Origin: Wickerhamiella versatilis
Taxonomy: Eukaryota
Length of the DNA stretch: 64,000 bases
Assembly: GCA_030867685.1 (NCBI GenBank)
Contig: JAQOWU010000001.1
Location: forward strand, 806,001-870,000
Direction of reading: 5' to 3'
This document shows positions 1 to 64,000 of the stretch, piece by piece. Made by a program: the position numbers and the translations under genes. Position 1 is the first letter of the stretch. Each line of letters begins with the position of its first letter. The notes under the pieces are model-generated. The model did not search any database, had not been told where the DNA came from, and saw only the letters and a program-made list of their open reading frames with translations.

Positions 1-185
1 GGATCATCATTAAAGCCTTGCGGCTTCCAGCCGAGTTGCTTTTCAAAAGGGGTTACCTCCTCATTATACCATTCGACGGTTGAGACACTATAGAATTTAT
101 CACGAACAACTTCAATTTCCATTATCAGCTGTTGCGACGGATGAAAGCTCTGCTGAACGTCAACGACCAGCAGAGCTTCCTTCAT
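1..185 (-). CDS. Isochorismatase-family cysteine hydrolase, N-terminal part (runs off the window edge; absent from the ORF track)
   Basis: Manual translation from ATG at 185 gives MKEALLVVDVQQSFHPSQQLIMEIEVVRDKFYSVSTVEWYNEEVTPFEKQLGWKPQGFNDD, open to base 1. ALLVVDVQ is the first catalytic-Asp motif of the family. Confidence 0.8.
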   Translation of the reverse strand, partial: MKEALLVVDVQQSFHPSQQLIMEIEVVRDKFYSVSTVEWYNEEVTPFEKQLGWKPQGFNDD

Positions 186-399
186 TGAGATGAGTAAGCG
201 AGAGTGACCATTTTGCTTCTGTCTGAGAATCAAAAGCAATGGAAAAATTAAGCAATAGCATCATGAATTCGACTTGCTGTAGCCTCTCATGCTCATTATC
301 CCATTTATGCTTGTCATCTATAGATTGAGTAATTTCACAAAACACTGTTGAGAAAAATCAAGAATTTTATTATATAATTTTTCATCAGACGAGGCTTTC

Positions 400-1503
400 A
401 TGGGAACTAGACTGAACAACGATGATGCATTTGCAGCGACTAATCGCGGTGGAATCATTGAGAATAAGCATAACATTCATGCAGCTATAGTAGATGGCAA
501 CGGTGACCTACTCTATGGTATAGGTGATCCATCTCGTGTCACACTTGCGCGGTCCGCAGTCAAGCCAATCCAGGCTTTAGCAATTTTGAAAACAAAAGCT
601 GATCAGTTGAGTGGATTCGACGATGCAGATCTGGCCTTGATGTGTGCTTCTCATAGCGGTGAGGCCCGTCATATCGAGAGAGCTCGCGATATGCTGTCTA
701 AGATCTCTGTCCATGAAAATGAGATGCAGTGTGGTGGCCATCCTTCACTCTCGACGCATGTGAACACTACATGGGCCAAGGAAGGGTTTGTTCCAACTCC
801 TTTGTGTAGTAACTGCTCTGGAAAGCATGCTGGTATGCTCGCAGGTTCTAAAGCACTTGGTGCTGATATCGGGGACTATCATCTGCCGAACCACCCAATG
901 CAAAAACTGGTGATGCAGACAGTGGCAGATGCATGTGATTTGGAACCCAACGAGGTTTTATGGGGGGTAGACGGTTGCAACTTACCTACACCTGCATTTC
1001 CGCTAGATCGTCTTGCTCGGATTTATGCAAAATTGGCTGCGGCTGCCGATAAAACTGATAATGTGGATGACAGGAATGGAGATTCGGCCAACCTTGGCCG
1101 TATCTACAATGCCATGGCCTCTTATCCAGAATTGATTGCTGGAGATGACCGATATTGCACTATACTAATGAAAGCATTCAACGGTGACCTCATTGGTAAA
1201 CTTGGCGCAGATGGCTGTTACGGTATTGGCATTCGTGACTCGGATGATACAAGGCGATTAGGCTCTAATAATGGACTTGGAATAGCAGTCAAGATTGATG
1301 ACGGCAGCATTGACGTGCTATATGCTGTTGTGTCAGAATTACTGGAACAACTTAATATCGGTACTGCTGAAAACAGAAATTGTCTTGAGTCTTTTCGCAA
1401 TATGAAACGACTGAATTCAAAGGGTATTGATGTGGGCGGAATATCATTCCACTTTAAGCCTCGATCATATCGGAAAACCGATACCGATTCAGGTGCAGAG
1501 TAG
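400..1503 (+). CDS. L-asparaginase, Rhizobium AnsA / class 3 type (Asparaginase_II family)
   Basis: Motifs RGGIIEN.H, RSAVKP (SxxK), CASHSG, NCSGKH, DGCNLP and KLGADG. Confidence 0.9.
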   Translation: MGTRLNNDDAFAATNRGGIIENKHNIHAAIVDGNGDLLYGIGDPSRVTLARSAVKPIQALAILKTKADQLSGFDDADLALMCASHSGEARHIERARDMLSKISVHENEMQCGGHPSLSTHVNTTWAKEGFVPTPLCSNCSGKHAGMLAGSKALGADIGDYHLPNHPMQKLVMQTVADACDLEPNEVLWGVDGCNLPTPAFPLDRLARIYAKLAAAADKTDNVDDRNGDSANLGRIYNAMASYPELIAGDDRYCTILMKAFNGDLIGKLGADGCYGIGIRDSDDTRRLGSNNGLGIAVKIDDGSIDVLYAVVSELLEQLNIGTAENRNCLESFRNMKRLNSKGIDVGGISFHFKPRSYRKTDTDSGAE

Positions 1504-1576
1504 AAAATAAAATTGAATAAAATAAATACTTCTCTCACTAAAAAACGCTAGTTTAAGAGGCTTTCGGGAGCTCTAA

Positions 1577-2161
1577 CTAACCACATAGAGTACTTGCGGC
1601 CGTGGCGTAATCGCACATGTCGGCAGCATCTACGGCTATATGCTCCCAGCGGATAATAGACGACTTATCAAGTGCAAACCCACCAGAATTCTGCCAACGC
1701 CATGAACCGTCCAACGTGAAAGGTGAAGGGATTCCCTCAGCGCTAAGTTCACTTAGTTTAGAAAATCCACCACTCATGTTCAATATTCCACCCCAACCGA
1801 GTACACCGACTCCCCAGCCAGCATAAATTGTCCGTTCTGGATCAGCAACAAGACGAAGGTTCTTGATTCTATCACCGAATGCTGCAGGACCTCCAATAAT
1901 ATCGAACCATTCTTTCACAACAGGCTCATCGCTATGTTGTACGATTATAACGTGCAATTCTGGATATTTTTGAACTTGCTGGCCGAGTACGAGCACCTCT
2001 TTAGCAGCAAAAGGACAACCACAATGACGAACGAACGCCACAATTGTAGGATGACCTGGGGGGATATTTAGGCCGTTAGGAGCAGGAGCACCAAGAGCTG
2101 GCACATCAGACGTTTCTGGTGACGCTCTTGGTAGTAGAGACTTTATCGCATTTAAAGCCAT
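1577..2161 (-). CDS. Peroxiredoxin-like 2 / AhpC-TSA_2 thioredoxin-fold protein
   Basis: FVRHCGCPFA motif, LVADPERTIY, and C-terminal GGFALD...IRWEH. First ATG is at 2161. Confidence 0.75.
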   Translation of the reverse strand: MALNAIKSLLPRASPETSDVPALGAPAPNGLNIPPGHPTIVAFVRHCGCPFAAKEVLVLGQQVQKYPELHVIIVQHSDEPVVKEWFDIIGGPAAFGDRIKNLRLVADPERTIYAGWGVGVLGWGGILNMSGGFSKLSELSAEGIPSPFTLDGSWRWQNSGGFALDKSSIIRWEHIAVDAADMCDYATAASTLCG

Positions 2162-2389
2162 CAATTAGATCAGGTATAATCCACGACTGAGGCATTATTA
2201 ATGGCTTAGGGTTTGACGTATATATCGGTTAATTAGCATAATCACCTGTGCCAATGCTAGCACCCAGATACTCTGATAAAGGCGATTAAACTGGAAAGAC
2301 AAGAATTGTGGCTTTTGAGATTCTTCCCTAGTATCATTTGGTCCAAGGAAATATTTATGTTCACTATACAGACTAAATGCGCTATTTGT

Positions 2390-2845
2390 TCAATTTAGGA
2401 TATTCAGTCCGACCGTAAGATACGTAGCAAACGTGGCCCAACACAAATATGGCACGAACAACCAGAAGCTCGTGGGATCAGTCTTCCTCGTTTCTCGCAT
2501 ATACATGATGATGGTGGCAAGGAGACCAAAAACCACAACGAGTCCGCCAGTTAACGATTGTGCCCTAAAAAAGGTGGGAGACCAAGCAAAGTTGACAACC
2601 ATTTGTGCCATCCAGTACTTCCACGCTTCTGGGCTCTCCTTTCGACGTTCCCAAGTCCGCCATCCCGCTATCGCGATCAAGACATAAAGAGTAGTCCAGA
2701 CTGGGGCAAACAGCCATCTAGGCGGTTCTAAAGGGGGCTGCTTCAGCGTGCTATACCAAGGACCTGGCCGATTCATATAACCAGAAACTAGTCCTGTACC
2801 AACAGTTCCTACGACAAATGGCAATAGTGTTAATTTGTCCGACAT
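2390..2845 (-). CDS. tspO: TspO/MBR tryptophan-rich sensory (translocator) protein
   Basis: WYSTLKQPPLEPPRWLFAPVWTTLY, NFAWSPTFF and PYLCWATFA motifs; 151 aa with about five hydrophobic segments. Confidence 0.92.
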   Translation of the reverse strand: MSDKLTLLPFVVGTVGTGLVSGYMNRPGPWYSTLKQPPLEPPRWLFAPVWTTLYVLIAIAGWRTWERRKESPEAWKYWMAQMVVNFAWSPTFFRAQSLTGGLVVVFGLLATIIMYMRETRKTDPTSFWLFVPYLCWATFATYLTVGLNILN

Positions 2846-3324
2846 GTGGAGTGTTTTACTAAACCGAGGCAGACTTCCTTTCTTTCGAATAGTAATCTCT
2901 ATCTTGGTTTGTCAGTTTACCAACCACGGAAGTACAATGAAACAATATTTCATTATACGCCATTGTAAAGAAGCTTTAAAATGTCATATTATCACCTTAA
3001 ACTGGAATAATGGGGCCTACAGCAGCCCCCGGGTAAGTCTGAGTCATTTGACTGCAGATCAACTTGAGTAATCCGGTTAGCTAGAAAGCGCAACGAGTAA
3101 ATTAGGGTGGACCTAGATGCTGTTGTTATACTCTAGCTGTCAAATGCACTGACCTCGATATATTGAACAAAAATAGATATCAGGAACCAGCTTCATATGT
3201 TCTGACCACTTCGAACACTTGAGTATAGATGTGGTATAGATTTAGGCTGGTATAAATGTAGCAACTTGATTTATTTCACTTTTTTCAGTTTACGAGATAG
3301 ACCAATATAAGAGTTTTCCTTAAA

Positions 3325-5403
3325 TTAATAGCTGTAAAATTCCTCAAAATATTGAAGATAATAACTTGATCTTGTAATACAAGTAGCCGCAGTTTGCCTC
3401 ATTTCGAGATTCATTCTGGATGGTCCGCAGCATAAGACCCCTATCGATCCACGACAGCCATCAACTTGTTTGTACAAGATTTCACTGAAATTGGGTTTAG
3501 CAGAAAGTGTGGGTAAAAGCGAGCTGCCATCGGTTGCTATTTTTCCATCGTGATTATAGTCTGAAGTAGATGGAGGAAGCGGATTCTTACTATATATGTG
3601 AACGTCGAATCCCACATCTTTCCATTTTTGTATTTCGTTATCAAAGAAATCTGTCGGACCGGTGACAGCCCAATGTATTTGCACCGAAATTGGAAAATAC
3701 CTGTTATAATGAGGCATTTGCCGAAGATAGCTATAGATGGCCGTAATTCCTATCCCACCGGCGAAACAGATTATATTCTCAAATCGAGGTAGATTTATTG
3801 ATCGGCCATAGGGACCTTCAATTCCTACAGGAACTGTATACACGGTATCGTTAGTTTCTGCATCTTGGACTTCCTTCAAAAGCTTAGACGAAAGGCCTTT
3901 TTGAGGTTTACACAATAATTTGACTGACTGGTCGCTCCAGTCATAGTCAATGACGGTGAAAGGGTGTGACTGCCAGAAAAAGAACCTATCGCGGAAATAA
4001 ATAAATACGTAGCAACCGTAAAACTCATCAACAAATTTTGTTTTCTGTTTCACATCTATTTTGAGAATTCCAGGAGAGGTTTCGGTACAAATTGCCTTCG
4101 CCAAGCCGCTGTCATATATTCTTACAAGTCTCATGGACCTATCGAAGCCCCAGAGTGCGACAAGAGTCCAGTATAAACCAAAACATTGTTTTGTGTACTG
4201 GAGATGAAAATACAGGGTGATCAATGATACAAGAGCTAGCACAATGTGGACTACAAGGAATACTTCATATGCCAGTGCTCTTATTTGCTTTTGCCCTTGA
4301 GTACACATAATCATAAATGAAATAGTTGCGACTACGCCAACTACCCAGTATGCTTTTCGCCACTCGAGTAGTAAACCGCTATGCATATACTCAATATTAT
4401 ACGCAATGAAGTGAATCAACACGTCGATCGTTGTTATCCGCGCGAGCCATCTATGCCAAGCATTGAAGGTATCTGGAGACCAGCCAGTCAGAAAAATCAA
4501 AAAGTTATTGCGGGCGGCAAAGAAGAACACAAAAGGCAGCTTGTACATGGCAAAATATCCTGATCGAAAGCCAAGTGCAGAGGAGATAAGGCCATACCTT
4601 GTTGGATAAACATATTCATTAGGAGTTACAGCCATTTTTACACCCATCAGAGTATAGTTAAGTACTGTTAATCCTAGCAACTGTAATGCTGTACCCCTCT
4701 GAATGTGACAGTGGAGCAAAGGTGAGTAGGTTCGAGAATAGAACAAAGGAGGCATGGTGAAAAACCGGCGAATATATCGTACCACACACAAATTTAAGAG
4801 AAAAGCCTCCCATGAGGGCACGAACCGAGCTAGAAAATTGATCAGCATACTAATACCCATGATACCAAAAATATAATATATAAGTGCTTGCCCATAGACA
4901 TCGCTGGCACGGCGATTCCAGTAATATTCTTCGGAAGGCTTGATCACTGGTTCCAGTGCTGATGAAGGCACGTGGAAAGGTAATTTACCAGACGCATCAG
5001 CTTCGGCATATGTCCAGTTTACAGGATGTGTCCCCAGATAATGATCTACATCCTTCCAACTGTACTCCAGAGATGCTCCATAATAGTTACAGATATAATG
5101 AAAGTACTTCCAACTAAACGCCTTTGCACTTTCTTGTTTAGAATGGCTACTGTTCATGAGTCCAGTTGCTGTATTAATGCAATCCGCAATGGTCATTAAA
5201 TATGTCAAGTCACCACACATATTCATATACTCGCTTGTACTACCCATTCCCGACATTTCGGATCCACTTGATAAACTCATTGTAGCGTTGTTCTTGTTTA
5301 TTATTTTGGAGCATGGTCGATAGAAATAGTCAGCCTCTGCCCATATAGTGTGGGCATGCAAAAGAACCACAACGAGTACACGTATATTTCCAGCCAATAT
5401 CAT
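3325..5403 (-). CDS. Ferric/cupric reductase transmembrane component (FRE family)
   Basis: N-terminal signal, AARNN, heme-ligand His pairs (WHRW...IHF; VHIV...FHL), FAD motif HPFT, EGPYG, NADPH motif AGGIGIT, CCGP and terminal EEFYSY. Confidence 0.92.
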   Translation of the reverse strand: MILAGNIRVLVVVLLHAHTIWAEADYFYRPCSKIINKNNATMSLSSGSEMSGMGSTSEYMNMCGDLTYLMTIADCINTATGLMNSSHSKQESAKAFSWKYFHYICNYYGASLEYSWKDVDHYLGTHPVNWTYAEADASGKLPFHVPSSALEPVIKPSEEYYWNRRASDVYGQALIYYIFGIMGISMLINFLARFVPSWEAFLLNLCVVRYIRRFFTMPPLFYSRTYSPLLHCHIQRGTALQLLGLTVLNYTLMGVKMAVTPNEYVYPTRYGLISSALGFRSGYFAMYKLPFVFFFAARNNFLIFLTGWSPDTFNAWHRWLARITTIDVLIHFIAYNIEYMHSGLLLEWRKAYWVVGVVATISFMIMCTQGQKQIRALAYEVFLVVHIVLALVSLITLYFHLQYTKQCFGLYWTLVALWGFDRSMRLVRIYDSGLAKAICTETSPGILKIDVKQKTKFVDEFYGCYVFIYFRDRFFFWQSHPFTVIDYDWSDQSVKLLCKPQKGLSSKLLKEVQDAETNDTVYTVPVGIEGPYGRSINLPRFENIICFAGGIGITAIYSYLRQMPHYNRYFPISVQIHWAVTGPTDFFDNEIQKWKDVGFDVHIYSKNPLPPSTSDYNHDGKIATDGSSLLPTLSAKPNFSEILYKQVDGCRGSIGVLCCGPSRMNLEMRQTAATCITRSSYYLQYFEEFYSY

Positions 5404-5775
5404 CACGAGTCTTCAATCAAAGCTCATACCGAGCTTATAATAAATGAGGAGTCGTAATTGAGCATTTTGCGAGTTGTTTGTCATATGAGCTAATTGTGAG
5501 CATATTTAACTAGGGGCTCGAATTTTCATCAGGATATTCTATATGGATAAGTTTTACCGTATAACTATACATGATGCTTTATTCCTGATTTGGCATGCTG
5601 GTCCATGTGTCAAGCATCGATTCTAATGATATCGCGACACTTATATTTCATGTACTTTATTAAGCTGCTGGGCGTTATGTGAGGATTTGCTCCACCAAAT
5701 GAGTCACGCGAGATAGCCCACTTCATATATATATGCATTATAATTCCTCTCACGATCACTGGTACTCTAGTCCTT

Positions 5776-6372
5776 CTCACGTGATAAAACCTCGACCCCG
5801 CGGTATGTTTGTACGAAAAAGTTGGCAGCTACCTACCTTGGCAAAAGGAATGGTTTTTCTTTCTTCCGTTTGATTTGATCCTCACAGCCTTGCTCAGATC
5901 CTACCAGCCCTGCTCAGAAATTCCTGGTACAAGAAAAAGTACCTCACGTGATTTTAAGTGCGATTACCACACAACACCGTGATCTTGGAGAAATATGTAT
6001 GTCTCAATTAATATTGTCTTTTCATCTATGTTTGAATGCTACTTTATATTCTGAAGATACAAAAAATTATGTGATTATGTTTTTTCTGGGGTTTTTTCTG
6101 GGGTTTATTCAGCGGGGTAAGTAAGCATTGTGAAACAGCATACGACACCTCGGATTCGTAAGCGGCGGCAGCGGCGTCCCACCGATCCCCCTTATTAGTA
6201 ATTTTCAATTTACGTGAAACGAAATTTTTATAAGCCCTCACGCGTTTTCTAGTCGACGCCGAGCAACTAAAATGATCTACACATATCTAAGTCGATAAAG
6301 ACTGCGTGTTCCTCTTATTCTGCCCTGTAAACTGCGTATTTCGTTACTTTTAAGAGAGATTTCTCACGTGAT
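5776..6372. promoter_or_regulatory. Three CTCACGTGAT E-box (bHLH, Cbf1/Tye7-type) sites in the divergent FRE/permease intergenic region
   Basis: TCACGTGA at 5777-5784, 5944-5951 and 6364-6371, each flanked by C and T. Several near-matches (TCACGCG, TCACGAT) lie in the same interval. Confidence 0.55.
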
Positions 6373-6494
6373 TTGGGGTTTCTCAGTATGAGTACGATGG
6401 CACTCACGAAGACCCTTACCTCGAACGAGACCGGTACTGCCAAAAGAGACCATACCGGTCGACAGTAAGTATTAGACATCATCAGTTTAATATT

Positions 6495-8321
6495 ATGCAG
6501 GCTAATATGGATGTTGAGAAAAAGCCTGGAGGAGAACAGGATCTACAAAATTCGTCAAGCTATGCAAGCTCCGAGGGAGTTTGGGAAAAAAAAGTTTTAA
6601 CCGGATACCGACCATATAGCCACTGGTATGATGGTTTTCGGCCGTCGAGTTTCCAAGAACCCAAGGCAAGTGAATTAGACTTTGACAGTCAAGGTATGTC
6701 GAGGACCGATATTGCCCAGGAAAGACTGTCACGCTCAACACCCGCGTTGAAGCGTCGCCACATAACTATGATTGCGGCATCCTCTTGTGTAGGTACTGGT
6801 TTATTTATTGGCTCGGGCTCTACTCTAGCTGCAGGTGGGCCTGCAGCACTGCTTATTGGCTTTGCTGTCCCGGGAATAGCTCTTCTCCTTACGATTCAAA
6901 ACACATCCGAGCTAAGTTTACGGTACCCAACTGTAAGTCCGTTTAGCCAACTATCCACAAAATTCTTAGACTCTTCGTGGGGGTTCAGCCTCGGCTGGCT
7001 CTATGCTTTCCAGTGGATGGTAACAGGTCCTCTTGAACTGATCGCTGCCGCAATGTTAACCCAGTATCAAACTTGACAGGAAGCAGACACTGGTGGTGCA
7101 GGCGTCAACCCAGTGGCATGGGTAGCCATACTGTATTTCTTTGAATTGTGTGTCCACCTGTTCGGTGGGTCGTTGGGTTATGCGGAGCTAGAATTCTTCA
7201 TTGCGTGCATCAAGGTGACAGCTACTTTGGCTTGGATCATATATTCAATAATATACAATGCAGGTGGTATTCCCGGTCATGGTTATATCGGAGGACACTA
7301 CTACTATGATCCTGGTGCATTTTTCAACGGTTTTAAGGGTGTGGCTAATGTAATGGTTTCAGCAGCATTTGCCTACGCTGGTACAGAAGTAAGCGCGTTA
7401 GCAGCAGCTGAGACGGCTAACCCTGTCCGTGCAATTCCATCCACAACTAGACAAACTTTCTGGCGTATTATCGTCTTTTTCGTTGTGGCAATTTGTATGG
7501 TCGGTCTCACGGTGCCCTATAATATAGGAAACCTTGGTAGTTCAACGGAAGGCTCAGGTTCACCATTTGTACGGATGCTGGAGCTTGCCGGAACTCACGC
7601 TCTTCCGACCCTAATGAACGCTGTTGTAATGTTTTCTGTATTTGGTGTTTCCAACGCTGCTATATACGCAGGATCCCGGACTCTTGTAGCCCTCTCTGTT
7701 AGTGGTAATGGGCCGAAGTTCCTATCTTACATCGATCGTCGAGGTCGTCCTCTAATTGCCCAATGCTGTATGCTGACGTTTGCCCTGCTATGCTTTGTGT
7801 CTGCAAGCTCGAAATATAATGATGTTTTCAACTGGCTCTATGCCTTCGTTGAGCTAGTCGCGATGTATGTTTGGGCCTCTATCAACTTCTGTCATATAAA
7901 GTTTAGGTTGGCTTGGCGTTATAACGGGCGATCAACCTCTGAACTTCTCTACGCTGCACCGCTGGGTATTTATGGTTCCATTATTGCTGGGTCAATCCTA
8001 GTCTTCATTATCGGAATAAATTTTTGGACAGCTGCAGCCCCTCCGTTGCCAGAAGGCGGGAGCCAGCTTACAAGTTCTGGCAGAGTTCAGAACTTCTTCC
8101 AGCAAAATCTCTCTGTACCGTTTGGATTGGTAATTTATGCGATTCACAAAATTTATTGGAAGAAGAAGTACAATAATTGGGGATATGTCGGTGTTAAGGA
8201 TATTGACCTGGATGAAGGTGTGCGTGACATAGACTATGACGTTGTCGAGGCTGAAAATGAAAGAGCACGGGAGAGGGGACGAAAGAATTTCTTGATTCGG
8301 TTGGGCCATATCTTCTGCTAG
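6495..8321 (+). pseudogene. Yeast amino-acid permease (YAT/GAP1 family) interrupted by one in-frame TGA
   Basis: ORFs 6495-7076 and 7113-8321 share a frame and read ...AAAMLTQYQT*QEADTGGAGVNPVAW... with TGA at 7074-7076. Motifs RHITMIA..VGTGLF, FAYAGTE and FWRI are intact. Confidence 0.75.
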
Positions 8322-8711
8322 TTCCACTCAATATGTACAACAGAGACATTAATTTTTTATCGAGAGAAATATGTAGCGCGATATCTTAGATATCAGGTAT
8401 TAATCTCAGTCAGTTTCAGATTTTAGAAATTTACTCTAACTTTCAGATCATGCAAGCATTTCTATCGATATAAGCTCATGAAGTAAGACATTTTCTTGTT
8501 ATCTTTTATTCAAGCCGTATCTGAATTCACGGTGATGACCATAACCATAAAATCAGAGCATGTACAGTTCAAAGTGGAATGAATAAACAAAAGACAGGGA
8601 AAACTAATAACTACTCAATTCGATTTTGATGTTTTGCCCATTAGAAAGATATCACATGCCATTAAGTCCTTTATATTTCTTAATCTCGAAAATGATGCTT
8701 AGCCAATAATA

Positions 8712-10388
8712 TTAATCTTGCTCATTTGCAAATACAGGTGGCCCCGCTGGTTCATAATTACGATAATAAGCTGTGTCAATTGGTGGATACCTGGCATGAA
8801 GGTTCCTCGTATCCACATATTCCGGGCCTAGTTGGTCCAAACTTGTAACACCGAGCATCTTCATGTCACGAATCATTTCAGATTTCAGAATATTAATCAA
8901 CTTTCGAACGCCTGCCTCACCATAGCTAGCGTTGGCATATAGAAACATCCTACCTAGACCAACACCCTTGGCACCAAGTGCTACAGCCTTGAGTATATCA
9001 GAGCCCCGCCGAACGCCTCCATCAATATAAATTTCAATGCTTTTGTCCAGTCCCTTCTCTCTGAGCACCGGCATAACGTCGGCTAGAATTTCAACGGGAG
9101 CTCGGGAAAAGTCCAACTGGCGCCCACCGTGATTTGAAATAACCACAGCCTTTACACCACGCTCAGCAGCCTCTACGATATCTTCCACACTTTGAAGGCC
9201 CTTAATTGAAAGAGGTTTATCCGTTATTGTCTGGAAATATTTAAGGTCATCCCAAGTTACCAGAGCAGTTTCGTCGTCAACGATGCCAGCGTCTTCTAAG
9301 TCCTTTAATGACGAATCACCGGAGTTCAGTGTGGCACGATACCTTGAGTCCTTCGTACGATTGCCAATAGCTGGGACATCTACTGTCATGAAAATGCTCT
9401 TAACAGTACTTTTAGTCGCCTCATTAATACCATCAACGGCATGCGACTTAGACAGAGGTATGATTTGGGCCCACTGGGGCTGACCTTTCACCTGGCCGAA
9501 TATTTCGTTAAACGGATAAGAGGCTTGGTGGCATATCATTTGAACTACATTCTCCTTACCACAACCCCGCGCTATGGAAAGCTCACCATCAGGACAGCCC
9601 ATTTTAGCCATAGCAGCAGCAGAGCAATAGAAAGGTGCACTAACGTCGGACCCAAGTAAATTAGTGGAAATATCAACGTTTTTAACATCACGAAGTGCCC
9701 TTGGCTTGAAGAATATCCTCGAGTAAGCATTGTGATTCTCACGCAAAGACATTTCATCCTCAGATCCAGCAGAGTAGTAAATCCATGCGAGGCCCGACAT
9801 GACACGTTTCGCAACGTATTCAAAATCAGAGACATTGTAAATGGTGGACAGGTCAGGTTTGTTGTTAATATATTCCTGCCTCTCATCGCTTTCATCAGCT
9901 AAGATGTTGGGTGCCAGCTCCATTTCACCGATCAATTTACCCAAGTGAGCTTTTGGAGGAAGATATCTATCCGGAAAGTTTGGAGCATGGAATTCATTGA
10001 AAATGATTGACGCATCTGTACCTCCATATTTTTCAATTATTTGAGCTCCTCCAGGATGCTTCATAATGAATTCAGTCAGATCGTATACCATTCCATTGAT
10101 GACAACCCAGATACCAGTCTCTAACGTTTTATGTTTTCTCACTTCTTCAACAGTCACACCATGGCCATCATGCTCTTCATCCTTCGTTAGGGCATAGGCT
10201 GTACTTGTAGCTAGAAATAATAGTGCTGAAGTACCAAAAATGCCTCTCAACGTTCTACCGAAAGACGATGATCGCAGAACGGGATAACATGTACGTAGAT
10301 AAACTGAGTGGGAGTGCTCGAGAGTTCTGGCACGTCGGAAGCCAGCTAACTTTGTCAGTTGCGATCTAAGGACCTTTCGGAGAATCAT
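8712..10388 (-). CDS. CYB2: Flavocytochrome b2-like FMN-dependent 2-hydroxy-acid dehydrogenase (mitochondrial)
   Basis: Basic presequence plus hydrophobic sorting segment, cytochrome b5 domain (HPGG), TVD..GNR, IKG, SNHGGRQLD and DGGVRRGSD. Likely ATG at 10388. Substrate-pocket residues deviate (see findings). Confidence 0.85.
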   Translation of the reverse strand: MILRKVLRSQLTKLAGFRRARTLEHSHSVYLRTCYPVLRSSSFGRTLRGIFGTSALLFLATSTAYALTKDEEHDGHGVTVEEVRKHKTLETGIWVVINGMVYDLTEFIMKHPGGAQIIEKYGGTDASIIFNEFHAPNFPDRYLPPKAHLGKLIGEMELAPNILADESDERQEYINNKPDLSTIYNVSDFEYVAKRVMSGLAWIYYSAGSEDEMSLRENHNAYSRIFFKPRALRDVKNVDISTNLLGSDVSAPFYCSAAAMAKMGCPDGELSIARGCGKENVVQMICHQASYPFNEIFGQVKGQPQWAQIIPLSKSHAVDGINEATKSTVKSIFMTVDVPAIGNRTKDSRYRATLNSGDSSLKDLEDAGIVDDETALVTWDDLKYFQTITDKPLSIKGLQSVEDIVEAAERGVKAVVISNHGGRQLDFSRAPVEILADVMPVLREKGLDKSIEIYIDGGVRRGSDILKAVALGAKGVGLGRMFLYANASYGEAGVRKLINILKSEMIRDMKMLGVTSLDQLGPEYVDTRNLHARYPPIDTAYYRNYEPAGPPVFANEQD

Positions 10389-10767
10389 CACCAATGATAA
10401 GTCGTCTTTAGTAACGAGTAACACTTAATTCATAGGCGCGCGTGATCACTTACTAAATATTCTGTCGAGCGGCTAAATATTAGGTCAGAGATAAACGATG
10501 CAGGTTTCGATTAGACGCTCTAAATACGCTCTCAGTCCGCAATAAACAGCAAATAAAGTCGATTTGATTTTGCTTAAGCCGAATATAATAATTAATATGG
10601 CGTAGGCAGCTACCTGGATATCTTCATAGCATCACATATCGTCAGCGCTAAAAACCAGGGTAGCGCTTCTCGATCTCAGTGAGTAAATTAGATTACTGAT
10701 ATATGACCATATCCAAAGCGAGAGTATATATGGAACTGGATCTGATAACCTTAGAAAGCATAGGAAC

Positions 10768-13158
10768 ATGTCTAAACCATCCGGCAATGCAGGGATGCAG
10801 AACGGATTTGACATCTCAAAAGCTGATAGTCTCAATGAAAGGGAGCGGTCTCTAGTCACGAGAAGGAGCAAGCTGCTGGGACCATCCTACAAGCTCATGT
10901 ATGAGCACCCAGTCGAATTCGTACGCGGAGAGGGTGTATATCTCTATGACGCAGATGGAAATTCTTATTTGGATTGTTACAACAACGTCTGTTCTGTAGG
11001 TCATTGCAATCCTCGCGTAGTGAAGGCAGTATCGGATCAGTTGGCCACATTGAACACGCATACACGTTACATGAGTGAGAAGATCCTGGACTTTTCTGAA
11101 AAGTTACTGGGTACATTTGAGCCTGAACTGGGCCATGTGATGTATGCTTGTAGTGGAAGTGAGGCCGTGGATCTGGCACTTAGGACTGCAAAGTTCTATA
11201 CCGGTGGCACTGGTATAATCGTCACGGACTACGCATACCATGGTACTACTGCTGCTGTATCAGCTATCTCACCTTCGCTAGGTGAGTACACTCCCATCGA
11301 CTTGCATGCTCGTACTGTACGTTCACCTTATGCCTATCGCGCAGGCGACGGTGTGGATGTGGAGCAGAGACTTGCCGACGACGTTGAATCAGCTATCAAG
11401 GACATGAATCGCCATGGAATTAAATTTGCTGGATTCCTTGCCGATAGCATTTTTTCTTCTGACGGTCTTTTCACTGCACCAAAGGGATTCCTGCAAAAAA
11501 CAGTCGACGTTGTGCACAAGTACGGCGGTCTTTATATAGCAGATGAGGTCCAACCAGGATGGGCTCGTACAGGGAACCATATGTGGGGATATCAAAATCA
11601 TGGTATCGTACCCGATCTTGTGGTTATGGGAAAACCCATGGGTAACGGCATGCCTATTTCTGCCATGGTAGCCCGTCCTGAATACCTGGAGGACTTTGGC
11701 AAAAAGGTCCGCTATTTCAACACATTTGCAGGTAATCCTGTAGCAATTGCTGCTGCAAATGCTGTATTTGATGAACTGACCACTGGAGGTTTAAAGGAAA
11801 ACTGTAGAGTTGTTGGTGATTATTTGCTAAAAGGATTCGAGAAAATCTCCACGAGATTTGCCGAAATCGGTGATGTTCGTGGTGCAGGTATGTTTTTTGC
11901 TGTAGAGTTTGTCAAAGATCCAGTCACGAAGGAGGCTGATGATCAGTTAGCACGAAAGGTAGTGGCGGAACTACGTGAAAGAAGAATTTTGATAAGTACC
12001 ACTGGAAAACTTGGCAACAGCTTGAAAATCCGACCATTGCTGAGCTTTACCCATGAAAATGCGGACGTTCTTTTGAAAGAATTCGAAGATGCATTAAAGA
12101 GCAGTATAGCTGCGTTGTATCCTGGCAAGAAGAACAACAGCTCTTTGACCGCAGAAAAGCATTTTCTTGACAACGATTTCGCAGTGAATGTTCTCAAGAG
12201 TTACTACGGAATTGAAGCAGTCGAGGCTAAGAAATTGAACAGCGAGCGCGATGAGAACTTTCTTGTCCATGCCATTAATCCCGACCGCAAAATCACGATA
12301 AAGTTTGCTCATCCCTCAGAAGATCCACTTGCAAGTAGCTTCCAAACTGATATTTTGCGATATTTGAATACGCATGACCCTTCTTTGCCAGTACAAAAGA
12401 TAGTCCCGAGCACATCTGGCGACTCTCAAATTCGTATTAACTGTGATGGTATCATGAGAACTGCGAGAGTGGTGACTTTTCTAGACGGTCAGTTACTATC
12501 TGATGCCCCAAGAAGCACTGTGCAGGCTGAAAATCTTGGTAAAATAGCAGGAAGAATTGCTAAAGCCCTGGAAGGGTTTAGCCATCCTGGACAGGATCAC
12601 TTACTGCACTGGGATGTTCAGCATGCTTCCCAGGTTCGAGTATATCTTAGTGCTATCAAGAACCCCAAACATAGGGAACTTCTGGAAAAATGCCTTAGCC
12701 ACTTCGAAGATTATGTGAAGCCCAAGCTGGATAAGCTCCGGAAGCAGGTAATCCACAATGACTTCAGTCCGCAAAATTTGCTCGTGAGTGCTAAGGATCC
12801 AGATCAAGTCACAGGCGTTCTTGATTTCGGTGATTCTGTGTATACACCGCTCGCCATCGATCCTGCGGTTGGGGCAGCGTACCAACTGGGGAAGGATGAT
12901 GATCTCCTCAAGCGTGCAGTTTCTTTTGTTAAAGGGTTTCATTCTACGAATCCCCTCACTAAGGAAGAACTCTCGCTTATTTATGATTTGGTTGTCACGC
13001 GTACGGTTATCCGAATAGCCATTTCAACCTGGCGTGCTGAAAAATTCCCAGATAATGCTGCATACATACTGCGAAACTCCGCCAATGTATTTGATCAGTT
13101 TGAACAGCTTGTTGCTTTGAAAGACGGAGAAAAGGCGTTCAGCTCTATCTCGCAATAG
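10768..13158 (+). CDS. Fusion of a class-III PLP enzyme (AGXT2L/PHYKPL phospho-lyase-like) and an aminoglycoside-phosphotransferase-fold kinase (hydroxylysine-kinase-like)
   Basis: N-terminal half: YLDCYNNV, CSGSEA, YHG, IADEVQPG, MGKPMGNG (PLP Lys), YFNTFAGNP. C-terminal half from about nt 12150: SERDENF, VIHNDF...NLL, DFGD. No stop codon between the halves. Confidence 0.88.
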   Translation: MSKPSGNAGMQNGFDISKADSLNERERSLVTRRSKLLGPSYKLMYEHPVEFVRGEGVYLYDADGNSYLDCYNNVCSVGHCNPRVVKAVSDQLATLNTHTRYMSEKILDFSEKLLGTFEPELGHVMYACSGSEAVDLALRTAKFYTGGTGIIVTDYAYHGTTAAVSAISPSLGEYTPIDLHARTVRSPYAYRAGDGVDVEQRLADDVESAIKDMNRHGIKFAGFLADSIFSSDGLFTAPKGFLQKTVDVVHKYGGLYIADEVQPGWARTGNHMWGYQNHGIVPDLVVMGKPMGNGMPISAMVARPEYLEDFGKKVRYFNTFAGNPVAIAAANAVFDELTTGGLKENCRVVGDYLLKGFEKISTRFAEIGDVRGAGMFFAVEFVKDPVTKEADDQLARKVVAELRERRILISTTGKLGNSLKIRPLLSFTHENADVLLKEFEDALKSSIAALYPGKKNNSSLTAEKHFLDNDFAVNVLKSYYGIEAVEAKKLNSERDENFLVHAINPDRKITIKFAHPSEDPLASSFQTDILRYLNTHDPSLPVQKIVPSTSGDSQIRINCDGIMRTARVVTFLDGQLLSDAPRSTVQAENLGKIAGRIAKALEGFSHPGQDHLLHWDVQHASQVRVYLSAIKNPKHRELLEKCLSHFEDYVKPKLDKLRKQVIHNDFSPQNLLVSAKDPDQVTGVLDFGDSVYTPLAIDPAVGAAYQLGKDDDLLKRAVSFVKGFHSTNPLTKEELSLIYDLVVTRTVIRIAISTWRAEKFPDNAAYILRNSANVFDQFEQLVALKDGEKAFSSISQ

Positions 13159-13425
13159 CGCGCTTAATTCATATGTGAGTAAATAAATTATGAAATAATA
13201 AACTATAACGTACTTCAGAGCAAAGTCTTTTTTTGAGCCTTTGATCATATTTGCTCAATAACTCCTGGGCATTGTTATGAAAGCGATTGGACCCTAGATA
13301 ATGAGCTTCGCGGCAACAAATATGTCAGCACAGCCGATGGCGGCTGGCTTTGATAATGAAATACCCGATCCGGGGTATTTATACGGTACGAGGTGACCAT
13401 ATTCCGTAATAGTTCTCATTCTGCA

Positions 13426-13791
13426 ATGCCTAAGGTCTGTTACGGAAGCGGCCCTGGACTACCACTGTCCCCTGCTGTGAGAGCTGGAGATTTCGTATAC
13501 ATTGCAGGCCGTGTCCCTTCCATCGGGGGTAAAACTGTTGAAGGTACCATCCAGCAGCAAACTGATGCTGCCTTGCTCAGCCTCGACGAAACACTGAAGC
13601 TGGCAGGATGTGACAAGGATGATGTTGTACGAGTCTTCGTCATTCTGACTGATCTTTCCGAATTTTCTGGCTTCAATGAAGCATATGCCAAATACTTTGA
13701 TAGTAACCCACCTGTTCGTACAACTATTGAGGCAAAGCTCGCCGGTACCTTTAGGGTTGAAATAGAGGCGGTTGCATACAAACCATTGTAA
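13426..13791 (+). CDS. RidA/YjgF/UK114 family imine deaminase
   Basis: PLSPAVRAGDFVYIAG, FNEAYAKYF..NPPVRTT (catalytic Arg) and VEIEAVAY. ATG at 13426. Confidence 0.9.
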   Translation: MPKVCYGSGPGLPLSPAVRAGDFVYIAGRVPSIGGKTVEGTIQQQTDAALLSLDETLKLAGCDKDDVVRVFVILTDLSEFSGFNEAYAKYFDSNPPVRTTIEAKLAGTFRVEIEAVAYKPL

Positions 13792-14003
13792 CTTAGTTAG
13801 ATACTAAAAAAATAGCTGTTGCTTTACAGTAAACTCAGTGATATTCGTTATCCCAGAGTAGCACACGCGTGTGTTTCAACAATACCTCTCTGTAATGGTA
13901 TAAGGTTTTATGTATCACAACAACTCATTAAATTATCTTTTTTTATGTTCATTACCAACGAAACGAATAAGAATAGGGCTATATTCCAAGATCAACGCCC
14001 CAT

Positions 14004-15383
14004 CTAGAACATGAGATAGGCGGAACAAAGTACAGATGGACCGATAGCCATACCCAGCCAAAACAGGCCGATACCAACTGCTGGACGCTTTTTAACAGCG
14101 GGAACAAGTGTCAACATTTCCAGTGGAAGCTGTGAAAGTTGTGCAAGTAACAGGTAGCCACGAATACGTCCAAATATCACATACATGATCACTTCGTGCA
14201 TGCATGCCGAGAGCATAAAGGTGAAAGTTGCAGCTGCTGGCTTACTCAATTTAAGCCAGAATATGGTCGAGTGGTAAACATGTCGGCTCAAAAAATGATG
14301 TACAGGAACATTCCAGTCGCGAGCGAATTTATCCCAGGTTTGGCTGTTCCACCAGTCACGATAGAACTCTCGGTCCCCGAATCTCGTTAGTTCAGCAATA
14401 CCATTGAGAATCGCATCCCAGATGAGATAAAACGTTAGATTGTAAATAATAACAAACGGCCCGAAAAGTTTGAATAAGAAAATAGGATAGTGCCAGAGGC
14501 GATCAGCCAAGGGCACGTCTCGCAATCCCAGTGCATACAGAGCATATGGATACATAAACTGCTCCGAGTATACGAGAATAATCAGAATTATTCCGAAAAC
14601 CTCGATTATTTTCCCCACTAAATAACTCCATCTAATTTGATCAGTCCGCGGGTAGTCAACCTCATAGACGCAGGTGGGGAACATAGTATACCAAAAGAAA
14701 TTTGAGAGCGTGACATTCTTGGGGTAATTCACATTCATAGCCACAGTCAATGGATCTTTTTGATGACTATCATTTTCCGAGTTTCGCTGTAGAACCTCAG
14801 TTTCTTCTAACTTCTTGATTTCAAAAGTCAAGTGATAAAGCCATCCATTACAAACCGCGTATGAATGCTGCTTCATAAGCTGCACAATCGCATGGAGAAC
14901 AATAAATACACTTCCAATCCAAGGAAATTCGAAGTAGCGGGGGGTTATCAGAAAAAAAAAGAAATATGCCGACTGCCATAAATGCTGAAGAACCCAACCG
15001 TATTTCCACCAATTAATATAATGGTTCTTCACCAGAACTTGTAGCCCATACGTGACATACATGCATAAATACATTACCAGGTCAAGCAGGCCGATTTTGA
15101 ACAGGTCTCTGCGCATTATTTTAAACACATTGTCGGCGAGAAAATAACCCTTCTCCATATAATTTGATAGAAGCACACCGGTTGCGAATAGACTAAGGAC
15201 GACCCAAAAGCAAATGTAATATCCATAAAGCTCGGACTCTAGAAAACGTGGGCTGTCAAAGTAGCTAGTATCATGCCGAGTGACCAATTGTTTAAATCGA
15301 TAGAGATACCCGAAATCTCTATGTAATGGCTTTTTAGTCTTTTCTTGCGGCTTTGATGTTACTTTGCGTCTCGTGGTTGCCAT
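14004..15383 (-). CDS. Sterol O-acyltransferase (MBOAT, ARE1/ARE2 family)
   Basis: MKQHSY, YPRT, AELTRFGDREFYRDWWN, WNVPVH.FL.RHVY and SACMHE (catalytic His). Confidence 0.92.
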   Translation of the reverse strand: MATTRRKVTSKPQEKTKKPLHRDFGYLYRFKQLVTRHDTSYFDSPRFLESELYGYYICFWVVLSLFATGVLLSNYMEKGYFLADNVFKIMRRDLFKIGLLDLVMYLCMYVTYGLQVLVKNHYINWWKYGWVLQHLWQSAYFFFFLITPRYFEFPWIGSVFIVLHAIVQLMKQHSYAVCNGWLYHLTFEIKKLEETEVLQRNSENDSHQKDPLTVAMNVNYPKNVTLSNFFWYTMFPTCVYEVDYPRTDQIRWSYLVGKIIEVFGIILIILVYSEQFMYPYALYALGLRDVPLADRLWHYPIFLFKLFGPFVIIYNLTFYLIWDAILNGIAELTRFGDREFYRDWWNSQTWDKFARDWNVPVHHFLSRHVYHSTIFWLKLSKPAAATFTFMLSACMHEVIMYVIFGRIRGYLLLAQLSQLPLEMLTLVPAVKKRPAVGIGLFWLGMAIGPSVLCSAYLMF

Positions 15384-15914
15384 TCTGATTTACTTGCCAC
15401 ACACTCACACCCTCTCGCCTTACTTACTAACTGACGAGCAGGCTTGCTTGGCCCAACCAGCGTTTCTCGTGCCGCGGGGAATGGGGTAATGCATAGGCAG
15501 CTTGTAAGGCAAAATAGTGTATACAGTGCTATTACATGAAATTGAGTAGGAGCATAATTGTCTTTATCCTTACAAATATTTATGTTTGTGGATTAAAATC
15601 AATTCTTCACCTCTCACCATATTGTTACATAATCGGTTTCAGTCTTACCCGCCTATACAAGGGTTGACTAAGTGTCCTTTGCATCCTGAATCAATCTAGC
15701 CAATCTTGAGTTTTAAGGCAAATAGTATAAATACTCGGCAGATACCACCTCAGTGATTGGTTTCACAGAAATCTTTGCGCTTTATTCGTACCTGGCTTGG
15801 CAGTAAATAATTTCATGCACCGTTTTGGGTTTAGGGTGAGAATTAGGTGACAAATCTAAGAGATAGCCGCCAACCACTTTTGAAGGCTTATCTCACTTTC
15901 ATTACGACAAAAAC

Positions 15915-17435
15915 ATGGTTGAGCCCATAAAGGAAGAAAAAGTGGACGATTACACTGAATCCGGTGTAATTGTAGATGCCTCAAAAATCCATTTGGGCGA
16001 TGACGATATTGCTGCAAAATATGCATCTGATCATGGTAAAACAGTGCCACCAGATATACGAAAGCGTATCCTCTGGAAGTCTCAGATCCTCATAGGAATC
16101 ACACTTGGCGCCTGCTATGGAGTACAGTTCCTTTCCCACACAGTTCAAAGTCAACTTAATGCCCTTGGTATGACCGACGACTTGAACATGGAAAATGAGT
16201 TTCCATGGCTGGCAACAGGTTTTTTTATCGCCTATCTTGCCTTTGCCCCTCTTGCTGCATATATTTGTCAAAAACTTCCTGTATCTTTTGCCACATCAGT
16301 GGCTTTTATTGTTTCAGGCATAGTGTTCACCTGCAGCGCAGCTAGCCAGAGCTTCGCTGGAATGATGGCTTGTAGAGTTATTTTAGGTACTGTGGAGTGC
16401 ATCATGGTTCCATCATTGACTGCCCTGGTAGCAATGTGGTTTCCCAAAGAACTACATTATTCGTCTTCAATGCTTTGGATGGTGTTTGATGGATTTGTTC
16501 CGGCATGCTCCTGTCTCGTAGCGGCTGGCCTTGTGCAGCGTGGCGATAGCATGTCAATAAGTCCTTGGAGAGCTCTTTTGATAATAGATGGGCTGATAAT
16601 GGTTTTGTTTGGAATTTTCTTCTATTTTCACGTTCCTAACACTCCACACGAAGCCTGGTTTCTCACCTCAGAAGAAAAACGTTGGCATGTGGAACTCATT
16701 CGAGAAAATCAAGCTGGTTATGGAAACCGTCACTTCAAGTGGTACCAGGTTAAAGAGACTTTCGTTGATCCGCGTACTTATCTCAATTTTGCCACCTTTG
16801 CACTGTGGGCTGTACCTAATGGCCTGGTTACATCGATGCAATCGTTCTATCTCAAATCTTTTGGTATCACCAAACCTGTTGAAACTATGTACTGGGGCGC
16901 GCTTTGTTCAGCATGTGAGTTTTTCGGTATGCTGATTGCGGCAATATTGTCAACTTTTATGTTCACGAAATACAGAATAGTATATAACCTCTGGGGTGCC
17001 GTATGGAGCCTTATATCCCTGTGTATGGTATCCTATGCACCGAATTATCATGGAAACTTTGCAGGTATTTGCCTCTGGTATGCTTTTTCGGTGTATACTT
17101 TTGCTGCTATTGCTTCTAATGTCCAATCAAATTGTAACGGTCATACCAAGAAAATGTTAAATGCATCTTTCTTGGTAATAAGTCAGTCAGTGGGAAATGC
17201 AGGAGGTCCACAGGCCTTCAAAGCGAGCGAAAAACCTGATTATGTGACTTCCAAGCGCACTATGGTTGGTACTGCAGTATGCACGCTAGCTCTAATTATC
17301 ATTCAGTTGTTACTTAACGTGTGGGAAAATCGTCGTCGCGATAAGTCTGGAAAAACTTTACCTCCCGACGTGAACCACCCTGAATTTGCTGATCTCACTG
17401 ACATGGAAAATCCAAACTTTCGCTATGCATATTGA
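15915..17435 (+). CDS. MFS anion:cation symporter, allantoate/dipeptide permease (DAL5 family)
   Basis: About 12 hydrophobic segments, AWFLT.EEK, FKWYQVKE.FVDP, GHTKK, GPQAF and C-terminal WENRRRD...FADLTDMENPNFRY. Confidence 0.88.
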   Translation: MVEPIKEEKVDDYTESGVIVDASKIHLGDDDIAAKYASDHGKTVPPDIRKRILWKSQILIGITLGACYGVQFLSHTVQSQLNALGMTDDLNMENEFPWLATGFFIAYLAFAPLAAYICQKLPVSFATSVAFIVSGIVFTCSAASQSFAGMMACRVILGTVECIMVPSLTALVAMWFPKELHYSSSMLWMVFDGFVPACSCLVAAGLVQRGDSMSISPWRALLIIDGLIMVLFGIFFYFHVPNTPHEAWFLTSEEKRWHVELIRENQAGYGNRHFKWYQVKETFVDPRTYLNFATFALWAVPNGLVTSMQSFYLKSFGITKPVETMYWGALCSACEFFGMLIAAILSTFMFTKYRIVYNLWGAVWSLISLCMVSYAPNYHGNFAGICLWYAFSVYTFAAIASNVQSNCNGHTKKMLNASFLVISQSVGNAGGPQAFKASEKPDYVTSKRTMVGTAVCTLALIIIQLLLNVWENRRRDKSGKTLPPDVNHPEFADLTDMENPNFRYAY

Positions 17436-17662
17436 TGATTCTACCTATATTAAGTCGCGTAAAAATATGTTATGCTCTGCTTATATCAGTTATATGTATC
17501 TTACCAACTGAGCTAGTCCTATAGGTGCTAGATAGTACTCAGCATGTATTAATAAAAACTGGCTATCAGCTATAATGGGATAAAGTTACCCTAAGCCTAC
17601 CCTACTTGTTTAAATAGACTACTTGCTCACCCTATTCAAGCTTACTCATTGCACTGAACAAG

Positions 17663-20600
17663 ATGGTCTGCCCATTAATTGATCCATACACGGGCAGTCC
17701 ATCGAAGTGCGTACTCGTGCGGGTGGAGCTGATCTTCGCTCTTTTGTTCAGTATAGCCGGATTTGCCAACTGCCTGCTCTTTAAGGGTACAATTCGTGGT
17801 AGAATTACCTGGAGACAATGGCAGTGTGCCGCCTTGATAGGAATTATATTTATAATGACTTTACCACAAACTTCAGCAATAGGGTCCTTGGTAGCTTTGG
17901 TGCTTCAGCTTGTCCAGATGGGCCGTGCTAAGGTCACCCCTTCACTACTCTCTATCTGGTGGCTTTTTACGGCTGTTTTGAGTTTTCTAATTGCCGTGGA
18001 TGAATATCTAAACAGCAAATGTCCCATCAATTTGATCAAGGCTCTATGTGGATCCCTAGGCTTATGGCTTTCGTTGCCACAGGAGAAATCTTCTGATTTT
18101 GACCACTCAAGCCTTTTTTCAAAAATTAACAAGTCTTACATGACTGGAATGATGTCAGTTGGCTTGAAATCACAGATAACTCGAGAAGATCTGCCCAAAC
18201 CTGCTGGGGATCTCAAGGCAGAGCTAAATCTGAAACGCTTAGAAGCTCACCTGCCAGGAAGCTTATCATGGGCGATCCTAAGCTCAGTCGGCTGGAAGCT
18301 GACTTTAATACTTGCTCTTCAAGTTTCCTCCCAGCTCATTACTTTTTCTGAGCCGTACTTACTCAAGTTGTTCCTTTCATCGTTAAGAGAGTGGCAGGTC
18401 GGTGAATCCGTAGCACTTGCTCCTGTCTACTGGTTGGGAATAGCCTTAGGATCCTTGCCGCTGCTTGCCACAGCCCTGGAAAATTATTCTCAGCTTCTTG
18501 CTGATTACAATCAAACTTCAAGCCGTACTGCCTTGACATTACTTATATACCGCAAAGGAATGAGGCTAAGTCAAAAAGCGCGTCGCGAGTTCGATAGTGC
18601 AAAAATCATGAACCTGATCGATGTCGATACCGATATAGCAATCCAGCTGGCGGATGGAACTATTTATAGCGGTTTAATTGCTGCTCCTATAGGATTTTTT
18701 GTAGGATTTTCTCAGCTTTGGAGTATCGTGGGGTCTACAATCTTTGCAGGTATTGCATATTATGGTTTTGCCGGTATTGCACTCGCATTTTTGTTCGCAT
18801 TCGTGCCTGGTTGGATCAAGATGATGATGGCTGCTAAGGATAAGCGTGTCCAGCTAACCACGACTACGTTTCGTGGAATGAAGAGTTTGAAACTATATGG
18901 GTGGCTTGAACCTTACTATGAGCAGGTCCGGGATGCTAGAGCTCGAGAAATTGCTATATATCGCATGATAAGCTTGATAAATGCAATATTGAGAGGTACT
19001 TTTGCTTCGTCAGAAAACTTCGTTGCAATAATGATATTTCTTGGATTTCTTTGGAAAAATCTTGGAGCTCTTACTCCGGAAATTGTATTTCCAACGCTGC
19101 AACTCCTAATACTCATTATGATCCCATTTGTGCTTATCCCAGCAGCTGCAGCAAATTACTTCAATGCACGCGTTTCTATAAAGCGAATTGAAGAGCTACT
19201 TGCTCAAGATAATATGTCTCTTGACAATTATACTCATTCCAGTGAGGGATGTTCAGTTAAATTGGATCGCGCTGTTATAGATTGGGAGGATACAGAGTCA
19301 TTAGCTCTAGACGATATCACGCTGATGGCATCTGATGGCGAGCTTTTATGTATTACAGGTCGTGTTGGCTGTGGTAAGACGGCATTCCTCAAGGCTGTTT
19401 GCGGTGAAATGCATATACGGTCGGGTTCGGTAGATGTGAAAGGAAACATAGCATATTGTGCTCAGCAGCCCTGGCTTCAGAATACGACAATAGAGAAAAA
19501 TATCCTTTTTGGTCAAGAGCTAGACCCAGAATGGTATGCCCAGGTACTTGCGGCCTGTGATCTAGTGGAGGACCTCGAAAGTCTTCCGCAAAAAGACCAA
19601 ACTGAGATAGGTGAGCGCGGTATTATACTTAGCGGGGGTCAAAAAGCTCGCGTAGCACTTGCGCGGGCTATTTACTCTCGAGCTTCGGTATATGTATTTG
19701 ATGATGTCTTGAGTGCGGTAGATGAGCACGTAGCCTCACACCTGATAACACATGTGTTCTCTGAAACGGGTATTCTTTGTGGGTCAACGATTCTCATTGC
19801 TACACATAATGTCAGGCTGTTAACTTATGCATCAAAAGTGGTTTCTCTTTCACGCGAAACAATATGCGAAATAGCCACGTTACCGGAAATACTCGCCTCT
19901 GGGGAAGCTTCTCCCACATACTGTCTTATTCGAGATTTTGGTTCAAACAAAGCCTCTTTGAAGGGTTTGAGTGCTCATATTCGGCCAAAGAGGTCTAATA
20001 CTTCGAGCAAGTCTCCATTGCCATTCCAAAAGATGGATTCCATTGCCGTATTAGTGGGTCAGGAAGAAGAGGAACGAGACCAGGATGTGTCGCTGAAAAT
20101 ATACCAGCGTTTCTTATCAGCAGTAGGATCAAGGAATGCCATCTTGGCTTTTTGTTTCGTCATTATCTCATCTCTTCTTTCTAATAGTATTCCTTTGGTC
20201 CTTTCAGCCGTGTCATCTCATGAATTCTCTAGTATAGGTGAGGCACATTCTTACGTGTGGCTGTACGTTGGTGTCACGATATTATCTGGTATGGCAATAA
20301 TTTTTCAGGACTACTGGGTGGAAGTAAAGGTTTCTCTTAATGCTATTCAGAAACTTCATGATCTCATGTTACACTCTCTATTACATGCGCGTATGTCATT
20401 TTTTGACTCTACTCCTGTAGGACGCGTACTAAACCGATTTTCAGGTGGACTGGAAGGAATTATGAGTGTTGAATCTTTCCTAGCTGATATGATTTTATTC
20501 TCGGCGAACTTCATCTTCTCACTCTCCACTATTGTCTTTACATCGCCTATTGAATTTCTTGTTGTAATTCCCTTGGTTTATTTACTAAATGAGTTCCGGA

Positions 20601-21808
20601 AATTGTATGTTTCATCTTCCCGTCAGATCCGCAGAATGACTGCCGCAGCCAACAGTCCACTTCTTGCTCAGGTCGAAGAGACTATTAAGGGTGGTACGAC
20701 AGTAAGAGCATTCAATAGAGATTATCTATTTGAAAAACAGTACGACGCTCGAGTAGACTACTGGATTGAACTCAATTTTGTGCAAGAACAAATTTCAGGA
20801 TGGCTCTCTTGGAGGGTTGACTCGCTCACTGCAGTATTAAAGATCACTTCAAGTATCAGCTTAACGTGGTTATTGACACGTAGTCGCATTAGCGTTGGTC
20901 TTGTAGGTGCAGCTCTTATATTCGCTGAACGTCTTGGCAGTTTATGTGGGTCCTTCGTGGGTAAATTTTCGCAGCTCGAAATACGGGCAGTAGAGCTGCA
21001 GCGGATCATGGAGTATATTGATGTTGACCAAGAGGCCCCAGCTCATATTCCTGAAACACTTCCTTCATCTGAGTGGCCTAGCGATGGTAGAGTGTCATTA
21101 AACGAATTGACTGTTCGCTACAAGCCAGAAGGAGATGACGTTCTCCATAAACTTTCATTATCCATTGCACGCCACGAAAAAGTGGGAGTCGTGGGTAGAA
21201 CTGGAGCTGGAAAAAGTACCCTCAGTCTAGCAATATTTCGCTTAGTAGAGGCGGCAGCTGGCCGTATCGAAATAGATGGTGTTGATACCAAAACACTAGG
21301 GCTTACAGACCTACGCTCTCGTTTGTCGATAATTCCACAAGACTCGCAAATATTCAGCGGAACAATCCGCCAAAATCTAGATCCAAATGCTGCGGAGACA
21401 GATGAGGTTCTGTGGCATACTCTTGAAGTTTGCCACCTTAAGGAATTTTTCTCAACCCATCAAGGCCTCGACACGTTATTGAATGATGACGGAGAAAATC
21501 TGAGCCAAGGTCAAGCCCAATTGGTATGCCTTGGCCGTGCGTTACTACGGCCAAGTCAATTGCTCGTATTAGACGAGGCTACTGCCTCTGTTGATTTGGA
21601 GACTGACCAATTAGTACAACAAACAATTCGCTCTGAATTTAAAAATCGTACTATTATAACAATTGCGCATCGACTTGAAACTCTAGAAGGCTACGATCGT
21701 ATCCTGGTCCTTGACAAAGGTCATATTGCCGAATTTGACACACCAGAGAATCTGTCTAAGAGAAAAGGGCTTTTTTGGTCATTGCAGCAGGCTAATAGAT
21801 CTGAATAG
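17663..21808 (+). CDS. ABCC/MRP-type ABC transporter (YCF1/BPT1-like)
   Basis: NBD1 has GRVGCGKT and LSGGQKAR; FFDSTPVGRVLNRFS; NBD2 has GRTGAGKS, LSQGQAQL, LDEATA and IAHRL. Confidence 0.93.
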   Translation: MVCPLIDPYTGSPSKCVLVRVELIFALLFSIAGFANCLLFKGTIRGRITWRQWQCAALIGIIFIMTLPQTSAIGSLVALVLQLVQMGRAKVTPSLLSIWWLFTAVLSFLIAVDEYLNSKCPINLIKALCGSLGLWLSLPQEKSSDFDHSSLFSKINKSYMTGMMSVGLKSQITREDLPKPAGDLKAELNLKRLEAHLPGSLSWAILSSVGWKLTLILALQVSSQLITFSEPYLLKLFLSSLREWQVGESVALAPVYWLGIALGSLPLLATALENYSQLLADYNQTSSRTALTLLIYRKGMRLSQKARREFDSAKIMNLIDVDTDIAIQLADGTIYSGLIAAPIGFFVGFSQLWSIVGSTIFAGIAYYGFAGIALAFLFAFVPGWIKMMMAAKDKRVQLTTTTFRGMKSLKLYGWLEPYYEQVRDARAREIAIYRMISLINAILRGTFASSENFVAIMIFLGFLWKNLGALTPEIVFPTLQLLILIMIPFVLIPAAAANYFNARVSIKRIEELLAQDNMSLDNYTHSSEGCSVKLDRAVIDWEDTESLALDDITLMASDGELLCITGRVGCGKTAFLKAVCGEMHIRSGSVDVKGNIAYCAQQPWLQNTTIEKNILFGQELDPEWYAQVLAACDLVEDLESLPQKDQTEIGERGIILSGGQKARVALARAIYSRASVYVFDDVLSAVDEHVASHLITHVFSETGILCGSTILIATHNVRLLTYASKVVSLSRETICEIATLPEILASGEASPTYCLIRDFGSNKASLKGLSAHIRPKRSNTSSKSPLPFQKMDSIAVLVGQEEEERDQDVSLKIYQRFLSAVGSRNAILAFCFVIISSLLSNSIPLVLSAVSSHEFSSIGEAHSYVWLYVGVTILSGMAIIFQDYWVEVKVSLNAIQKLHDLMLHSLLHARMSFFDSTPVGRVLNRFSGGLEGIMSVESFLADMILFSANFIFSLSTIVFTSPIEFLVVIPLVYLLNEFRKLYVSSSRQIRRMTAAANSPLLAQVEETIKGGTTVRAFNRDYLFEKQYDARVDYWIELNFVQEQISGWLSWRVDSLTAVLKITSSISLTWLLTRSRISVGLVGAALIFAERLGSLCGSFVGKFSQLEIRAVELQRIMEYIDVDQEAPAHIPETLPSSEWPSDGRVSLNELTVRYKPEGDDVLHKLSLSIARHEKVGVVGRTGAGKSTLSLAIFRLVEAAAGRIEIDGVDTKTLGLTDLRSRLSIIPQDSQIFSGTIRQNLDPNAAETDEVLWHTLEVCHLKEFFSTHQGLDTLLNDDGENLSQGQAQLVCLGRALLRPSQLLVLDEATASVDLETDQLVQQTIRSEFKNRTIITIAHRLETLEGYDRILVLDKGHIAEFDTPENLSKRKGLFWSLQQANRSE

Positions 21809-22375
21809 CAGCTGAATGTGGATCTGTAAATCCCATGATATGAATTCTAAAAGTATGGAGCCTAGTACGACAAGGTTAAACTTACGTCAATTACCTTCCT
21901 TACGAAACCCTTAAAATTAAATTTAGACTGCAAAAAGCTCTCTGTTGAATAAGCATTTGACTATGAGCTTGTAGATATTTTAGACTGTGAGAGCTGACGA
22001 GCATTCAAGCATTGCTCGTATTGTTCGTAGAGGATTGGGATGAAGCGATCAAATAACATTACACTTTTACTTAAGCCTGGTTTTCAGTAATAATAGGCTC
22101 TTTTTCGTTTGTTTGACATCCGGATTAATGTAACATTTGAATTGTGCATGAGTTGAAGTATTTGTAGAACAGAAAAGACGCTATCGAATATATTTTTTCT
22201 ACTATGGATATGCATGGCCCGAAAGTTTACGTTTCAAGCTTTGGTTATTATTCTCCCCCATCAAATCCACTCCCAAAATGTGGTTAATAATAATTATAGT
22301 TAAGTTATCCTTGCTATCTGGTGTTAATAATTCAAGGTGTGATCACTTTCTACACTTAACTTCGATTTAAGTGCA

Positions 22376-24097
22376 ATGTCTACGATATACTCAAAAAAGT
22401 GGTGGAAGAGTGCGGTGGTATATCAGGTATGGCCTGCCAGCTATAAAGACTCGAATGGTGATGGTATCGGCGATATACCTGGTATCATTTCAAGCCTCGA
22501 TTATTTGAAGGACATTGGGATTGACGTTTTATGGCTCTCCCCAATGCACAAAGGGCCTCAACACGATATGGGCTATGATATATCAGATTACCAAGCTATA
22601 TATGAGAAATATGGTACTATGGAAGATATGGACCAGTTAATAGATGGATGCCATAAAAGAGGGATCAAAATTCTCACTGACTTAGTTGTGAACCATACTT
22701 CGGATGAACATTCATGGTTTATAGAGTCCAGGTCGTCCAAAACAAACCCTAAGCGTGATTGGTATTTCTGGAGGCCGGCCAAATACGACAGCCAAGGTCA
22801 ACGTCATCCACCTAATAACTGGCGCGCATTATTCGGGGGAAGTGCTTGGAAATGGGATGAAACTACTCAGGAATATTATCTTCATCTCTTTGCACCGGAA
22901 CAGCCTGATCTAAATTGGGAGAACCCTGAAACACGGAAAGCCATTTACGAAGATGCTACTAACTTCTGGCTCAGAAAGGGCTGTGATGGATTTCGAATTG
23001 ACACAGTCAATCTTTATTCCAAAGTAACTAGCTTCCCTGACGCGCCAGTAGTTGATCCTGGGACTCCATGGCAACCAGCTGGCCAATTCTACGTTGCAGG
23101 TCCTAGAATTCATGAATTTATTCATGAAATGCATGAAAATACCTTTGCGCATTTTGATTGCATGACAGTGGGTGAGTGTCCAGGTGTACATGACCCTAAA
23201 GAGGTGAATAAGTATGTCGGTGAAAGTAGGAAAGAACTTTCTATGGTATTCCAGTTTGATCTTGTTAATGTCGGTCAGACTCCAAGTGATAAATTTCGAC
23301 TGGCTCCTTATGATCTTAAAGATATCAAGAAAATTTGCGATGGTATTCACAAAGTAATTGAAGGTACAGATGGATGGTCCACGTCCTTTATTGAGAACCA
23401 TGACCAAGGGCGGTCAGTGTCTCGCTTCCTATCGGACCTTCCTGAATATCGAGTAGAGTCTTCAAAGTTGGTTGCCACATGGATAGGAACGATGTCAGGG
23501 ACAATGTTTGTCTATCAAGGCCAGGAAATTGGCATGGTCAATATCCCTAAAAACTGGGAACCAGAGGAATATAAAGACGTAGAAAGCTCAAATTTCTACA
23601 AGGAGATGCAAAAACGCTATAACAATGATCCCAAGGTTATGAAGGAGGTCATGAAGGGCCTTCAAGTGATGGCAAGAGATAACGCACGCACTCCTGTTCA
23701 GTGGGACGATAGTCCAAATGCCGGTTTCACTACAGGCACACCCTGGATGCGTGTAAATGATTCATACAAAGACATAAATGTCAAAAATGAGGTCAATGAC
23801 CCAAATAGTCAGCTTTCCCACTGGAAGAAAGTGATAGCACTTCGAAAGAAGTACGAGGATCTCTTTGTTTACGGTGAGTTCCAGGTTCAAGACTGGGAAA
23901 ACAGAAATGTCTTTACCTATACTAAGGAAAGCAATCGCCAGAAGGCTGTGGTTTTCCTGAACTTTAGTGATCAAAAGCAGCCTTTTGCCATGCCACCCAC
24001 TGTTCATGGTAATGCTACACTGGTATTAGCCTCTGGCGATACTAAATCAGATTCGGAGCTTTCACCATACGAATCTCGTGTTTATATAGTTGGTTAG
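22376..24097 (+). CDS. GH13 alpha-glucosidase (maltase/isomaltase family)
   Basis: WWKSAVVYQVWPAS, DSNGDGIGD, DLVVNH, GFRIDT (nucleophile), TVGE, ENHD and RDNARTP. Confidence 0.95.
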   Translation: MSTIYSKKWWKSAVVYQVWPASYKDSNGDGIGDIPGIISSLDYLKDIGIDVLWLSPMHKGPQHDMGYDISDYQAIYEKYGTMEDMDQLIDGCHKRGIKILTDLVVNHTSDEHSWFIESRSSKTNPKRDWYFWRPAKYDSQGQRHPPNNWRALFGGSAWKWDETTQEYYLHLFAPEQPDLNWENPETRKAIYEDATNFWLRKGCDGFRIDTVNLYSKVTSFPDAPVVDPGTPWQPAGQFYVAGPRIHEFIHEMHENTFAHFDCMTVGECPGVHDPKEVNKYVGESRKELSMVFQFDLVNVGQTPSDKFRLAPYDLKDIKKICDGIHKVIEGTDGWSTSFIENHDQGRSVSRFLSDLPEYRVESSKLVATWIGTMSGTMFVYQGQEIGMVNIPKNWEPEEYKDVESSNFYKEMQKRYNNDPKVMKEVMKGLQVMARDNARTPVQWDDSPNAGFTTGTPWMRVNDSYKDINVKNEVNDPNSQLSHWKKVIALRKKYEDLFVYGEFQVQDWENRNVFTYTKESNRQKAVVFLNFSDQKQPFAMPPTVHGNATLVLASGDTKSDSELSPYESRVYIVG

Positions 24098-24428
24098 GCT
24101 ATGAAGTCTATTAAAATGCAAATTTCAGGAGTTGAAAGTCAAAAATCGCACTAACTCGCATCGGGTCTGTATCAATGGCGGCACATAAATTCATACATCT
24201 GGGTCACTGAGCATGTATGTAATATATTTTATGGTTTAAATGACGTCATTAATCAAAATACAGGTCTTTACTGATAGCTTAATTCGAATTTCATGCTTTT
24301 GCCTACTTCTTAATGCCTGCATACCTATTAAAAAATACAAGGCAAATCCATCCTAGAGTATAAATGTTCTAAATTATGCTGTGAGCAGCCAAAATTATCG
24401 CAAGCTAACTAAGTCTATAAGTATCAAC

Positions 24429-25364
24429 CTAAAAGTATTTTATCGCTTGATTCAACACTTCAAAGTATTTGTCTGAATCCAAGTCATCCACGTAGTAGGC
24501 ATTGGCTTTTCGGCCAGAGATTCCCCACCAATCTACAATGGATGTACCACGAGTGTAAGTACCACGAGTCTCTACTTCGACATTCACGTGCCTTCCGGAA
24601 AATATTTCGGGATATAAAAGAAATACAGTCACAGTGGGATCATGCAAAGGGCCACCATCTGTACCTTTCAGCGCTATGTCAAACCTTTTAATAGTTGTAA
24701 TCAGGTGATAAAATGCTTCAGACACTGGGCTATTAATCGCCTTGATCGCTTGCATTCGTTCTTTCGTGGTAAGCGCTTTGTGGGTACAATCGAGGGGTAG
24801 AAGCACAATACTCACTGGCAAGGACATGACCTTTGCAGCTGCTTCAGGATCCACATAAAAGTTGTATTCCGCTGCAGGTGATATGTTTCCAGCCTCAGAG
24901 CGTGCGCCGCCCATAAGTATGATCTGTTCAATCTTTTCAACAATTCTGGGCTCCTTGATGAGTGCAAGTGCGATATTTGTAAGAGGTGCTAGGCAACAGA
25001 GGGTAACAGAATGATTCTTCTCCGACATTAATATGTCAACTATTTTGTCTGGAGCATAGCCCTCGGATAAGCGTAAGGAAGGAGGTGGGAGTTCATAACC
25101 ATCGAAACCCGTAGCTCCGTGCACATGGGTCGCAGTTTGCAGGGAGGCTGCAATTGGTCCTGGTGCTCCAGCATATACTGGAATGTCTCTACGGTCAATT
25201 AACTCAAGCGTCATCAGGGCATTGCGCGATGTATATTCCAGAGGTACATTGCCTCCTACCGTCGTAATTGCAAGAAGCTCCACCTCCTTGGGGTGCGAAA
25301 GCGCAACCAACACTGCCAATGAATCGTCTGGTGACGGATCAGTGTCAATGATTATCTTCCTCAT
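24429..25364 (-). CDS. Inosine/uridine-preferring nucleoside hydrolase
   Basis: MRKIIIDTDPSPDD (DxDxxxDD), GNV, HVHG..G, PLTNIA, MGG, AEYNFYVDPEAA and LHDP. First in-frame ATG is at 25364. Confidence 0.92.
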   Translation of the reverse strand: MRKIIIDTDPSPDDSLAVLVALSHPKEVELLAITTVGGNVPLEYTSRNALMTLELIDRRDIPVYAGAPGPIAASLQTATHVHGATGFDGYELPPPSLRLSEGYAPDKIVDILMSEKNHSVTLCCLAPLTNIALALIKEPRIVEKIEQIILMGGARSEAGNISPAAEYNFYVDPEAAAKVMSLPVSIVLLPLDCTHKALTTKERMQAIKAINSPVSEAFYHLITTIKRFDIALKGTDGGPLHDPTVTVFLLYPEIFSGRHVNVEVETRGTYTRGTSIVDWWGISGRKANAYYVDDLDSDKYFEVLNQAIKYF

Positions 25365-26062
25365 ATTATCGTTCGCAGTGTTAGGATATCGATTACGAAT
25401 GGAATCTTTGTAAGACACATGGAGCCAATTTCCCTGGATTATATGAATTAATTTAGATGCCGCTAACCATCATGGTGCACAGTTATTCCGCTCAGAGAAT
25501 TTGGAACTTCTTAACGATCATTATGAGAACAAATAAAAACGTACGATTGGAGGTAGTGAGAATGTGGAAGATGTACGAAACTGCATGGTATGAAGACCAT
25601 TTCCGTGATAATTATTAGCGATTGCAAAGTTCGCTGACCACATCGATGATCTTGGGTACAAACATAAATACTCTGGTACATTACAGTCAACAACGAGCTA
25701 CTTGGCACGATGTAAAACAGACAGTTAAGCTCATCGGCTTTACCCTATAAATTATCACCTCAATTTGTTGACTTTAGCTAGGATATTCGGCGATTCTTAG
25801 AAAATCATTTGATGTCGCTGTGCGTTAATGCCCGACTAATGAAGGTGGTTGTTGCTTGGTGATAATAAAGAAATTATCAAAAAAAAAGTAACAAAATTCT
25901 CAGCCTCATATGCCAAATTACCATCATTAGCTAGAGCATTACCCGGCCTTATACAGGCAACCCAGCTACTCATTACCTTATTCAGGTGTCATAGTTATCC
26001 CCCAAGAGCATTTCCGCTAAATTCGAGTGCTGTAACCTATTCAAAATGAATAATTATCATTT

Positions 26063-27193
26063 TCAATCTCTGAAGCATTTAGGGTCTACAATCATCGGCT
26101 CCTCAATTGAAGAACCTAGTTCGCGGCCTAAGTCACTTAAAATTTGAGTAAGTGTTCGACGATGATGTCCCTCGAAGCCTACAACTGGTTCCGCCTGGAG
26201 CAATGCATCTACAATTGCTCCCTCAGTAGCGTCTGCAGCTGCGCGAAAGAGATCGTCAATGTCATCATCCAGAACGTATTCAGAGCACGTAGTATTCGTA
26301 CTCACTGCGATGCAAATATCACCAGAACCATTTCCCCAAAATGCACCTGTCCTTCCTATCCCCACCCCAGCTCGGTGAGCTAGACGATTAAGTCGACGTG
26401 CATCGAGTGGGGCGTCTGTGGCCAGTACAACAATAATGGAACCTTTCTCTTTAGAGAATTCCGCCTGTGCTTGAAGGTGGTGTGAAAGCCAGCCCCCAAG
26501 GCCTATTCCGCTAAGGGTAAAATCCTTAGGATCTCCAAAATTAGCGAGCACTAATGCACCTACAGAAAAGTTTCCCATGGAGGATTTGGCTTTTCTGGAT
26601 GCGCTCCCAATGCCACCTTTCATACCGAAACAGCTCATTCCCCTCCCAGCACCCACGGATCCTCGGGGAAAATTGCTGGTAACAGTCTCTATTGCCTTGA
26701 TACCGTGATCGGCTGTGATCTTTTGCGATTGAAGATTATTCAAAAAGCTATCGTTGCACTCCAGCACAACAGGGTTGAATGTAGGCAGCTCGCGACCTAG
26801 TCGGGGATCGACTGAGGACGCCCAGCGTACCGATGCATCAAATAGAGAGCCGATGCTGTACGTATTTCCTAACATAATAGGGCCAGAGAGTAGCCCTAGC
26901 TCATGTATTTGTACCAGCCCAGCTGGTTTGCCAAACCCATTAAGGACAGCATATCCACATGCAAGTTCACGCTCTAGTGGTATAGCTCCAAAGTCAATTG
27001 CAGTGCATCCTGTCTGGATCTCACCCCCGTCGAGAGTAACATGACCAACCTGAACACCATCGACATCTGATAGCAAATTGAAGTTTCCAGTGGGTACACG
27101 AGGTTTTATCCATATTCCCTGCTCTCGGTACCGACGAACTAGAAATGCTGCAGTCTCCCTCTCGAAATCATCCCACTCATAGGTCACCACCAT
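26063..27193 (-). CDS. DmpA-like P1/S58 peptidase (L-aminopeptidase/D-Ala esterase-amidase family)
   Basis: N..SDVDGVQVGH.TL, NGFGK..G..Q..ELG, PVVLECND, GSVGAG.GM, KGGIGSAS, ANFG, GSIIVV.ATDAPL and GNGSGD (autocleavage Gly-Ser). Confidence 0.92.
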   Translation of the reverse strand: MVVTYEWDDFERETAAFLVRRYREQGIWIKPRVPTGNFNLLSDVDGVQVGHVTLDGGEIQTGCTAIDFGAIPLERELACGYAVLNGFGKPAGLVQIHELGLLSGPIMLGNTYSIGSLFDASVRWASSVDPRLGRELPTFNPVVLECNDSFLNNLQSQKITADHGIKAIETVTSNFPRGSVGAGRGMSCFGMKGGIGSASRKAKSSMGNFSVGALVLANFGDPKDFTLSGIGLGGWLSHHLQAQAEFSKEKGSIIVVLATDAPLDARRLNRLAHRAGVGIGRTGAFWGNGSGDICIAVSTNTTCSEYVLDDDIDDLFRAAADATEGAIVDALLQAEPVVGFEGHHRRTLTQILSDLGRELGSSIEEPMIVDPKCFRD

Positions 27194-27775
27194 CCCATGA
27201 AGGATCAGCCTGAGATAATTGTTTACTTAATACAGTACTTGGTCACACGAGGCAGAAATAAAAGAGCCGAACAAATATTTTTGGATATTAAAGGCTAATG
27301 TAAATAAATATGCATATTGTAATGTCTGAAGTGAATTGGTAAATGTAGGTAGTTTCTTGAGAAGTCTAGTATTGGTATCTTGCTCGGATAACATATTCCT
27401 GGACGTCTTTTTTATAACGACAGCAAACATCTAATATAGAAGAAGTCTCTGTGGAGCACTATATCTCTGTTATTTATAACCTGGTAGGTCCAGATATTCT
27501 GTATCAAACTAAACAGGATAAAGTGGGACGGATAATAAGATTCGGCCTAGAAGTCTTATTAAGTGCGATTCTATAAAACTGCAACTAAACCAAAATCAAC
27601 AAATAATCTTAGTGTGTTTGATATCAGTCGTTTGACTGTTCAATGATTTGCCTTCCTGATCTGGAAATTATCATATCTCCGAAGGAGTACCCTTTATCAG
27701 CGAGCCACTTGCTTATATAAAGCCATCAGCATCTCTCAGAGCGACCCATCGGAAGCGAGTGAAGCCAAAACAAAA

Positions 27776-29380
27776 ATGAAGGCACCAAATGACCCCTTTA
27801 TTCCTAGTGCGATGCCTAAAAGTTTTGCACTTCCATCTGGAAAAACAGCACTTGTAATTATTGACATGCAACGTGACTTTATTGCTGAAGGAGGTTACGG
27901 AATGTATCAATGTCCCTCCGCGGCTATTTTTGCAAAGGTATCATCTATTGTTATAGCATTAAAAAAGGTTCTGGAGGAAACCAGAAAGACAGATATAACC
28001 GTGATTCATACCCGTGAAGGGCACGACCCCGATTTGAATGATTGTGCTGCCACAAAGAGGGTGCGCCAAAGGTCTGCTAATCCAGAAAGACACAAGTTAT
28101 GTATTGGAGAGAAGGGACCATTGGGGAGGCTATTAGTTCGAGGAGAATTCGGCCATGAAATCGTTGATGAGCTCAAACCCCTACCAGGCGAAATTGTGCT
28201 GGATAAACCAGGCAAGGGATCGTTCTTCAATACTTCGCTATACCATATTCTGACTTCACGTGGAATTACGCATCTTATTTTGTGTGGTGTGACTGCAGAG
28301 TGCTGTGTATCGACAACATTACGGGAGGCTAATGATCGAGGATTCGAGTGCTGTGTTCTTACTGACTGCACAGAGGGCTTTGATACCGAGATTACACAAG
28401 CTTACAAGAAGCTTTATAGCTCTTATGACGGCTTGTTTGGTTATAGCTGTACTAGCTGTGAATATCTTGATTCTTTAAGAAACGTACCCAGCTATATGAG
28501 GCAAAGTGATAAAGAAATACCCTTAAATGGATATTCATTCTTCATCACTGAAAAAATACCTGAAGCATCTCTTGTTGTCGAAAGGTTAAAGTCGAAGGGT
28601 GCCCAAATAATTGGATCAGTCGAAAGTTCCCAACATTATACTGCCCAACATAAAACTTTTCTCCTTGACATAGATACCTACGGTGAAATTTATACCAGAC
28701 TTCAAGTAGGCTGTGTATTCTCACCGACATTTGGAACGGTACCCATTACAGACACTGCACCTTTATGTCCATCATTCGATAAAATTGCTATTGTTTCCTT
28801 CAACTCAAAGGAAGCACGAGCTATATGGGTTGAATTGCTTGATTTGAACCCTATGGATCCTTACTTTCGCAATTTTAGATGTTTCCCAACACCAGCAGTC
28901 AACCCGTACGGGCTTCACATCAAGCCTAAAATTGGAATCCTTGGACAAATGGGCTCCATGCCTGATTTTGAGACCAAGTTACTTTCACTGATACCACAAG
29001 CCAAAACAATATTACTTGATCAACTACTTTTTCAGGAAGGGTCTAATATAGGTAAAATATTGCAACACCAACAGAGTGGGCTACTTTCTCCGAGCATGAG
29101 ACAGAAATATGTACGTGAAATCAAAAACGAACATATCATTTCTGCGAAGCACGCAGCCTTGCTTCAGTTTCAATTGCTTAAGGTAACAAAAAAGATCAAG
29201 TATATTTTTGAATCAAACCAAATACAAGCAATGTTGGTAGCAAAAGAATCAGAAGTCTTTGGTATGATCAACTCTTTGGACTTATGTGCATTTGTATCTT
29301 CTAAGTCAAATTTCGTCATGCTTATTTCCGCTGGTCTCGACTGGAGACTGATAGACTTGGCTGAGTGCTTAGATATGTAA
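27776..29380 (+). CDS. Biuret/triuret-hydrolase-like isochorismatase domain fused to a degenerate amidase-like C-terminal domain
   Basis: IIDMQRDF..GGYG, HTREGH.PDL, GRLLVRGE.G, DKPGKG.F and CCVSTT.REANDRGFEC give the Asp-Lys-Cys triad. The C-terminal half retains LKSKGAQIIG, DIDTYGE and PTFGTVP....PLCPSFD. Confidence 0.8.
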   Translation: MKAPNDPFIPSAMPKSFALPSGKTALVIIDMQRDFIAEGGYGMYQCPSAAIFAKVSSIVIALKKVLEETRKTDITVIHTREGHDPDLNDCAATKRVRQRSANPERHKLCIGEKGPLGRLLVRGEFGHEIVDELKPLPGEIVLDKPGKGSFFNTSLYHILTSRGITHLILCGVTAECCVSTTLREANDRGFECCVLTDCTEGFDTEITQAYKKLYSSYDGLFGYSCTSCEYLDSLRNVPSYMRQSDKEIPLNGYSFFITEKIPEASLVVERLKSKGAQIIGSVESSQHYTAQHKTFLLDIDTYGEIYTRLQVGCVFSPTFGTVPITDTAPLCPSFDKIAIVSFNSKEARAIWVELLDLNPMDPYFRNFRCFPTPAVNPYGLHIKPKIGILGQMGSMPDFETKLLSLIPQAKTILLDQLLFQEGSNIGKILQHQQSGLLSPSMRQKYVREIKNEHIISAKHAALLQFQLLKVTKKIKYIFESNQIQAMLVAKESEVFGMINSLDLCAFVSSKSNFVMLISAGLDWRLIDLAECLDM

Positions 29381-29421
29381 CTATAGTGCCAGGGAAGAAC
29401 CGTCATAAAGGAAATCAGAGC

Positions 29422-31560
29422 TTAGAAGTCTTGCTTTCGGAATGCCTGCTTAACTGATTGAATTTCAATTTCAAGGCTGTTGTAGTATTGATGAATCCAA
29501 TGTAAAGATTTATTCAAAAAATTTGCACCTGCGCTTTGGTTTACAATAATTACCCACCGTAGCTCCTCAATTTTATCAAGACATTGCATTTTAATTTGGG
29601 GGTCTTCAGTTGTAGTAAATAGTAGAAATCCGAATGTAGGAATCAATGAGAAAGCACGTGTGACAAAACCGAACCAGAACGCTTTCAAGTGTTGTACTTC
29701 AAGACCACCCAAAAAAGATACTGTATGAGTTAAGAGATTCAAAGATGCGCTATAGACCTGCGCCTTCAAATCCAAGAACTCATCGGCCTGAGTTTTGGAG
29801 AGAAACTTCACCAACCTTTTAAATAATGCCATGGCAAGCACAAAATAACCTATATGCAAACTGGCATTTGCACAAAATTGACCTGATTTTGTCTTTCTCA
29901 TTCGCAGTCGTGGGCTAAGTTGAGAATACCACGCGCTCATCTTCACTCGTAAAACACTGGTCAACTCTAGCTCATGAGCTAAGAGCTCTCGGGTACTGAT
30001 ACTTCTATCAGTCTTGTCTAACCCACTTAATCCACAAGTGTTATAGATTGTTTCCAATATTTCTGATAATATCCTGGTTAGCTTCACCATTTCAACGAAT
30101 AGAAGTACACTATCATAAGTACTAACCCAGTCTTGAGTCTCTATGTCTCTTTCTGGCGAGTCTCGCATGAGTAAATCACAAAAATCAGATTCTAACGAAA
30201 GTTCGGGAACATTCCAGTTATTATGATGAATGAAGGATGGTCTCCCTGCAGTCAAAGCCCACCATTTATCTTCCATGAATACAGCCCATGCAAGTCTATT
30301 CCGAAGCTGCTTTTCCCATAGGGGAATTTCCCAACTACTGCAATCTACATGAAGGCCAAGTTCATAGCTAGCGCCTATCAATTGAGACAGAAGTAGCCAA
30401 GACACAGTACGCGACGAACCTTGAAGCGTATCATGCTGTTGCAATAGAAGAAGACCAGTTTGTACCGTAGATAGTGTGGGATAACCAATCTCTTGTTTAA
30501 GAAAGTCATAAGACATACCAATTAATAGCTCACTAGATGGCATTGTAGTATTAATTAGAGAACTGTCATATTTGACCCAATTAAGACCGAATGAAAAGAT
30601 AGATGCCAGTATGGAAGGTGTGAGCTCATACACTGATCGATTGAATTTATCCAGCAAAGTAGTTTTGTGGATAATTGGATAACAGCGTATAACGTACTTG
30701 GTAAATGCGCTCATTAATACTGTATTTAAATTCCCAATACGGTCTTGTAATTTTCTCATTTCACATACATATTCCGGGTTCAGGTTCACGGTATTTCCGT
30801 CGAAGGTACCTTCGACATCTCTTTCCTGGAGCACTACAAACGACTCCGTTTCTTTGCTTGGCGAATCACATGAATTAACACTTTTGATGCTTCCAGTAAG
30901 TGCTCGCTTCATGAGCTCATTAGATTTTATAAGTGGATCTGTGGATACGTTCCATTCCTCTGAAAGCTTGCTAGAGAGACATAGTGTGCCTTTCTCATTA
31001 AACTTGCAGTGGCTCAGGACTGATGAGTCTAGTTCTCCTGTAGGACCAACGTATGATAGAAAACGATTACACTGAAGTCCAAGCGTTTTGTGAAGAGAAG
31101 ACTCTTCCAAAGTATCATAATCGGGCAAAGGAACCACAATATCTGCGGCCTTAGCAAAGTCGTTTGGTCCAGGCGGAAATATTTTAACATTTCCTAAACA
31201 GAAGGGGTCATTCATCCAGTCCTTGTCTTTTTCAAAGCTATCATTGATATCTGTGATAATATTGTGCTGGACACGAGGTATCTGGTCGTTTATCATAGGT
31301 GACCGAGCCTCTCGGATAGAGAAGGCTGGCTTCTCATTCCATGGTGCTGGTTCCATAACATCCTTTTCATCTCTAGGTTTCAAATTCGTTCTACGGCGCT
31401 CGTTAACGTGCGCACTTGGATTATTAGGGAAAATACACTCCCTACCATAAAAGGAACACAGCAGACAGGAGCTGTCACCCAATTTCATCAAACTGCATCT
31501 TGCTTTACGTTTCCTACAGCTCAAGCATGATCTTCGCGGCTTTACACCTCTCGCATGCAT
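29422..31560 (-). CDS. Zn2Cys6 transcription factor, DAL81/TamA-like
   Basis: CLSCRKRKARC......CLLC......C; Fungal_trans region LSTVQTGLLLLQ and ELGLHVDCSSWEIPLWEK.LR.RLAWAVFMEDKW.AL..GRPS. First ATG is at 31560. Confidence 0.88.
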   Translation of the reverse strand: MHARGVKPRRSCLSCRKRKARCSLMKLGDSSCLLCSFYGRECIFPNNPSAHVNERRRTNLKPRDEKDVMEPAPWNEKPAFSIREARSPMINDQIPRVQHNIITDINDSFEKDKDWMNDPFCLGNVKIFPPGPNDFAKAADIVVPLPDYDTLEESSLHKTLGLQCNRFLSYVGPTGELDSSVLSHCKFNEKGTLCLSSKLSEEWNVSTDPLIKSNELMKRALTGSIKSVNSCDSPSKETESFVVLQERDVEGTFDGNTVNLNPEYVCEMRKLQDRIGNLNTVLMSAFTKYVIRCYPIIHKTTLLDKFNRSVYELTPSILASIFSFGLNWVKYDSSLINTTMPSSELLIGMSYDFLKQEIGYPTLSTVQTGLLLLQQHDTLQGSSRTVSWLLLSQLIGASYELGLHVDCSSWEIPLWEKQLRNRLAWAVFMEDKWWALTAGRPSFIHHNNWNVPELSLESDFCDLLMRDSPERDIETQDWVSTYDSVLLFVEMVKLTRILSEILETIYNTCGLSGLDKTDRSISTRELLAHELELTSVLRVKMSAWYSQLSPRLRMRKTKSGQFCANASLHIGYFVLAMALFKRLVKFLSKTQADEFLDLKAQVYSASLNLLTHTVSFLGGLEVQHLKAFWFGFVTRAFSLIPTFGFLLFTTTEDPQIKMQCLDKIEELRWVIIVNQSAGANFLNKSLHWIHQYYNSLEIEIQSVKQAFRKQDF

Positions 31561-31768
31561 GTAGACATATATGTAAGGACAAGTAAGTCTGTAGCTCACT
31601 ATTATTACTCAGATACTCACAGCACTGCTACGTTTCTACCGAAGATTTCCGAGATGAATATGTATACATTGCGTCCAAAAAAAACTTTAACAAGCCCTGA
31701 AAACGCTATATAACCTGCGATCCTTCCTACCAACTCTAGATGCGACTGTCAAACTACTCCACTCTGCC

Positions 31769-31784
31769 TATATATATATATATA
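31769..31784. repeat. (TA)8 microsatellite in the divergent TF/NCS1 promoter
   Basis: tatatatatatatata read directly from the sequence. Confidence 0.8.
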
Positions 31785-31979
31785 TTGATTCCTAGTTACC
31801 GCCTTGTTGTTGCTTGTGAACTTTTATGGTGTTACTGTGGCTGCTTCCCTTTCACCCGTAGGGTCTACTTGATTAGGAAAGCTCCGGCGGGATGGAGATA
31901 AGAGCAATTAGGTAACCAGTTGAAAGTCATTTAGCATGAATAAATAAATTTGAGCTGAAGTAGTGGGCCATTATTTCCC

Positions 31980-33593
31980 ATGAAGGATAGTATCAGGTCA
32001 CGTTTTACTTCAAGAAAATCTTGGATACTGCCAAAGCAAGAGTCATCATTGGCTCCCCCAAATGTGTGGACAAATAAGGATAATGATGTTACCCCACCTA
32101 AACGAAGAACATGGAGTACCTGGACAATCCTAGGCTTTTGGTTCAGTGATGCGATGAATATCCAAGGCTGGGAACAGCCTTCTTCTGTTATAGCTGTCGG
32201 ACTTACATGGCGTGAAGCTTTATATACCAGTGCAGTGGGGATGCTCACGGTGTCAATCCCCCTGGTATTTAACGGCGCCATAGGAGCCAATTTACATGTT
32301 CCATTCCCTGTAGCAATCCGTATTAGCTTTGGTTATTATTTCTCCCGTTTTGCCATCGTCATAAGACTGATTACTGCTTTTTTCTGGCATTCGATTCAGA
32401 CGTATACTGGATCATGGGGAGTTACCTGTATGATAGCTGCTATCTGGCCTTCATACCTGCATATTCACAACACTATTCCCGCTAATATTGGAATAACAAG
32501 CCAGCAAATGGTATCTCATCTTGTATTCTGGGTCATACAATTGCCTATTCTGCTAATTCCTCCTCATAAATTACGACTTTTCTTTGTTGTCAAAGCTGTG
32601 GTAGTGGTCGCCTGTTGTGCTGCAATTGCGGCTGGAATGGTTCGAGTGGCTGGTGGCGATACTGGCAATATCTTCAACCAGACCGCACAAGTTCAAGGTC
32701 AGAAGAAGAATTGGTTGATTTTGAATGCAATGAGTGCTGCATCGGGTGGCTGGGCTACCATGGCTACGAATATCTCGGATTTCACGCGCTACTCTAAGAC
32801 GGGAAATGGCGTATATCTGCAAGCAATATTCCTTCCATGTATCTCTCTTTACCTGGCTGCTTGCGGCATTATTGGAACTTCTGCTGGCCAGTTGGTATAT
32901 GGAAGTTATGTTTGGGACCCTAACAAGCTAGCCCTGGAGTGGACAGGTGCCGGTGGTCGAGCTGCTATGTTCTTTGTTGGATTTTCGTGGGCTATCGCTC
33001 AAATAGGAACTAATTTGAGTGCAAATGTTATCACGGGTGCTAATGATCTGACAAGCCTCTTCCCTAAGTATATCAACATTAAGCGTGGGGTGGTCATTAC
33101 CACCATAATAGGAGGCTGGGTCATGCAACCTTGGGAAATCATAAGTTCTGCACAGTCCCTGCTCACTTTTATGTCTGGATTAGCGGTGTTTCTGGCGCCC
33201 ATAGCCTCTATACAAGCTTCAGACTTTTGGCTAGTAAAGAAGCGTAAGGTGGATGTACCAGCGCTTTATGATCCAAATGGAATTTACCGTTACTGGAATG
33301 GCATCAATTGGCGGGCTGCAGTCGCCTTCATCATTGGTCTTACCCCCAATCTGCCTGGCTTGGCAAAAGCAGTTAACAGTTCTATTCAAGTATCAGAGGG
33401 TATACTGCACGTTTATGACATAAACTACATTTTTGGGTTATTTGTGACAGCTTTTGTATACGTGTCTCTGAGTTATTTGTTTCCACATCGACCCACATTA
33501 TTATCGCAACAGGTACTTATTGCTGAGGCAACGAATATTGAGATCCTTGATAAAGAAGATCAAGTACCATCCCTGAGCGATCAAAAATTTTAG
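31980..33593 (+). CDS. NCS1 nucleobase/allantoin permease (FUR4/DAL4 family)
   Basis: WTNKDND..PP.RRTW, FWFSD, FPVAIRISFG, NISDFTRY, TNLSAN, DL..LFPKYINIKRG, QPW and GINWRA. Confidence 0.93.
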   Translation: MKDSIRSRFTSRKSWILPKQESSLAPPNVWTNKDNDVTPPKRRTWSTWTILGFWFSDAMNIQGWEQPSSVIAVGLTWREALYTSAVGMLTVSIPLVFNGAIGANLHVPFPVAIRISFGYYFSRFAIVIRLITAFFWHSIQTYTGSWGVTCMIAAIWPSYLHIHNTIPANIGITSQQMVSHLVFWVIQLPILLIPPHKLRLFFVVKAVVVVACCAAIAAGMVRVAGGDTGNIFNQTAQVQGQKKNWLILNAMSAASGGWATMATNISDFTRYSKTGNGVYLQAIFLPCISLYLAACGIIGTSAGQLVYGSYVWDPNKLALEWTGAGGRAAMFFVGFSWAIAQIGTNLSANVITGANDLTSLFPKYINIKRGVVITTIIGGWVMQPWEIISSAQSLLTFMSGLAVFLAPIASIQASDFWLVKKRKVDVPALYDPNGIYRYWNGINWRAAVAFIIGLTPNLPGLAKAVNSSIQVSEGILHVYDINYIFGLFVTAFVYVSLSYLFPHRPTLLSQQVLIAEATNIEILDKEDQVPSLSDQKF

Positions 33594-33798
33594 GTATAGA
33601 GATTTGCAACTACTATAACTAAGCTAGCTTGATCATTTATTCTATTATCATTATATTGGTGCCGATTAAGGGCCCATGTAGGCTGAGAGACTACATAACC
33701 TGGTGGAAATTCGACTTGCTTTTCAATATATGATTGTGGCTAATGTGAAAACACAGATTCTGTTATCTGGCTTGAATTTTTAGTAACCCATGTACCTT

Positions 33799-34701
33799 TC
33801 ATTTTTTACCCGCCATGTCCCGATAATATTCTGCAATTGAGCCAGGTGTGGTCAACCAGACTTCATTTCTGCGGGCTGCCAATTTTCTCAGAGTCCTTTT
33901 AAGATGATAAAAGCGAAACGGCTGGCCAACGATGTAGGGATGGAGACTGATCCCCATGACAAGTGGCTCACGCTTACTGCGTTCTAGTAATTCTTCAAAT
34001 TGTGCTTCTATCATTTCACAAAATATTTGAATGGTGGCACCGTTAGGAACTATTGTTGGTATATCATTGATTTCCTGAGGATAAGGGATTGATAGTAGTT
34101 TACCACTGTCAACGCGGAATTCAGTGGGGCTATCATCGTGAGCCCAATTAAGTGTATATTCAAAGCCGTGTTTCGATAACATGTCTGGTGTCTCCCTGCT
34201 CTCCGAGATCCAAGGAGAAAGCCACCCTTTCACAGGTCTACCCGAGTGAGCCTGCAATCTTTCGCGACAAATAAAAATCAACTCGCTTTCCTCCTCAGTC
34301 TGCAACTCACCTTGCCGTTCAGAATTAGTGTACCCATGACCAACAAGCTCTGCATCGTCCAAATCAAGCCAAGCATCCAGAAGTTGAGGACAATAGTCCA
34401 AAATAGAAGTATTGCACAAGACAGCCGCAGGCAAATCAAGGTCTTGGAACAATTCCACCAAATGCCATGCGCCCACACGGTTTCCATAGTCCCTCCAAGC
34501 GTAATTGAGCACATCAAGTTTGTTCGGAGGTGCAATCTTCGCACCTTCCTGTGAGCCAAAGGCAAAGTGTTCGAGATTCATTGCAATATATAACGCAAGT
34601 CCTTTGTCCCCAGGCCAGGTAAATGATGGTCCCTCACGGATACCCCTATAATTATAGCGGTCATGCTTATCCAAATGCTTCAGCCTAACGCCTTGAGCCA
34701 T
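33799..34701 (-). CDS. CE4/polysaccharide-deacetylase-fold hydrolase, PuuE (allantoinase)-related subgroup
   Basis: FTWPGDK.LALYIAMNLEHF, NYAWRDYGNRVG.W, ELVGHG, GWLSPW, PYPQEIND and ISLHPYIVGQPFR. Confidence 0.85.
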   Translation of the reverse strand: MAQGVRLKHLDKHDRYNYRGIREGPSFTWPGDKGLALYIAMNLEHFAFGSQEGAKIAPPNKLDVLNYAWRDYGNRVGAWHLVELFQDLDLPAAVLCNTSILDYCPQLLDAWLDLDDAELVGHGYTNSERQGELQTEEESELIFICRERLQAHSGRPVKGWLSPWISESRETPDMLSKHGFEYTLNWAHDDSPTEFRVDSGKLLSIPYPQEINDIPTIVPNGATIQIFCEMIEAQFEELLERSKREPLVMGISLHPYIVGQPFRFYHLKRTLRKLAARRNEVWLTTPGSIAEYYRDMAGKK

Positions 34702-35024
34702 AACGCTGAGTAAGTTCCAGGGCAGAATCGTACCATCTACTGGTTTTCACTCTTTCTATGGTGCAAGACATTGACCTTTTTCACAGATTCAAGACCACAC
34801 GTTCTAAATGAGAGACATTCTGACAGTAAAAAAAAACTACAGCACCTGCCGTTCTCACGTGGTCTCCCACCGTAATACTGAATCAGGCTCTCAGCAGCTT
34901 ATGTATGGCTGATCGGACGGGAAGCCCAGTTACCTGCTGGATATGGCCGTAGCTGCTAAATTCATTTCTATTCTATAGATATTCTAGACTTTCTGTACTC
35001 ACCAGTGGTTCTTGCGTGGCCAAC

Positions 35025-36452
35025 CTACTGGATCATTTGGCACAATCGTAGTATGATAGCATCCTGCAAGTCATTAGGAGCTTTGCCGATGTAGTTATTA
35101 AACATCATTGAAAATACAACATCTCGCCCACCAGCGTCAGTTAAATATCCGGAGATTGTTGACACCCCGTTTAGAGAGCCTGTTTTTGCATGAACGTTAT
35201 TTGCTGCTATGGTATTCACCATTCGGTTGCTCAATGTTCCTCCCACGAATCGTCGAGAGTCTCCCGCTACTGGCAAGGCATCATACCAATTATTGAACCA
35301 AGATGCATTCCGTACAGCCAGGAGTAATCTGGTAATGGATTCAGGTGAGATTAGGTTTCCTGTAGACAAGCCACTTCCATCAACAATCCGAACAGTCTCA
35401 ACGTCGACACCTCTTTTCCCTATGTGTTTTGCAATGGTGCTGAGTCCTGCCCTCCAGGTACCGTGACCCACGACTTCGCGGCCGATAGACTTTGCGAGAA
35501 TCTCTGCATGGCCATTGTTGCTGAGTTTTAGGAAAGGAATAAGCAGTGCGGATAAAGGAATGGACTCGTGAGATATCAACTCAGTCGCATTTTCTGGCAT
35601 TTTACTTATCATGGGTGAGGATACAAATTCGATGTTTTCCTGCTTTAGCGCCTTTTCAAATATATTTAATGCGTAATATGTAGGATTCCACACAGCTATC
35701 CATTCTTGCACAGGCATACTGCCATGGGAAATGCTGCCCTGGACTCGAACGGTGTTGCTACCATGATCTCTTTCAATAGTTATTGGGTCATCATCCTCTG
35801 TCTCCTGGTTCACCGTGACTGCCTCATTGACCAGTTTAACGTAGTCTGTTTGAGGGTTTAGTGAAATCATAGGGCTTTCTCCTATATTACCTGGGGAAAC
35901 AGATACAATAACACTCCCAGCATCGTAATCAGTGTCTGGTGATACTGTCAAGGCCGATATTTGGGCGCCATAGTAGTAGGACTCATCGTTCCATTCCCAG
36001 CCATCTCCAAGTCTTTGACTATCAAACCAGGAATCATCCGCAATGACAGATCCCCGTATTCTTTCAATTCCCGTAGCAGAGATTTTTTTGGCTAAATTTA
36101 CGCAGTCAGTGGCAAGTAGTGTTGGGTCACCGCCTCCCTTCAAGTATATGTTGCCGTTCAAGGTTCCATTACGAACCTCTCCATCGCTAGCCACCGTAGT
36201 TTTAAACTTATAATCGGGGCCTAGTACATCTAATGCCACTGTTGAAGTAAGTATCTTTTGGTTTGATGCTGGGAGAAGACGTGTCTGGGACGCATGCTCG
36301 TATAAAATTGAACCTGTCTCTACGTCTGCAATGATCACACCTACCAGTGCACCCTTGAGGCGCTTATCACTTAGCAATTGGTCAATCTCGTACCATATGG
36401 TGCTTGCGGCCGTAACTGTGGTCACAAAGACATTAAGCAGCTGTAGTCGCAT
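35025..36452 (-). CDS. Peptidase S13 D-Ala-D-Ala carboxypeptidase/endopeptidase (PBP4/DacB-DacC type) with signal peptide
   Basis: All three PBP motifs are present: PASNQK (SxxK), LSNN (SxN) and AKTG (KTG). Also GGGDPTL and DGSGLS. ATG at 36452 gives a hydrophobic leader, MRLQLLNVFVTTVTAAS. Confidence 0.93.
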   Translation of the reverse strand: MRLQLLNVFVTTVTAASTIWYEIDQLLSDKRLKGALVGVIIADVETGSILYEHASQTRLLPASNQKILTSTVALDVLGPDYKFKTTVASDGEVRNGTLNGNIYLKGGGDPTLLATDCVNLAKKISATGIERIRGSVIADDSWFDSQRLGDGWEWNDESYYYGAQISALTVSPDTDYDAGSVIVSVSPGNIGESPMISLNPQTDYVKLVNEAVTVNQETEDDDPITIERDHGSNTVRVQGSISHGSMPVQEWIAVWNPTYYALNIFEKALKQENIEFVSSPMISKMPENATELISHESIPLSALLIPFLKLSNNGHAEILAKSIGREVVGHGTWRAGLSTIAKHIGKRGVDVETVRIVDGSGLSTGNLISPESITRLLLAVRNASWFNNWYDALPVAGDSRRFVGGTLSNRMVNTIAANNVHAKTGSLNGVSTISGYLTDAGGRDVVFSMMFNNYIGKAPNDLQDAIILRLCQMIQ

Positions 36453-36618
36453 GGGCAAATTACATAAGCAGTCTGATAAGAGCTCGACGTTTATTCGTGC
36501 AGAATAAACTGATGAGAACCCTGTGGTCACCTAGAAATCGTATGCAGTCATAAAATATTAGCTTGGATATTCTTGTCTAAATAACAACCTTACATAGCAA
36601 CCATGTGCTAGGCGGAAT

Positions 36619-38403
36619 TCAGCACCAGATATTGTAAACCCGCACTGGCCAGGACTTGCTTTGGCGCTGTGCTCGTTCAACAGCAATGCTTTCACGGAGC
36701 TCGGCAATATTTGGGTTTCTTACGCCGGTGAACACGTCAATATTTTCTAAGCGAACGTACGACCAGTCCCGAGTGTAAATCTTATGGCCAACAAATAAGA
36801 CAAGGATGATGCATGTGGACAGCCAAGTTTCGAAGAAATTTTTGGCTTGACTAGCACCATTATGGTCCGCACCAGGATCTGTCCATCCCAGTGGGAAAAG
36901 GGCGATCCAGAATTGGAGACAAATTGTCAGGGCGGCTAATAGCATACCCACGATGGGTATTGTGTACCCACCAGGTGCAGCAAAGTCGAGATCTTTTTTA
37001 GGGTCGAGGCCATTTTTCTTCATAGCCAATCTGTTGCGAAGATGGCATACACTGACTGAGCCCCAAGTCCAAAGCGAACTCATGCCACCCAAGGCCGAAA
37101 GCCAATCAAACACTTGGCCATACCCATCCCAGGCTGAAATGAATGCTAGACCGCCAAAGCATAGTGCAATAATGAGTGCTGTCACGGGACGGCCCTCATT
37201 GTCTATCCACAGAAGCTGCTTAGGAGCGTGGCCTTGAGCAGCCAGAGCGACGAGAGTTCTTGTGCTTCCGAATACAGCTGCATTGGCAACCGAAACAACG
37301 GCAAGCAGAATAACAACGTTCATTATTGAAGGAAGAGCCTTGATTCCGGCAAGATTAATGGCAATCACAAAGGGAGAGGCTGATGCATTTGACGCGGTGC
37401 CGAGTCTATCATTATCGTAGGGAACCAATGTGGCCATCATGATAACACTTACAAGATAAAACAGAAGAATACGCCAAAATACTTGCTTACAGGCCCGAGG
37501 TACGGCTTCACGAGGGTTTTGCGTCTCTGCAGCTGCCAGACCGGCAAATTCTGTGCCACTGAACGAGTAAGCTGCTGTTACAAATACCTTGAACACTCCC
37601 TTTGCACCATGGGCAAATGCACCTGGATTGTGCCAGTATTTACCTCCAATGTAGTCGTGATTTGGACCACCACCGCACGCAATAACAATCCCACAGATAT
37701 TGAACCCGATTACAGCCACGACCTTGATGAAAGAGAAAATAAACTCTGCCTCTCCATATCCGCGAACACCAAATACATTGATAAAAAGGACTGTCGCCAA
37801 AAAGAGGCCAACCCATGCTGCTCGATTGACCTCCGTAGCACCATTGTGATCGCCTTTCCAGTAGCCTAAGGTCACGGCTGCGGCGATCAACTCATTTGGC
37901 ATTGTGATAAGCCATCCAATTGCGTAGACCCAACCAATGGCGAAGCCCCAGGAGTGGTCGAGGAAGCGATAATTATAAGCACTGAACGCACCATTCACAG
38001 GATATCTGACCCCGAGCTCTCCCAGTGCATTCATGGTGCAGTAAATCAAAATCCCAATCACCGCAAAGCCAATTATGAGACCCCCTCCTCCTCCAGCCGC
38101 AAGCGCGCTGCCTGATGAGATGAATAGACCTGCCCCGATACTGCCCCCGATTCCAATCATCTGGAGATGCCGGGTCTTGAGCCGTCGCTTTAAAGGAACC
38201 TTGGTGGATGCAGCAATCGCTCGCTGGGATGGTTCGAGATGAGAGTCGTCGTCCAAGAAGTGTACGGGCTTCCAATCCATGAGCCAGCGGTAAATTGGGC
38301 CACCACTTGAGGGATCCGGTTCGAGCGCAACATCATTGACTTCGCCAACCTCATATTGGACTTCCTGGGATACAATGGGGTGCTTTTCTATGTCTTTGCT
38401 CAT
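36619..38403 (-). CDS. General amino-acid permease (YAT/GAP1 family)
   Basis: LKRRLKTRHLQMIGIGGSIGAGLF, GYGEAEF, YSFSGTE, KQVFWRI, SPFVIA and terminal WC. Confidence 0.93.
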   Translation of the reverse strand: MSKDIEKHPIVSQEVQYEVGEVNDVALEPDPSSGGPIYRWLMDWKPVHFLDDDSHLEPSQRAIAASTKVPLKRRLKTRHLQMIGIGGSIGAGLFISSGSALAAGGGGGLIIGFAVIGILIYCTMNALGELGVRYPVNGAFSAYNYRFLDHSWGFAIGWVYAIGWLITMPNELIAAAVTLGYWKGDHNGATEVNRAAWVGLFLATVLFINVFGVRGYGEAEFIFSFIKVVAVIGFNICGIVIACGGGPNHDYIGGKYWHNPGAFAHGAKGVFKVFVTAAYSFSGTEFAGLAAAETQNPREAVPRACKQVFWRILLFYLVSVIMMATLVPYDNDRLGTASNASASPFVIAINLAGIKALPSIMNVVILLAVVSVANAAVFGSTRTLVALAAQGHAPKQLLWIDNEGRPVTALIIALCFGGLAFISAWDGYGQVFDWLSALGGMSSLWTWGSVSVCHLRNRLAMKKNGLDPKKDLDFAAPGGYTIPIVGMLLAALTICLQFWIALFPLGWTDPGADHNGASQAKNFFETWLSTCIILVLFVGHKIYTRDWSYVRLENIDVFTGVRNPNIAELRESIAVERAQRQSKSWPVRVYNIWC

Positions 38404-38975
38404 CGTTGGAACGTCACAAAGTTACGACACTATGTAATGCCAATTTCTTATCTTTCATGATGCACCCACCCATACCCATGTGATAAGTGCTTGGCAGCAA
38501 ATAGTCCTTTATCTCGCAGCAGTTCCCCCGCCATGAGGGTTTATTTACTATTTACAGGAAATTTATAGTCCCTAGCTTGACGTTCCCACAGGGTCGCCGG
38601 AACTCTATTCTATTCAAAATAAAGTTCGCGAGCAGCAGAGCAATATATGCTTTCTCAGTATCAAGTCGCTATTAGGTAATGAAGGTAGTGGGCAATGGGC
38701 CTCGCCAAGAGACATTTGAAGTCTCCCCTTCCCTCCACCCCACTTCACGGTGGAGGCTGGGCATGAGCACATGAGCATCAAACAAATAGTTAGGCGGAAA
38801 CTTTTTCTAACTGGAATATGTAAATAAAAGTACAAATACGGGGAATTATGGGAATCGTTATTATACGTTTTTCGTCAAAGAATCCGTCGGAAGGTGAAGT
38901 ACCTGAGTTTTCAGGGTGGCTACTGCATTACAATAAATCATGAGGTTTTTGGAGGATCCTCCAGTCAGCTTCTAT

Positions 38976-40502
38976 TTAAGGCAACCACCGGCGCTTGAGT
39001 GAAGACGATGTCGAAATGGTGCTGTTCTGAATAGCCAGAAACGCGTTCTTGAACGCTTCCATGTCTTCGTAAGTACCAACAGAGATACGAAGCCACGTTG
39101 GCCAGCTGTCCCAGACACGCCCAACGGTCACACCTTGTTTTTCGAAGGCATCAGCGACCTTAGTAGCGTTCTGGCCGGTTTGCATCATGAAGAAGTTTGC
39201 CTGAGAGTCTGTGCAGTTTACACCATGCTTTCCAAGCCACTTAATAGTATCGTCACGAACGCTTCCAATGTACTGCTTACGGTTTGGCACGAGATCAGTT
39301 TGGTTGAGACTCGCGAGCGTGGCTGCAATGGTGGTGACTGAGATCTGGTCAGCACCTTTAGCAGAGATCTTGCTCAGGGCGTCAGGGTGTCCAAGAACAA
39401 ATCCAGCGCGGATACCAGCCATACCGTAGATCTTTGAAAATGTGCGAGTGACCAGCAGGTCAGGGTATTTCTTGATTAGGTCGATTACAGTTGGTACGTC
39501 TGAGAAGTGAATGTATGCCTCATCGACCAGCACCATTGCACCGTGAGGCTTGTTCTCCAGGGCTTGAATGATAGCCTCTCGGGGAGTAATAGTGCCTGTA
39601 GGGTTGTTGGGGTTGCAAATATAGATCAGGCCAGCATCAGAGTAGCTGGTCATCTTCTGGATATCATGGGAGCCATTCTTCAACAAAGGCACGAGATGAA
39701 CGGGATTTCCCAGGCTGTAGGTCATCTCCTGAGCCTGCTGGTAGCCAGGATCGGCGACAACCAGCGACTTGTTCGCCGAGGTGAATACCTGGGGAGCAAG
39801 TTGGAGGACCCAGCCGGACCCTGGGTAGGTTTGGATGTAATCAGAGGTGAGATTGAAGGATTCAGCAATTGTTTCTGATAGTTTGTCATCTAGATCGTAC
39901 TGGTAGCGTCCGGAGAATGCGATCATCTCAGTAATGGCATCCTGGGCAGCTTTGCAAGGACCCAGCGGGTTCTCATTATAGTTGATGTAGGTGCCATTCT
40001 TGTCATATTTTACGGCCTGGGCCTTGACCTTGACTGCAGAACTCTTGCCTTTCACAGTACTGTTGCCGCTGAAATAGGTCAGCTGGGGTTTTGTGTAGGT
40101 ATATGGTTCGTAGCCAGGATTGAGTGTTGCGTAGAAGCCACTTGAGCTACCGTTCACGGATAGGTAGCCATCCACAATTGTCAAGGGAGTGCTTCCACCA
40201 ATACTGATGGTAACAGACTCAGAGCTAGGGCCCAGGGTAACATTGTATCTCGTGGTGTCAGTCATGGCGTCGTTCTCATATACCACTTCGCTAAGCGGCT
40301 CACCAGAGAACGCATTGTCATCAAACTTGTCACCAGGCCCGTCGGTCAGGTGCAGGTATCGGTAATTCGACAGCTCGTTGTAGGTTGTTAGTCCCTTACC
40401 ATCGAAGTCAGAGTTGTCACTCTCTGTGATGAGGTACACCGATTCACCGAACACAAGGCCGAGAAGTAGGAGCTTGGAGAGCATTGTAGCCATTCCATCC
40501 AT
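38976..40502 (-). CDS. Chimeric secreted PLP aminotransferase: signal peptide, yeast cell-wall-protein-like domain, and HisC-like (class I/II) aminotransferase
   Basis: Leader MLSKLLLLGLVFG. Residues ~20-165 are acidic and Ser/Thr/Gly-rich with LSVNGSSSGFYA..N...PY.Y. From aa ~173: NENPLGP, YICNPNNPTG, LVDEAY, RTFSKIYGMAGIRAG (PLP Lys), ANF and LRISVG. Confidence 0.85.
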   Translation of the reverse strand: MDGMATMLSKLLLLGLVFGESVYLITESDNSDFDGKGLTTYNELSNYRYLHLTDGPGDKFDDNAFSGEPLSEVVYENDAMTDTTRYNVTLGPSSESVTISIGGSTPLTIVDGYLSVNGSSSGFYATLNPGYEPYTYTKPQLTYFSGNSTVKGKSSAVKVKAQAVKYDKNGTYINYNENPLGPCKAAQDAITEMIAFSGRYQYDLDDKLSETIAESFNLTSDYIQTYPGSGWVLQLAPQVFTSANKSLVVADPGYQQAQEMTYSLGNPVHLVPLLKNGSHDIQKMTSYSDAGLIYICNPNNPTGTITPREAIIQALENKPHGAMVLVDEAYIHFSDVPTVIDLIKKYPDLLVTRTFSKIYGMAGIRAGFVLGHPDALSKISAKGADQISVTTIAATLASLNQTDLVPNRKQYIGSVRDDTIKWLGKHGVNCTDSQANFFMMQTGQNATKVADAFEKQGVTVGRVWDSWPTWLRISVGTYEDMEAFKNAFLAIQNSTISTSSSLKRRWLP

Positions 40503-41635
40503 TGCAATCCCAATTAAATACGTTTTCTAGCCTATGCAAAACTTATCTATCTGCAATGCCGCGGTTAGGAACCTTCCACAAGTTTTCATGGCGTGTCCTC
40601 GTTCTGGGAGGGCTGGTTTTTTTCAAACAGGTTCGTGGCATACCTTTTACCTGATTTTCAGAGAAATCTTCATTTTTTAAATTTTTTGCTGCCCAACAAG
40701 CCGCCATAGCGTTTGTTTAGTGTGGTTGTCCAGGTTACCACCTTCCTGTTTGGGTAATATTCGTATATGCAATTTGCCCATTTGATCAGAGCAACGGCGG
40801 AATTTAGTGGCCAGCAGCACCCCTCGAGCTTGAAACATTAATGCCTGAAGGGATACTGTAGTGTATTTCGGAGTTATTACCGCTGGTACTGCTGCCTCGG
40901 ATAGTTCCTCTTGCCTAAACCGACTCTTATCTTTGTGATTACTACAAACCCTAGGCTAGCATTAGATTTACCGCGAACAATAATATTACATTGGGATCTA
41001 TACGAGAAAAGAGGAAGGTCAATCCGAGATCCCAGCCCGAGGTGGGTTCAGTTGTGATAAGCACCCAACACAAATCGACATTCACACAAGACCGCACTGG
41101 GTTGTAACATCGAACCACATATCACCACCGCAGCCTGTGCCATTATATCCACTCACATGATTGTGATGGTTTTATGCAGTACGCATGACTGTGCCTAGAA
41201 CCTACCTATTACCTCTATAGTTGATGAGCGATGCAGGACATCTCATTAGAAAAGACCCTTAAAGGGGCAGATAACTCTGCTCACCGCCTAGGAAAAACCA
41301 AGCCATTCTCGCACCATCACAACATCACTGTCCCTTCACCTCCTGCGCTTCCTTTAAATGCAACTACCACTGCTGCACCTGTGCCAGTAGCCGCGGAGTC
41401 ATGAGGGATAAGGGTTTTTCTTCGGGCAAGACCTGCTCACGTGATTGGCTGTCTGAGACTGCGATGACGTAGACATTAGTAACTCGGCCTGGCCCGGGTG
41501 TGTCAGCAGAGCCGGGGGTTCTGGTGTTAAATCAAAAATAAGTCAGGACAAAAGCAGCACCCCTGACAATTACTAATACTTTTCTAGGGTTCGTCAAGCT
41601 GGCAGGTGGACAAATCCGAGCGACCTCTAGATGGA

Positions 41636-43282
41636 ATGCCTCGGAGTAGTAGGCAAAAGAAGAAGCCCTGCAATACCTGCAGCTACCGCAAGGTGAAATG
41701 CAATCGAGTGTCACCAGTGTGTGGGTCGTGTGCCCGGCTGGGTCTGTCCTGCTCGTTTAGTAGAAACGACGAGTTAAACAGTGGACCGAGCCTCCAGGAG
41801 GAGCTGGATAAGATTGAAGAACGTTTGGCTTCTATACTACGGGTGCATGATAGAAAGGCTTACATCCGAGACCATTTGTCGCAATCCACCAACGCGGGGA
41901 GGGTGCCTGATATTCTTGCACGCGAGCGCGGCATTGGCATTGGTGGCATAGAATGTGACCATAAAGGAGAGGGACCCGAATCCACTTTGATCCATACCAT
42001 TTTTGATATGAAAGCGGTGGCTGTAATCGGAGATCTTACGAACGACCCTGGTTTTGTTGATCGGGTCTCCGAAAGTCGGAAATATTATTATGAGTGTTAT
42101 GCGAGAAATTTTGAACACGTTAAGCCGCTGGTAGACTCCTCGGAACACCTCACCGAGGCCGAGATCTCTGAGGGCTTGGCACAATATTATGACCCAGAAC
42201 TTGCAATTGGGTCCCAACCCGTCATGTCTCTATACTTCACGCAAGAAGAAGTGAATTCCCCAGAAATCCATCCATTGATAAAGGATATTTATACATCGAG
42301 TGTTATGATCTATATCTTTCGGAGAATGGGAATCACCGGCAAAAAACTGTATCTTGCCCTTGCCCAGATTCTCCGGGCAACTTCAATATGCGGCCTCAGA
42401 CGTCCTTCTTTTAACTTATTTAAAGCAGTGTCGTTCTCTCTGCCTTTATTAGGGAGCTCATGCTCTCCCCCCATCGCTAATTTTGTCTGCACCATGGGAT
42501 GGGTAATGGCCTCTCAGTTAAGGCTCAATCGCGCGATCACGTATCAGTCAATGCCATTCCTACGGAGGATATCAATCCAGATGTGCTGGTACTCGTTTGT
42601 TGCGTATAGTATGCTTATGGAAATCTTAAGATTCAGGCCCCTGGGTAGCCATACCTGGGACTCTGACTTCCCTGTCCCTTACTGGGAACCTGCCGCGCAG
42701 ATTAAAAGCATCAATTATGTATTAGAACTGGGGAAATTTTACAATGAAAACTTCAGGTCTATCCGTATGGTGGCCACAACCTCTGAGGTGACCCCGTCCA
42801 TCAAGTCCTTAATCCATGACCTTGACGAGGGGCTGGAAAAAAGTTTTGAGCCAGTTGCACGCAATATGTCAGAATTGATAACCAATTTAGTCGAATATTA
42901 CAACCACGCTGCATACCTGTGCTATTGTTTACTCAAATTATGGATCTGGTCCAAGCTTGCTTTTTTCGAGCGCGACTTGGATGCCATTGAAATATGTAGA
43001 GTTGCAGCCCAGAATGTGCTGAAGTGCTCTTTAATTATTGCCAGAGGTTCGTACGGTATGACGTGGACCTCGGTGCAGGCCATGAATTCTGCATTCGAGA
43101 CCATGGTGTTATTATCAGTGAATTGTCCACAGGAGGACAACGCATTATTCCTAGCTCTCATGCAGCAAAGTATACAGCAGTTCCTGGAGGAATGGGGTCC
43201 ATCAGATTTAAAGGCGGGAACAACCCGCATATGGCAGACCCTCTTAGACAAATTATCGGCGTCAGTGTACCAGCCAGTCTGA
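41636..43282 (+). CDS. Zn2Cys6 transcription factor
   Basis: CNTCSYRKVKC......CGSC......C followed by a coiled-coil. First ATG is at 41636. Both ends may be altered by introns. Confidence 0.85.
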   Translation: MPRSSRQKKKPCNTCSYRKVKCNRVSPVCGSCARLGLSCSFSRNDELNSGPSLQEELDKIEERLASILRVHDRKAYIRDHLSQSTNAGRVPDILARERGIGIGGIECDHKGEGPESTLIHTIFDMKAVAVIGDLTNDPGFVDRVSESRKYYYECYARNFEHVKPLVDSSEHLTEAEISEGLAQYYDPELAIGSQPVMSLYFTQEEVNSPEIHPLIKDIYTSSVMIYIFRRMGITGKKLYLALAQILRATSICGLRRPSFNLFKAVSFSLPLLGSSCSPPIANFVCTMGWVMASQLRLNRAITYQSMPFLRRISIQMCWYSFVAYSMLMEILRFRPLGSHTWDSDFPVPYWEPAAQIKSINYVLELGKFYNENFRSIRMVATTSEVTPSIKSLIHDLDEGLEKSFEPVARNMSELITNLVEYYNHAAYLCYCLLKLWIWSKLAFFERDLDAIEICRVAAQNVLKCSLIIARGSYGMTWTSVQAMNSAFETMVLLSVNCPQEDNALFLALMQQSIQQFLEEWGPSDLKAGTTRIWQTLLDKLSASVYQPV

Positions 43283-43766
43283 AACGTTTCAGTAATCTTT
43301 CGTACTAACCTAATAATTTTTTTCTTATCCAGGCACCGACCACAAAGCGAGTATCAAGCCAGAATAAGCAATCAAATGTACAGGGTACGGGTAATGATGA
43401 TTCACTACCTGGGCTATCTTGCATTATCCAACCAGTCTCATTGCGTTATCATCATCCGTGGCCGTGGCCTTGAATGTGAACGTCATAATTTTCGTTGGAA
43501 GTTTTCTCATGATAATCGTGATGTCAATAAAAATCAGCTGGCATGCAAGATGCGCTCGAGACTGTAATGATAATTACAACCATACTAGTTTAGTTTATGG
43601 ATGTGCAGCATTGGTAGCAGGTGGTAGCTGCTAAAGGACACTAAACTTCTTCTTTCAGGCTGATATCGGCATCGACACTAAGAAGTTTACTTATTAATTG
43701 GTTGTGGTCGTCCTGGAAGATATTATCTCCATCGTATTCCTAGGGCTTAACTCCGTATTTCCATCT

Positions 43767-45374
43767 TTATATTTCTTCAGCGACCTCCAGTCTCTGTTTT
43801 TCTAGCGAAGTTTTTGATGATCCCGTTGCATAGGTTTTTCGGGCACCGCCGAACCACGAAACAATGCCGAAGATCACAGTGATGCCCACTGCAACGCAGC
43901 AATAATTCATATTTTCACCAGTCACTGGCAGCTCTGTGGGGAAGAAGAAGAAAATAATGCAGAATGTAAGATACAGCACGGCAGGAACGTGGCATACTGT
44001 AGTCCATCGACCGAGGTTGTAATAGCCCTTTGGCTTGCCATTCGGACAGAACATGTACGTGACGATGGGGAATAAATACGAGACATAAATCCCACAACTG
44101 GCCATATCCAGTACTGTGCCAAACGCGGCAGAACTGCCAAAGAGAATTGCGACAAATGCAAACTGGAAGCCAATACAAAGCAGGATGGCTGGAACGGGAA
44201 CTCCTAGCGTCGGAGAGACATACATCAGCCACTTGTTAAGTCCAAACGGAAATGCACCATCGCGTGCAAAGGCGTAAATTGATCTAGAGCCTTCAGTAAT
44301 GAGGGAGTTGGTGGACAAGCTCTCACAGAGAATAACAAACGATGTGAGCACTATTGCACCTGTCTTTCCCACGGCCTGATTGAACACTTCCACTATCGGG
44401 AGACCCGTAGCCGTGTCCGCAACACCTTCCAAATCGGTGAGGCTGAACAGCAATGCAATGATAAATGTGAGCCCGGTGACTATTCCGATAAAAATTGATA
44501 ATACCATGGCCCGCGGTGCATCTCGTGCAGCGTTCATAAGCTCCTCTGACATATGCGCAGGTGCGTCATACAAACACAAGCAGTATGCCACCTGCATGCT
44601 CCCTATGATAATCGTCATCCCCTTGTTCCATCCTGAAGTGTCAATGACTTTCGTGAACACGAGCGACGCAGGTTGGAAATCGGGCGCTGCACACGCCAGC
44701 GTTGTGATCATACAAACCAGAAACACCGTGATTGACCAGTAGAGGGCAAAAGTCGACATATAATGCAGAATCTTGTTGGCAAATATGTTGATTAGACCAA
44801 ACAGAACCAGGAATCCATAAAAAATGAGTGCAACCTTCCAGTTCGAGGGATCAAAACTCTCGTCTTTGCTGTTTAGCGTGGCCAAACCAGCAACAAAATA
44901 GCCCAGTTGCGGGCTTGCGCCCATGCACACCAGCCCTGCGAGTTGAATCCATCCACAGGCGTATGATATAGGCCGGCCCCACCTCGACTCCGGGCCTCCG
45001 GCAAGGAAAAGGCACCATGAATACTGCCCCCCAGACACCGGATATGCAGAGCAAATGTCCGCCAGTGATAAACCAACAAATATGGAGAGTACGCTGGCAA
45101 CTACCCATCCCCAAACTAAAGCTACGGGTCCGCCGTTTAAGAAAACTTGGCCTAATGTCCCCGCCACAGCTGTATAACAGGTCAAAATAGAAAAGCAAAA
45201 TCCCACCATAGAGATCAACGAGAAAGATCTCTTCAGTTCCTGCTTATAGCCGAGATCATTGAGAATAGCACTGTCAGCTGGAGGCACTCCGATGGAGCCG
45301 TACTCCAGGTCACCCGGAGGGGAGGCTACTACCGTATGCGATGATCCCGCCTTTTTTTTCTCTGACTGTTCCAT
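43767..45374 (-). CDS. APC amino-acid/choline transporter (HNM1/UGA4 family)
   Basis: LGYKQELKRSFS, GGPVALVWGW, SAYPVSGGQY, YDAPAHMSEE, SR.IYAFARD and NMNY. Confidence 0.9.
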   Translation of the reverse strand: MEQSEKKKAGSSHTVVASPPGDLEYGSIGVPPADSAILNDLGYKQELKRSFSLISMVGFCFSILTCYTAVAGTLGQVFLNGGPVALVWGWVVASVLSIFVGLSLADICSAYPVSGGQYSWCLFLAGGPESRWGRPISYACGWIQLAGLVCMGASPQLGYFVAGLATLNSKDESFDPSNWKVALIFYGFLVLFGLINIFANKILHYMSTFALYWSITVFLVCMITTLACAAPDFQPASLVFTKVIDTSGWNKGMTIIIGSMQVAYCLCLYDAPAHMSEELMNAARDAPRAMVLSIFIGIVTGLTFIIALLFSLTDLEGVADTATGLPIVEVFNQAVGKTGAIVLTSFVILCESLSTNSLITEGSRSIYAFARDGAFPFGLNKWLMYVSPTLGVPVPAILLCIGFQFAFVAILFGSSAAFGTVLDMASCGIYVSYLFPIVTYMFCPNGKPKGYYNLGRWTTVCHVPAVLYLTFCIIFFFFPTELPVTGENMNYCCVAVGITVIFGIVSWFGGARKTYATGSSKTSLEKQRLEVAEEI

Positions 45375-46873
45375 TCAGTCAGTGTAGGAAAACGTTATGC
45401 TATATAATGGGGCTATGCGATGACACATTTATCAGAGATAATACAGAGGGTTAGGTCTCTCTCGGTAAAAGTTACTAGGGGCGCGTAACCTTATTCTGAG
45501 AAAGAATTAGGCGTCTTTCAATTAGTCTCAGGATTCGGCATGCTGATTTAGTACTTGCCTGATCTATTATGGACTTACCTAGCCTCCAAAACAATATTTA
45601 CCTCTCAATTTGCTTTCTGGAAAGAAGAACATGGGTTCAAATGTGCTTATTAGTATGATTAGTTAAACAAGATATCACAAGTACGCTAGCAATTTCTACC
45701 GAATATCAAAGGTAAAACTCTCTTGTACGTCTTCATTAGAGCAATACTAGCAATATTTCTAATTTACTACTCATCCAGCAAAAGACTTAGAACTGTTGTG
45801 CCATGCTGGAGAATCTACTCTCAAACACTTCTTATTTTGAATAATATGGATGAGCTATGTATGTACTGGAATATCAGAGGATATCTTCCGAGGTAGCTCT
45901 TACCTTTTGAACTTCAATATTAGTGATATCCCTTTATCAGTCGTAGAAACTGTTGACTTCTTCATCAGTTCCAGGTGAATCATGACTGGAAACGATTTAT
46001 ATAAAATATTTTGGGTACGACTTGGTTGAAATTCAGTTTGCAACAGAAAAGCTGGTGTTGTAAAGTCATGTTGCAAGAAGTCCCTCTTATGAAACGTAAA
46101 TTAGCTACACAAGATAAGCTACTTAAGTAGATATTAGCAGTCTTCTGATATCACCTTAATTTTCTAATTTATCTTGTCATGTCCAGCAAATAGAATTTAC
46201 AAGGCGCGAGGTTGGCTGGATGAAGCGATATAAGCGCACTTGGTTTATCATACATTAAAAAACTGCCAGCCAGTTTCCCAATGATGAGAGGGGAACGGAC
46301 CTATATCTCACAACTTATGGAAACTACAAAATTGATTAGTGGTAATTGCATGGCAAACAGTGAGAAGTCCTGCACATCTTGGAAAGATTAATTTTTTTCC
46401 TCACTGGCTTTGCATAACATGATAACCGACCTAGTAAGGAAGCACAAAGGCATAGTATACATGATATGGTACATATCAACCTTAATTTTGAAAAAAAATG
46501 TTTTTGTCGTACTTAATTTCCCGTTGTTTTCCAATAGAGACACTCCCTAACCTCACTTGGAAGTAATGACAAATATAACAGGGGGACAAGCTTATCTACG
46601 GTCTCCGATCGGTACGCTTGGCTAGCAAGAAGTTCGTATCGAAATAGCATCAAGGTAGCGATTGAAGTTCGTAAAATGCAGTTTTTATCAACATTTATCA
46701 TGTATAGAAGTAATTAGGGTTTATTGAAAGGTTCTGAACCCCCTAAATACCCTGCTCGTATCATTTTTGGTGGAACACCGACGGTCTTCGAGGACCCGCA
46801 GATGGCGCTGACTCAAATTCGGTATTTGAACTAGCTGCTTGGATAGCAACGTGCAATTCAACAGAAGCAACTT

Positions 46874-47929
46874 ATGACCAGTGAAGTATTGCTGCCTCTA
46901 TCCGACAATGGTCTGCCAGCAGCTGCTGGAGCTGCTATTTCCCAGCCAACTCCGAAGAGGAAATGGAAATACCAGCCGACAAAGGTGAAATTTGATCCAA
47001 GAAAGCATTTAGATATCGGATCACCATCCTGGAAAAAGACAATGAAAGATTTCGGGTATGAAAAGCATGATGGCATCAGTGATTTTGCCGCTGCCGAGCC
47101 TTTTCGCATGTTTAGCGACGAGGCTATCCGACTAATCCGAAACGATATACTGTCTGAACCTGTCCAAGAAAATCATGTTATTTGCTGTGAAAGAAATCCC
47201 TACATGCTTCGTGGCTACGCCCATAAGCATACACCTTTCATATACGAGGCCTGTACCCACCCAAGCGTGCTCAAGGCTATTTCCGACGTGGTTGGAATTG
47301 ACCTCGTCCATGTTCATGATTATGAAGTGGGGCACACGAACATACAGCTTGGACATAAAGGAAGAGAGGGAGTTCGGGAGCTATCCGATACGCCGACTCT
47401 TCCCCTACCTCCTTCAGAGAGATTGGAGCCGAGTCAATATGATAATCGAATGGTTGATGATTGGCACTTTGACCAGGTGCCGTTCGTTGCCGTTTTAATG
47501 CTCTCCGACACAACTGGTATGGAGGGTGGTGAGACGGCTGTCATGGCAAGGGATGGTACGAGGGATGTGGTCCCAGGACCATCATTTGGAAAAGTTGCGG
47601 TTTTGCAGGGTTCCAAGGTCAAGCATGCAGCATTACGTGCTTTGAACTGCCCGGAGCGCATTACGTTGGTACTAAGTCTACGCCCGCGGGATGTATTTGC
47701 AGAGGATTCTACGAACCTATCAAACGGGAGGGACCATGATGATTGGGATAGTGTGGGAAAATCGTGGCTCGACTACCGGTTTCAGATTCTCGAGGAGCGA
47801 TGTAGACTTGAGCGAGAAAGACTGCGCTCTGCAGACAAATTTGATAAGGACGAGGTCATTAAGTTCTGCAAGTCACAGATAAATTATTTCGAGTTCACGG
47901 CCCGTGAGCTTTTCCCCGATTTTGAATAA
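46874..47929 (+). CDS. Conserved fungal protein with a probable Fe(II)/2-oxoglutarate dioxygenase fold
   Basis: FDPRKHL, AEPF..FS.EAI, WHFD (HxD), GGET and LQG..VKHAAL...ERITLVLS.RP (distal His, Arg). Confidence 0.65.
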   Translation: MTSEVLLPLSDNGLPAAAGAAISQPTPKRKWKYQPTKVKFDPRKHLDIGSPSWKKTMKDFGYEKHDGISDFAAAEPFRMFSDEAIRLIRNDILSEPVQENHVICCERNPYMLRGYAHKHTPFIYEACTHPSVLKAISDVVGIDLVHVHDYEVGHTNIQLGHKGREGVRELSDTPTLPLPPSERLEPSQYDNRMVDDWHFDQVPFVAVLMLSDTTGMEGGETAVMARDGTRDVVPGPSFGKVAVLQGSKVKHAALRALNCPERITLVLSLRPRDVFAEDSTNLSNGRDHDDWDSVGKSWLDYRFQILEERCRLERERLRSADKFDKDEVIKFCKSQINYFEFTARELFPDFE

Positions 47930-48226
47930 GCTTAAAATAAATGCTAACTATACAACAATTGAGGTTTCCATCTGTTACTATGGCACAATCCAAATGCATC
48001 TATCTGCTTATTTGGCTATTACAGAATCATATCGCAGTCCGATAGAAAGGTGGTGTGTGTGCAGCAAGGCTATTATACATTGCTGGGAGAAAATAAACTA
48101 AGCTGGGCAAATAATCTGGACACATATTCAACTTTTTACTTAATCTCCTATATACACAATCTCCGCTTTTTTCGGATATCGATTACAAATTCCTTCTATC
48201 TCCATACAGGAAGGGAGAATACACTG

Positions 48227-50032
48227 ATGTCGGGGACTGAACCGGTAGATACCTGTGTGAACCGGCAAATTCCCTATCAAAGAACGAAAACAGCATGCCT
48301 CAATTGCCGAAAGCGTAAAAGTAGGTGCGAGTTTGACAGGGAAAACGATACCTGCAAGAGATGCCGTGAGTACCATTTATCCTGCGATGTGCCCGAATTT
48401 CACAGGAGGGGTGGCTACGCAAATGTGATCGCTGGGAGAATCAAATCCAAAAAAAATGGGGAAGGCAAAATGTATAGCGGTGACAGAACGAATCCTATAC
48501 TTTCCAAAAGTGAGGTACTGGCTAATGAAATGTACAATGCAAATGATGCCATAGAAATACTAAATCGGGCATCCTTTAAGCCCAATGGATTCGCATCCCG
48601 TGCTATGAAGCCTTCAAATGCGTTGCCATCTGTCTCAGCCATTGGGGATATTTCCCTAAATGGACCGAGAAACGGGATTTTTTCAGCACCTTCAGCAATT
48701 TTTGAAGGAATTCTCACCGCTGAAGAAACATTCGAAGCTGTAAACTTCTTTTTTTCTCAAATCGCACCCTTTTACGCCCCCTTCATACCATCTGAGTATC
48801 TCGATATGAAACGACTATCCCAAGAGCAGGTACTTTTCGCCGTGATTTGTCTTATTGGTGCTCGCCGTTACGATGTTAAGTCGCATTGCGTTATGCACGA
48901 AAAGTTATGGGAACGCTATTGCGAAATTTTGGGGAGATTAATGTTAGATTGCCCTGATTCTCAGGTGCCACCGCTATTATATGCTATGATTGTTATGACA
49001 GAGTGGTTTCCTGGAGTCTTTCTACGCCCTTCAGACACAGCTGGAGGCGCCTTAAGGAGTTATACCCGTATATGCTGGCCTATATATGGACACGTGACAC
49101 GACTCGCCCAATATACCGGCTATCTCGATCATGATATACCAGGAAAGCTTGCTGTTTACTACACAGACCATTTATTATCTTCACGATTAGGACAAAGGTC
49201 AATGCTAGACCACACATCCGATATGGAAAGTCAATTTCCATCTGAAGCCCTACCCCATTGTTCGATAGGCTGCAGGGCAAGAGTGGATCTACTGAAACTA
49301 TTTCATTTAGTTAACCACACTCTTTACCGTTCTCGAAAAGATACCAAAGAGCTGGTTAAAGCAGGTCACCATCTCCATATTTTGCGGTCTCTTCAGCCCG
49401 TCGTTGAGCGATGGAAGGTAGACTACTCTGAAATATTTCGCAGCAAGGCATGGCCTGATCGGGCGACCATCTTTGAATTTTGCCATTTCGAACTTTATTT
49501 GTATGCTGTAGTGCTCATACCTTGGCAAAGCTCTCGGTTTGGTATACTGGCATTAGAAGAAACACGAGAATTTCTTAACATTGCGATAGATGCTGCCAAA
49601 TACATCGTACGCCATGAGACATCTCCTGATCGGCCGGTTCGATTGGAGTACTCGCCAATAGGATGGATCACACGCCTTCTTCATGCATCAGTGTTCCTGT
49701 CGAAAACTTTATTAATCCCTTCGATATGTCGGACAGCAGAGGAACAGAAAAATATTATTAGCACGCTTCGAAAAGCTGCCACGGTAATGGCAGTTTTACC
49801 ACCGGAAGATCATTATATTTATTCAAGGCCTATAAACAGAATGCTCGACAAGTTTGAAAGTCAGAGAGCCGCGCGTGAGTCAACATCCTGGTCCCATAAT
49901 GGAGACTCTCCTGACAGTGTTCATTCAAGATCCTCTGGAGGTGCATCCAATAACAATGGAAATATTTGGGATATGCTTTTCAATGATGAAGTTTTCCGAG
50001 CTTTGGATGGCGTTGATAACCTTGCAATATGA
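48227..50032 (+). CDS. Zn2Cys6 transcription factor, ARO80-like
   Basis: RTKTACLNCRKRKSRC........CKRC......C....RRGG, later MTEW.P and RLG motifs. First ATG is at 48227. Confidence 0.85.
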   Translation: MSGTEPVDTCVNRQIPYQRTKTACLNCRKRKSRCEFDRENDTCKRCREYHLSCDVPEFHRRGGYANVIAGRIKSKKNGEGKMYSGDRTNPILSKSEVLANEMYNANDAIEILNRASFKPNGFASRAMKPSNALPSVSAIGDISLNGPRNGIFSAPSAIFEGILTAEETFEAVNFFFSQIAPFYAPFIPSEYLDMKRLSQEQVLFAVICLIGARRYDVKSHCVMHEKLWERYCEILGRLMLDCPDSQVPPLLYAMIVMTEWFPGVFLRPSDTAGGALRSYTRICWPIYGHVTRLAQYTGYLDHDIPGKLAVYYTDHLLSSRLGQRSMLDHTSDMESQFPSEALPHCSIGCRARVDLLKLFHLVNHTLYRSRKDTKELVKAGHHLHILRSLQPVVERWKVDYSEIFRSKAWPDRATIFEFCHFELYLYAVVLIPWQSSRFGILALEETREFLNIAIDAAKYIVRHETSPDRPVRLEYSPIGWITRLLHASVFLSKTLLIPSICRTAEEQKNIISTLRKAATVMAVLPPEDHYIYSRPINRMLDKFESQRAARESTSWSHNGDSPDSVHSRSSGGASNNNGNIWDMLFNDEVFRALDGVDNLAI

Positions 50033-50239
50033 TCGAAATGTCCTGATCCTATTCTATCAGAATCTCTACCATCCAATTGCCATTTTAATTCAGGAGAGCT
50101 AACAAAAGAAGTAGAAACAAATGATATAAGAGCATATCTAGAAAGGCTTAGGAAATACAATGGGCTAGGGCATACTTTGCTAGTTGCTTTGCGTATATAA
50201 TAATGATAGTCTAGAAAATTGGGAACACAGGGTCACCAC

Positions 50240-50470
50240 ATGCCGCACGTAGTTTTAAAGCTCTGGAAGGGAAGATCGGATGAGACGAAAACAAAAATCG
50301 CTGAAGCAATCGCCAAAGCTGCGCATGAAGCTACGGGCAGTCCAGAAGAGACGATCAGTGTAAGCATTGAAGATTACCCTAAGGAGGAATGGATGGAGAA
50401 GGTATACTATCCTCAAATAATGGACAAGCAGGACACTCTATACGTAAAACCACAATATGATAATATTTAG
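50240..50470 (+). CDS. 4-oxalocrotonate tautomerase family protein (PptA/YdcE-like)
   Basis: ATG at 50240 gives MPHVVLKLWKGRSDETK, exposing catalytic Pro-1. Also ISVSIED...EW..KVY.P.I......LY.KP.Y; 76 aa. Confidence 0.9.
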   Translation: MPHVVLKLWKGRSDETKTKIAEAIAKAAHEATGSPEETISVSIEDYPKEEWMEKVYYPQIMDKQDTLYVKPQYDNI

Positions 50471-51959
50471 TCATAGAAATCTGACCGAGGTGTATGGTGT
50501 AAGAGCTTAATTCAGAAATTGAGTTGCCCGCAGCCATCGTCTGTCGTTACGCTTATTGGCTATCAGCGCCTATATACGCACTATGCAGTGGTAATCGTCC
50601 CGCTGGTGCTGGTATAGTAATAAACAATGCACTTGTAGACAATATTCGAGAACTTCGATGTTAGTGACCAAATAACGTTAAATGATGTGTTTTATACAAT
50701 TTTTTGCTTAGGAAACAATTTTCATCTCGATGCAGTGAATCATAGTAAATCTTGGGTCCTATTTAGTAAATTACTCATAGACTGACCGGTTAGAGTGTCG
50801 TAGATACGTAATGTGCCCTGCCCCACACTAGGCTAGATGATGATAATAATTTTCAGAGTAGTTTTGACTTATTCGATCACTTCTTTGGCTCATATGGATG
50901 CTCTAAAAGCAGAAAAAAGCCCAAAATTATATATTTAGAATTGATATTACAAGCTCGATAGATCCAGGATTCACCAAAATGTTTGGCGAATTTTTCATAG
51001 CAAATTATGACGCTCCATACCTATGCCTAGCTTTCGCATCTTTTCATATATTCCTGAAATAATGTGATTTATGTAGTTTCGTGTTGTGATTCCCCTATGA
51101 TAGCGTATAGGTGTAGCCGGGAAAACAATCTGGTACTGAAGAAAATAAAACCTCCATATAATGAGTATTGTTTTCTTATAGCTCTAGGGCTATTTATTTC
51201 TACTCACCTAAAGTCATAGGTAGGTCACTAGAGGTTGGGCTGAGCTGACGGTACAATTACAAATTCTTGGATTGTGATTCAAAGTCGAAGATTTGGGGTG
51301 AAGAACTTTGGGAAGATTTTGAAACTGTCAGTATTTATAATTTTCATTGTTTCAGAAACTCGTAATTTTGCTCAGGATTTTTTTCGATAAGCTCAATGCT
51401 CAAGAACCAGATAAGTGACCTGATTTGATATGCTACACACTGAAAAACTATATTACTTGCGTGAAAATACGAAAGTGCCTCTTGAAAAAAGCACGTAAAA
51501 CTTACTGTATTACAAAGGCCATTGTGAATTAACGAAACAGAAGTTTTCCAACGAGTGGGATCGGGCCCTGGCCTGATTATGTTGCAAAGAAACCAATCTT
51601 TACAACTACAACAGCCCAAAACTCATTTAAATTTGCTATACTGTTGGCGGGGTTGCAATTTGATTAGCTGTGGGCTGCACAGGAATTGGGAAATTTTACT
51701 GGTGGAAGCATAACCTTATTATGAGGCAGGTACAGACGGAATCAACGCAGTGCTGGCTGTGTAGTTTGCATCAGCTAATTCAGACTTCTAAAGTATCCAA
51801 ACGTATATTGATATGGAAACTGTAGCACAGACATAGCTAAAATATCATTTAAGACCTTACAGATGAAATGATGATCCAGTTTGATCTAGAAACAATTTTG
51901 AAAATTAGCTTTGTGGCATGGGGGGTTTATATGATCAATAATTCGTTGAACCCCGAAAG

Positions 51960-53498
51960 ATGGACAAACTTGAAGTGACGACATCTCGAGACAGGCATTT
52001 GTTTGCAGGTCATCCATCACGGGAATATGTATTCATATTCAGTTGCGTCATGTCCCAGTTATTCACACAGTTTGGAGGTACTTATACCATGCCGCTATTG
52101 AATATTCTCAGCGAACACTACGATAGTACTGCAGCTCAGCGAACGTGGTATATGTCTTCGTTCTCTTTAACCAGCGGCACGATGATCTTAATGAGTGGAC
52201 GCATCGGTGATATATTTGGCCTGCGTCGTACTGTGATGTGTGGGTTTGGCTGGACCACCCTATGGGCACTTTTAAGTGGAGCTGCATTCTATGTCAAAAA
52301 CCCCTCGTTCTTCATAGTTTCACGGGCAATGCAAGGAATGGGACTTGCCTTTGTGCTTCCTAACGTACTAGGTGCCGCGGGGCGAGTATACGAAGCTGGC
52401 AGTAGGAAGAAGTTCATGATTTTCGGAATTATTGGGCTAGCAGCTCCTGTTGGTGGCTGCTCAGGACCAATTGTCGCAGGGATTATTGGTAATTTTACCA
52501 AGAACTGGAACTGGATATGCTGGGTTTACGCTATAGCCACAGCGCTTTCTGCAGCTTTAACTTGGTACTCAATGCCCAGTTTTGAGCAGCAACCTGATGC
52601 TGTCGATTGGATTGGCTGTGGGCTTGCCATGATAGGTCTTATTCTTCTGTGCTTTGTGTTCAACCAAGCGCCCCTAGTGGGGTGGGAAAATCCATATATT
52701 ATCACTCTTCTGGTAATTTCAGTTGCAGTTCTGGCTATCTTTGTATGGTATGAGCTAAAGTATCCCAGCAATCCCCTTTTACCAAAAGAAATTGTTGGCA
52801 ATGCACGTGTATTACTAGCTGTCCTTGCCACATTCCTCGGATGGGGTTCGTTTGGAATAGCTTACTATAGGTTTTTCATATTTGCACTTCAGCTACGTCA
52901 TTACAACACTTTGCAAACCGGTGCCACTACAGTGCCAGGAATTGTCTCTGGATGTTTAGCAGCACTGACCTGCGGCTATGTGTTGCGGTATGTTGAGGTC
53001 CACGTACTGCTGACCACTTCGATGGTCATGTTCTTTCTTGGGGATATTCTACTGCTTACAATGAGGGTACATGAAACTTACTTTCGTCAGTCATTAGGAT
53101 TCTGGATTGAGATAGTTTGGGGATGCGATCTCAATTGGACAGCTGCTGCGGTCCTACTCAGTGATTTGCTACCACCAAACCTGCAAGGTATGGCTGGATC
53201 ATTGATATCAGCTTTGGTAAATTATAGTCAAGCAATAATTGTGGGACTTGCAGGAACAATTGAAGAGCGGACTCTAGCAAAGCACCCAGGAGACGTTCTC
53301 AAGGCTCACGAAGCTTGTCTATGGTTTTCAGTTGGGCTGAGCGCGGCGGCGATATTTATATCATTGATATTACTTGCCATACACTTTTGGGAGAATAAAT
53401 ACAGAGAAGCAGATTTAAAGGATGAAAAAAAAATGGTTCTGGATGATGAAAGCGAAAAAAAAATTCTAATGAACAAATATCTAAATGCTAAGCTATAG
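51960..53498 (+). CDS. MFS drug:H+ antiporter, DHA2 (ATR1-like)
   Basis: SSFSLTSGTMILMSGRIGDIFG, RAMQGMG, PN..G and QGMAGSL; about 14 hydrophobic segments. Confidence 0.9.
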   Translation: MDKLEVTTSRDRHLFAGHPSREYVFIFSCVMSQLFTQFGGTYTMPLLNILSEHYDSTAAQRTWYMSSFSLTSGTMILMSGRIGDIFGLRRTVMCGFGWTTLWALLSGAAFYVKNPSFFIVSRAMQGMGLAFVLPNVLGAAGRVYEAGSRKKFMIFGIIGLAAPVGGCSGPIVAGIIGNFTKNWNWICWVYAIATALSAALTWYSMPSFEQQPDAVDWIGCGLAMIGLILLCFVFNQAPLVGWENPYIITLLVISVAVLAIFVWYELKYPSNPLLPKEIVGNARVLLAVLATFLGWGSFGIAYYRFFIFALQLRHYNTLQTGATTVPGIVSGCLAALTCGYVLRYVEVHVLLTTSMVMFFLGDILLLTMRVHETYFRQSLGFWIEIVWGCDLNWTAAAVLLSDLLPPNLQGMAGSLISALVNYSQAIIVGLAGTIEERTLAKHPGDVLKAHEACLWFSVGLSAAAIFISLILLAIHFWENKYREADLKDEKKMVLDDESEKKILMNKYLNAKL

Positions 53499-53808
53499 GG
53501 CCATAGCCTGCACACTAGTGACATAATTACTAGTATACTAATGGTTTATTAAACGACTGGGGATCTACAAACAAAACTTATACCCGTGCTGACATAATAT
53601 TTCCCGGAGTTTTATATAAACAAAAAAGCGTGGTTCGTTTCAATCTCACCGTTTCCGGATTCCAATAATTAGCAGCCTGCCGGTTTCCGCAGAGGAAAAA
53701 AGAATCAGAGCTAAGGGTTATGCAGATTTTACTATCCGTAAATAATTCGATGATCGGACGAAAACGGTTGAGATGATCTGAACGCTTGAAATGATCTGCA
53801 CTACATCT

Positions 53809-53818
53809 CCCACGTGGG
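53809..53818. promoter_or_regulatory. Palindromic CCCACGTGGG, Pho4-type E-box
   Basis: Perfect 10-bp palindrome about 45 bp upstream of the phosphatase ATG, followed by TATAAG. Confidence 0.5.
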
Positions 53819-53860
53819 TAGTGCACATATAAGCCTCCTATGTCTCGATCTTAGCCGTTA

Positions 53861-54781
53861 ATGATTCAGCTCCTTTTGTCTTTGGGTGTCACTGCGGCAC
53901 TACCTGTCGGTGGTGGTGATCTCGTCAGCCGCAGTTTTCCAAATGTCTGCCAAGACGTTAATGATTCCCCAAAGCCAACGTATGTCGCTGTTCAGCCTTC
54001 GCCGATTACTGGACCGATCCAACCCGGATCCCTTCAAGGTGTGAGCAATTTCCGTGATTATACCAGCGGGGTAAAGAATGGTGCTCCATTCAATGATATC
54101 TCTACCTCTAGCGGCAAGCAGCTGAAGCATGGTATAATATATCGGTCGAATCAGCTAAGCAATGCTACAGATGCTGATATCTCAACTTTGGGTGGCGCAA
54201 ATATTACCAGGGATTTCGATTTTAGATTGTTTATTGAGCGAGCAACAGGCCCCGATAGGGTATTTGAATCTACTGAATATGTGGTTGATGATGTCCTGGG
54301 TCCATGCAATGGTTTAGGTGTTGACGGTTCTATTCTCAGTCAACTTGGTAGTGATGTTGTTGAGACGCTCGAATCTTTTGCTAATGGAACTTTCAGCTTG
54401 AGAGATAACATTGTCTACAGCACAATGTATAAGGCAATGGCTGTATACGAAGGTGCTAATGTCGCTTACCACAGACTTTTCCATGATATTGCTTATGAAA
54501 GTACGCCGATAGTATACCACTGCACTGCCGGCAAAGATCGAACTGGAGTAGCGACTGCATATCTCCACAGAATCCTGGGGGTCGATCTGGACACTATAAA
54601 TGATGCTTACTTGGCTAGTAACTATTACCTTGGAGAATCTGATGCCGTCAAACAAGAATATTTGCAGGCCACTTGGGATGTAATTGATCAGGTGTGGGGA
54701 AATTTTGATAACTTTGTTAAGAAGGGATTGAAGCTCGACGAGAACGATATCAAGGCTCTTCAGGACAAATTGCTAGAGTAA
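53861..54781 (+). CDS. Secreted IphP/Y_phosphatase3-type cysteine phosphatase
   Basis: Leader MIQLLLSLGVTAA, NFRD, IYRS..L, DFR...ER and the P-loop YHCTAGKDRTG. Confidence 0.9.
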   Translation: MIQLLLSLGVTAALPVGGGDLVSRSFPNVCQDVNDSPKPTYVAVQPSPITGPIQPGSLQGVSNFRDYTSGVKNGAPFNDISTSSGKQLKHGIIYRSNQLSNATDADISTLGGANITRDFDFRLFIERATGPDRVFESTEYVVDDVLGPCNGLGVDGSILSQLGSDVVETLESFANGTFSLRDNIVYSTMYKAMAVYEGANVAYHRLFHDIAYESTPIVYHCTAGKDRTGVATAYLHRILGVDLDTINDAYLASNYYLGESDAVKQEYLQATWDVIDQVWGNFDNFVKKGLKLDENDIKALQDKLLE

Positions 54782-54913
54782 TTTTTCTAATGTCGAAGTA
54801 TATAAAGTATTATTATGCCCGAAGAAAAGCTTAGTTAAAGTAAAGGTCATATCGAATCGCACGTAAACATTGATATATGTAATATATGTGTAAAGAACAG
54901 TAATCCTCCTGGT

Positions 54914-55816
54914 ATGACTGATAGCAAACGGTCACAAGGGATGAAAGAGATCTTTGTATCTTTTGGAGTCGATATAGATGCTGTGTCTGGCTGGCTCGGC
55001 TCATATGCCGGTGAAGACTCTCCAGATGATATATCGCGTGGCTTGTTTGCAGGTGAGGTAGGAGTACCCCGTCTACAGAAGCTATTTGAGCGATACGACA
55101 TAAAAGCTACTTGGTTTGTACCAGGTCACTCTGCAGAGACATTCCCATCGGAAGTGAAAGCATTGGCAGAGTCAGGCCATGAACTAGGACTTCACGGTTA
55201 TAGTCATGAGAATCCTATATCCATGTCCCGCGAACAGGAGGAGGTGATCCTTGATAAGGGTATTGAGCTTTTATACGCTATTTCTGGTAAGAGGCCTACA
55301 GGGTATGCTGCACCATGGTGGGAATTGAGCCCAAATACTAATGAACTCTTACTGAAAAAAGGTGTGAAATATGACCACAGCCTGATGCATAATGACTTCA
55401 CTCCCTATTACAATCGTGTAGGGGACAGCTGGACAAAAATTGATTATTCGAAGCATCCAAGCGCTTGGATGAAGCCACTCGTCCGCGGCGTTGAAACAAA
55501 TTTAGTAGAGATACCAGCAAATTGGTACTTGGATGACCTGCCACCCATGATGTTCATTAAGAAGTCACCAAATAGCTTTGGATTCACCAATCCCAGAGAT
55601 ATCGAGCAACTCTGGCGTGACCAGTTCGACTGGGTTTATCGCGAAATGGATTATGCTGTTTTCCCGATCACAATTCATCCAGATGTGTCAGGTAGGCCTC
55701 AAGTGCTGCTCATGTTGGAAAGGCTAATAGAATATTTCAAAGGCCACGAGAGCGTAAAATTTGTTACTATGAACCACATTGCCGATGACTTTATAAAGCG
55801 CCAACCACGGTCGTAG
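54914..55816 (+). CDS. CE4 polysaccharide deacetylase, Helicobacter PgdA (HP0310)-like subgroup
   Basis: [67 protein letters not shown] and [12 protein letters not shown]. Alternative ATG at 54941. Confidence 0.9.
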
Positions 55817-56274
55817 AGGATTCACGAGTACCACAATTTCAACAGTACCGTGTACTTTCACTACCAATAACAAGGTTCCCCTCTTGTTATGCTATGTCTA
55901 CAATGATGTGAATATCCTGGCAACTAATGTGCCAGATGCAGAAATTGAGTAAATTCCAGTATATTCAGGTGAAGGTAGATAAACCTTGATAAATTGGCTA
56001 TCATATCCAATTCCCGAACTAAACCACATTAGATTACTGGTAAAAAAGAAATAACTAGCTGATATTTTTCCAGTAACATAACTGAATCAACCCAAGTCAT
56101 ATTTTTTTGAGTCTCGAAATGCCAATTGAATTTCTATAGCCGACTACTCCAAATGTGCTGCAGATTTGCGAGAATATCAATGTCCTATAGCTACATTATA
56201 AAGCATAATGAACTCCCCCCTAGTGGCATGTGATTAGAAAATTAAATGTGTGAGACGTTAATGCAAGTGAGTTT

Positions 56275-57816
56275 TTAAGGTATGATTGTATTAAGCCCTT
56301 CCGTCAATATGTACCAAGCTTTAGAAATTTGCTCCGCGGACGACGGTAAAATGAATTTGCTGAAACATGGAATAGACGTTTCTATCAATATTAGGTCAGA
56401 TCGGGCTCCTTCACGCATTGGATACTTGCCAAGAATGGTGAAAAGGACCTCATATGCCAAGTCCACGAATAGCGAGTCCAGTGCCTCGTATTTTCTCGAA
56501 GAACGCGTATGAACTTGGGTTAATTCAATCGTTCGCCGGGCTGAGACAGCACACATTTCAGCAGCATATTCATTGTTACCTGAGAAGGCCAGATGGAACC
56601 ACAGCAGACCCTTTAATGCACAGAATATAAGATGCATATGGGCAATTCGGAAATCTGTGAGTTCCTCAGGGGCTAATTTTTGTAATTCTAAGGGTAGTCC
56701 TTCGAACCAGCTGTCTAGTTCAGAGTTCAAGGTTGTGACGAGGGCTGCATTTTCCGTGCTTGGACCTGAAAAGTATTTATAAACCTTTTCATAAAACCTT
56801 CCAAGCTCAGCACTGTATCCTAATACTGAGAAACCACTGGAAAATGACCACTCCGGCGATGGAGCAGTAATAAAGTCCATTGCTAAATGTGGCGGACTCC
56901 CCGTAACCAAGAAAATAGATGTGTTGAACTGACAGAGTGTCCACCAAACCGTAGAAAGCCGTTTGGCCAAAACGGGGTCGAAATTCTGGTACGTTGCGCT
57001 TCGGTGAAGCCCCATCCCTATTCCGTAGGACTGTGCAATTGTTGATAAATACTTCATGAGCGATGTCACACCAAACAGACTCGCGGTGATGACCATTAGC
57101 ACAAGTGCTCGGAACTCGTCAGCGCTACCTTCTGATATCGCACAGAGCGTTGCAATACGAAACGCCTGCCCAAATGCGACTCCAAATATGTGGGAATACG
57201 GCATTGTTCCGTCATTGATTGCCATTAGGACAATTCCTGCGGCAAAAAGATTATGCGCAAAGGGGGACATGTTCAACAGGTCTCCCTTGCTAAGTATGAC
57301 ACAGTACAAATCGCTTTTCAAGTTGAACTTTTCGAACCAATGCTCAAAGCAGGCCTTGACAGTGACGGCATCTAGAGCATAGTCACTTTGAGAGTATGCT
57401 ATCACTTCCTTCAAGTATTGTTCCTCCGCCTTTTTATAACGCACTGAAGCACCGACAAAGTTTTCAAATAAAAATAATTGGCCTGTACGGACAAATACAT
57501 CATTAATATAGGGGAGCATAAGTTTGTTACTCAAGCAGGGGTCCCATTGAGACTCTATCGCAGACGCTGGGCGTTGAGGTGGCGAAAAACCAAACTTATA
57601 ACGTTCATCTTTACTAGTACTGGTGGGAGGGATCATAACATCTAGTGAGGTATATACTGGTCCATTGGGTGGCTTTTCCTTCGACCCCACCCTGGAGGAG
57701 TATATACACTTCAGGTTTGATATCTGGCATGACTTACACGGTTCATTCCAATCACAACGAATCTTACGGCGTCGGCATTGATCACAGGAGTACGTTACTC
57801 GTTTCTTTCTGACCAT
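56275..57816 (-). CDS. Zn2Cys6 transcription factor
   Basis: SCDQCRRRKIRC.....CKSC......C and MGLHR...VWW (Fungal_trans region). Confidence 0.88.
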   Translation of the reverse strand: MVRKKRVTYSCDQCRRRKIRCDWNEPCKSCQISNLKCIYSSRVGSKEKPPNGPVYTSLDVMIPPTSTSKDERYKFGFSPPQRPASAIESQWDPCLSNKLMLPYINDVFVRTGQLFLFENFVGASVRYKKAEEQYLKEVIAYSQSDYALDAVTVKACFEHWFEKFNLKSDLYCVILSKGDLLNMSPFAHNLFAAGIVLMAINDGTMPYSHIFGVAFGQAFRIATLCAISEGSADEFRALVLMVITASLFGVTSLMKYLSTIAQSYGIGMGLHRSATYQNFDPVLAKRLSTVWWTLCQFNTSIFLVTGSPPHLAMDFITAPSPEWSFSSGFSVLGYSAELGRFYEKVYKYFSGPSTENAALVTTLNSELDSWFEGLPLELQKLAPEELTDFRIAHMHLIFCALKGLLWFHLAFSGNNEYAAEMCAVSARRTIELTQVHTRSSRKYEALDSLFVDLAYEVLFTILGKYPMREGARSDLILIETSIPCFSKFILPSSAEQISKAWYILTEGLNTIIP

Positions 57817-58688
57817 TCAAGTCCAGGCTACGAACCTTTACTCAGCCTGTTGACATATGTAACGCTTGGTGAACATTAAAATATACCTAGAAGAATTTTC
57901 TAGTGTCAATTATTTTGGGTTCTTTATAAACTGATAGATCCAGTGTTAGTTTCCTTATCTTTCCACGATATGAACTTTCTATAGCATGTTGTCCGGGGTT
58001 GTCGGTATGTATTACTAATCACCACTCGGCTCGGCGCGGAACCGAAATAATCTCTCAAAATTTGTGTGGTTGCATCCACTGCAGATATTAATAGATATCA
58101 CGTTGAGCTTCTTTAAGTAAATCTGTAACATAGTCGACTATCGACATTGAAGATTTACAGCAATATAAGCTTGCTCCCTGTACTTGCAGGGGATGTCACA
58201 TACCATTAACCTGGCACCTAAAAACAATTTTTTCTAGATGGGTGAACCAAACACAAATTGGGTTCAGACGTATAGAACCACCCTCACATTACGATAGGGG
58301 AGTAGCCTATTTCATACGTAGTCAGCTGATAAACATTGGAAAGGTTGCGTTGATTTCTCCGATCCGTTTCTGTGCATACTGCGACGGGGTAATTATGCAC
58401 TCCCCAAATGTCTCAGATCGTGAGTGGGTGAAAAATGCAAGACCGCCGCATAATCCGCAATAGCTCGTCTTTACCCGTTACGTGGCAAGTAGTCTAGCGT
58501 GTACTTTATTGACACCTAAACTTAATAGTACTTTGAAACGTGAGGTAAGAACGTTAGACAGTTAACGACAAATATCTCTCTAATTAAAGTAAGTTTTATC
58601 CCTCTATAGTCTATATATTATTCGAATCCACTAGCCCGTTGCTCAGCATGGCCATTCGGGTCGGTTGAGAATAGTATTGCTATTTCAC

Positions 58689-59516
58689 CTAGAGCCTGGG
58701 CTGTGGCTGAAGGAATCGGTCCAAATATCCAGCAATTATTTCTATGACTTCAGGAGCGTATGTGTGCTTTTTCTCACCTGATTTCTTAGGGGGGCCAAAG
58801 AAGTTGTGATCCGCGCCTGCTAATATTTCCAGGGTGTGGCGACCTTGAAACATCGCTGCCCACTTCAAGCTCTCATCTGTTGAAATCATATGATCGTCAG
58901 AACCGAATATGGTCAGTATCTGTGTCCTCCCATTCAGACGTTTCCATTCATCTGAAGAGTGTGCTGAATTGCTGATAATTTCCGCCAACGGAATCCACTG
59001 CTCCACATATTTACCGTACCGTTTTTCTGTGATATGGTGGCCCCCATCATGAAGTATACGGAAACCGTGCTGATCGATAGGTAGCTTGGCATAGTTCTCG
59101 ACCTCACATCTTCCCGAGCAATTCACGAGGCATGGCAACTTGTAGCCCGCCTTGATGGTCCAGTAAATTGATGCAGCAAAGCCCCTGCTATGCCCAATCA
59201 TCGTGAAAAGCTTAAGGTTTTTCGATTGGAAATAGTTCACAACCTCTGAAATATCCTCAAAATCGGTGTGGTATACAGTCCGGCCAGAGTTTTGCGGGTC
59301 GGGAACAGGATCACTATCGCCACAGTTCCGAAAATCAAACCTGAATGTGTAGAGCCCTGTGATATCCGGAAGCTGCCGGCCGAGCAGCCGTTGATAGCAA
59401 TAATCCCTGTGTCCTGCCATACCATGAAGGATAAGCACCAGCTTATCGGTTGTGGGATTATCTGGCATGGTCAAATCTCCCACGACCCTTCCAGTGCGGA
59501 CTGTGATCTCTTTCAT
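58689..59516 (-). CDS. Alpha/beta hydrolase (uncharacterised esterase type)
   Basis: LHGMAGH, FDFRNCGDS, GHSRG nucleophile elbow, GSDD and GADHNF. First ATG is at 59516. Confidence 0.85.
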   Translation of the reverse strand: MKEITVRTGRVVGDLTMPDNPTTDKLVLILHGMAGHRDYCYQRLLGRQLPDITGLYTFRFDFRNCGDSDPVPDPQNSGRTVYHTDFEDISEVVNYFQSKNLKLFTMIGHSRGFAASIYWTIKAGYKLPCLVNCSGRCEVENYAKLPIDQHGFRILHDGGHHITEKRYGKYVEQWIPLAEIISNSAHSSDEWKRLNGRTQILTIFGSDDHMISTDESLKWAAMFQGRHTLEILAGADHNFFGPPKKSGEKKHTYAPEVIEIIAGYLDRFLQPQPRL

Positions 59517-60382
59517 GCTTATTTTTTTGGCTACCCCGCACGATGAAACCAATTCTTAATCCCAACAAAATACAGGATTACAAATTTAAGGAGGAGATGC
59601 ATAGGAAAATCATCAAAGGCCGGAAAAATAGTGATATGTATCTCCGGGCCCACATAAACTGCAAGACGGACCCAAGTTAATGCCTGCTACAAAATCGTTC
59701 TATTAAGCCAAACAGTATCAGCTAACCAAGCATTCGCTTTATGTGTCTGTCTAGGTGTTCCTGAGTCTCGTGGGCTTACATAACGGTGAAACCGGATTAA
59801 ATCAAATTTTCTACAGAGAAGCTTTGAAATTGGTGAATCAATGTTCTGAAAAGTGTTGAGTCTAGCCAGGCTCAGGTAACTTCAGCTTACTACTTATTTA
59901 CCTGACCAACTGACATGCAAAGAAATGTAAAGTTCCTAGTGGAGCAAACCTGTGAATTATTAGATGTATTGCAATATTGAGAAGGATAAAATCGAAGACG
60001 CTGCCATAAGAGCTATACACTGGCGGAATATGACAAGGCCATCATACTCTATGAGTCTCAATATCATCCTGGTCACTACACATGCCAACGAAATTCTTGA
60101 ATGTATGGTAGATAGATAGATTATAGCTATCTCACAACCGGTCGTCTGCGATTCCTCGCTGTGTGGACCACAGCGAAAATAGTGGGCTAGGGTGTATACA
60201 GGCTGCATATTCCCACGTCCCCAAGCCCTTGGTTGCCTCAGGCCGAGTCGGAAAATGTTTCATGGAATGCCCAGGGTACTACAGCTTCTGGCTCTTCGAT
60301 CTGGCTGATGCCAGAGAAGTTCAGTGGGACCCCCACATATACATCTGCGATTCACGGATTATGTATTGAAACACGTCACCAA

Positions 60383-61990
60383 TTAATCCTGTCTCGCTTT
60401 AGTGGTTTGCTTATCATTATGCCGCACGCTAACGGCCTCCATAACCTCCACATATTCATCCTCCCCCAATGTTGAAACTGGGCCTCGATAAATCTTTCGA
60501 GCATACAGATAATAATAAATACCGGCCAAAATCCACACGCCAAATGTTACCACGCTTGACCAGTTCATGGCAGCTGGACTCGTCACAGGAATGTCGGCTG
60601 GGAAGATGGAAATCGTAAATACATAAAAGATCAAATATGTAGCGGCCAGGGTTCCACATATTCGCGATCCCCACCTACCCATATAGAAAGGGCCGGGATT
60701 GAACCCAGTCTTCTCATCACCATAAATGACTCGAAGCAGGATGGGAACCGACCAAACAAAATATAGTGATGTGGCCACCATGGAGAACAAGGCGTTGGCT
60801 GCGGTGGCCCCTGCAAGTATGAGCAGACTTATCAATGCTGCCATTACGCATACGAAAACAAGACCAAGATATGGGATGCCGGACTTGGTTACCATTTTCC
60901 AGAACCTGCTGAAAGGCAGGGCATTATCTCGAGCCAGTGCATAAGCAAGACGACTGGTGGACAAAGTGGACGAACATCCCATGATATACTGGATGGCACA
61001 GAAAAAACTGACCAAGGCAGTGCTCCAGCGCTGTCCCAAGCATCGAGAAATCACGTTGGCGATGGGGAGGATGGCATTTTGCAGGCCGGAAACTCCCTCC
61101 GGTGTGTTATCGACAACAGCAGCCAGAATGCACATCACCACCCAGCCAACAAAAAGCATTAATGTACTGGACAACATCATGGAAAATGGTACAGCCTTTC
61201 GCGCATCCTTGGCCTCCTCGGCAAGGTGAGGTGCCGCAGCCAGGCAGCAGGTAGTCCATACACACCCCATTGTGGACATAAGGAACGACATTCCATATGG
61301 CCAATTTGTATAGTTGTCAGTATTGCCAAATACGTAGGAAGCACTATTAAGATGTATGCCTTTACGCTTCAGACCCACAGGAAGGCCTACAATGAGAAGT
61401 CCCACGGCAACTATATTCAAAAAGATGCTTAAGAATTGAATTTTTGACATGATTCGGCTTGGCATGTATCCGAGTATAACAGTCAAAAGTAGTGCTGCGG
61501 CCTGAACACCATAGGTTTCCCCATTAGTGGCAGTGAAATTTCTATTCATTTCAACAGCAGCCAGGAGTTGGTTGGTAAATCCCAGAAGTGTTGATGCACC
61601 TCCGGCAATAAGGCCACAGAGTTCACCGTAGCCTACAAAAAAGCTAAGAACCTTTTTATATTTTGGGGGAGCAAGTTTGAAGGTCCAGTAGTACCACCCT
61701 CCTGCCGTGGGCATCGAGCTTGCCAGCTCACTTGAGCTTGCAGCCACACAGCAAAAAAATGCAGCTGGTAGTACCCAACTCCAGGAAAAGCCCACCCCAC
61801 CAGCAGCCACAGCATCCGTCAAAACGCTGGCTATACTCGGGGCAAGAGACATAACTGAGAAACTGAGCCCGAAGATCTCAAGCATTGAATACTCCCTCGC
61901 AAGATCTTGCTTGTATCCCATTTCGACCATCGCTGCCTCATCACGACTTATTTCTATTCCATCCTCACTATCTGGGGAGTATTTCTCCAT
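60383..61990 (-). CDS. APC GABA/polyamine-type permease (UGA4/TPO5 family)
   Basis: MGYKQDLAR, ELASSMPTAGGWYYW, HLAEE, SRLAYALARD.ALPFS and PGPFYMG. Confidence 0.9.
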   Translation of the reverse strand: MEKYSPDSEDGIEISRDEAAMVEMGYKQDLAREYSMLEIFGLSFSVMSLAPSIASVLTDAVAAGGVGFSWSWVLPAAFFCCVAASSSELASSMPTAGGWYYWTFKLAPPKYKKVLSFFVGYGELCGLIAGGASTLLGFTNQLLAAVEMNRNFTATNGETYGVQAAALLLTVILGYMPSRIMSKIQFLSIFLNIVAVGLLIVGLPVGLKRKGIHLNSASYVFGNTDNYTNWPYGMSFLMSTMGCVWTTCCLAAAPHLAEEAKDARKAVPFSMMLSSTLMLFVGWVVMCILAAVVDNTPEGVSGLQNAILPIANVISRCLGQRWSTALVSFFCAIQYIMGCSSTLSTSRLAYALARDNALPFSRFWKMVTKSGIPYLGLVFVCVMAALISLLILAGATAANALFSMVATSLYFVWSVPILLRVIYGDEKTGFNPGPFYMGRWGSRICGTLAATYLIFYVFTISIFPADIPVTSPAAMNWSSVVTFGVWILAGIYYYLYARKIYRGPVSTLGEDEYVEVMEAVSVRHNDKQTTKARQD

Positions 61991-62036
61991 ATCGATGATA
62001 AGAGATGATTACGTCACAATCTATCTTAAATTCATT

Positions 62037-62972
62037 ATGCGTGACATTGCACGCGACGTTGCAAGGGGCAGCAATGTCCTTGAGATGGAATTGGTGAACC
62101 ATCTGGATACACTAAGGCATGCCTCCCCAGGAGAGAATAAGATCACTTATGGGGATACCGTATTCCCCACCTTCTTATTCCTCTCAGGCCTAGGGCCTGT
62201 GAAGCCAAAACGGTCAGCGACACTAGTAGGCCTTGGACTGGCCTACAATTGGCTGCAAGACAATGATAAGAGCAAGCTACGACTGTTTGGAGTCCTACAG
62301 AGGATCGGTTTATCGGGGCTGCTGCTAGAAGCCGCCCATGGGACTACCAGCATTTGGTTTCCCACGGGCTGCTTGGCCTTATGGTCGCTGGTTACATATG
62401 GATTAACTCCTACTAGGCCTTACGCATGCCAAACAAAATCAGCCCAGGGAATTTTAGATCAGCAAATCACCAAGTTGCTGCCATGGCTCAAGACATATGC
62501 AGATGGCTTTGATCCCGAGGGTCTACTAGGAACTCTCACCTCGGCGGCCTCTCTATGGTTTGGTCACTGGCTTTCCTGTGCCTCTCTTTCGACTAAGCAG
62601 TCATGGATACTTGGTACAGCCTTGACCGTGCTGGGAACATTGACTGGCCACTTCCTTGCAACCACATGTCCCACAAATAAGCCATACTGGACGCCCACAT
62701 TTGCCGTTGCAACCAGTGGTATTGCCCTATTAAAACTGCAAACTGCACGAATAGTGGTGAGCTTGGTACCTAAGCCTTTTTATGTTTTGTGTGAAGTGCT
62801 CGGGAAACGGTCGCTCGAGGTGTATTTGCTGTCAGCTATGGTTGATCAATCCCTTATTCGGGAAAGGCTCACCAAGAGGGTTGGTGCTGTGGCATCTGCG
62901 GGAATCTGTGCTTCAGCGCTATCATTCGCTGCTTGGGTCCTTGTGAATTATAATATTCGAATTTCGGTGTAG
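62037..62972 (+). CDS. HGSNAT-like membrane acyltransferase (compact bacterial-type length)
   Basis: D..RG.....MELVN, LRHA, D.VFPTFLF.SG, GVLQRI, FDPEGLL.TL and NK.YWTP.F. Likely ATG at 62037 (or 61995). The ORF track's upstream extension is antisense overlap with the permease. Confidence 0.75.
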   Translation: MRDIARDVARGSNVLEMELVNHLDTLRHASPGENKITYGDTVFPTFLFLSGLGPVKPKRSATLVGLGLAYNWLQDNDKSKLRLFGVLQRIGLSGLLLEAAHGTTSIWFPTGCLALWSLVTYGLTPTRPYACQTKSAQGILDQQITKLLPWLKTYADGFDPEGLLGTLTSAASLWFGHWLSCASLSTKQSWILGTALTVLGTLTGHFLATTCPTNKPYWTPTFAVATSGIALLKLQTARIVVSLVPKPFYVLCEVLGKRSLEVYLLSAMVDQSLIRERLTKRVGAVASAGICASALSFAAWVLVNYNIRISV

Positions 62973-64000
62973 TCTATTGGTCTAAAAGGACCATAAGACC
63001 CATTGAAAAAACTAAATATTATGGCCATTTCGCATAGCCAGTGGGTCATTATGTCTCTCAGTGCCAGCTTATCCGGGGAAGTGCTTTTGCACGCCCCCGA
63101 ATATCACGTATACAAGGTCATCGGGATTGTAGCCAGATCGAACATTCGCGCGCTCTGGTGCATTTTACATCAGATCTGCATTTTTCAGCTGCACTTTGGA
63201 TATTGAGGCCAGCATAGGATATTAGAGACTACACAATTGTTTTAGATTGGTGAACAAACTCTGTGGCCATGAGCTCAGTGTCATCCGGCCCGGGTTACGA
63301 CGTATCAAAGCCAGTTGTTTGACGCTGGGACTGCCATTGATACGTGCCAAGAACTGGCCAAACTTTTCAGCTGATTTCCTGAGCTTTGAATGTCTGGGCC
63401 TACGAGCGAGCTAAAATTGAGTCGTTTAATTGGCCATCCGGCTCCCAGAGAGCACGTGCATTTCTCATGGCGCACTGTCTTCCGCCGTGGTATATTATCG
63501 GTAAATAATTTAATTAATATGTTTAGTGTTCAAAAATTCAGTTGGCGGTACTGCGCATTTCCTTGCGAGGCTCTCATGCAAGGGAGCGAGCTGCCGAGCT
63601 ACGGCCTAATCCGGCCCGGCTCAACCCGACTAAATTCATAAGAGCAGGATGAGCCGACTAGTGTGAGACTGAGACTTGGCCATTGGCCAAAATAAGCTTA
63701 TTGTTTTAGAAAAAAGAATTATTCTGGGATTTCTGTGGCCTATAACTCCAGCACCACCACTTTTCGGTTGTCGCAGTCTGCCCTGACTAGTTGGACAATG
63801 CAAGATAGCCCACTATCCCTACTAGGCAGACAGGTTCATTCGATAACTTGATAAAAAGCTATTATTAAATTGATATCTTATCACTGTGTAACTCAGTGCA
63901 CAATACATAAATCTCGTGATTCTTCTACATGGTCCTGCCTCGGCTGAACGATGACTTGGTAAAGATGAAGTCCATTCATTGCAAGGTGTCATATCAATCA

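Follow-up and report, generated by a model that had tools for sequence, protein, structure and literature searches.

The window analysed here is a 64,000-nt stretch of contig C1 (1,115,855 bp) of Wickerhamiella versatilis, a yeast of flowers and brine, in which enzymes of bacterial type are set among permeases and transcription factors. Published labels and row numbers are those of Brito et al. (2026; PMC13376923), with rows assigned to window genes by position, which is approximate for a few of them. The left edge cuts through a small isochorismatase-family hydrolase, whose 5' part is present (1-185, minus strand; PF00857, E=1e-6; 59% to a Novosphingobium plasmid stretch) and whose whole gene lies at C1:805682-806185, next to entH. 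The class II asparaginase that follows (400-1503, plus; PF06089; 62% to Rhizobium) appears in the figure legends of Kominek et al. (bioRxiv 10.1101/399394). Its donor could, judging by sequence, be either bacterial or filamentous-fungal, and the orthogroup taken as its own has 34 Pezizomycotina members. This asparaginase was absent from the gene list of the first-pass annotation. Further along are TspO (2390-2845, minus; PF03073; HGT_Bacteria, 04155), a fusion of a class III PLP phospholyase-like domain (aa 5-448) with an aminoglycoside-phosphotransferase-like kinase (aa 454-796) at 10768-13158 (plus), a RidA-family imine deaminase (13426-13791, plus; PF01042; 52% to Phyllobacterium), a nucleoside hydrolase (24429-25364, minus; PF01156; 50% to Sinorhizobium; HGT_Bacteria, 04146) and DmpA/peptidase S58 (26063-27193, minus; PF03576; 52% to Klebsiella plasmids; HGT_Bacteria, 04145).

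The central part holds a biuret-hydrolase-like isochorismatase (27776-29380, plus; NF050097, 218 bits, below the cut-off of 370; published as native, 04144, TPM 0.57), the C-terminal half of which had no match in a Pfam search. It is followed by a CE4/PuuE-like hydrolase (33799-34701, minus; HGT_Bacteria, 04141) and a PBP4/D-Ala-D-Ala carboxypeptidase (35025-36452, minus; TIGR00666, 372 bits against a cut-off of 108; 48.5% to Nonomuraea; 04140, TPM 2.7) with a short hydrophobic leader and the SxxK, SxN and KTG motifs. In a single minus-strand ORF at 38976-40502, a PtaA-like (PRK09105) PLP aminotransferase (38976-40007) is preceded by a signal peptide and DUF7907-like cell-wall domain (40008-40502), both fungal. 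To its right are a protein with no Pfam match (46874-47929, plus; published Pezizomycotina transfer, 04134, TPM 0.34), a 75-aa tautomerase (50243-50470, plus; PF01361; 04132, TPM 205), an IphP-like tyrosine phosphatase (53861-54781, plus; PF13350; 33% to Streptomyces; HGT_Bacteria, 04130) with a signal-like leader and the HCxxGxxRT motif, a CE4 polysaccharide-deacetylase-family hydrolase (54914-55816, plus; 76-77.5% to Agrobacterium and Rhizobium; HGT_Bacteria, 04129) and a divergent NagX/HGSNAT-like membrane protein (61995-62972, plus; 51 bits, far below the cut-off of 480; 23-32% to plasmid proteins), which has no transfer entry in the published table. The tautomerase is called native in that table, but is here probably a bacterial transfer, being 47% to Sinorhizobium with atlas clusters that are all bacterial, at 0.91.

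Six transporters for nitrogenous compounds are interleaved with these enzymes: an amino-acid permease with an in-frame TGA at 7074-7076 (6495-8321, plus), an MFS permease of the anion:cation symporter type by profile match (15915-17435, plus), which we take to be DAL5-like, an NCS1 nucleobase permease (31980-33593, plus; PF02133), a general amino-acid-permease-like transporter (36619-38403, minus), an APC amino-acid/amine permease (43767-45374, minus; published Pezizomycotina transfer, 04135) and an APC permease identified by profile match (60383-61990, minus). Four Zn2Cys6 transcription factors are also present (29422-31560, minus; 41636-43282, plus; 48227-50032, plus; 56275-57816, minus). 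These counts agree with the first-pass annotation, and all 13 genes and domains it had named are intact ORFs of the expected place and family, with a weak match in the case of the HGSNAT/NagX-like protein. The intronless structure that it noted is not diagnostic, as native genes here are also single ORFs. No tRNA or notable repeat was found within the window.

A 41-bp terminal tandem repeat of telomere type marks the end of C1, and the window lies 246-310 kb from it. Housekeeping genes stop at about 742 kb and accessory genes extend from there to at least 970 kb (the remainder to the end was spot-sampled), with the window contiguous with the chromosome end over hundreds of kb. The earlier proposal of a subtelomeric location thus holds in the wide sense of a chromosome-terminal zone; the narrow sense is ruled out by a distance of at least 246 kb. 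Gene spacing and orthogroup copy numbers agree with the rows of the W. versatilis scaffold03 End domain, which spans 1,710,062-2,156,295 (446 kb; Brito et al., 2026, PMC13376923); scaffold02 rows had no match to the window and served as a control only. In a check for AT enrichment, 8-kb bins gave 0.40-0.47 from 730 kb onward versus 0.45-0.46 at 706-730 kb, 1.5-kb samples elsewhere scattered over 0.37-0.52, and the published rows for the window were a mixture of R0 and R1. Directly left of the window, which is thus downstream of it, lies the enterobactin operon (B-D-F-C-E-A-H), as befits a yeast of the Wickerhamiella/Starmerella clade. Kominek et al. (bioRxiv 10.1101/399394) likewise place a class II asparaginase at the 3' end of this entH-containing operon and draw it downstream. 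In contrast to the genes of that operon, those of the window come from unrelated donors and do not form one operon.

Among the 32 published models of the homologous stretch, 11 carry bacterial and two carry Pezizomycotina transfer labels (PMC13376923). Bacterial labels are strongly enriched relative to the adjacent Middle domain (0/33, p=1.4e-4), with no excess over the rest of the same End domain (32/111, p=0.66) or over part of another End domain (20/88, p=0.24). Since the density does not exceed that of the rest of the domain, a local transfer hotspot is excluded, and the window is an arbitrary 64-kb slice of the domain instead of the distinct landing zone that had been proposed. The 11 bacterial-labelled models have a published median TPM of 27, with two of them below 5. 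Gene origins here rest on published labels and best bacterial matches, with few per-gene trees that include fungal sequences; on this basis the earlier assignment of most named genes to bacteria stands. The best relatives fall in Pectobacteriaceae, Halomonadaceae, rhizobia, Sphingomonadaceae and actinobacteria, so that nearest relatives point to many donors, in agreement with the first-pass annotation. Bacterial contamination or a chimeric assembly would account for the high identity of some genes to bacteria (73%; 76-77.5%). This explanation is extremely improbable, given that fungal permeases and factors are interspersed with the bacterial genes, which resemble their neighbours in GC3, that seven of ten proteins checked occur exactly in other assemblies, and that the published long-read assembly has the identical order, with RNA-seq counts.

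With good confidence, then, the window can be read as an unexceptional part of a chromosome End domain of the W. versatilis type, filled one gene at a time. Dispensable metabolic genes would have been inserted singly from many bacterial and fungal donors and then kept, and some would have been rebuilt by fusion after transfer. The resulting set would be a nutrient-scavenging toolkit leaning locally to nitrogen compounds, neither one pathway nor a regulon. Like the window, the published End domains belong to large terminal zones in which transfers from bacteria and Pezizomycotina abound. The transfer-rich End zone of W. versatilis is already published, and the window itself adds nothing to the transfer picture of the clade. 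It differs from the published description in that two of its proteins lie above the 70% identity given there as a ceiling, and in that the main text of PMC13376923 assumes a single origin per gene. That text has no match for 'chimer', 'fusion' or 'signal peptide', and a function-word search of 11 of the 16 supplementary files found nothing.

The first-pass annotation had described a nitrogen-scavenging region, which in its strongest form would be a distinct, selected island whose enzymes, permeases and Zn2Cys6 factors are co-regulated under nitrogen limitation. Nitrogen compounds are handled by 17/34 window genes versus 17/86 flank genes (p=0.0015, with broad classes drawn post hoc), and with strict classes the enrichment drops to p=0.059, in a window that was chosen for the trait. 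A modest local enrichment is therefore suggestive. In favour of an island, the block at 27776-40502 is hardly expressed (TPM 0.5-9) in either of the published media, and defined medium raises the raw counts of its permeases, factor and hydrolase 4- to 50-fold, the behaviour expected of a repressed module. Upstream GATAA motifs also number 41 in 16 nitrogen genes versus 24 in 17 others (p=0.03, uncorrected). The longer motif GATAAG shows no excess, however (10 in 16 versus 8 in 17, p=0.78), YNB/YPD ratios of unnormalised counts are no different between 16 nitrogen genes and 38 others (p=0.21), expression values run from 1.8 to 145 TPM, enzymes of the same kinds occur in the flanks and, as noted above, the transfer density is ordinary. 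Published counts and GATA motifs together gave no clear signal of co-regulation, and we regard a regulated island as unlikely.

Two sets of fusions stand out. In the fusion at 10768-13158 the phospholyase precedes the kinase, the reverse of the bacterial order. Among 120 matches, all 34 kinase-first fusions contrast with 14 database proteins in the yeast order, which we infer to be eukaryotic. The kinase is upstream in 7/7 sampled loci that hold both genes and in three named bacterial loci, where the two genes are adjacent and 2 bp apart. The domains (73% and 49% to Brenneria genes, with motifs intact) group with unfused gammaproteobacterial genes of the same clade, as for two operon genes transferred together, and a single origin is not rejected (p-AU 0.785). 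A bacterial kinase-then-phospholyase operon would thus have become a single phospholyase-kinase polypeptide. The genome contains three copies, the third on contig C3, and one copy has an N-terminal extension resembling a mitochondrial presequence. Paired amino-alcohol or hydroxylysine kinases and phospholyases were reportedly treated by Veiga-da-Cunha in 2012. The nearest solved structures are phospholyases (PDB 5g4i and human ETNPPL, 6tor), and the bacterial pairs have the same two domains as the yeast protein, though all bacterial cases seen put the kinase first. The most likely reaction of the fusion is phosphorylation of a hydroxylated amine or amino acid, with ammonia and phosphate set free in the step that follows. 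No report of the reversed fusion was found in the literature searched; with its three copies, it is a second case of an operon pair turned into one gene.

The first-pass annotation had mentioned operon-derived genes in yeasts of this clade; an operon origin holds for the kinase and phospholyase pair and fails for the extension of that operon to RidA. The Phyllobacterium protein that is the best relative of the RidA gene lies in a sugar-ABC operon, RidA proteins of two Pectobacteriaceae genomes are only 30-39% to it, and none was found beside the kinase and phospholyase in the Brenneria, Pectobacterium and Klebsiella loci. A common operon is ruled out by this alphaproteobacterial affinity and different context, and RidA is apparently a separate transfer.

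The second set is represented by the chimera at 38976-40502. By sequence matches, aa 7-165 correspond to fungal cell-wall paralogues and aa 159-492 to bacterial proteins at 51-56%; the aminotransferase half is 51-53% to Halotalea and Carnimonas and 56% to P0134. The chimera is also a single ORF in three cluster members of 507-508 aa. It retains the NPNNPTG, VDEAY, FSK and RIS motifs and scores 430 of 444 bits against PRK09105 and 392 of 500 bits against the PtaA cut-off (NF051461). It shares the PLP aminotransferase fold and motifs of PtaA (PMC6206403), although the pyoverdine pathway of that system is not implied. Its nearest relatives have Tat leaders, with a Tat-like RR motif in 102 of the 119 homologues among the matches listed, whereas the chimera has no Tat leader and carries a fungal signal and cell-wall domain instead. 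Signal peptides were judged from hydropathy and alignment, not by a predictor. The aminotransferase half has seven N-glycosylation sequons versus a mean of 0.95 and a maximum of three in the 119 listed homologues. Single-sequence folding of the whole chimera gave no usable model (pLDDT 35.5). Its TPM of 1.76 in two published media is below the published cut-off of 5. Contigs spanning the junction occur in two of four runs, one per study, and end near the gene ends; they are a weak hint, as the RNA status of the runs is guessed and no run containing the chimera is recorded as RNA. The published dN/dS for its row (04138) is 0.061; no diverged chimeric orthologue was found when looked for, so the partner in that comparison may be non-chimeric.

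The cell-wall domain belongs to a family with nine copies in this genome and falls with Ascomycota cell-wall clusters of the atlas at 0.89. The copy in the window had no match to DUF7907 (PF25484) at E 0.05; four of five paralogues match weakly (15-25 bits, cut-off 27), and one reaches the cut-off in a separate search. Foldseek returned no match for the leader domain at E 0.001. The domain model (pLDDT 82.6) is predicted to be a beta-trefoil from structural matches of Z 6-8.6 (best Z 8.6, rmsd 3.3, 124 aligned), a range possible for a common arrangement. A further gene elsewhere in the genome couples this domain to a bacterial SDR (PRK09291, 336 bits, cut-off 265). This second chimera is also found in the diverged P0280 (domain 51%, SDR 82.5%) with both shared sequons kept in the two lineages, and one cluster member is frameshifted into pieces of 150 and 300 aa. 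Of 150 proteins that carry the domain, only the aminotransferase and SDR chimeras have it joined to an enzyme. A search for longer proteins with the domain alignment returned three proteins, and is weak because it missed the known SDR chimera.

As to the order of events, a duplicate of a native cell-wall gene would have shed its Ser/Thr tail as well as the GPI signal and been joined in frame to a PtaA-like aminotransferase, with the yeast signal peptide replacing the bacterial Tat leader. Most probably the product is taken into the secretory pathway and glycosylated and comes to lie in the wall or outside it; its role there would be the transamination of external amino compounds. On a broader reading, this yeast lineage repeatedly grafts bacterial enzymes onto a native beta-trefoil cell-wall domain for extracellular work: the window's protein would be a working secreted PLP aminotransferase induced by nitrogen scarcity, with the domain giving the export signal and possibly wall retention, and the second graft would carry the SDR. 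We put this forward tentatively, as a rather doubtful proposal. Secretion of an active PLP enzyme would, to our knowledge, be out of the ordinary in a eukaryote. Bacterial PtaA is already folded, with PLP in place, when it is exported (PMC6206403), and since the yeast secretory pathway has no such route, the exported chimera could be cofactor-free; the same doubt holds for an exported NAD(P)-dependent SDR. This cofactor problem, the low TPM, the frameshifted SDR-chimera allele and the relaxed selection on End-domain xenologues (PMC13376923) all fit a different explanation, in which the fusions arose neutrally as by-products when a weakly expressed and fast-evolving domain was rearranged, are little translated and have no extracellular activity. 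That explanation is a real possibility, though short of even odds. It sits poorly with the retention of the SDR chimera and its sequons in two lineages whose leader domains are so diverged, with the sequon gain in the aminotransferase half, with the published dN/dS and with the use of one domain for two unrelated enzymes.

The fusions are relevant to a step of cross-kingdom transfer that is still open, namely how a bacterial protein comes to be readdressed. In yeast the export route of a bacterial Tat substrate is closed to it, and a welded cell-wall domain may let the yeast export the enzyme; that one host domain precedes both the aminotransferase and an unrelated SDR suggests a reusable fix. 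No report of the chimera at 38976-40502 was found in the literature searched, and it is what is new against the published End zone. HGT-chimeras of arthropods (PMC13389597) resemble it in combining host-lineage and transferred intervals in one ORF and in having non-chimeric paralogues of the host part in the same genome. That paper cites 37 HGT-chimeras from 11 species that are unicellular, and the word 'yeast' does not occur in it. Here, by contrast, the host is a yeast, and two unrelated bacterial enzymes have been joined to members of one host domain family, which would supply the export signal for them.

One host cell-wall domain is repeatedly grafted onto bacterial enzymes in Wickerhamiella versatilis. 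The copy in the window forms the first half of a 508-residue chimera (38976-40502, minus strand), the second half of which (residues 159-492) is a PtaA-like aminotransferase with best matches in Carnimonas, Halotalea and one database protein (51-56%). PtaA is exported by the Tat system with PLP bound (PMC6206403), and a twin-arginine-like motif lies within the first 50 residues of 102 of the 119 homologues listed; the chimera lacks a Tat leader and instead carries a hydrophobic signal and the ~145-residue domain. The enzyme half retains intact catalytic motifs and contains 7 N-glycosylation sequons; the 119 homologues listed average 0.95 and never exceed 3. The full-length fusion is present in three cluster members, and two studies each yield a single contig across its junction (2 of 4 runs, with RNA status guessed), with contig ends near the gene ends. 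The published model of the gene has a TPM of 1.76 and a dN/dS of 0.061 (PMC13376923). GC content is 0.47-0.49 and GC3 0.48-0.58 across 36619-43282, a stretch comprising a permease, the chimera and a factor, with lower values of about 0.40 in the neighbours; GC3 is equal in both halves of the chimera (0.58).

The cell-wall domain occurs in nine genomic copies: three end in Ser/Thr tails with GPI-type ends, one is the domain alone, three lie in frames too short for further sequence and two are fused to enzymes. Its predicted structure (96 sequences, pLDDT 82.6) resembles beta-trefoils, with a best Z of 8.6 and an rmsd of 3.3 for 124 aligned residues. Its neighbours in the atlas, at 0.89, are DUF7907 clusters and cell-wall clusters of Ascomycota, which is no more than a lead. 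The other enzyme fusion, on the minus strand of contig C8 at about 4,446.7-4,448.0 kb (L042:583-1905), joins the domain to an SDR that scores above the bacterial PRK09291 cut-off and is 56% identical to a Streptomyces protein; one allele contains a frameshift. The same architecture is found in the diverged database protein P0280, the leader domain being 51% identical and the SDR 82.5% identical. Tails of at least 60 residues are present in 61 of the best 150 of 204 representatives carrying the domain, and within these 150 only P0132 and P0280 have enzyme-bearing tails, as judged by how the tails are composed and, for 39 of the 61, by a Pfam scan. HGT-chimeras are an established class (PMC13389597). 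Literature searches and keyword searches of PMC13376923, PMC9044934 and PMC5897096 returned no report of the two enzyme fusions, which the per-gene annotation in the PMC13376923 supplement may mention.

Export may be shared by three neighbouring bacterial enzymes, as judged from their N-termini: the chimera, and PBP4 (35025-36452) and an IphP-like phosphatase (53861-54781), because the latter two have short hydrophobic leaders. Bacterial wall fragments could be the substrate of PBP4. The alpha-glucosidase at 22376-24097 has no signal peptide; extracellular maltase activity with no predicted signal is described for W. versatilis (PMC9044934).

A second rearranged gene is the reversed lyase-kinase fusion at 10768-13158, in which a class III PLP domain, with phospholyases as its closest solved structures, precedes a kinase domain. 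The two are separate genes in Brenneria, Pectobacterium and a Klebsiella plasmid, where the kinase comes first, 2 bp from the lyase, and an amino-acid ABC transporter adjoins them. A sample of 400 gammaproteobacterial genomes gave 16 loci; 7 of these contain both genes, and the kinase is upstream in all 7. Fusions among the 120 matches listed are kinase-first in 34 cases and in the yeast order in 14. In domain trees using 63 of 124 rows and 51 rows, both domains of the yeast-order proteins cluster with gammaproteobacterial unfused genes at 100% support, in no single resolved clade, and an AU test on 36 rows does not reject a single origin of the yeast-order fusions (p-AU 0.785). The reversed order may have arisen via a tandem or circular intermediate. 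The kinase and phospholyase pair would perform the two-step chemistry reportedly described by Veiga-da-Cunha in 2012, and the adjacent RidA, which comes from a different donor, could clear the imine product. The functions of this fusion and of the grafted bacterial enzymes are putative, the cofactor question being the chief doubt. Both the reversed fusion and the repeated grafting of the cell-wall domain are established as gene structures and merit follow-up.

The lyase-kinase fusion has three genomic copies. Besides that in the window, a 58% paralogue at C1:747687-750143 (L007:1687-4143, plus strand) has an N-terminal extension like a mitochondrial presequence and a published TPM of 74, and a split copy at C3:74562-77443 consists of a lyase part with one internal TGA, a gap of ~555 bp and a kinase part. 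Two relatives of the split copy, the database proteins P0012 and P0045, are fused. P0010, P0011 and P0045 are yeast-order fusions with long Ala/Arg/Ser-rich leaders and may originate in fungi outside the clade, which would imply onward transfer.

The window contains 33 ORFs of at least 120 residues after removal of shadow frames. Two further genes are a tautomerase of 75 residues and an isochorismatase of which the 5' part lies inside the left edge. Pfam and NCBIfam recover all families named in the first-pass annotation, the HGSNAT/NagX-like match being weak, and the six transporters for nitrogen compounds and four Zn2Cys6 factors that it counts are present. A class II asparaginase at 400-1503 is absent from its list. 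An in-frame TGA at 7074-7076 interrupts an otherwise complete amino-acid permease, marking a pseudogene, a strain allele or a sequence error.

The 9.88 Mb genome is assembled in 8 contigs. Contig C1 (1,115,855 bp) terminates in a telomere-type 41-bp tandem repeat, so the window, C1:806001-870000, lies 246-310 kb from this terminus. Housekeeping genes extend to about 742 kb, followed by accessory genes to at least 970 kb, and the enterobactin genes B, D, F, C, E, A and H adjoin the window at C1:795-805 kb. Of these, entH is described as known only in C. (W.) versatilis, and a class II asparaginase is drawn 3' of the operon (Kominek et al., bioRxiv 10.1101/399394), which identifies the yeast as W. 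versatilis or a very close relative. The window corresponds to rows 5333-5364 of the PMC13376923 table, within the scaffold03 End domain, as judged from the distances between genes (offset about 980-982 kb) and the copy number of each orthogroup; such domains are long, AT-rich and weakly expressed, and accumulate transferred genes (Brito et al. 2026, PMC13376923). The table labels 11 of the 32 window models bacterial and 2 Pezizomycotina. Labelled transfers account for 11 of the 13 bacterial-type items in the first-pass annotation, counting by inference the edge isochorismatase, the model of which falls in two orthogroups. The initial observation is real and largely published already, as a slice of an End domain. 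Native labels are given to the NagX-like gene and to the tautomerase (50243-50470), which looks bacterial (47% identity, atlas clusters all bacterial). Identities to bacteria of 76-77.5% for 54914-55816 and 73% for 10768-12111 are above the 70% ceiling in PMC13376923.

The proposal that the region is a special landing zone for independent transfers is rejected. Bacterial labels are denser in the window (11/32) than in the adjacent Middle rows (0/33, p=1.4e-4), but the density is ordinary for an End domain, with 32/111 in the other rows examined of the same domain (p=0.66) and 20 of 88 in another (p=0.24). The best bacterial relatives, most drawn from a plasmid collection and indicating kinship rather than donor, are taxonomically scattered: Novosphingobium for the edge isochorismatase (59%), Rhizobium for the asparaginase (62%), Brenneria for the lyase part of the lyase-kinase fusion (73%), Phyllobacterium for RidA (52%), Sinorhizobium for the nucleoside hydrolase (50%) and tautomerase (47%), Klebsiella plasmids for DmpA (52%), Nonomuraea for PBP4 (48.5%), Carnimonas for the enzyme half of the chimera (53%), Streptomyces for the IphP-like phosphatase (33%), and Agrobacterium and Rhizobium for the CE4 gene at 54914-55816 (76-77.5%); TspO and the first CE4 gene are outside this comparison. 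Contamination is excluded because the bacterial-type genes are interleaved with fungal ones, their GC3 is host-like, published read counts exist and identical copies occur in other assemblies for 7 of the 10 window proteins looked up.

The nitrogen-scavenging theme fares as a modest lean, and the accompanying claims of an island and of selection are otherwise unsupported. Nitrogen-compound genes, in classes of our own, make up 17/34 in the window versus 17/86 in the flanks (p=0.0015), a lenient test because the window was picked for a nitrogen trait; without four enzymes of uncertain substrate, p=0.059. Against the theme, 16 nitrogen genes do not differ overall from 38 others in the YNB/YPD ratio of published raw counts (p=0.21), and upstream regions show no GATAAG enrichment (p=0.78); GATAA is weakly enriched (p=0.03). 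The block at 27776-40502 is nearly silent in both YNB and YPD, with several genes higher in defined medium, a pattern compatible with a repressed module but no demonstration of one. The flanks also contain genes of bacterial type, namely a TetR regulator (L014:6940-7554, minus strand), an acyltransferase-3 (L006:4048-5175, plus strand), a flavohaemoglobin (L020:2624-3760, minus strand) and an acetolactate decarboxylase (L021:8320-9132, plus strand).

Follow-up and report, generated by a model that had tools for sequence, protein, structure and literature searches.

The 64-kb window (the whole 64,000-nt stretch of DNA analysed here) contains a single gene that probably encodes a bifunctional kinase/phospho-lyase, both halves of which would derive from a mobile gammaproteobacterial module and have been fused in reversed order, with a hydroxylysine-like compound as the favoured substrate. 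The C-terminal APH-fold kinase would phosphorylate the hydroxyl of an amino alcohol, and the N-terminal PLP-dependent phospho-lyase would then split off phosphate and ammonia, yielding an aldehyde. For the candidate substrate, 5-hydroxy-L-lysine or a basic amino alcohol like it, this would give 2-aminoadipate semialdehyde, ammonium and phosphate, and the protein would probably serve to release nitrogen from hydroxylysine-like compounds. A catabolic module of the type found on IS-flanked plasmids of Klebsiella, in the chromosome of Brenneria and on a contig of Pectobacterium would have supplied both halves together; of its genes the fungal lineage would have kept just the kinase and the lyase, joined end to start, lyase before kinase, and the fused gene would have come under eukaryotic expression signals with its codon usage fully adapted to the host. 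The features of the locus are:

10425..10767, no strand: intergenic region between the fusion and a divergent Cyt-b5/FMN-dehydrogenase gene, presumed to hold the fusion promoter
10768..13158, + strand: ORF of the fusion, 796 aa, uninterrupted, stop TAG; lyase domain first, then linker, then kinase domain
10768..12111, + strand: class-III PLP domain of the predicted phospho-lyase branch, residues 1-448 (Pfam, PDB matches, conserved columns)
12112..12159, + strand: junction, residues 449-464, carrying the linker ALYPGKKNNSSLTAEK (alignment with the parents)
12160..13158, + strand: predicted APH-fold small-molecule kinase domain, residues 465-796 (Pfam, AlphaFold2 model, Foldseek, conserved columns)
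13159..13425, no strand: 267-bp spacer between the fusion and RidA, with putative signals read from the sequence
13426..13791, + strand: RidA-family gene, 121 aa, ATG at 13426 and TAA at 13789-13791 (Pfam Ribonuc_L-PSP, 1.8e-25)

The first-pass annotation had described a 796-aa lyase-kinase frame followed, after 267 bp and in the same orientation, by a RidA gene, and the ORF, the Pfam matches and the coordinates all agree with it. Aminotran_3 covers residues 48-443 (6.5e-70, 236 bits, cut-off 30.5) and APH covers residues 497-709 (3e-24, 86.6 bits, cut-off 23.2). Assembly error does not explain the fused frame: a 796-aa protein 99% identical to the fusion (P0001) has four member sequences from four contigs, the 111-kb X16 contig spans 10400-13812 with 117 substitutions and a TT insertion at 13227, in the intergenic spacer, as its sole indel, the X8 contig (3215 nt) spans 10506-13720 without a difference, and the X14 contig (1746 nt) spans 11478-13223, that is, across the domain junction.

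The gene sits in a fungal chromosome and is not contamination, as seen from its flanks, its codon usage and the X16 contig. Flanking genes carry Zn_clus, Fungal_trans and other eukaryote-type Pfam domains, and the GC content (0.45-0.46), GC3 (0.42-0.44) and RSCU distance (0.085-0.088) of the fusion lie within the range of the neighbouring genes; GC3 in the Brenneria lyase and kinase genes is 0.53-0.55. Third codon positions account for 30 of the 40 listed differences in the X14 and X16 contigs (binomial p 8e-8) and for 9 of 14 in the kinase half alone, showing that the fusion gene is under purifying selection. Upstream of the gene, 10425..10767 contains GATAA twice and, at about 10724-10733, the TATA-like GTATATATGG; the GATAA density (2 per 343 bp) does not differ significantly from the 3.1 per kb across the window. 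AATAAA-like words follow the fusion stop in the spacer, which also has a TATA-like word and GATAA twice ahead of RidA; if the poly(A)-like and TATA-like words act as such, they imply two separate eukaryotic transcription units.

The N-terminal half is, judged from its sequence, an AGXT2L/ETNPPL-type phospho-lyase of the class-III PLP enzymes with predicted elimination activity, in line with its earlier reading as AGXT2L-like. In the PDB search its best solved relative is 5g4i (355 bits, 6.4e-105, residues 26-445), followed by human ETNPPL 6tor (315 bits, 1.2e-92, residues 27-440), while any other solved class-III enzyme scores at most 194 bits, so that by bit score transaminases, racemases and decarboxylases are all more distant from it than the phospho-lyases. 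The Schiff-base lysine K289 lies within MGKPMGNG and ADEVQ occupies residues 258-262; in this fold they would be the PLP-binding lysine and the D/E-V-Q motif. Both are at least 90% conserved among 13 fused proteins and the Brenneria genes. Nearby NCBIfam families bear the name 'aspartate aminotransferase family protein'.

The C-terminal half, which the first-pass annotation likewise recognized as an APH-fold kinase, has a confidently predicted bilobal kinase fold (AlphaFold2, pLDDT 93.7, pTM 0.91) and intact catalytic motifs, so that it is, by sequence and model, a small-molecule kinase of predicted activity. The motifs comprise the ATP lysine K512, the H-x-D-x4-N loop H663-N-D665...N670 and the metal site D686-F-G-D689. 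H663, D665, N670 and D686-D689 are invariant across 60 kinases, K512 is at least 90% conserved both there and in the fused-family alignment, and among the 13 fused proteins and the Brenneria genes conservation reaches 90% or more at H663/D665/N670 and D686-G688-D689. The nearest structures are a homoserine kinase, an amicoumacin kinase and an aminopropanol kinase: Foldseek with the kinase model retrieves 2ppq, the homoserine kinase (E 5.9e-15, TM 0.76/0.84), then 6sui and 6ef6 (1.7e-11), and a profile search against the PDB places 6ef6 nearest (9.6e-12), an aminopropanol kinase according to an excerpt of PMC7314540. 'Hydroxylysine kinase' labels on homologues are automatic database names.

The nearest named relatives of both halves are the adjacent kinase and aminotransferase genes of an eight-gene module, which encodes a binding protein, two permeases, an ATPase, a GntR regulator, the phosphotransferase, the aminotransferase-family protein and an EamA protein. 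Besides IS-flanked Klebsiella plasmids, the Brenneria chromosome and a Pectobacterium contig carry it; the Klebsiella copy lies between IS110 and IS1 on a conjugative plasmid (pGN-2 type), which points to a concrete and likely vehicle for the transfer. Forty plasmid records match at 60-80% identity, while only one of the 401 sampled Enterobacterales genomes matches at more than 51%. In the module the kinase and lyase genes are separate, 2 bp apart and kinase first. The lyase half is 73.6% identical to its Brenneria roseae counterpart (L001:8001-9350), with which it shares the native N-terminus GMQNGFD, and the kinase half is 48.8% identical to the adjacent gene (L001:6940-7998); the values for Pectobacterium fontis are 71.6% and 48.8%. 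Since Brenneria and Pectobacterium themselves differ in the same way (85.5% in the lyase, 63.4% in the kinase), the gap between 73.6% and 48.8% reflects different rates in the two halves.

The order of the domains in the window protein is the reverse of that in bacteria. Among 49 loci, the hits from one genome per prokaryote species, 44 have the kinase gene immediately before the lyase gene in the same orientation and none shows the lyase-first order, and 143 of the 150 best representatives of bacterial fusions are kinase first, as the first-pass annotation had stated. The linker quoted earlier is present at residues 449-464 (nt 12112-12159). Here only about seven to eight residues (ALYPGKK) lack a match in either parent, and in the alignment the free Brenneria kinase matches the following NNSSLTAEK with its N-terminal tail. 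Because in bacteria the kinase comes first and 2 bp separate it from the lyase, a lyase-first fusion cannot be a simple stop-codon loss, and its almost seamless join likewise speaks against read-through of an operon. The idea that two operon neighbours were fused is borne out by the neighbouring bacterial genes and congruent trees, but not as simple loss of a stop codon. A search of the 64-kb window for leftovers of a duplicated kinase or lyase found none. The distant lyase-first protein P0473 (33-37% identity) indicates that such an order can arise independently.

The fusion is not confined to one organism; it belongs to an apparently small family, the lyase-first order being common to at least 14 clusters at 90% identity (49-99% identical). 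AT, kinase and concatenated trees all place the fused proteins in one clade with Brenneria, Pectobacterium, Klebsiella and Pseudomonas sequences (support 100, 99 and 100/99, respectively), and throughout the trees the outgroups come from bacterial operons or from kinase-first fusions, with several phyla represented. Within this clade the fused proteins are not resolved as a single group, the gammaproteobacterial genes forming a polytomy with them; monophyly of all 14 is marginally rejected for the lyase half alone (p-AU 0.037) and is not rejected for both halves (0.174). With the 44 of 49 adjacencies, the congruent trees uphold the proposed origin of both halves from neighbouring bacterial genes, and on this sequence comparison the halves appear to share one history and to be horizontally acquired from bacteria. 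All 14 fused clusters are presumably fungal: none has an NCBI or UniRef source, which is common among bacterial matches, four of the proteins carry presequence-like N-terminal extensions, and none of the 49 prokaryote loci is lyase first. In P0046 homology stops abruptly inside the DFG motif and gives way to low-complexity sequence, a break that looks as if the prediction had read into an intron.

The neighbouring RidA gene appears to have a different history. An alternative start (GTG at 13393, 132 aa) is present in the ORF listing, but bacterial RidA homologues are 120-123 aa long, favouring the ATG at 13426. The product is, as read from its sequence, a Rid-family member by its YjgF/Ribonuc_L-PSP fold, scoring 76.9 bits against TIGR00004, under the archetypal RidA cut-off of 106.25. 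Its nearest relatives are P0242 (64%) and P0243 (60%), followed by alphaproteobacterial RidA proteins (49-57%). The arginine of PPVRTTIEA near the C-terminus, matched by PPARTT in P0242-P0244, may correspond to the RidA catalytic arginine for imine hydrolysis. Adjacency to the fusion is kept in the X16 contig, which is about 3.4% diverged. RidA is absent from the vicinity of the kinase-lyase pair (within about 8 kb) in all 49 loci, both by tblastn and by profile, and from the 19 annotated features that flank the pair on the Klebsiella plasmid out to 9 kb in each direction, and only 3 lineages of the window RidA type were found, compared with 14 fused clusters. The suggestion that RidA formed part of the bacterial unit therefore falls, its nearest named relatives being alphaproteobacterial and not from Enterobacterales. 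Of the condensed three-gene operon envisaged earlier, the kinase/lyase pair stands and RidA, of separate descent, drops out; the caveat that the three parts might have unrelated origins applies to RidA only. RidA is best described as a separately derived neighbour that may or may not hydrolyse an imine product of the fusion.

The first-pass annotation had also offered hydroxylysine as substrate, a reasonable guess given that the nearest bacterial modules encode a binding protein of lysine/arginine/ornithine type, which scores 265.7 bits against the NCBIfam cut-off of 256.35 for lysine/arginine/ornithine binding proteins and is likewise so named by PGAP on the Klebsiella plasmid. Phosphoethanolamine is the substrate of the only solved relatives that the lyase half has, so that the case for hydroxylysine comes entirely from this gene context. 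A closely related reading, possible though not probable, keeps the enzyme and its origin and takes ethanolamine or 1-aminopropan-2-ol as substrate, giving acetaldehyde or propionaldehyde plus ammonium. It draws on 5g4i and 6tor, both phosphoethanolamine phospho-lyases, on 6ef6 as the nearest solved kinase relative by profile, and on work of the 1970s that reported kinase activity on amino alcohols, and phospho-lyase activity on their O-phosphates, from Erwinia. However, we know of no solved 5-phosphohydroxylysine lyase, so the PDB ranking cannot discriminate between substrates, and the three nearest modules have a basic-amino-acid ABC importer and an EamA amino-acid/amine carrier, not an ethanolamine permease. 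That the protein is a plain transaminase with a degenerate, inactive kinase domain is scarcely credible: the NCBIfam names nearby would suit it, but the bit-score gap favours the solved phospho-lyases, all kinase catalytic motifs are conserved, and the third-position bias (9/14) extends to the kinase half.

Other alternatives concern origin. The lyase-first fusion may have been born in bacteria and transferred already fused, in which case some fused clusters would be bacterial. The almost seamless join, which keeps the native N-terminal tail of the kinase as if it came from lyase-kinase neighbours, would fit, as would the paraphyly of the fused proteins to gammaproteobacterial genes in the lyase tree and the independent origin of the order exemplified by P0473; we nevertheless consider it unlikely, as the lyase-first order is found in none of the 49 prokaryote loci, no collinear lyase-kinase match was found in 401 Enterobacterales genomes, none of the 14 fused clusters has the NCBI or UniRef source commonly seen for bacterial matches, four fused proteins carry presequence-like extensions, and P0046 breaks off as if at an intron. 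Transfer and condensation of a kinase-lyase-RidA operon, with RidA as third step, is quite improbable: RidA is not found within about 8 kb of the pair in the 49 loci or 9 kb on the Klebsiella plasmid, its nearest relatives lie in Alphaproteobacteria and not in Enterobacterales or Pseudomonas, only 3 lineages of it accompany 14 fused clusters, it falls under the TIGR00004 cut-off, and RidA proteins canonically act on 2-imino acids, which differ from the imine expected here. These weigh against its same-strand position 267 bp downstream, the adjacency kept in X16, its bacterial closest named relatives and the fact that PLP eliminations release enamine/imine products. Far less probable again is an ancient, vertically inherited fungal gene or a donation from fungus to bacteria, which would account for the fully host-like composition, the depth of the fused family (down to 49% identity) and the nesting of bacterial sequences among fused ones in the lyase tree; all tree outgroups are bacterial and from several phyla, no named fungal protein is among the 120 best matches, and donation would require un-fusing and re-ordering into a 2-bp-spaced pair inside an eight-gene module.

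The preferred reading, a reversed fusion derived from the gammaproteobacterial module, can be extended to a scenario that we regard as doubtful, in which a plasmid-borne enterobacterial module for hydroxylysine catabolism became a permuted yeast fusion that makes lysine from hydroxylysine, with RidA recruited from a second transfer. If so, integration of a head-to-tail concatemer or another rearrangement would have set the lyase end against the kinase start, and the permuted fusion would have solved the expression of a bicistron in a eukaryote. As 2-aminoadipate semialdehyde is an intermediate of fungal lysine biosynthesis, collagen-derived hydroxylysine could then lead directly to lysine, with ammonium besides, and a RidA of separate bacterial origin, recruited later to clear the imine, would complete a small cluster from two transfers. 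Such a catabolic, possibly lysine-salvage, route would be new for yeasts, and full-text literature searches returned nothing relevant on phospho-lyase or hydroxylysine use in yeasts. The expression of co-transcribed bacterial genes in eukaryotes is an open practical question on which the fusion bears. With an order opposite to that of every sampled bacterial operon and nearly all bacterial fusions, it also offers a clean case for the study of fusion order, and would allow one to test whether order affects the passing of the phospho-intermediate between active sites.

Among known systems, the module of Brenneria roseae, Pectobacterium fontis and Klebsiella supplies the nearest named relatives, in the same clade in all trees, and the lyase N-terminus and kinase N-terminal tail of the window protein match the free Brenneria genes; unlike the eight-gene module, the window has one ORF, lyase first, without the transporter or regulator. 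The bacterial PRK06148 and PRK06149 fusions also combine the two domains in one polypeptide, but they are about 1000 aa long, have the kinase ahead of the lyase, frequently contain a Peptidase_M23-like insert, and fall outside the clade of the window protein, which matches PRK06148 in two stretches (2e-212) and misses both cut-offs (708 bits against 1128 and 504 against 973, respectively). The phospholyase A1RDF1 (PDB 5g4i/5g4j), the best solved relative of the lyase half, is by contrast a stand-alone bacterial protein, whose substrate we take to be phosphoethanolamine. Animal HYKK with PHYKPL, and ETNPPL, share the reaction logic and the same two families, whereas the animal kinase and lyase are separate genes; an excerpt of PMC5200902, citing Veiga-da-Cunha 2012, describes how HYKK and PHYKPL lead to 2-aminoadipate semialdehyde.

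Yeasts are known to have received bacterial operon genes by transfer, though few cases are documented, and the genes of the enterobactin operon stay separate in the recipient yeasts. As described in excerpts of bioRxiv 10.1101/399394 and PMC11043216, that operon passed from Enterobacteriaceae to Wickerhamiella/Starmerella yeasts. The window resembles the transfer outlined there in that neighbouring enterobacterial-type genes are now in a yeast-like genome, and differs from it in that, in place of many genes, two have become one ORF in permuted order.

The ORF joining a PLP phospho-lyase to an APH-fold kinase is a single uninterrupted frame with Pfam matches to both domains, and a RidA-family gene follows on the same strand, as the first-pass annotation had described.

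10768-13158, + strand: fusion ORF, one uninterrupted frame of 796 aa, stop codon TAG
Fusion residues 48-443: Aminotran_3 domain (Pfam, 6.5e-70)
Fusion residues 449-464: linker named in the first-pass annotation
Fusion residues 497-709: APH domain (Pfam, 3e-24)
13426 (ATG), + strand: RidA-family gene, 121 aa (Ribonuc_L-PSP, 1.8e-25), starting exactly 267 bp past the fusion stop

The fused frame is real, with support from a protein cluster and from contigs of public sequencing runs. Cluster P0001 (four members from four contigs) is 99% identical to the fusion. A 111-kb contig of run X16 spans 10400-13812 with 117 substitutions and its sole indel in the fusion/RidA spacer, a contig of run X8 (a food-fermentation metagenome) shows no difference from the window over 10506-13720, and a contig of run X14 bridges the lyase/kinase domain junction; the X14 contigs, from a run only guessed to be RNA, leave 10400-10762 and 13224-13339 without cover. 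Seven runs containing all sampled words of 10400-14000, which may be the source of the window, were excluded from this comparison. The region 10400-14000 is also present with about 3% differences in other public runs.

The window is compact, fungal and intron-poor, with 27 further ORFs of at least 150 aa, several carrying Zn_clus or Fungal_trans domains and the majority being transporters or peripheral enzymes that scavenge nitrogen and carbon. A divergent Cyt-b5/FMN-dehydrogenase gene flanks the fusion on one side and RidA, MBOAT and MFS genes on the other. The composition of the fusion is host-like, with a GC of 0.45-0.46, a GC3 of 0.42-0.44 (0.53-0.55 in the nearest bacterial genes) and a codon-usage distance to its pooled neighbours of 0.085-0.088, inside the neighbours' own range of 0.064-0.18. 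Contamination or mis-assembly of the fusion is rejected in view of the contigs and this host-like codon usage. GATA words in the two promoters (two in 343 bp and two in 267 bp, versus 3.1 per kb in the window) are too few to carry meaning.

The window as a whole looks like a collection of nitrogen-scavenging genes. Other genes in it include the following.

400-1503, + strand: Asparaginase_II (PF06089), 6.8e-116
6495-8321, + strand: amino-acid permease gene with one in-frame stop, at codon 193
26063-27193, - strand: Peptidase_S58 (DmpA-type aminopeptidase), 2.5e-96
35025-36530, - strand: Peptidase_S13 ORF (D-Ala-D-Ala carboxypeptidase, PBP4-like), 501 aa, 5.5e-130

The Asparaginase_II and Peptidase_S58 families are largely bacterial. 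The Peptidase_S13 gene, which adjoins an amino-acid permease and has a host-like GC3 of 0.43, encodes a typically bacterial cell-wall enzyme on a fungal chromosome and may be another transfer. The permease ORFs 6495-7076 and 7113-8321 share a frame and jointly cover positions 1-465 of the AA_permease profile; the gene is either a pseudogene or carries a nonsense mutation specific to the strain, unless the stop is an error. The 36000-46000 block, whose GC (0.47-0.49) and GC3 (0.48-0.58) lie above the rest of the window, contains two permeases (one an AA_permease), a Zn_clus factor and a class I/II aminotransferase that stands out in codon usage (RSCU distance 0.18).

The lyase-first order is rare but not unique, and the fusion belongs to a small family of fused proteins. 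A word-indexed search with the fusion gave 3720 matches, of which the 120 best were listed, and at least 14 clusters are lyase-first, namely P0001-P0013 (49-99% identity over 97-100% of the query) and P0046. APH precedes Aminotran_3 in all 18 of the other two-domain proteins among the 32 scanned, one of them with a Peptidase_M23 insert and one truncated. Among the best 150 phmmer matches from 1.84 billion representatives, three are collinear lyase-first proteins (P0009, P0046 and the distant P0473), four are stand-alone lyases and 143 carry the lyase match in their C-terminal part. Across the proteins and locus ORFs classed, the tally is 176 kinase-first versus 16 lyase-first (window and P0001 included), and an Atlas search yielded bacterial clusters of the kinase-first type and no others. 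The first-pass statement that bacterial fusions place the kinase first is thus correct, by this tally and by the 143 of the best 150. P0473 (771 aa, only 33-37% identity) branches in the lyase tree with distant kinase-first bacterial fusions and has lyase motifs similar to the animal ETNPPL type; the lyase-first order seems to have arisen in it independently.

Both halves of the fusion have close bacterial counterparts. Stand-alone lyase genes of Brenneria roseae and Pectobacterium fontis match the lyase half at 73.6% and 71.6% identity, respectively, and in both species the gene directly upstream of that lyase matches the kinase half at 48.8%. The gap between 73.6% and 48.8% reflects different rates rather than different origins; Brenneria and Pectobacterium show a like gap between themselves (lyase 85.5%, kinase 63.4%). 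In a survey of 49 bacterial loci, taken from one genome per prokaryote species, 44 have a kinase gene directly upstream of the lyase and in the same orientation. A further three show no more than a weak kinase-like match on the opposite strand, and two are cut at a contig end; in none of the 49 is a kinase downstream. In a quick tree of the lyase half, the clade of the window (support 100) comprises 12 fused proteins with Pectobacteriaceae, Klebsiella and Pseudomonas genes, and in a quick tree of the kinase half (support 99) it comprises 14 fused proteins with six free kinases, including those of Brenneria, Pectobacterium and Pantoea. A more careful concatenated tree unites 14 fused proteins with four bacterial operon pairs (100/99), ten of the fused proteins, including that of the window, forming one clade (95/94). 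The three trees mutually agree, and every outgroup is either a bacterial operon or a kinase-first fusion, drawn from Alpha-, Beta- and Gammaproteobacteria and Actinomycetota. From these comparisons we infer that the fusion is a kinase/phospho-lyase pair gained horizontally and now one protein. When only the lyase half is used, a single clade for the 14 fused proteins is marginally rejected (p-AU 0.037); when both halves are used it is not (p-AU 0.174), so there may have been one or more transfers or fusions. Brenneria roseae has another kinase-lyase pair that is more distant (C2:361590-363880, 34% and 50% identical to the window), as well as a lyase paralogue standing alone on C17, the family being multi-copy within single bacterial genomes.

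Indirect arguments point to a fungal nature of the fused relatives. An NCBI or UniRef source, commonplace for the bacterial matches, is lacking for all 14 fused clusters; Arg-, Ser- and Ala-rich extensions at the N-termini of P0006, P0007, P0010 and P0011 resemble mitochondrial presequences; and the homology of P0046 stops inside the DFG motif and gives way to low-complexity sequence, as might result from reading through into an intron. A scan of one genome per prokaryote species with peptide patterns common to the fused proteins returned no lyase-first locus. Together these observations suggest a fungal family, and it is quite unlikely that the lyase-first fusion is itself of bacterial origin. 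The readings of the protein as a plain transaminase and of its kinase as inactive are disfavoured. Against solved structures the lyase half scores 355 bits with the phospholyase 5g4i and 315 bits with human ethanolamine-phosphate phospho-lyase 6tor, the next-best protein being a racemase at 194 bits, and K289 in MGKPMGNG and the ADEVQ motif (258-262) are conserved. The kinase half gave no match at E 0.001 in a single-sequence PDB search; a profile of 60 homologues matched 6ef6 (9.6e-12), an aminopropanol kinase according to PMC7314540, and homoserine kinase 2ppq (8.5e-11). Its AlphaFold2 model (pLDDT 93.7, pTM 0.91) superimposes best, in a fold search, on 2ppq (TM 0.76/0.84), amicoumacin kinase and 6ef6. 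H663, D665, N670 and D686-F-G-D689 are invariant in the 60 kinases and K512 is nearly so. Among the 40 best-supported differences listed inside the ORF between the X14 and X16 contigs and the window, a set apart from 113 further differences, 30 fall at third codon positions (binomial p 8e-8; lyase part 21 of 26, kinase part nine of 14). Given the conserved motifs and this third-position bias, both domains look functional and under purifying selection.

Since the bacterial genes run kinase then lyase with a spacing of 2 bp, a lyase-first fusion requires a rearrangement. In an alignment of the fused proteins with the Brenneria genes, the end of the Brenneria lyase falls opposite window residue about 450, and window residues NNSSLTAEK pair with the N-terminal tail of the free kinase, leaving only about 7-8 junction residues from neither parent. 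All fused proteins share this join site, with variable linkers of 8-20 residues. The order could have been reversed through a head-to-tail duplicate or concatemer, or could descend from an unsampled donor with the opposite order. A tblastn search of the window (E 10) for remnants of an extra kinase or lyase copy, such as a tandem intermediate would leave, gave nothing above chance.

The Brenneria pair belongs to an eight-gene unit encoding an SBP_bac_3 binding protein, two permeases, an ABC ATPase, a divergent GntR regulator, the kinase, the lyase and an EamA carrier. The same eight genes occur in the same order in Pectobacterium fontis and on the conjugative Klebsiella pneumoniae plasmid pGN-2, where they are flanked by IS110 and IS1 elements. 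Forty plasmid records, mostly from Klebsiella, match the window protein at 60-80% identity, and 27 of 401 sampled Enterobacterales genomes have any match at 1e-60, exceeding 51% identity in Brenneria only. This plasmid occurrence and sparse distribution make the module patchy and mobile, and a module of this type is the likely source of the fusion's enzyme genes. The module's binding protein scores 265.7 in the NCBIfam family of lysine/arginine/ornithine binding proteins, above the cut-off of 256.35, and this is the sole point here that favours a basic amino acid, for instance 5-hydroxylysine, rather than ethanolamine. Work on the springtail Folsomia (PMC5200902) has HYKK and PHYKPL converting 5-hydroxylysine to 2-aminoadipate semialdehyde; beyond this and a paper on PbfA (PMC8154272), the literature searched on bacterial hydroxylysine or amino-alcohol pathways offered no useful background.

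The RidA gene does not share this history. Its best relatives among the 120 matches listed are P0241 (99%), P0242 (64%) and P0243 (60%), followed at 49-57% by matches among which every named protein is bacterial, most of them from Hyphomicrobiales and Acetobacteraceae, with no named fungal protein in the list. In a tree of only 122 columns with long branches, P0242 and P0243 fall in one clade with the RidA protein of the window (99), which scores below the TIGR00004 cut-off. Neither tblastn nor a profile found a RidA-family ORF near the kinase-lyase pair in any of the 49 bacterial loci, and none is annotated in the module region of the Klebsiella plasmid. From this absence and its different nearest relatives, RidA is therefore a neighbour of separate descent, and its proposed place in a transferred bacterial unit is not supported. 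A contig diverged by about 3.4% still has RidA next to the fusion, which says little, and a metagenome scan for the locus of P0009 matched 24 stretches, none of them confirmed. Functional coupling of RidA and the fusion is possible but doubtful.

The first-pass reading of operon neighbours fused after transfer is partly right, in that this is a horizontally acquired, fused pair; the fusion is not a one-off, its domains stand in another order than the genes of the source operon, and RidA lies outside the transferred unit. The enzyme families, the bacterial fusions and the transfer of operon genes into yeasts are already known. The literature searched contained no description of a lyase-first fusion in a fungus, and its one yeast paper to mention hydroxylysine employs it as a reagent; within the limits of that literature, the permuted fusion of kinase and phospho-lyase in a fungus is the new element.

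Follow-up and report, generated by a model that had tools for sequence, protein, structure and literature searches.

A bacterial-type aminotransferase fused to a yeast wall-type module: a candidate secretory-route enzyme of a budding yeast

An open reading frame in the window (the whole 64,000-nucleotide stretch of DNA analysed here) encodes a chimeric protein. Its N-terminal half is of yeast ancestry, and its enzyme half is an aminotransferase of bacterial ancestry with intact catalytic residues and eight gained N-glycosylation sequons. The best explanation, to which we assign a probability of roughly 70%, is that a bacterial periplasmic aminotransferase was refitted with a yeast wall-protein module and became a soluble enzyme that takes the ER route and works outside the cytosol.

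Bacterial genes in yeasts and their retargeting through a gained signal peptide are already known. The unusual point here is that a cofactor enzyme would have changed its export logic. The ancestor crossed the membrane folded with pyridoxal phosphate (PLP) through the Tat route, and the yeast version would have to enter the ER unfolded and acquire PLP later. If this is true, it would be genuine extracellular PLP transamination by a eukaryote. The adaptation would be readable in the sequence, as the replacement of the whole leader by a native wall-protein module and as eight new glycosylation sites. In the literature searched, judged by titles and abstracts, no description of a yeast-secreted aminotransferase of bacterial origin was found.

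Gene structure and locus

The features of the locus are listed in Table 1. The reading frame holds no internal stop. Its 508-aa product consists of a hydrophobic leader, an all-beta module of ~140 aa and a complete class I/II aminotransferase. The initial annotation had described a signal-peptide-like leader, ~145 aa of acidic Ser/Thr/Gly-rich sequence and then a complete PLP domain, and both the translation and the Pfam match agree with it. At the junction, the last strand of the module (..AVKVKAQAV) is directly joined to the mature enzyme (KYDKNGTYINYNENPLG..), with no linker.

Table 1. Features of the fusion gene and its neighbours (window positions)
Feature	Position	Strand	Basis or details
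Coding sequence of the chimeric protein	38976..40502	-	508 aa + stop; ORF list, translation
Leader, signal-peptide-like (aa 1-19)	40446..40502	-	Hydrophobicity; alignment with signal peptides of DUF7907 relatives
Divergent DUF7907-type module (aa ~20-162), all-beta by prediction, possibly beta-trefoil-like	40017..40445	-	phmmer, alignment, AF2
Bacterial-type PLP aminotransferase (aa 163-508), including a short Ser/Thr-rich C-terminal tail	38979..40016	-	PF00155, PRK09105, tree
Codon of K357, Schiff-base lysine (FSK motif)	39432..39434	-	Conservation of this column ≥95% among the 119 bacterial homologues
Intergenic region shared divergently with the Zn2Cys6 regulator gene; presumed promoter	40503..41635	.	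ORF map
Fungal Zn(2)Cys(6) transcription factor, divergent to the fusion gene	41636..43282	+	PF00172 (Zn_clus), E 5.5e-8
Amino-acid permease, directly downstream, same strand as the fusion	36619..38403	-	PF00324, E 4e-123
S13/PBP4-type DD-peptidase, bacterial type, signal-like leader	35025..36452 (or to 36530)	-	PF02113, TIGR00666

The leader (MDGMATMLSKLLLLGLVFG) has the hydrophobic core LLLLGLVFG with a Kyte-Doolittle mean of 2.8. In the 98% twins of the protein, the first six residues differ, and agreement sets in at MLSKLLLL. This switch from variable to identical sequence makes M7 (40482-40484) the probable conserved start. The next in-frame methionine is M80, which is a leucine in the twins.

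The ORF map and the Pfam matches bear out that a permease and a DD-peptidase lie downstream on the same strand. The promoter role of the intergenic region is presumed, as are functional ties of the fusion gene to the regulator, the permease or other neighbours.

Presence of the fusion in independent data

The exact protein was found on five contigs, the longest of 400,565 bp. Twenty sequencing-run entries from 12 studies hold the stretch or part of it, and 14 of them have at least half of the sampled words; none is listed as an RNA run. The junction near nt 40000, which the initial annotation had singled out for checking in reads, is bridged without gaps or joints by contigs of four runs from four studies (X13, X12, X15 and X16). 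One bridging contig is identical over 39131-40262. Among the proteins searched, the 98% twins are the sole full-length homologues, within one 90% cluster of three members, so the architecture is not a common one.

A variant of ~96% identity carries the intact fusion, and the same fusion is present in two protein variants besides the exact protein. None of the variants has a stop or a frameshift. Despite a DNA divergence of ~4% between variants, residues 7-24 are identical. Compared with the ~96% variant, seven of nine listed differences in the N-terminal half (codons 25-159) are synonymous (P about 0.001-0.003), as are 18 of 20 listed differences in the enzyme half. Both halves are under purifying selection, and the fusion is a genuine budding-yeast gene under constraint. 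CTG reads as leucine in it, which makes a CUG-Ser yeast such as Candida albicans an improbable host.

The different evolutionary origin of the two halves is the one point in favour of an assembly chimera, or of bacterial contamination joined to yeast sequence. The chance of such an artefact is close to nil, and within the reach of these data it is refuted: fungal genes (Zn2Cys6 regulators and permeases) surround the gene on a 400-kb contig, the junction is bridged in four runs from four studies, two further protein variants have the same fusion, and the CTG codons and the composition fit the host context.

The enzyme half

The Pfam family PF00155 (Aminotran_1_2) matches aa 176-484 with E 3.3e-42 and 145.4 bits (cutoff 19.7), covering positions 9-357 of the 361 in the profile. 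Residues 327-330 form the DEAY motif, and the SK lysine is found at 356-357. Among the 119 bacterial homologues, 79 columns are ≥95% conserved; the yeast protein keeps 74 of them, and these include the catalytic set K357, D327, Y330, N299/N300, R365 and R472. Five near-invariant positions are changed (E255Q, L352T, R372H, L375A and A395T).

NCBIfam NF006580 (PRK09105) gave 430.5 bits over aa 155-493, just under its cutoff of 444; the sister bacterial proteins scored 443, 468.5 and 458.9. Positions 33-372 of the 375 in this profile were matched, and the unmatched first 32 correspond to the Tat-leader region. The PtaA model (NF051461) gave 392.5 bits over profile positions 24-358 of 359, which is well below its cutoff of 500, and the sister bacterial proteins (400-412 bits) also stay below this equivalog cutoff. 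The score for TIGR01141 (hisC) was 206.8 bits, with a cutoff of 276.55.

Apart from the 98% twin, the best 120 matches of the enzyme half were all bacterial-type, and the top matches were of the PRK09105 type, not HisC. The best named matches were from Carnimonas (53% identity) and Halotalea (51%), next to a Tat-bearing protein, P0004, at 56%. In a 121-row tree of the yeast pair and the 119 bacterial homologues (quick ML search, midpoint root), the yeast pair was sister to the Carnimonas/P0004/Halotalea proteins (P0003, P0004 and P0005) with an SH-aLRT support of 94, within a bacterial clade. The stem branch of the yeast pair was long (0.94).

An RR motif is present in the first 60 aa of 97 of the 119 bacterial homologues, and the closest three read RRxFLRSS. 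The yeast protein has no Tat leader; in its place stand a eukaryotic-type hydrophobic leader and the DUF7907 module. The mature N-terminus of the PRK09105-type proteins of Carnimonas, Halotalea and P0004 (..KGTYINYNENPLGPC..) matches the yeast one, whereas the conserved C-terminal ..RLCRAAALA tail of these bacterial sisters is absent in the yeast protein.

The enzyme half is thus of bacterial type rather than a native HIS5, and it falls within the Tat-exported PRK09105/PtaA-like periplasmic aminotransferases. This is in line with the initial annotation. The intact HisC-like PLP domain with DEAY and the SK lysine, which it had read from the translation, was recovered with K357 and D327/Y330 kept. 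The proposed horizontal acquisition of a periplasmic transaminase was backed by PRK09105 and PtaA scores above the hisC score, and by the separate tree that it had suggested for this half. Its statement that exported HisC-like enzymes are Tat substrates in Proteobacteria fits the frequency of the RR motif.

In the Carnimonas family (Halomonadaceae), a match at E ≤1e-60 was found in 5 of 151 genomes sampled, with a best identity of 54%. The aminotransferase gene is thus sporadic even in this family, and a donor closer than 54% was not found among these 151 genomes.

The N-terminal module

Residues 23-165 contain 12.6% serine, 11.2% threonine and 9.8% glycine, with a net charge of -7. The AF2 model of the module has 12 strands (pLDDT 72.9, pTM 0.70) and predicts a foldable 12-strand domain, not low-complexity sequence. 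The top 50 rows of a VIA-align search with it were mostly beta-trefoil proteins (MoErs1 with Z 9.4, lectins and inhibitors with Z 7.6-8.7), values that barely exceed the tool background of 7-8. Foldseek gave no match at E ≤0.001 with this model. The predicted fold may be beta-trefoil-like.

A Pfam scan of aa 1-168 found no family even at E ≤10, and the gathering cutoff of PF25484 (27 bits) was not reached. An exhaustive phmmer search with the N-terminal ~160 aa gave 18 matches, namely the twin and 17 yeast-type DUF7907 proteins with E values from 1.6e-15 to 8e-4. The module is 32-38% identical to the nearest of them. PF25484 matched in nine of ten phmmer relatives scanned, seven of them above the cutoff. 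A profile search collected 43 proteins, 29 of which have a precomputed PF25484 match; the source-named ones are all Saccharomycotina. Genera with DUF7907 relatives are, for example, Ogataea, Pichia, Brettanomyces, Priceomyces and Lipomyces. In the atlas, the clusters nearest to the module were DUF7907 from Ascomycota. An atlas query with a Scheffersomyces member led to PIR/CWP1-type clusters, with only a 0.76 match to a DUF7907/7908 cluster.

The module can be aligned with the DUF7907 proteins over their full extent, from the signal peptide as far as the VKVK strand that closes the domain. Both have a signal peptide, the same domain length and the VKVK end, and they share two conserved blocks, V.L..ES.N...GKGL and YL..NGS..GFYA..N..(D/E)PY.Y. 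The near-invariant HEGAG motif of the family (H42 E43 G44 A45 G46, ≥90% in 48 aligned sequences), in contrast, reads Y-N-E-L-S in the window protein. Whatever this motif does is probably gone in the window module.

The two also differ in what follows the domain. DUF7907 proteins continue with a Ser/Thr-rich linker and a GPI-like tail, while the window protein continues with a 345-aa enzyme. A GPI-like hydrophobic tail was seen in 39 of the 43 longer relatives by a simple composition test, and 12 of 55 relatives consist of the domain alone and have no anchor. The C-terminus of the fusion (...STISTSSSLKRRWLP) has no hydrophobic tail by the same simple composition test, which is not a GPI predictor. 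A relic of the 3' part of a wall-protein gene was looked for by comparing the tails of nine relatives with 38404-39030 (translations and tblastn); the best E value was 0.13, and the candidate was rejected. A second DUF7907 copy in the window was likewise rejected, as the weak tblastn match at 14184-14513 lies inside an MBOAT acyltransferase gene.

On these alignments, the N-terminal half belongs, as a divergent member, to the yeast DUF7907 family, whose proteins are small, secreted, of wall type and mostly GPI-tailed. The initial annotation had expected a yeast secreted or wall-type module here, and the phmmer relatives, mostly with GPI-like tails, agree with that. The Pga31-like family of Candida albicans (Pga29/Rhd3, Pga30 and Pga31) consists of GPI-anchored yeast wall proteins, according to the part of the source consulted (PMC8466366), where the family is given no domain assignment. 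The initial annotation had likened the LS.NGS..FYA..N..PY.Y motif of the module to Pga30, Pga31 and Rhd3. Pga and Rhd3 names were absent among the source-named module relatives listed. The literature searched contained no paper on DUF7907.

In the domain tree, the module sits on a long branch (1.23) and groups weakly (support 80) with paralogues that are probably from the same genome, including P0140. The GC3 of the fusion gene (0.58) is the highest of the 29 ORFs of the window, and that of its N-terminal half (0.59) is the same as that of the enzyme half. Neighbouring genes are also raised (0.53 for 41636-43282, 0.53 for 43767-45374, and 0.48 and 0.47), with typical values of ~0.40-0.45 for genes of the window. 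If the N-terminal half had recently come from an ordinary local gene, its GC3 would be left unexplained.

These GC3 values, equal in both halves and raised in the neighbours, would suit an introgression or a fungus-to-fungus transfer that brought the fusion ready-made from another yeast, alone or as part of the whole raised block (~36.6 to ~47.9 kb). The low identity of the module to its nearest relatives and its long branch point the same way. We nevertheless consider such an arrival decidedly unlikely, given that no full-length homologue exists outside the one 90% cluster among the proteins searched, that the module groups, if weakly, with paralogues probably from the same genome, and that a high GC3 could reflect the codon bias of an expressed gene.

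N-glycosylation sequons

The protein contains 11 N-x-S/T sequons (positions 87, 117, 147, 169, 217, 244, 276, 400, 429, 445 and 493), eight of them at or after 169. The count given in the initial annotation (11, with the tripeptides as listed there, and eight at or after the start of the enzyme) was exact. The number exceeds chance. In 5000 shuffles of the whole protein, there were 4.7 ± 1.9 sequons, and 11 or more were reached in 0.34%. For the enzyme part alone, eight compare with 2.8 ± 1.5 in shuffles, a value reached by 0.4%. With 2.17 sequons per 100 aa (z 3.4), the fusion gene ranks first in density among the 29 ORFs of the window.

The bacterial homologues (n=119) have a mean of 1.28 sequons and a maximum of 4. 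The closest bacterial sisters have 0-4, as opposed to eight in the yeast enzyme half. Each sequon of the enzyme half is matched by 0-5 of the 119 bacterial sequences and by none of the closest three. Relative to these 119 homologues, the eight sequons of the enzyme half are, from the alignment, new. The gain supports the adaptation to the ER route that the initial annotation had proposed.

The gained sequons would be useless in the cytosol, which is one of several points against a leaderless cytosolic protein made from a downstream start, or a decaying relic without an enzymatic role. In two runs that are probably RNA, by guess, the contigs stop at 40476 and 40466, 6-16 nt downstream of the M7 ATG, although contigs do not show the 5' end of a message, and the loss of the HEGAG motif and the five changed enzyme positions could be taken as decay. 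Yet residues 7-24 are identical and seven of nine changes in codons 25-159 are synonymous between variants, the next in-frame methionine (M80) is leucine in the twins, no variant has a stop or frameshift, and the catalytic residues are kept. A leaderless or decaying protein is very improbable on this evidence.

Neighbouring genes and bacterial gene context

The DD-peptidase matches PF02113 with E 5.5e-130 and TIGR00666 with 371.8 bits, and its best named relatives are from Actinomycetota at ~50% identity. Judged by these matches, it is a separate bacterial acquisition of the Actinomycetota type. The DD-peptidase, both permeases, the Zn2Cys6 factor and three further neighbours had no match at E ≤1e-5 in 80 bacterial aminotransferase loci (±10 kb). 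A co-transfer of the aminotransferase gene with these neighbours was rejected, as they are absent from the 80 loci.

In Carnimonas, the gene neighbours are M23 and S41 peptidases, LysE and FAD monooxygenases. The other bacterial loci, mostly from Acidobacteriota, contain VWA-domain proteins (44 of 80), a GFO/IDH/MocA oxidoreductase (24 of 80) and a TonB-type barrel. Neither Carnimonas nor the 80 loci gave a clue to the substrate.

Proposed origin and function

We propose that an ancestor of the yeast acquired a bacterial gene for a Tat-exported PRK09105/PtaA-like aminotransferase, from a donor near the Carnimonas/Halotalea group of Halomonadaceae. The twin-arginine leader, useless in a eukaryote, would have given way to a signal peptide together with an entire ~140-aa DUF7907 module, both from a yeast wall-type protein. 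The fusion protein would be made on the ER route instead of in the cytosol and could be N-glycosylated at up to 11 sites, eight of which would have evolved post-transfer. Because it has no GPI tail like its wall-protein relatives, it would be released in soluble form to the periplasmic space, the wall or the medium. The module, with its putative beta-trefoil-like fold, may hold the enzyme on wall glycans.

In its final location, the protein would work like any homodimeric fold-type-I aminotransferase: its donor would be an extracellular amino acid or a similar compound, and an excreted 2-oxo acid would accept the amino group. The product would be taken up by the adjacent permease(s). PLP would have to be loaded outside the cytosol. 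This counts against the proposal: the bacterial enzyme folds with PLP before export, and an ER-translocated protein enters unfolded. The availability of PLP in the secretory pathway or at the surface of yeast, and the way in which a Tat passenger adapts, thereby become testable questions.

Entry into the ER as proposed could also be followed by an internal destination (vacuole, ER or Golgi), where the substrates would be stored or imported amino compounds. The GPI-like tail of 39 of the 43 longer DUF7907 relatives is absent, the PLP supply may be easier in the vacuole than outside the cell, and the one documented eukaryotic precedent for a glycosylated PLP enzyme in the source consulted, alliinase, is vacuolar. 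The C-terminus (...SLKRRWLP), however, shows neither a vacuolar sorting signal nor one of the HDEL type, the module is from a surface-type protein family, and relatives without an anchor are found in that family too (12 of 55, all domain-only). An internal destination therefore seems unlikely to us.

With a soluble enzyme outside the cytosol as the preferred reading, the fusion would offer a first way into the function of DUF7907, a domain widespread among yeast surface proteins. The host is a food-fermentation yeast, and amino-acid transamination feeds flavour formation; an exported aminotransferase could thus have practical relevance.

A second DUF7907 fusion

P0126 (438 aa) has the same layout as the window protein: a signal peptide and a DUF7907 module ending in VRVKV, followed directly by a full-length enzyme. 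The HEGAG motif of P0126 is likewise degenerate, reading YEGPS, and the domain tree places the protein with the probable paralogues of the window module. The enzyme class differs, as P0126 carries a short-chain dehydrogenase (PRK09291, a bacterial-model family, 328.7 bits with a cutoff of 265).

This second enzyme fusion hints at DUF7907 as a carrier. In a wider and rather doubtful reading, the DUF7907 module, with its putative beta-trefoil fold, would be a reusable export-and-docking cassette by which yeasts of this lineage domesticate cytoplasmic or periplasmic enzymes of bacteria for the yeast cell surface, with the aminotransferase and the P0126 dehydrogenase as independent cases, and the locus would be a surface nitrogen-harvesting system. 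The aminotransferase, the actinobacterial-type DD-peptidase, the two permeases and the Zn2Cys6 regulator would then form a nitrogen-harvesting set. This set would take amino groups (and D-Ala) off bacterial wall peptides or other amino compounds that the cell does not import, pass them to excreted 2-oxo acids and bring in the products.

Comparison with known systems

PtaA of Pseudomonas fluorescens is among the nearest known enzymes. In the part of the source consulted (PMC6206403), it is a periplasmic transaminase that is exported by Tat, folded and with PLP bound, and bacteria that do not produce pyoverdine can have PtaA-like enzymes as well. PtaA and the yeast enzyme half belong to the same branch of HisC-like fold-type-I PLP aminotransferases, and PtaA, too, works outside the cytoplasm. 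The yeast protein differs in having neither a Tat leader nor a pyoverdine context, and in its eukaryotic host, with a presumed ER route and N-glycosylation. Crossing in the folded state with PLP, as described there for PtaA, is something that the ER route does not allow.

Plant alliinase is described, in the part of the source consulted, as a glycosylated vacuolar PLP enzyme (PMC12030139). Like the proposed yeast enzyme, it is a PLP-dependent glycoprotein housed beyond the ER, in its case in the vacuole. On that description, a PLP enzyme can therefore mature on the secretory route. The two differ in that alliinase is a C-S lyase and a plant protein, which lacks both a recent bacterial origin and a wall-protein module.

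Architecture and sequon content of the fusion gene

The product of the fusion gene (the window protein) begins with a hydrophobic leader (core LLLLGLVFG, mean Kyte-Doolittle value 2.8). The leader is followed by ~140 residues rich in Ser/Thr/Gly with a net charge of -7, and then by a complete class I/II aminotransferase domain (aa 176–484; Pfam PF00155, E 3.3e-42) with the DEAY motif at 327–330 and the FSK lysine at 357. The initial annotation had described this order of leader, acidic Ser/Thr/Gly-rich stretch and whole PLP domain, and both the ORF translation and the PF00155 match agree with it. It had also counted 11 N-x-S/T sequons, eight of them at or after the enzyme start; all 11 were found, with eight at or beyond residue 169.

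The sequon count exceeds the expectation from composition: shuffled versions of the protein contained 4.7 ± 1.9 sequons, and 11 or more occurred in 0.34% of 5000 shuffles. Sequons are denser in the fusion gene (2.17 per 100 aa, z 3.4) than in any other of the 29 window ORFs of at least 200 aa. The second-highest z was 2.6, and most other ORFs were close to expectation.

Features of the window around the fusion gene and further ORFs of interest
Feature	Coordinates	Strand	Remarks
Fusion-gene CDS	38976–40502	-	uninterrupted ORF, 508 residues
Amino-acid permease	36619–38403		downstream of fusion gene
S13/PBP4-type DD-peptidase	35025–36452	-	downstream, after permease
Divergent intergenic region			1.1 kb, between fusion gene and Zn2Cys6 regulator gene
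Second APC permease			past Zn2Cys6 regulator
ORF in raised-GC3 block	46874–47929		
Possible permease fragment	7353–8321	+	
Peptidase S58 (DmpA-type) gene	26063–27193	-	
Isochorismatase-domain ORF	27776–29380	+	534 aa; domain is sole Pfam match, in first ~210 residues; Pfam found no family in remaining ~320 aa
Y_phosphatase3-family ORF	53861–54781	+	306 aa

Bacterial ancestry of the enzyme half

In a collection of 5.8 billion proteins, the sole full-length match among those listed was a 98% identical twin. The other 119 matches listed were bacterial-type proteins of 350–440 aa, aligned to the enzyme two-thirds only. The best bacterial matches listed for the enzyme half were aminotransferases from Carnimonas (53% identity), an unnamed source (56%) and Halotalea (51%). 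All three carried an RRxFLRSS twin-arginine leader, and the twin-arginine motif was present in 97 of the 119 bacterial homologues listed. The enzyme half scored 430.5 bits with the PRK09105 subfamily model (cutoff 444), 392.5 bits with the PtaA equivalog model (cutoff 500) and 206.8 bits with the hisC model (cutoff 276.55).

In a maximum likelihood tree (121 rows, quick search, midpoint root), the three aminotransferases were the sister of the yeast pair (SH-aLRT 94) within the starred bacterial clade. The stem of the yeast pair was long (0.94 changes per site). By family scores and phylogeny, the enzyme half is bacterial in origin. Of 151 genomes sampled from the family to which the Carnimonas genome belongs, five carried the aminotransferase gene (top match 54% identical), a sporadic distribution, and no donor closer than the known relatives was found among them. 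A C-terminal extension ending in ..RLC(R/T)AAALA was common to the three bacterial proteins; the yeast protein lacks it, and the wider-family consensus did not show it.

The enzyme half looks functional: of 79 columns with a conservation of 95% or more among the bacterial sequences, 74 were kept, the catalytic residues included (K357, D327, Y330, N299/N300, R365 and R472 are among those kept). The five altered columns were E255Q, L352T, R372H, L375A and A395T. CTG codons stood at positions of bacterial Leu or other hydrophobic residues, and therefore the standard code applies in the fusion gene.

A DUF7907-type module in the N-terminal half

A Pfam scan of aa 1–168 found no family. When 1.84 billion representatives were searched exhaustively with phmmer, 18 proteins matched, one of them the twin; E for the other 17 was 1.6e-15 to 8e-4. 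Most of these relatives are 150–300 aa long: a signal peptide leads into a domain of ~130 aa, which is followed by a Ser/Thr-rich spacer and finally a hydrophobic tail. DUF7907 (PF25484) was matched by nine of the ten scanned, seven exceeding the cutoff. A profile search with the module yielded 43 proteins, 29 of them with precomputed PF25484. All source-named matches came from Saccharomycotina (Ogataea, Pichia, Brettanomyces, Ambrosiozyma, Priceomyces, Scheffersomyces, Metschnikowia, Pachysolen, Lipomyces and Myxozyma), and one carried the source label 'cell wall protein'. The module-family alignment extended end to end, from the signal peptide through the final ..VKVK strand. These relatives identify the N-terminal half as a wall-protein module of yeast type.

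There were differences from the family. Twelve of the 55 relatives examined were domain-only and 39 of the 43 longer ones had a GPI-like hydrophobic C-terminal 15-mer, whereas the window protein has no such tail. Moreover, the near-invariant HEGAG motif is replaced by YNELS. In the domain tree, the module had a long branch (1.23) within a weakly supported group (support 80), which also holds probable same-genome paralogues such as the DUF7907-type protein P0140. The initial annotation had likened the module to the Candida wall proteins Pga30/Pga31/Rhd3, a putative resemblance; no link of these proteins to DUF7907 was found in the protein atlas or in the review passages.

The AlphaFold model of the module (48-sequence alignment; pLDDT 72.9, pTM 0.70) contained twelve strands. 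Its nearest structures were almost uniformly beta-trefoils, with Z little above the background of the tool: 9.4 for the secreted fungal effector MoErs1 and ~8 for ricin-B lectins and Kunitz/fungal protease inhibitors. Foldseek gave no match at E ≤ 0.001. A beta-trefoil fold is likely, as far as the model goes.

In another relative, P0126 (438 aa), a signal peptide and a DUF7907 module precede a short-chain dehydrogenase of full length. The dehydrogenase passes the bacterial NCBIfam equivalog PRK09291 (328.7 bits, cutoff 265), and the HEGAG motif is degenerate here also. As P0126 has the layout of the window protein with another enzyme, it suggests that DUF7907-type modules may be reused as carriers for enzymes.

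The junction in independent data

The final module strand ..SSAVKVKAQAV continues directly into KYDKNGTYINYNENPLGPC, which aligns to ..RYARKGTYINYNENPLGPC in the mature bacterial aminotransferases. In the alignment, the yeast module takes the place of the Tat leader plus roughly the next twelve residues, with no linker.

The stretch or part of it was present in 20 run rows from 12 studies, mostly food-fermentation metagenomes; 14 rows contained at least half of the sampled words. Four runs were compared contig by contig. An X13 contig was identical to the window across 39131–40262, and overlapping X12 contigs spanned 39773–40429. Contigs from X15 (38799–40476) and X16 (38722–40466) were gap-free at ~96% identity. 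The fusion junction is real and not an artefact.

The X15 and X16 contigs stop near the ORF ends, where DNA contigs continue; this hints at a transcript, but only weakly, the RNA status of both runs being a guess. Adapter sequence directly abuts both ends of the only X16 contig covering the gene. The 5'-side ends of the X15 and X16 contigs, from separate studies, lie at most 10 nt apart.

Selection, start codon and sequon gain

For the ~96% variant, 40 of 98 differences were listed, 29 of these in the CDS, and 25 of the 29 were synonymous. The synonymous share was seven of nine in the module (P 0.001–0.003 against a neutral share of 0.24–0.28) and 18 of 20 in the enzyme half (P < 1e-8). Purifying selection thus acts on both halves.

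The twins P0002 and P0139 (~98% identical) differed from the window protein at 13–14 positions. Five of these lie within the first six residues and residues 7–24 are identical in all three; M7 is therefore probably the conserved start. Both the X15 and X16 contigs end just short of the M7 ATG.

At each of the eight sequon sites in the enzyme half, a sequon was present in 0–5 of 119 bacterial sequences and in none of the three closest. The 119 bacterial homologues had a mean of 1.28 sequons and a maximum of 4. A single substitution suffices at several sites (KGT to NGT, SKS to NKS, NGA to NGS, RCT to NCT). The enzyme-half sequons were evidently gained after the transfer. Mainly because of this gain, together with the conserved leader, we infer that the window protein takes the ER route.

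Genomic neighbourhood and composition

The DD-peptidase is likewise of bacterial type and reaches 371.8 bits with TIGR00666. Its translation starts with a signal-like leader, MRLQLLNVFVTTVTAAST, and shows SxxK, SxN and KTG motifs. Its nearest named relatives were from Actinomycetota (Jiangella, Micromonospora, Amycolatopsis; ~50% identity), and one source-unnamed relative of 481 aa reached 63%. It carries three sequons, compared with a mean of 0.43 in 118 bacterial-type family relatives. The gene looks like a separate horizontal acquisition. In 80 bacterial loci, the 10 kb on either side of the aminotransferase contained no counterpart of the yeast neighbour genes, which argues for two separate acquisitions rather than a transferred operon. 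No substrate clue was found in the bacterial aminotransferase neighbourhoods.

The GC3 of the fusion gene was the highest of the window (0.58) and equal in both halves. The gene lies in a block of five consecutive genes at ~36600–47900 (permease, fusion gene, Zn2Cys6 factor, APC permease and ORF 46874–47929) with GC3 values of 0.48, 0.58, 0.53, 0.53 and 0.47; most other window ORFs had about 0.36–0.45. The codon bias of an expressed gene could account for the high GC3, and so could transfer of the entire block from a different yeast, which we consider improbable. The DD-peptidase adjoining the block is not raised (GC3 0.42).

Elsewhere in the window, the first residues of ORF 7353–8321, MVSAAFAYAGTEVSALAAAETANPVRAIPS, resemble the internal motif ..AAYSFSGTEFAGLAAAETQNPREAVPRA.. 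of the downstream permease, and this ORF may represent a permease gene that was truncated or split. The Y_phosphatase3-family product has a signal-like N-terminus, MIQLLLSLGVTAALPVGGG, and four sequons, and may be another secreted enzyme.

Interpretation and known systems

The initial annotation proposed a bacterial transaminase refitted with a native secretion/wall module, and family scores, tree and DUF7907 relatives support this line. With a probability of roughly 0.7, the product would be an ER-targeted, N-glycosylated, soluble aminotransferase in the periplasmic space, wall or medium. A final site in the vacuole instead of at the surface is unlikely. For the surface or secreted enzyme, the DUF7907 module would supply the signal peptide and perhaps also retain the protein in the wall via glycans. 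Amino groups of extracellular compounds could be passed to excreted 2-oxo acids and the products imported by the adjacent permease; this harvesting role is speculative and taken from gene order only.

In titles and abstracts, no such protein was found described; gene lists in the supplements of yeast genome studies may mention one. Fusion to a native module is a known means of retargeting a bacterial enzyme gained by horizontal transfer. What is unusual is that a Tat-exported cofactor enzyme would have been moved onto the secretory pathway of a eukaryote and that the adaptation can be read in the sequence. PtaA is Tat-exported together with its PLP, and its substrate is a glutamate residue with free alpha-amino and alpha-carboxyl groups (PMC6206403). 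Like PtaA, the bacterial ancestor of the enzyme half would already have been active outside the cytoplasm. Beyond the ER, the plant alliinase is described as a glycosylated, vacuolar PLP enzyme (PMC12030139).
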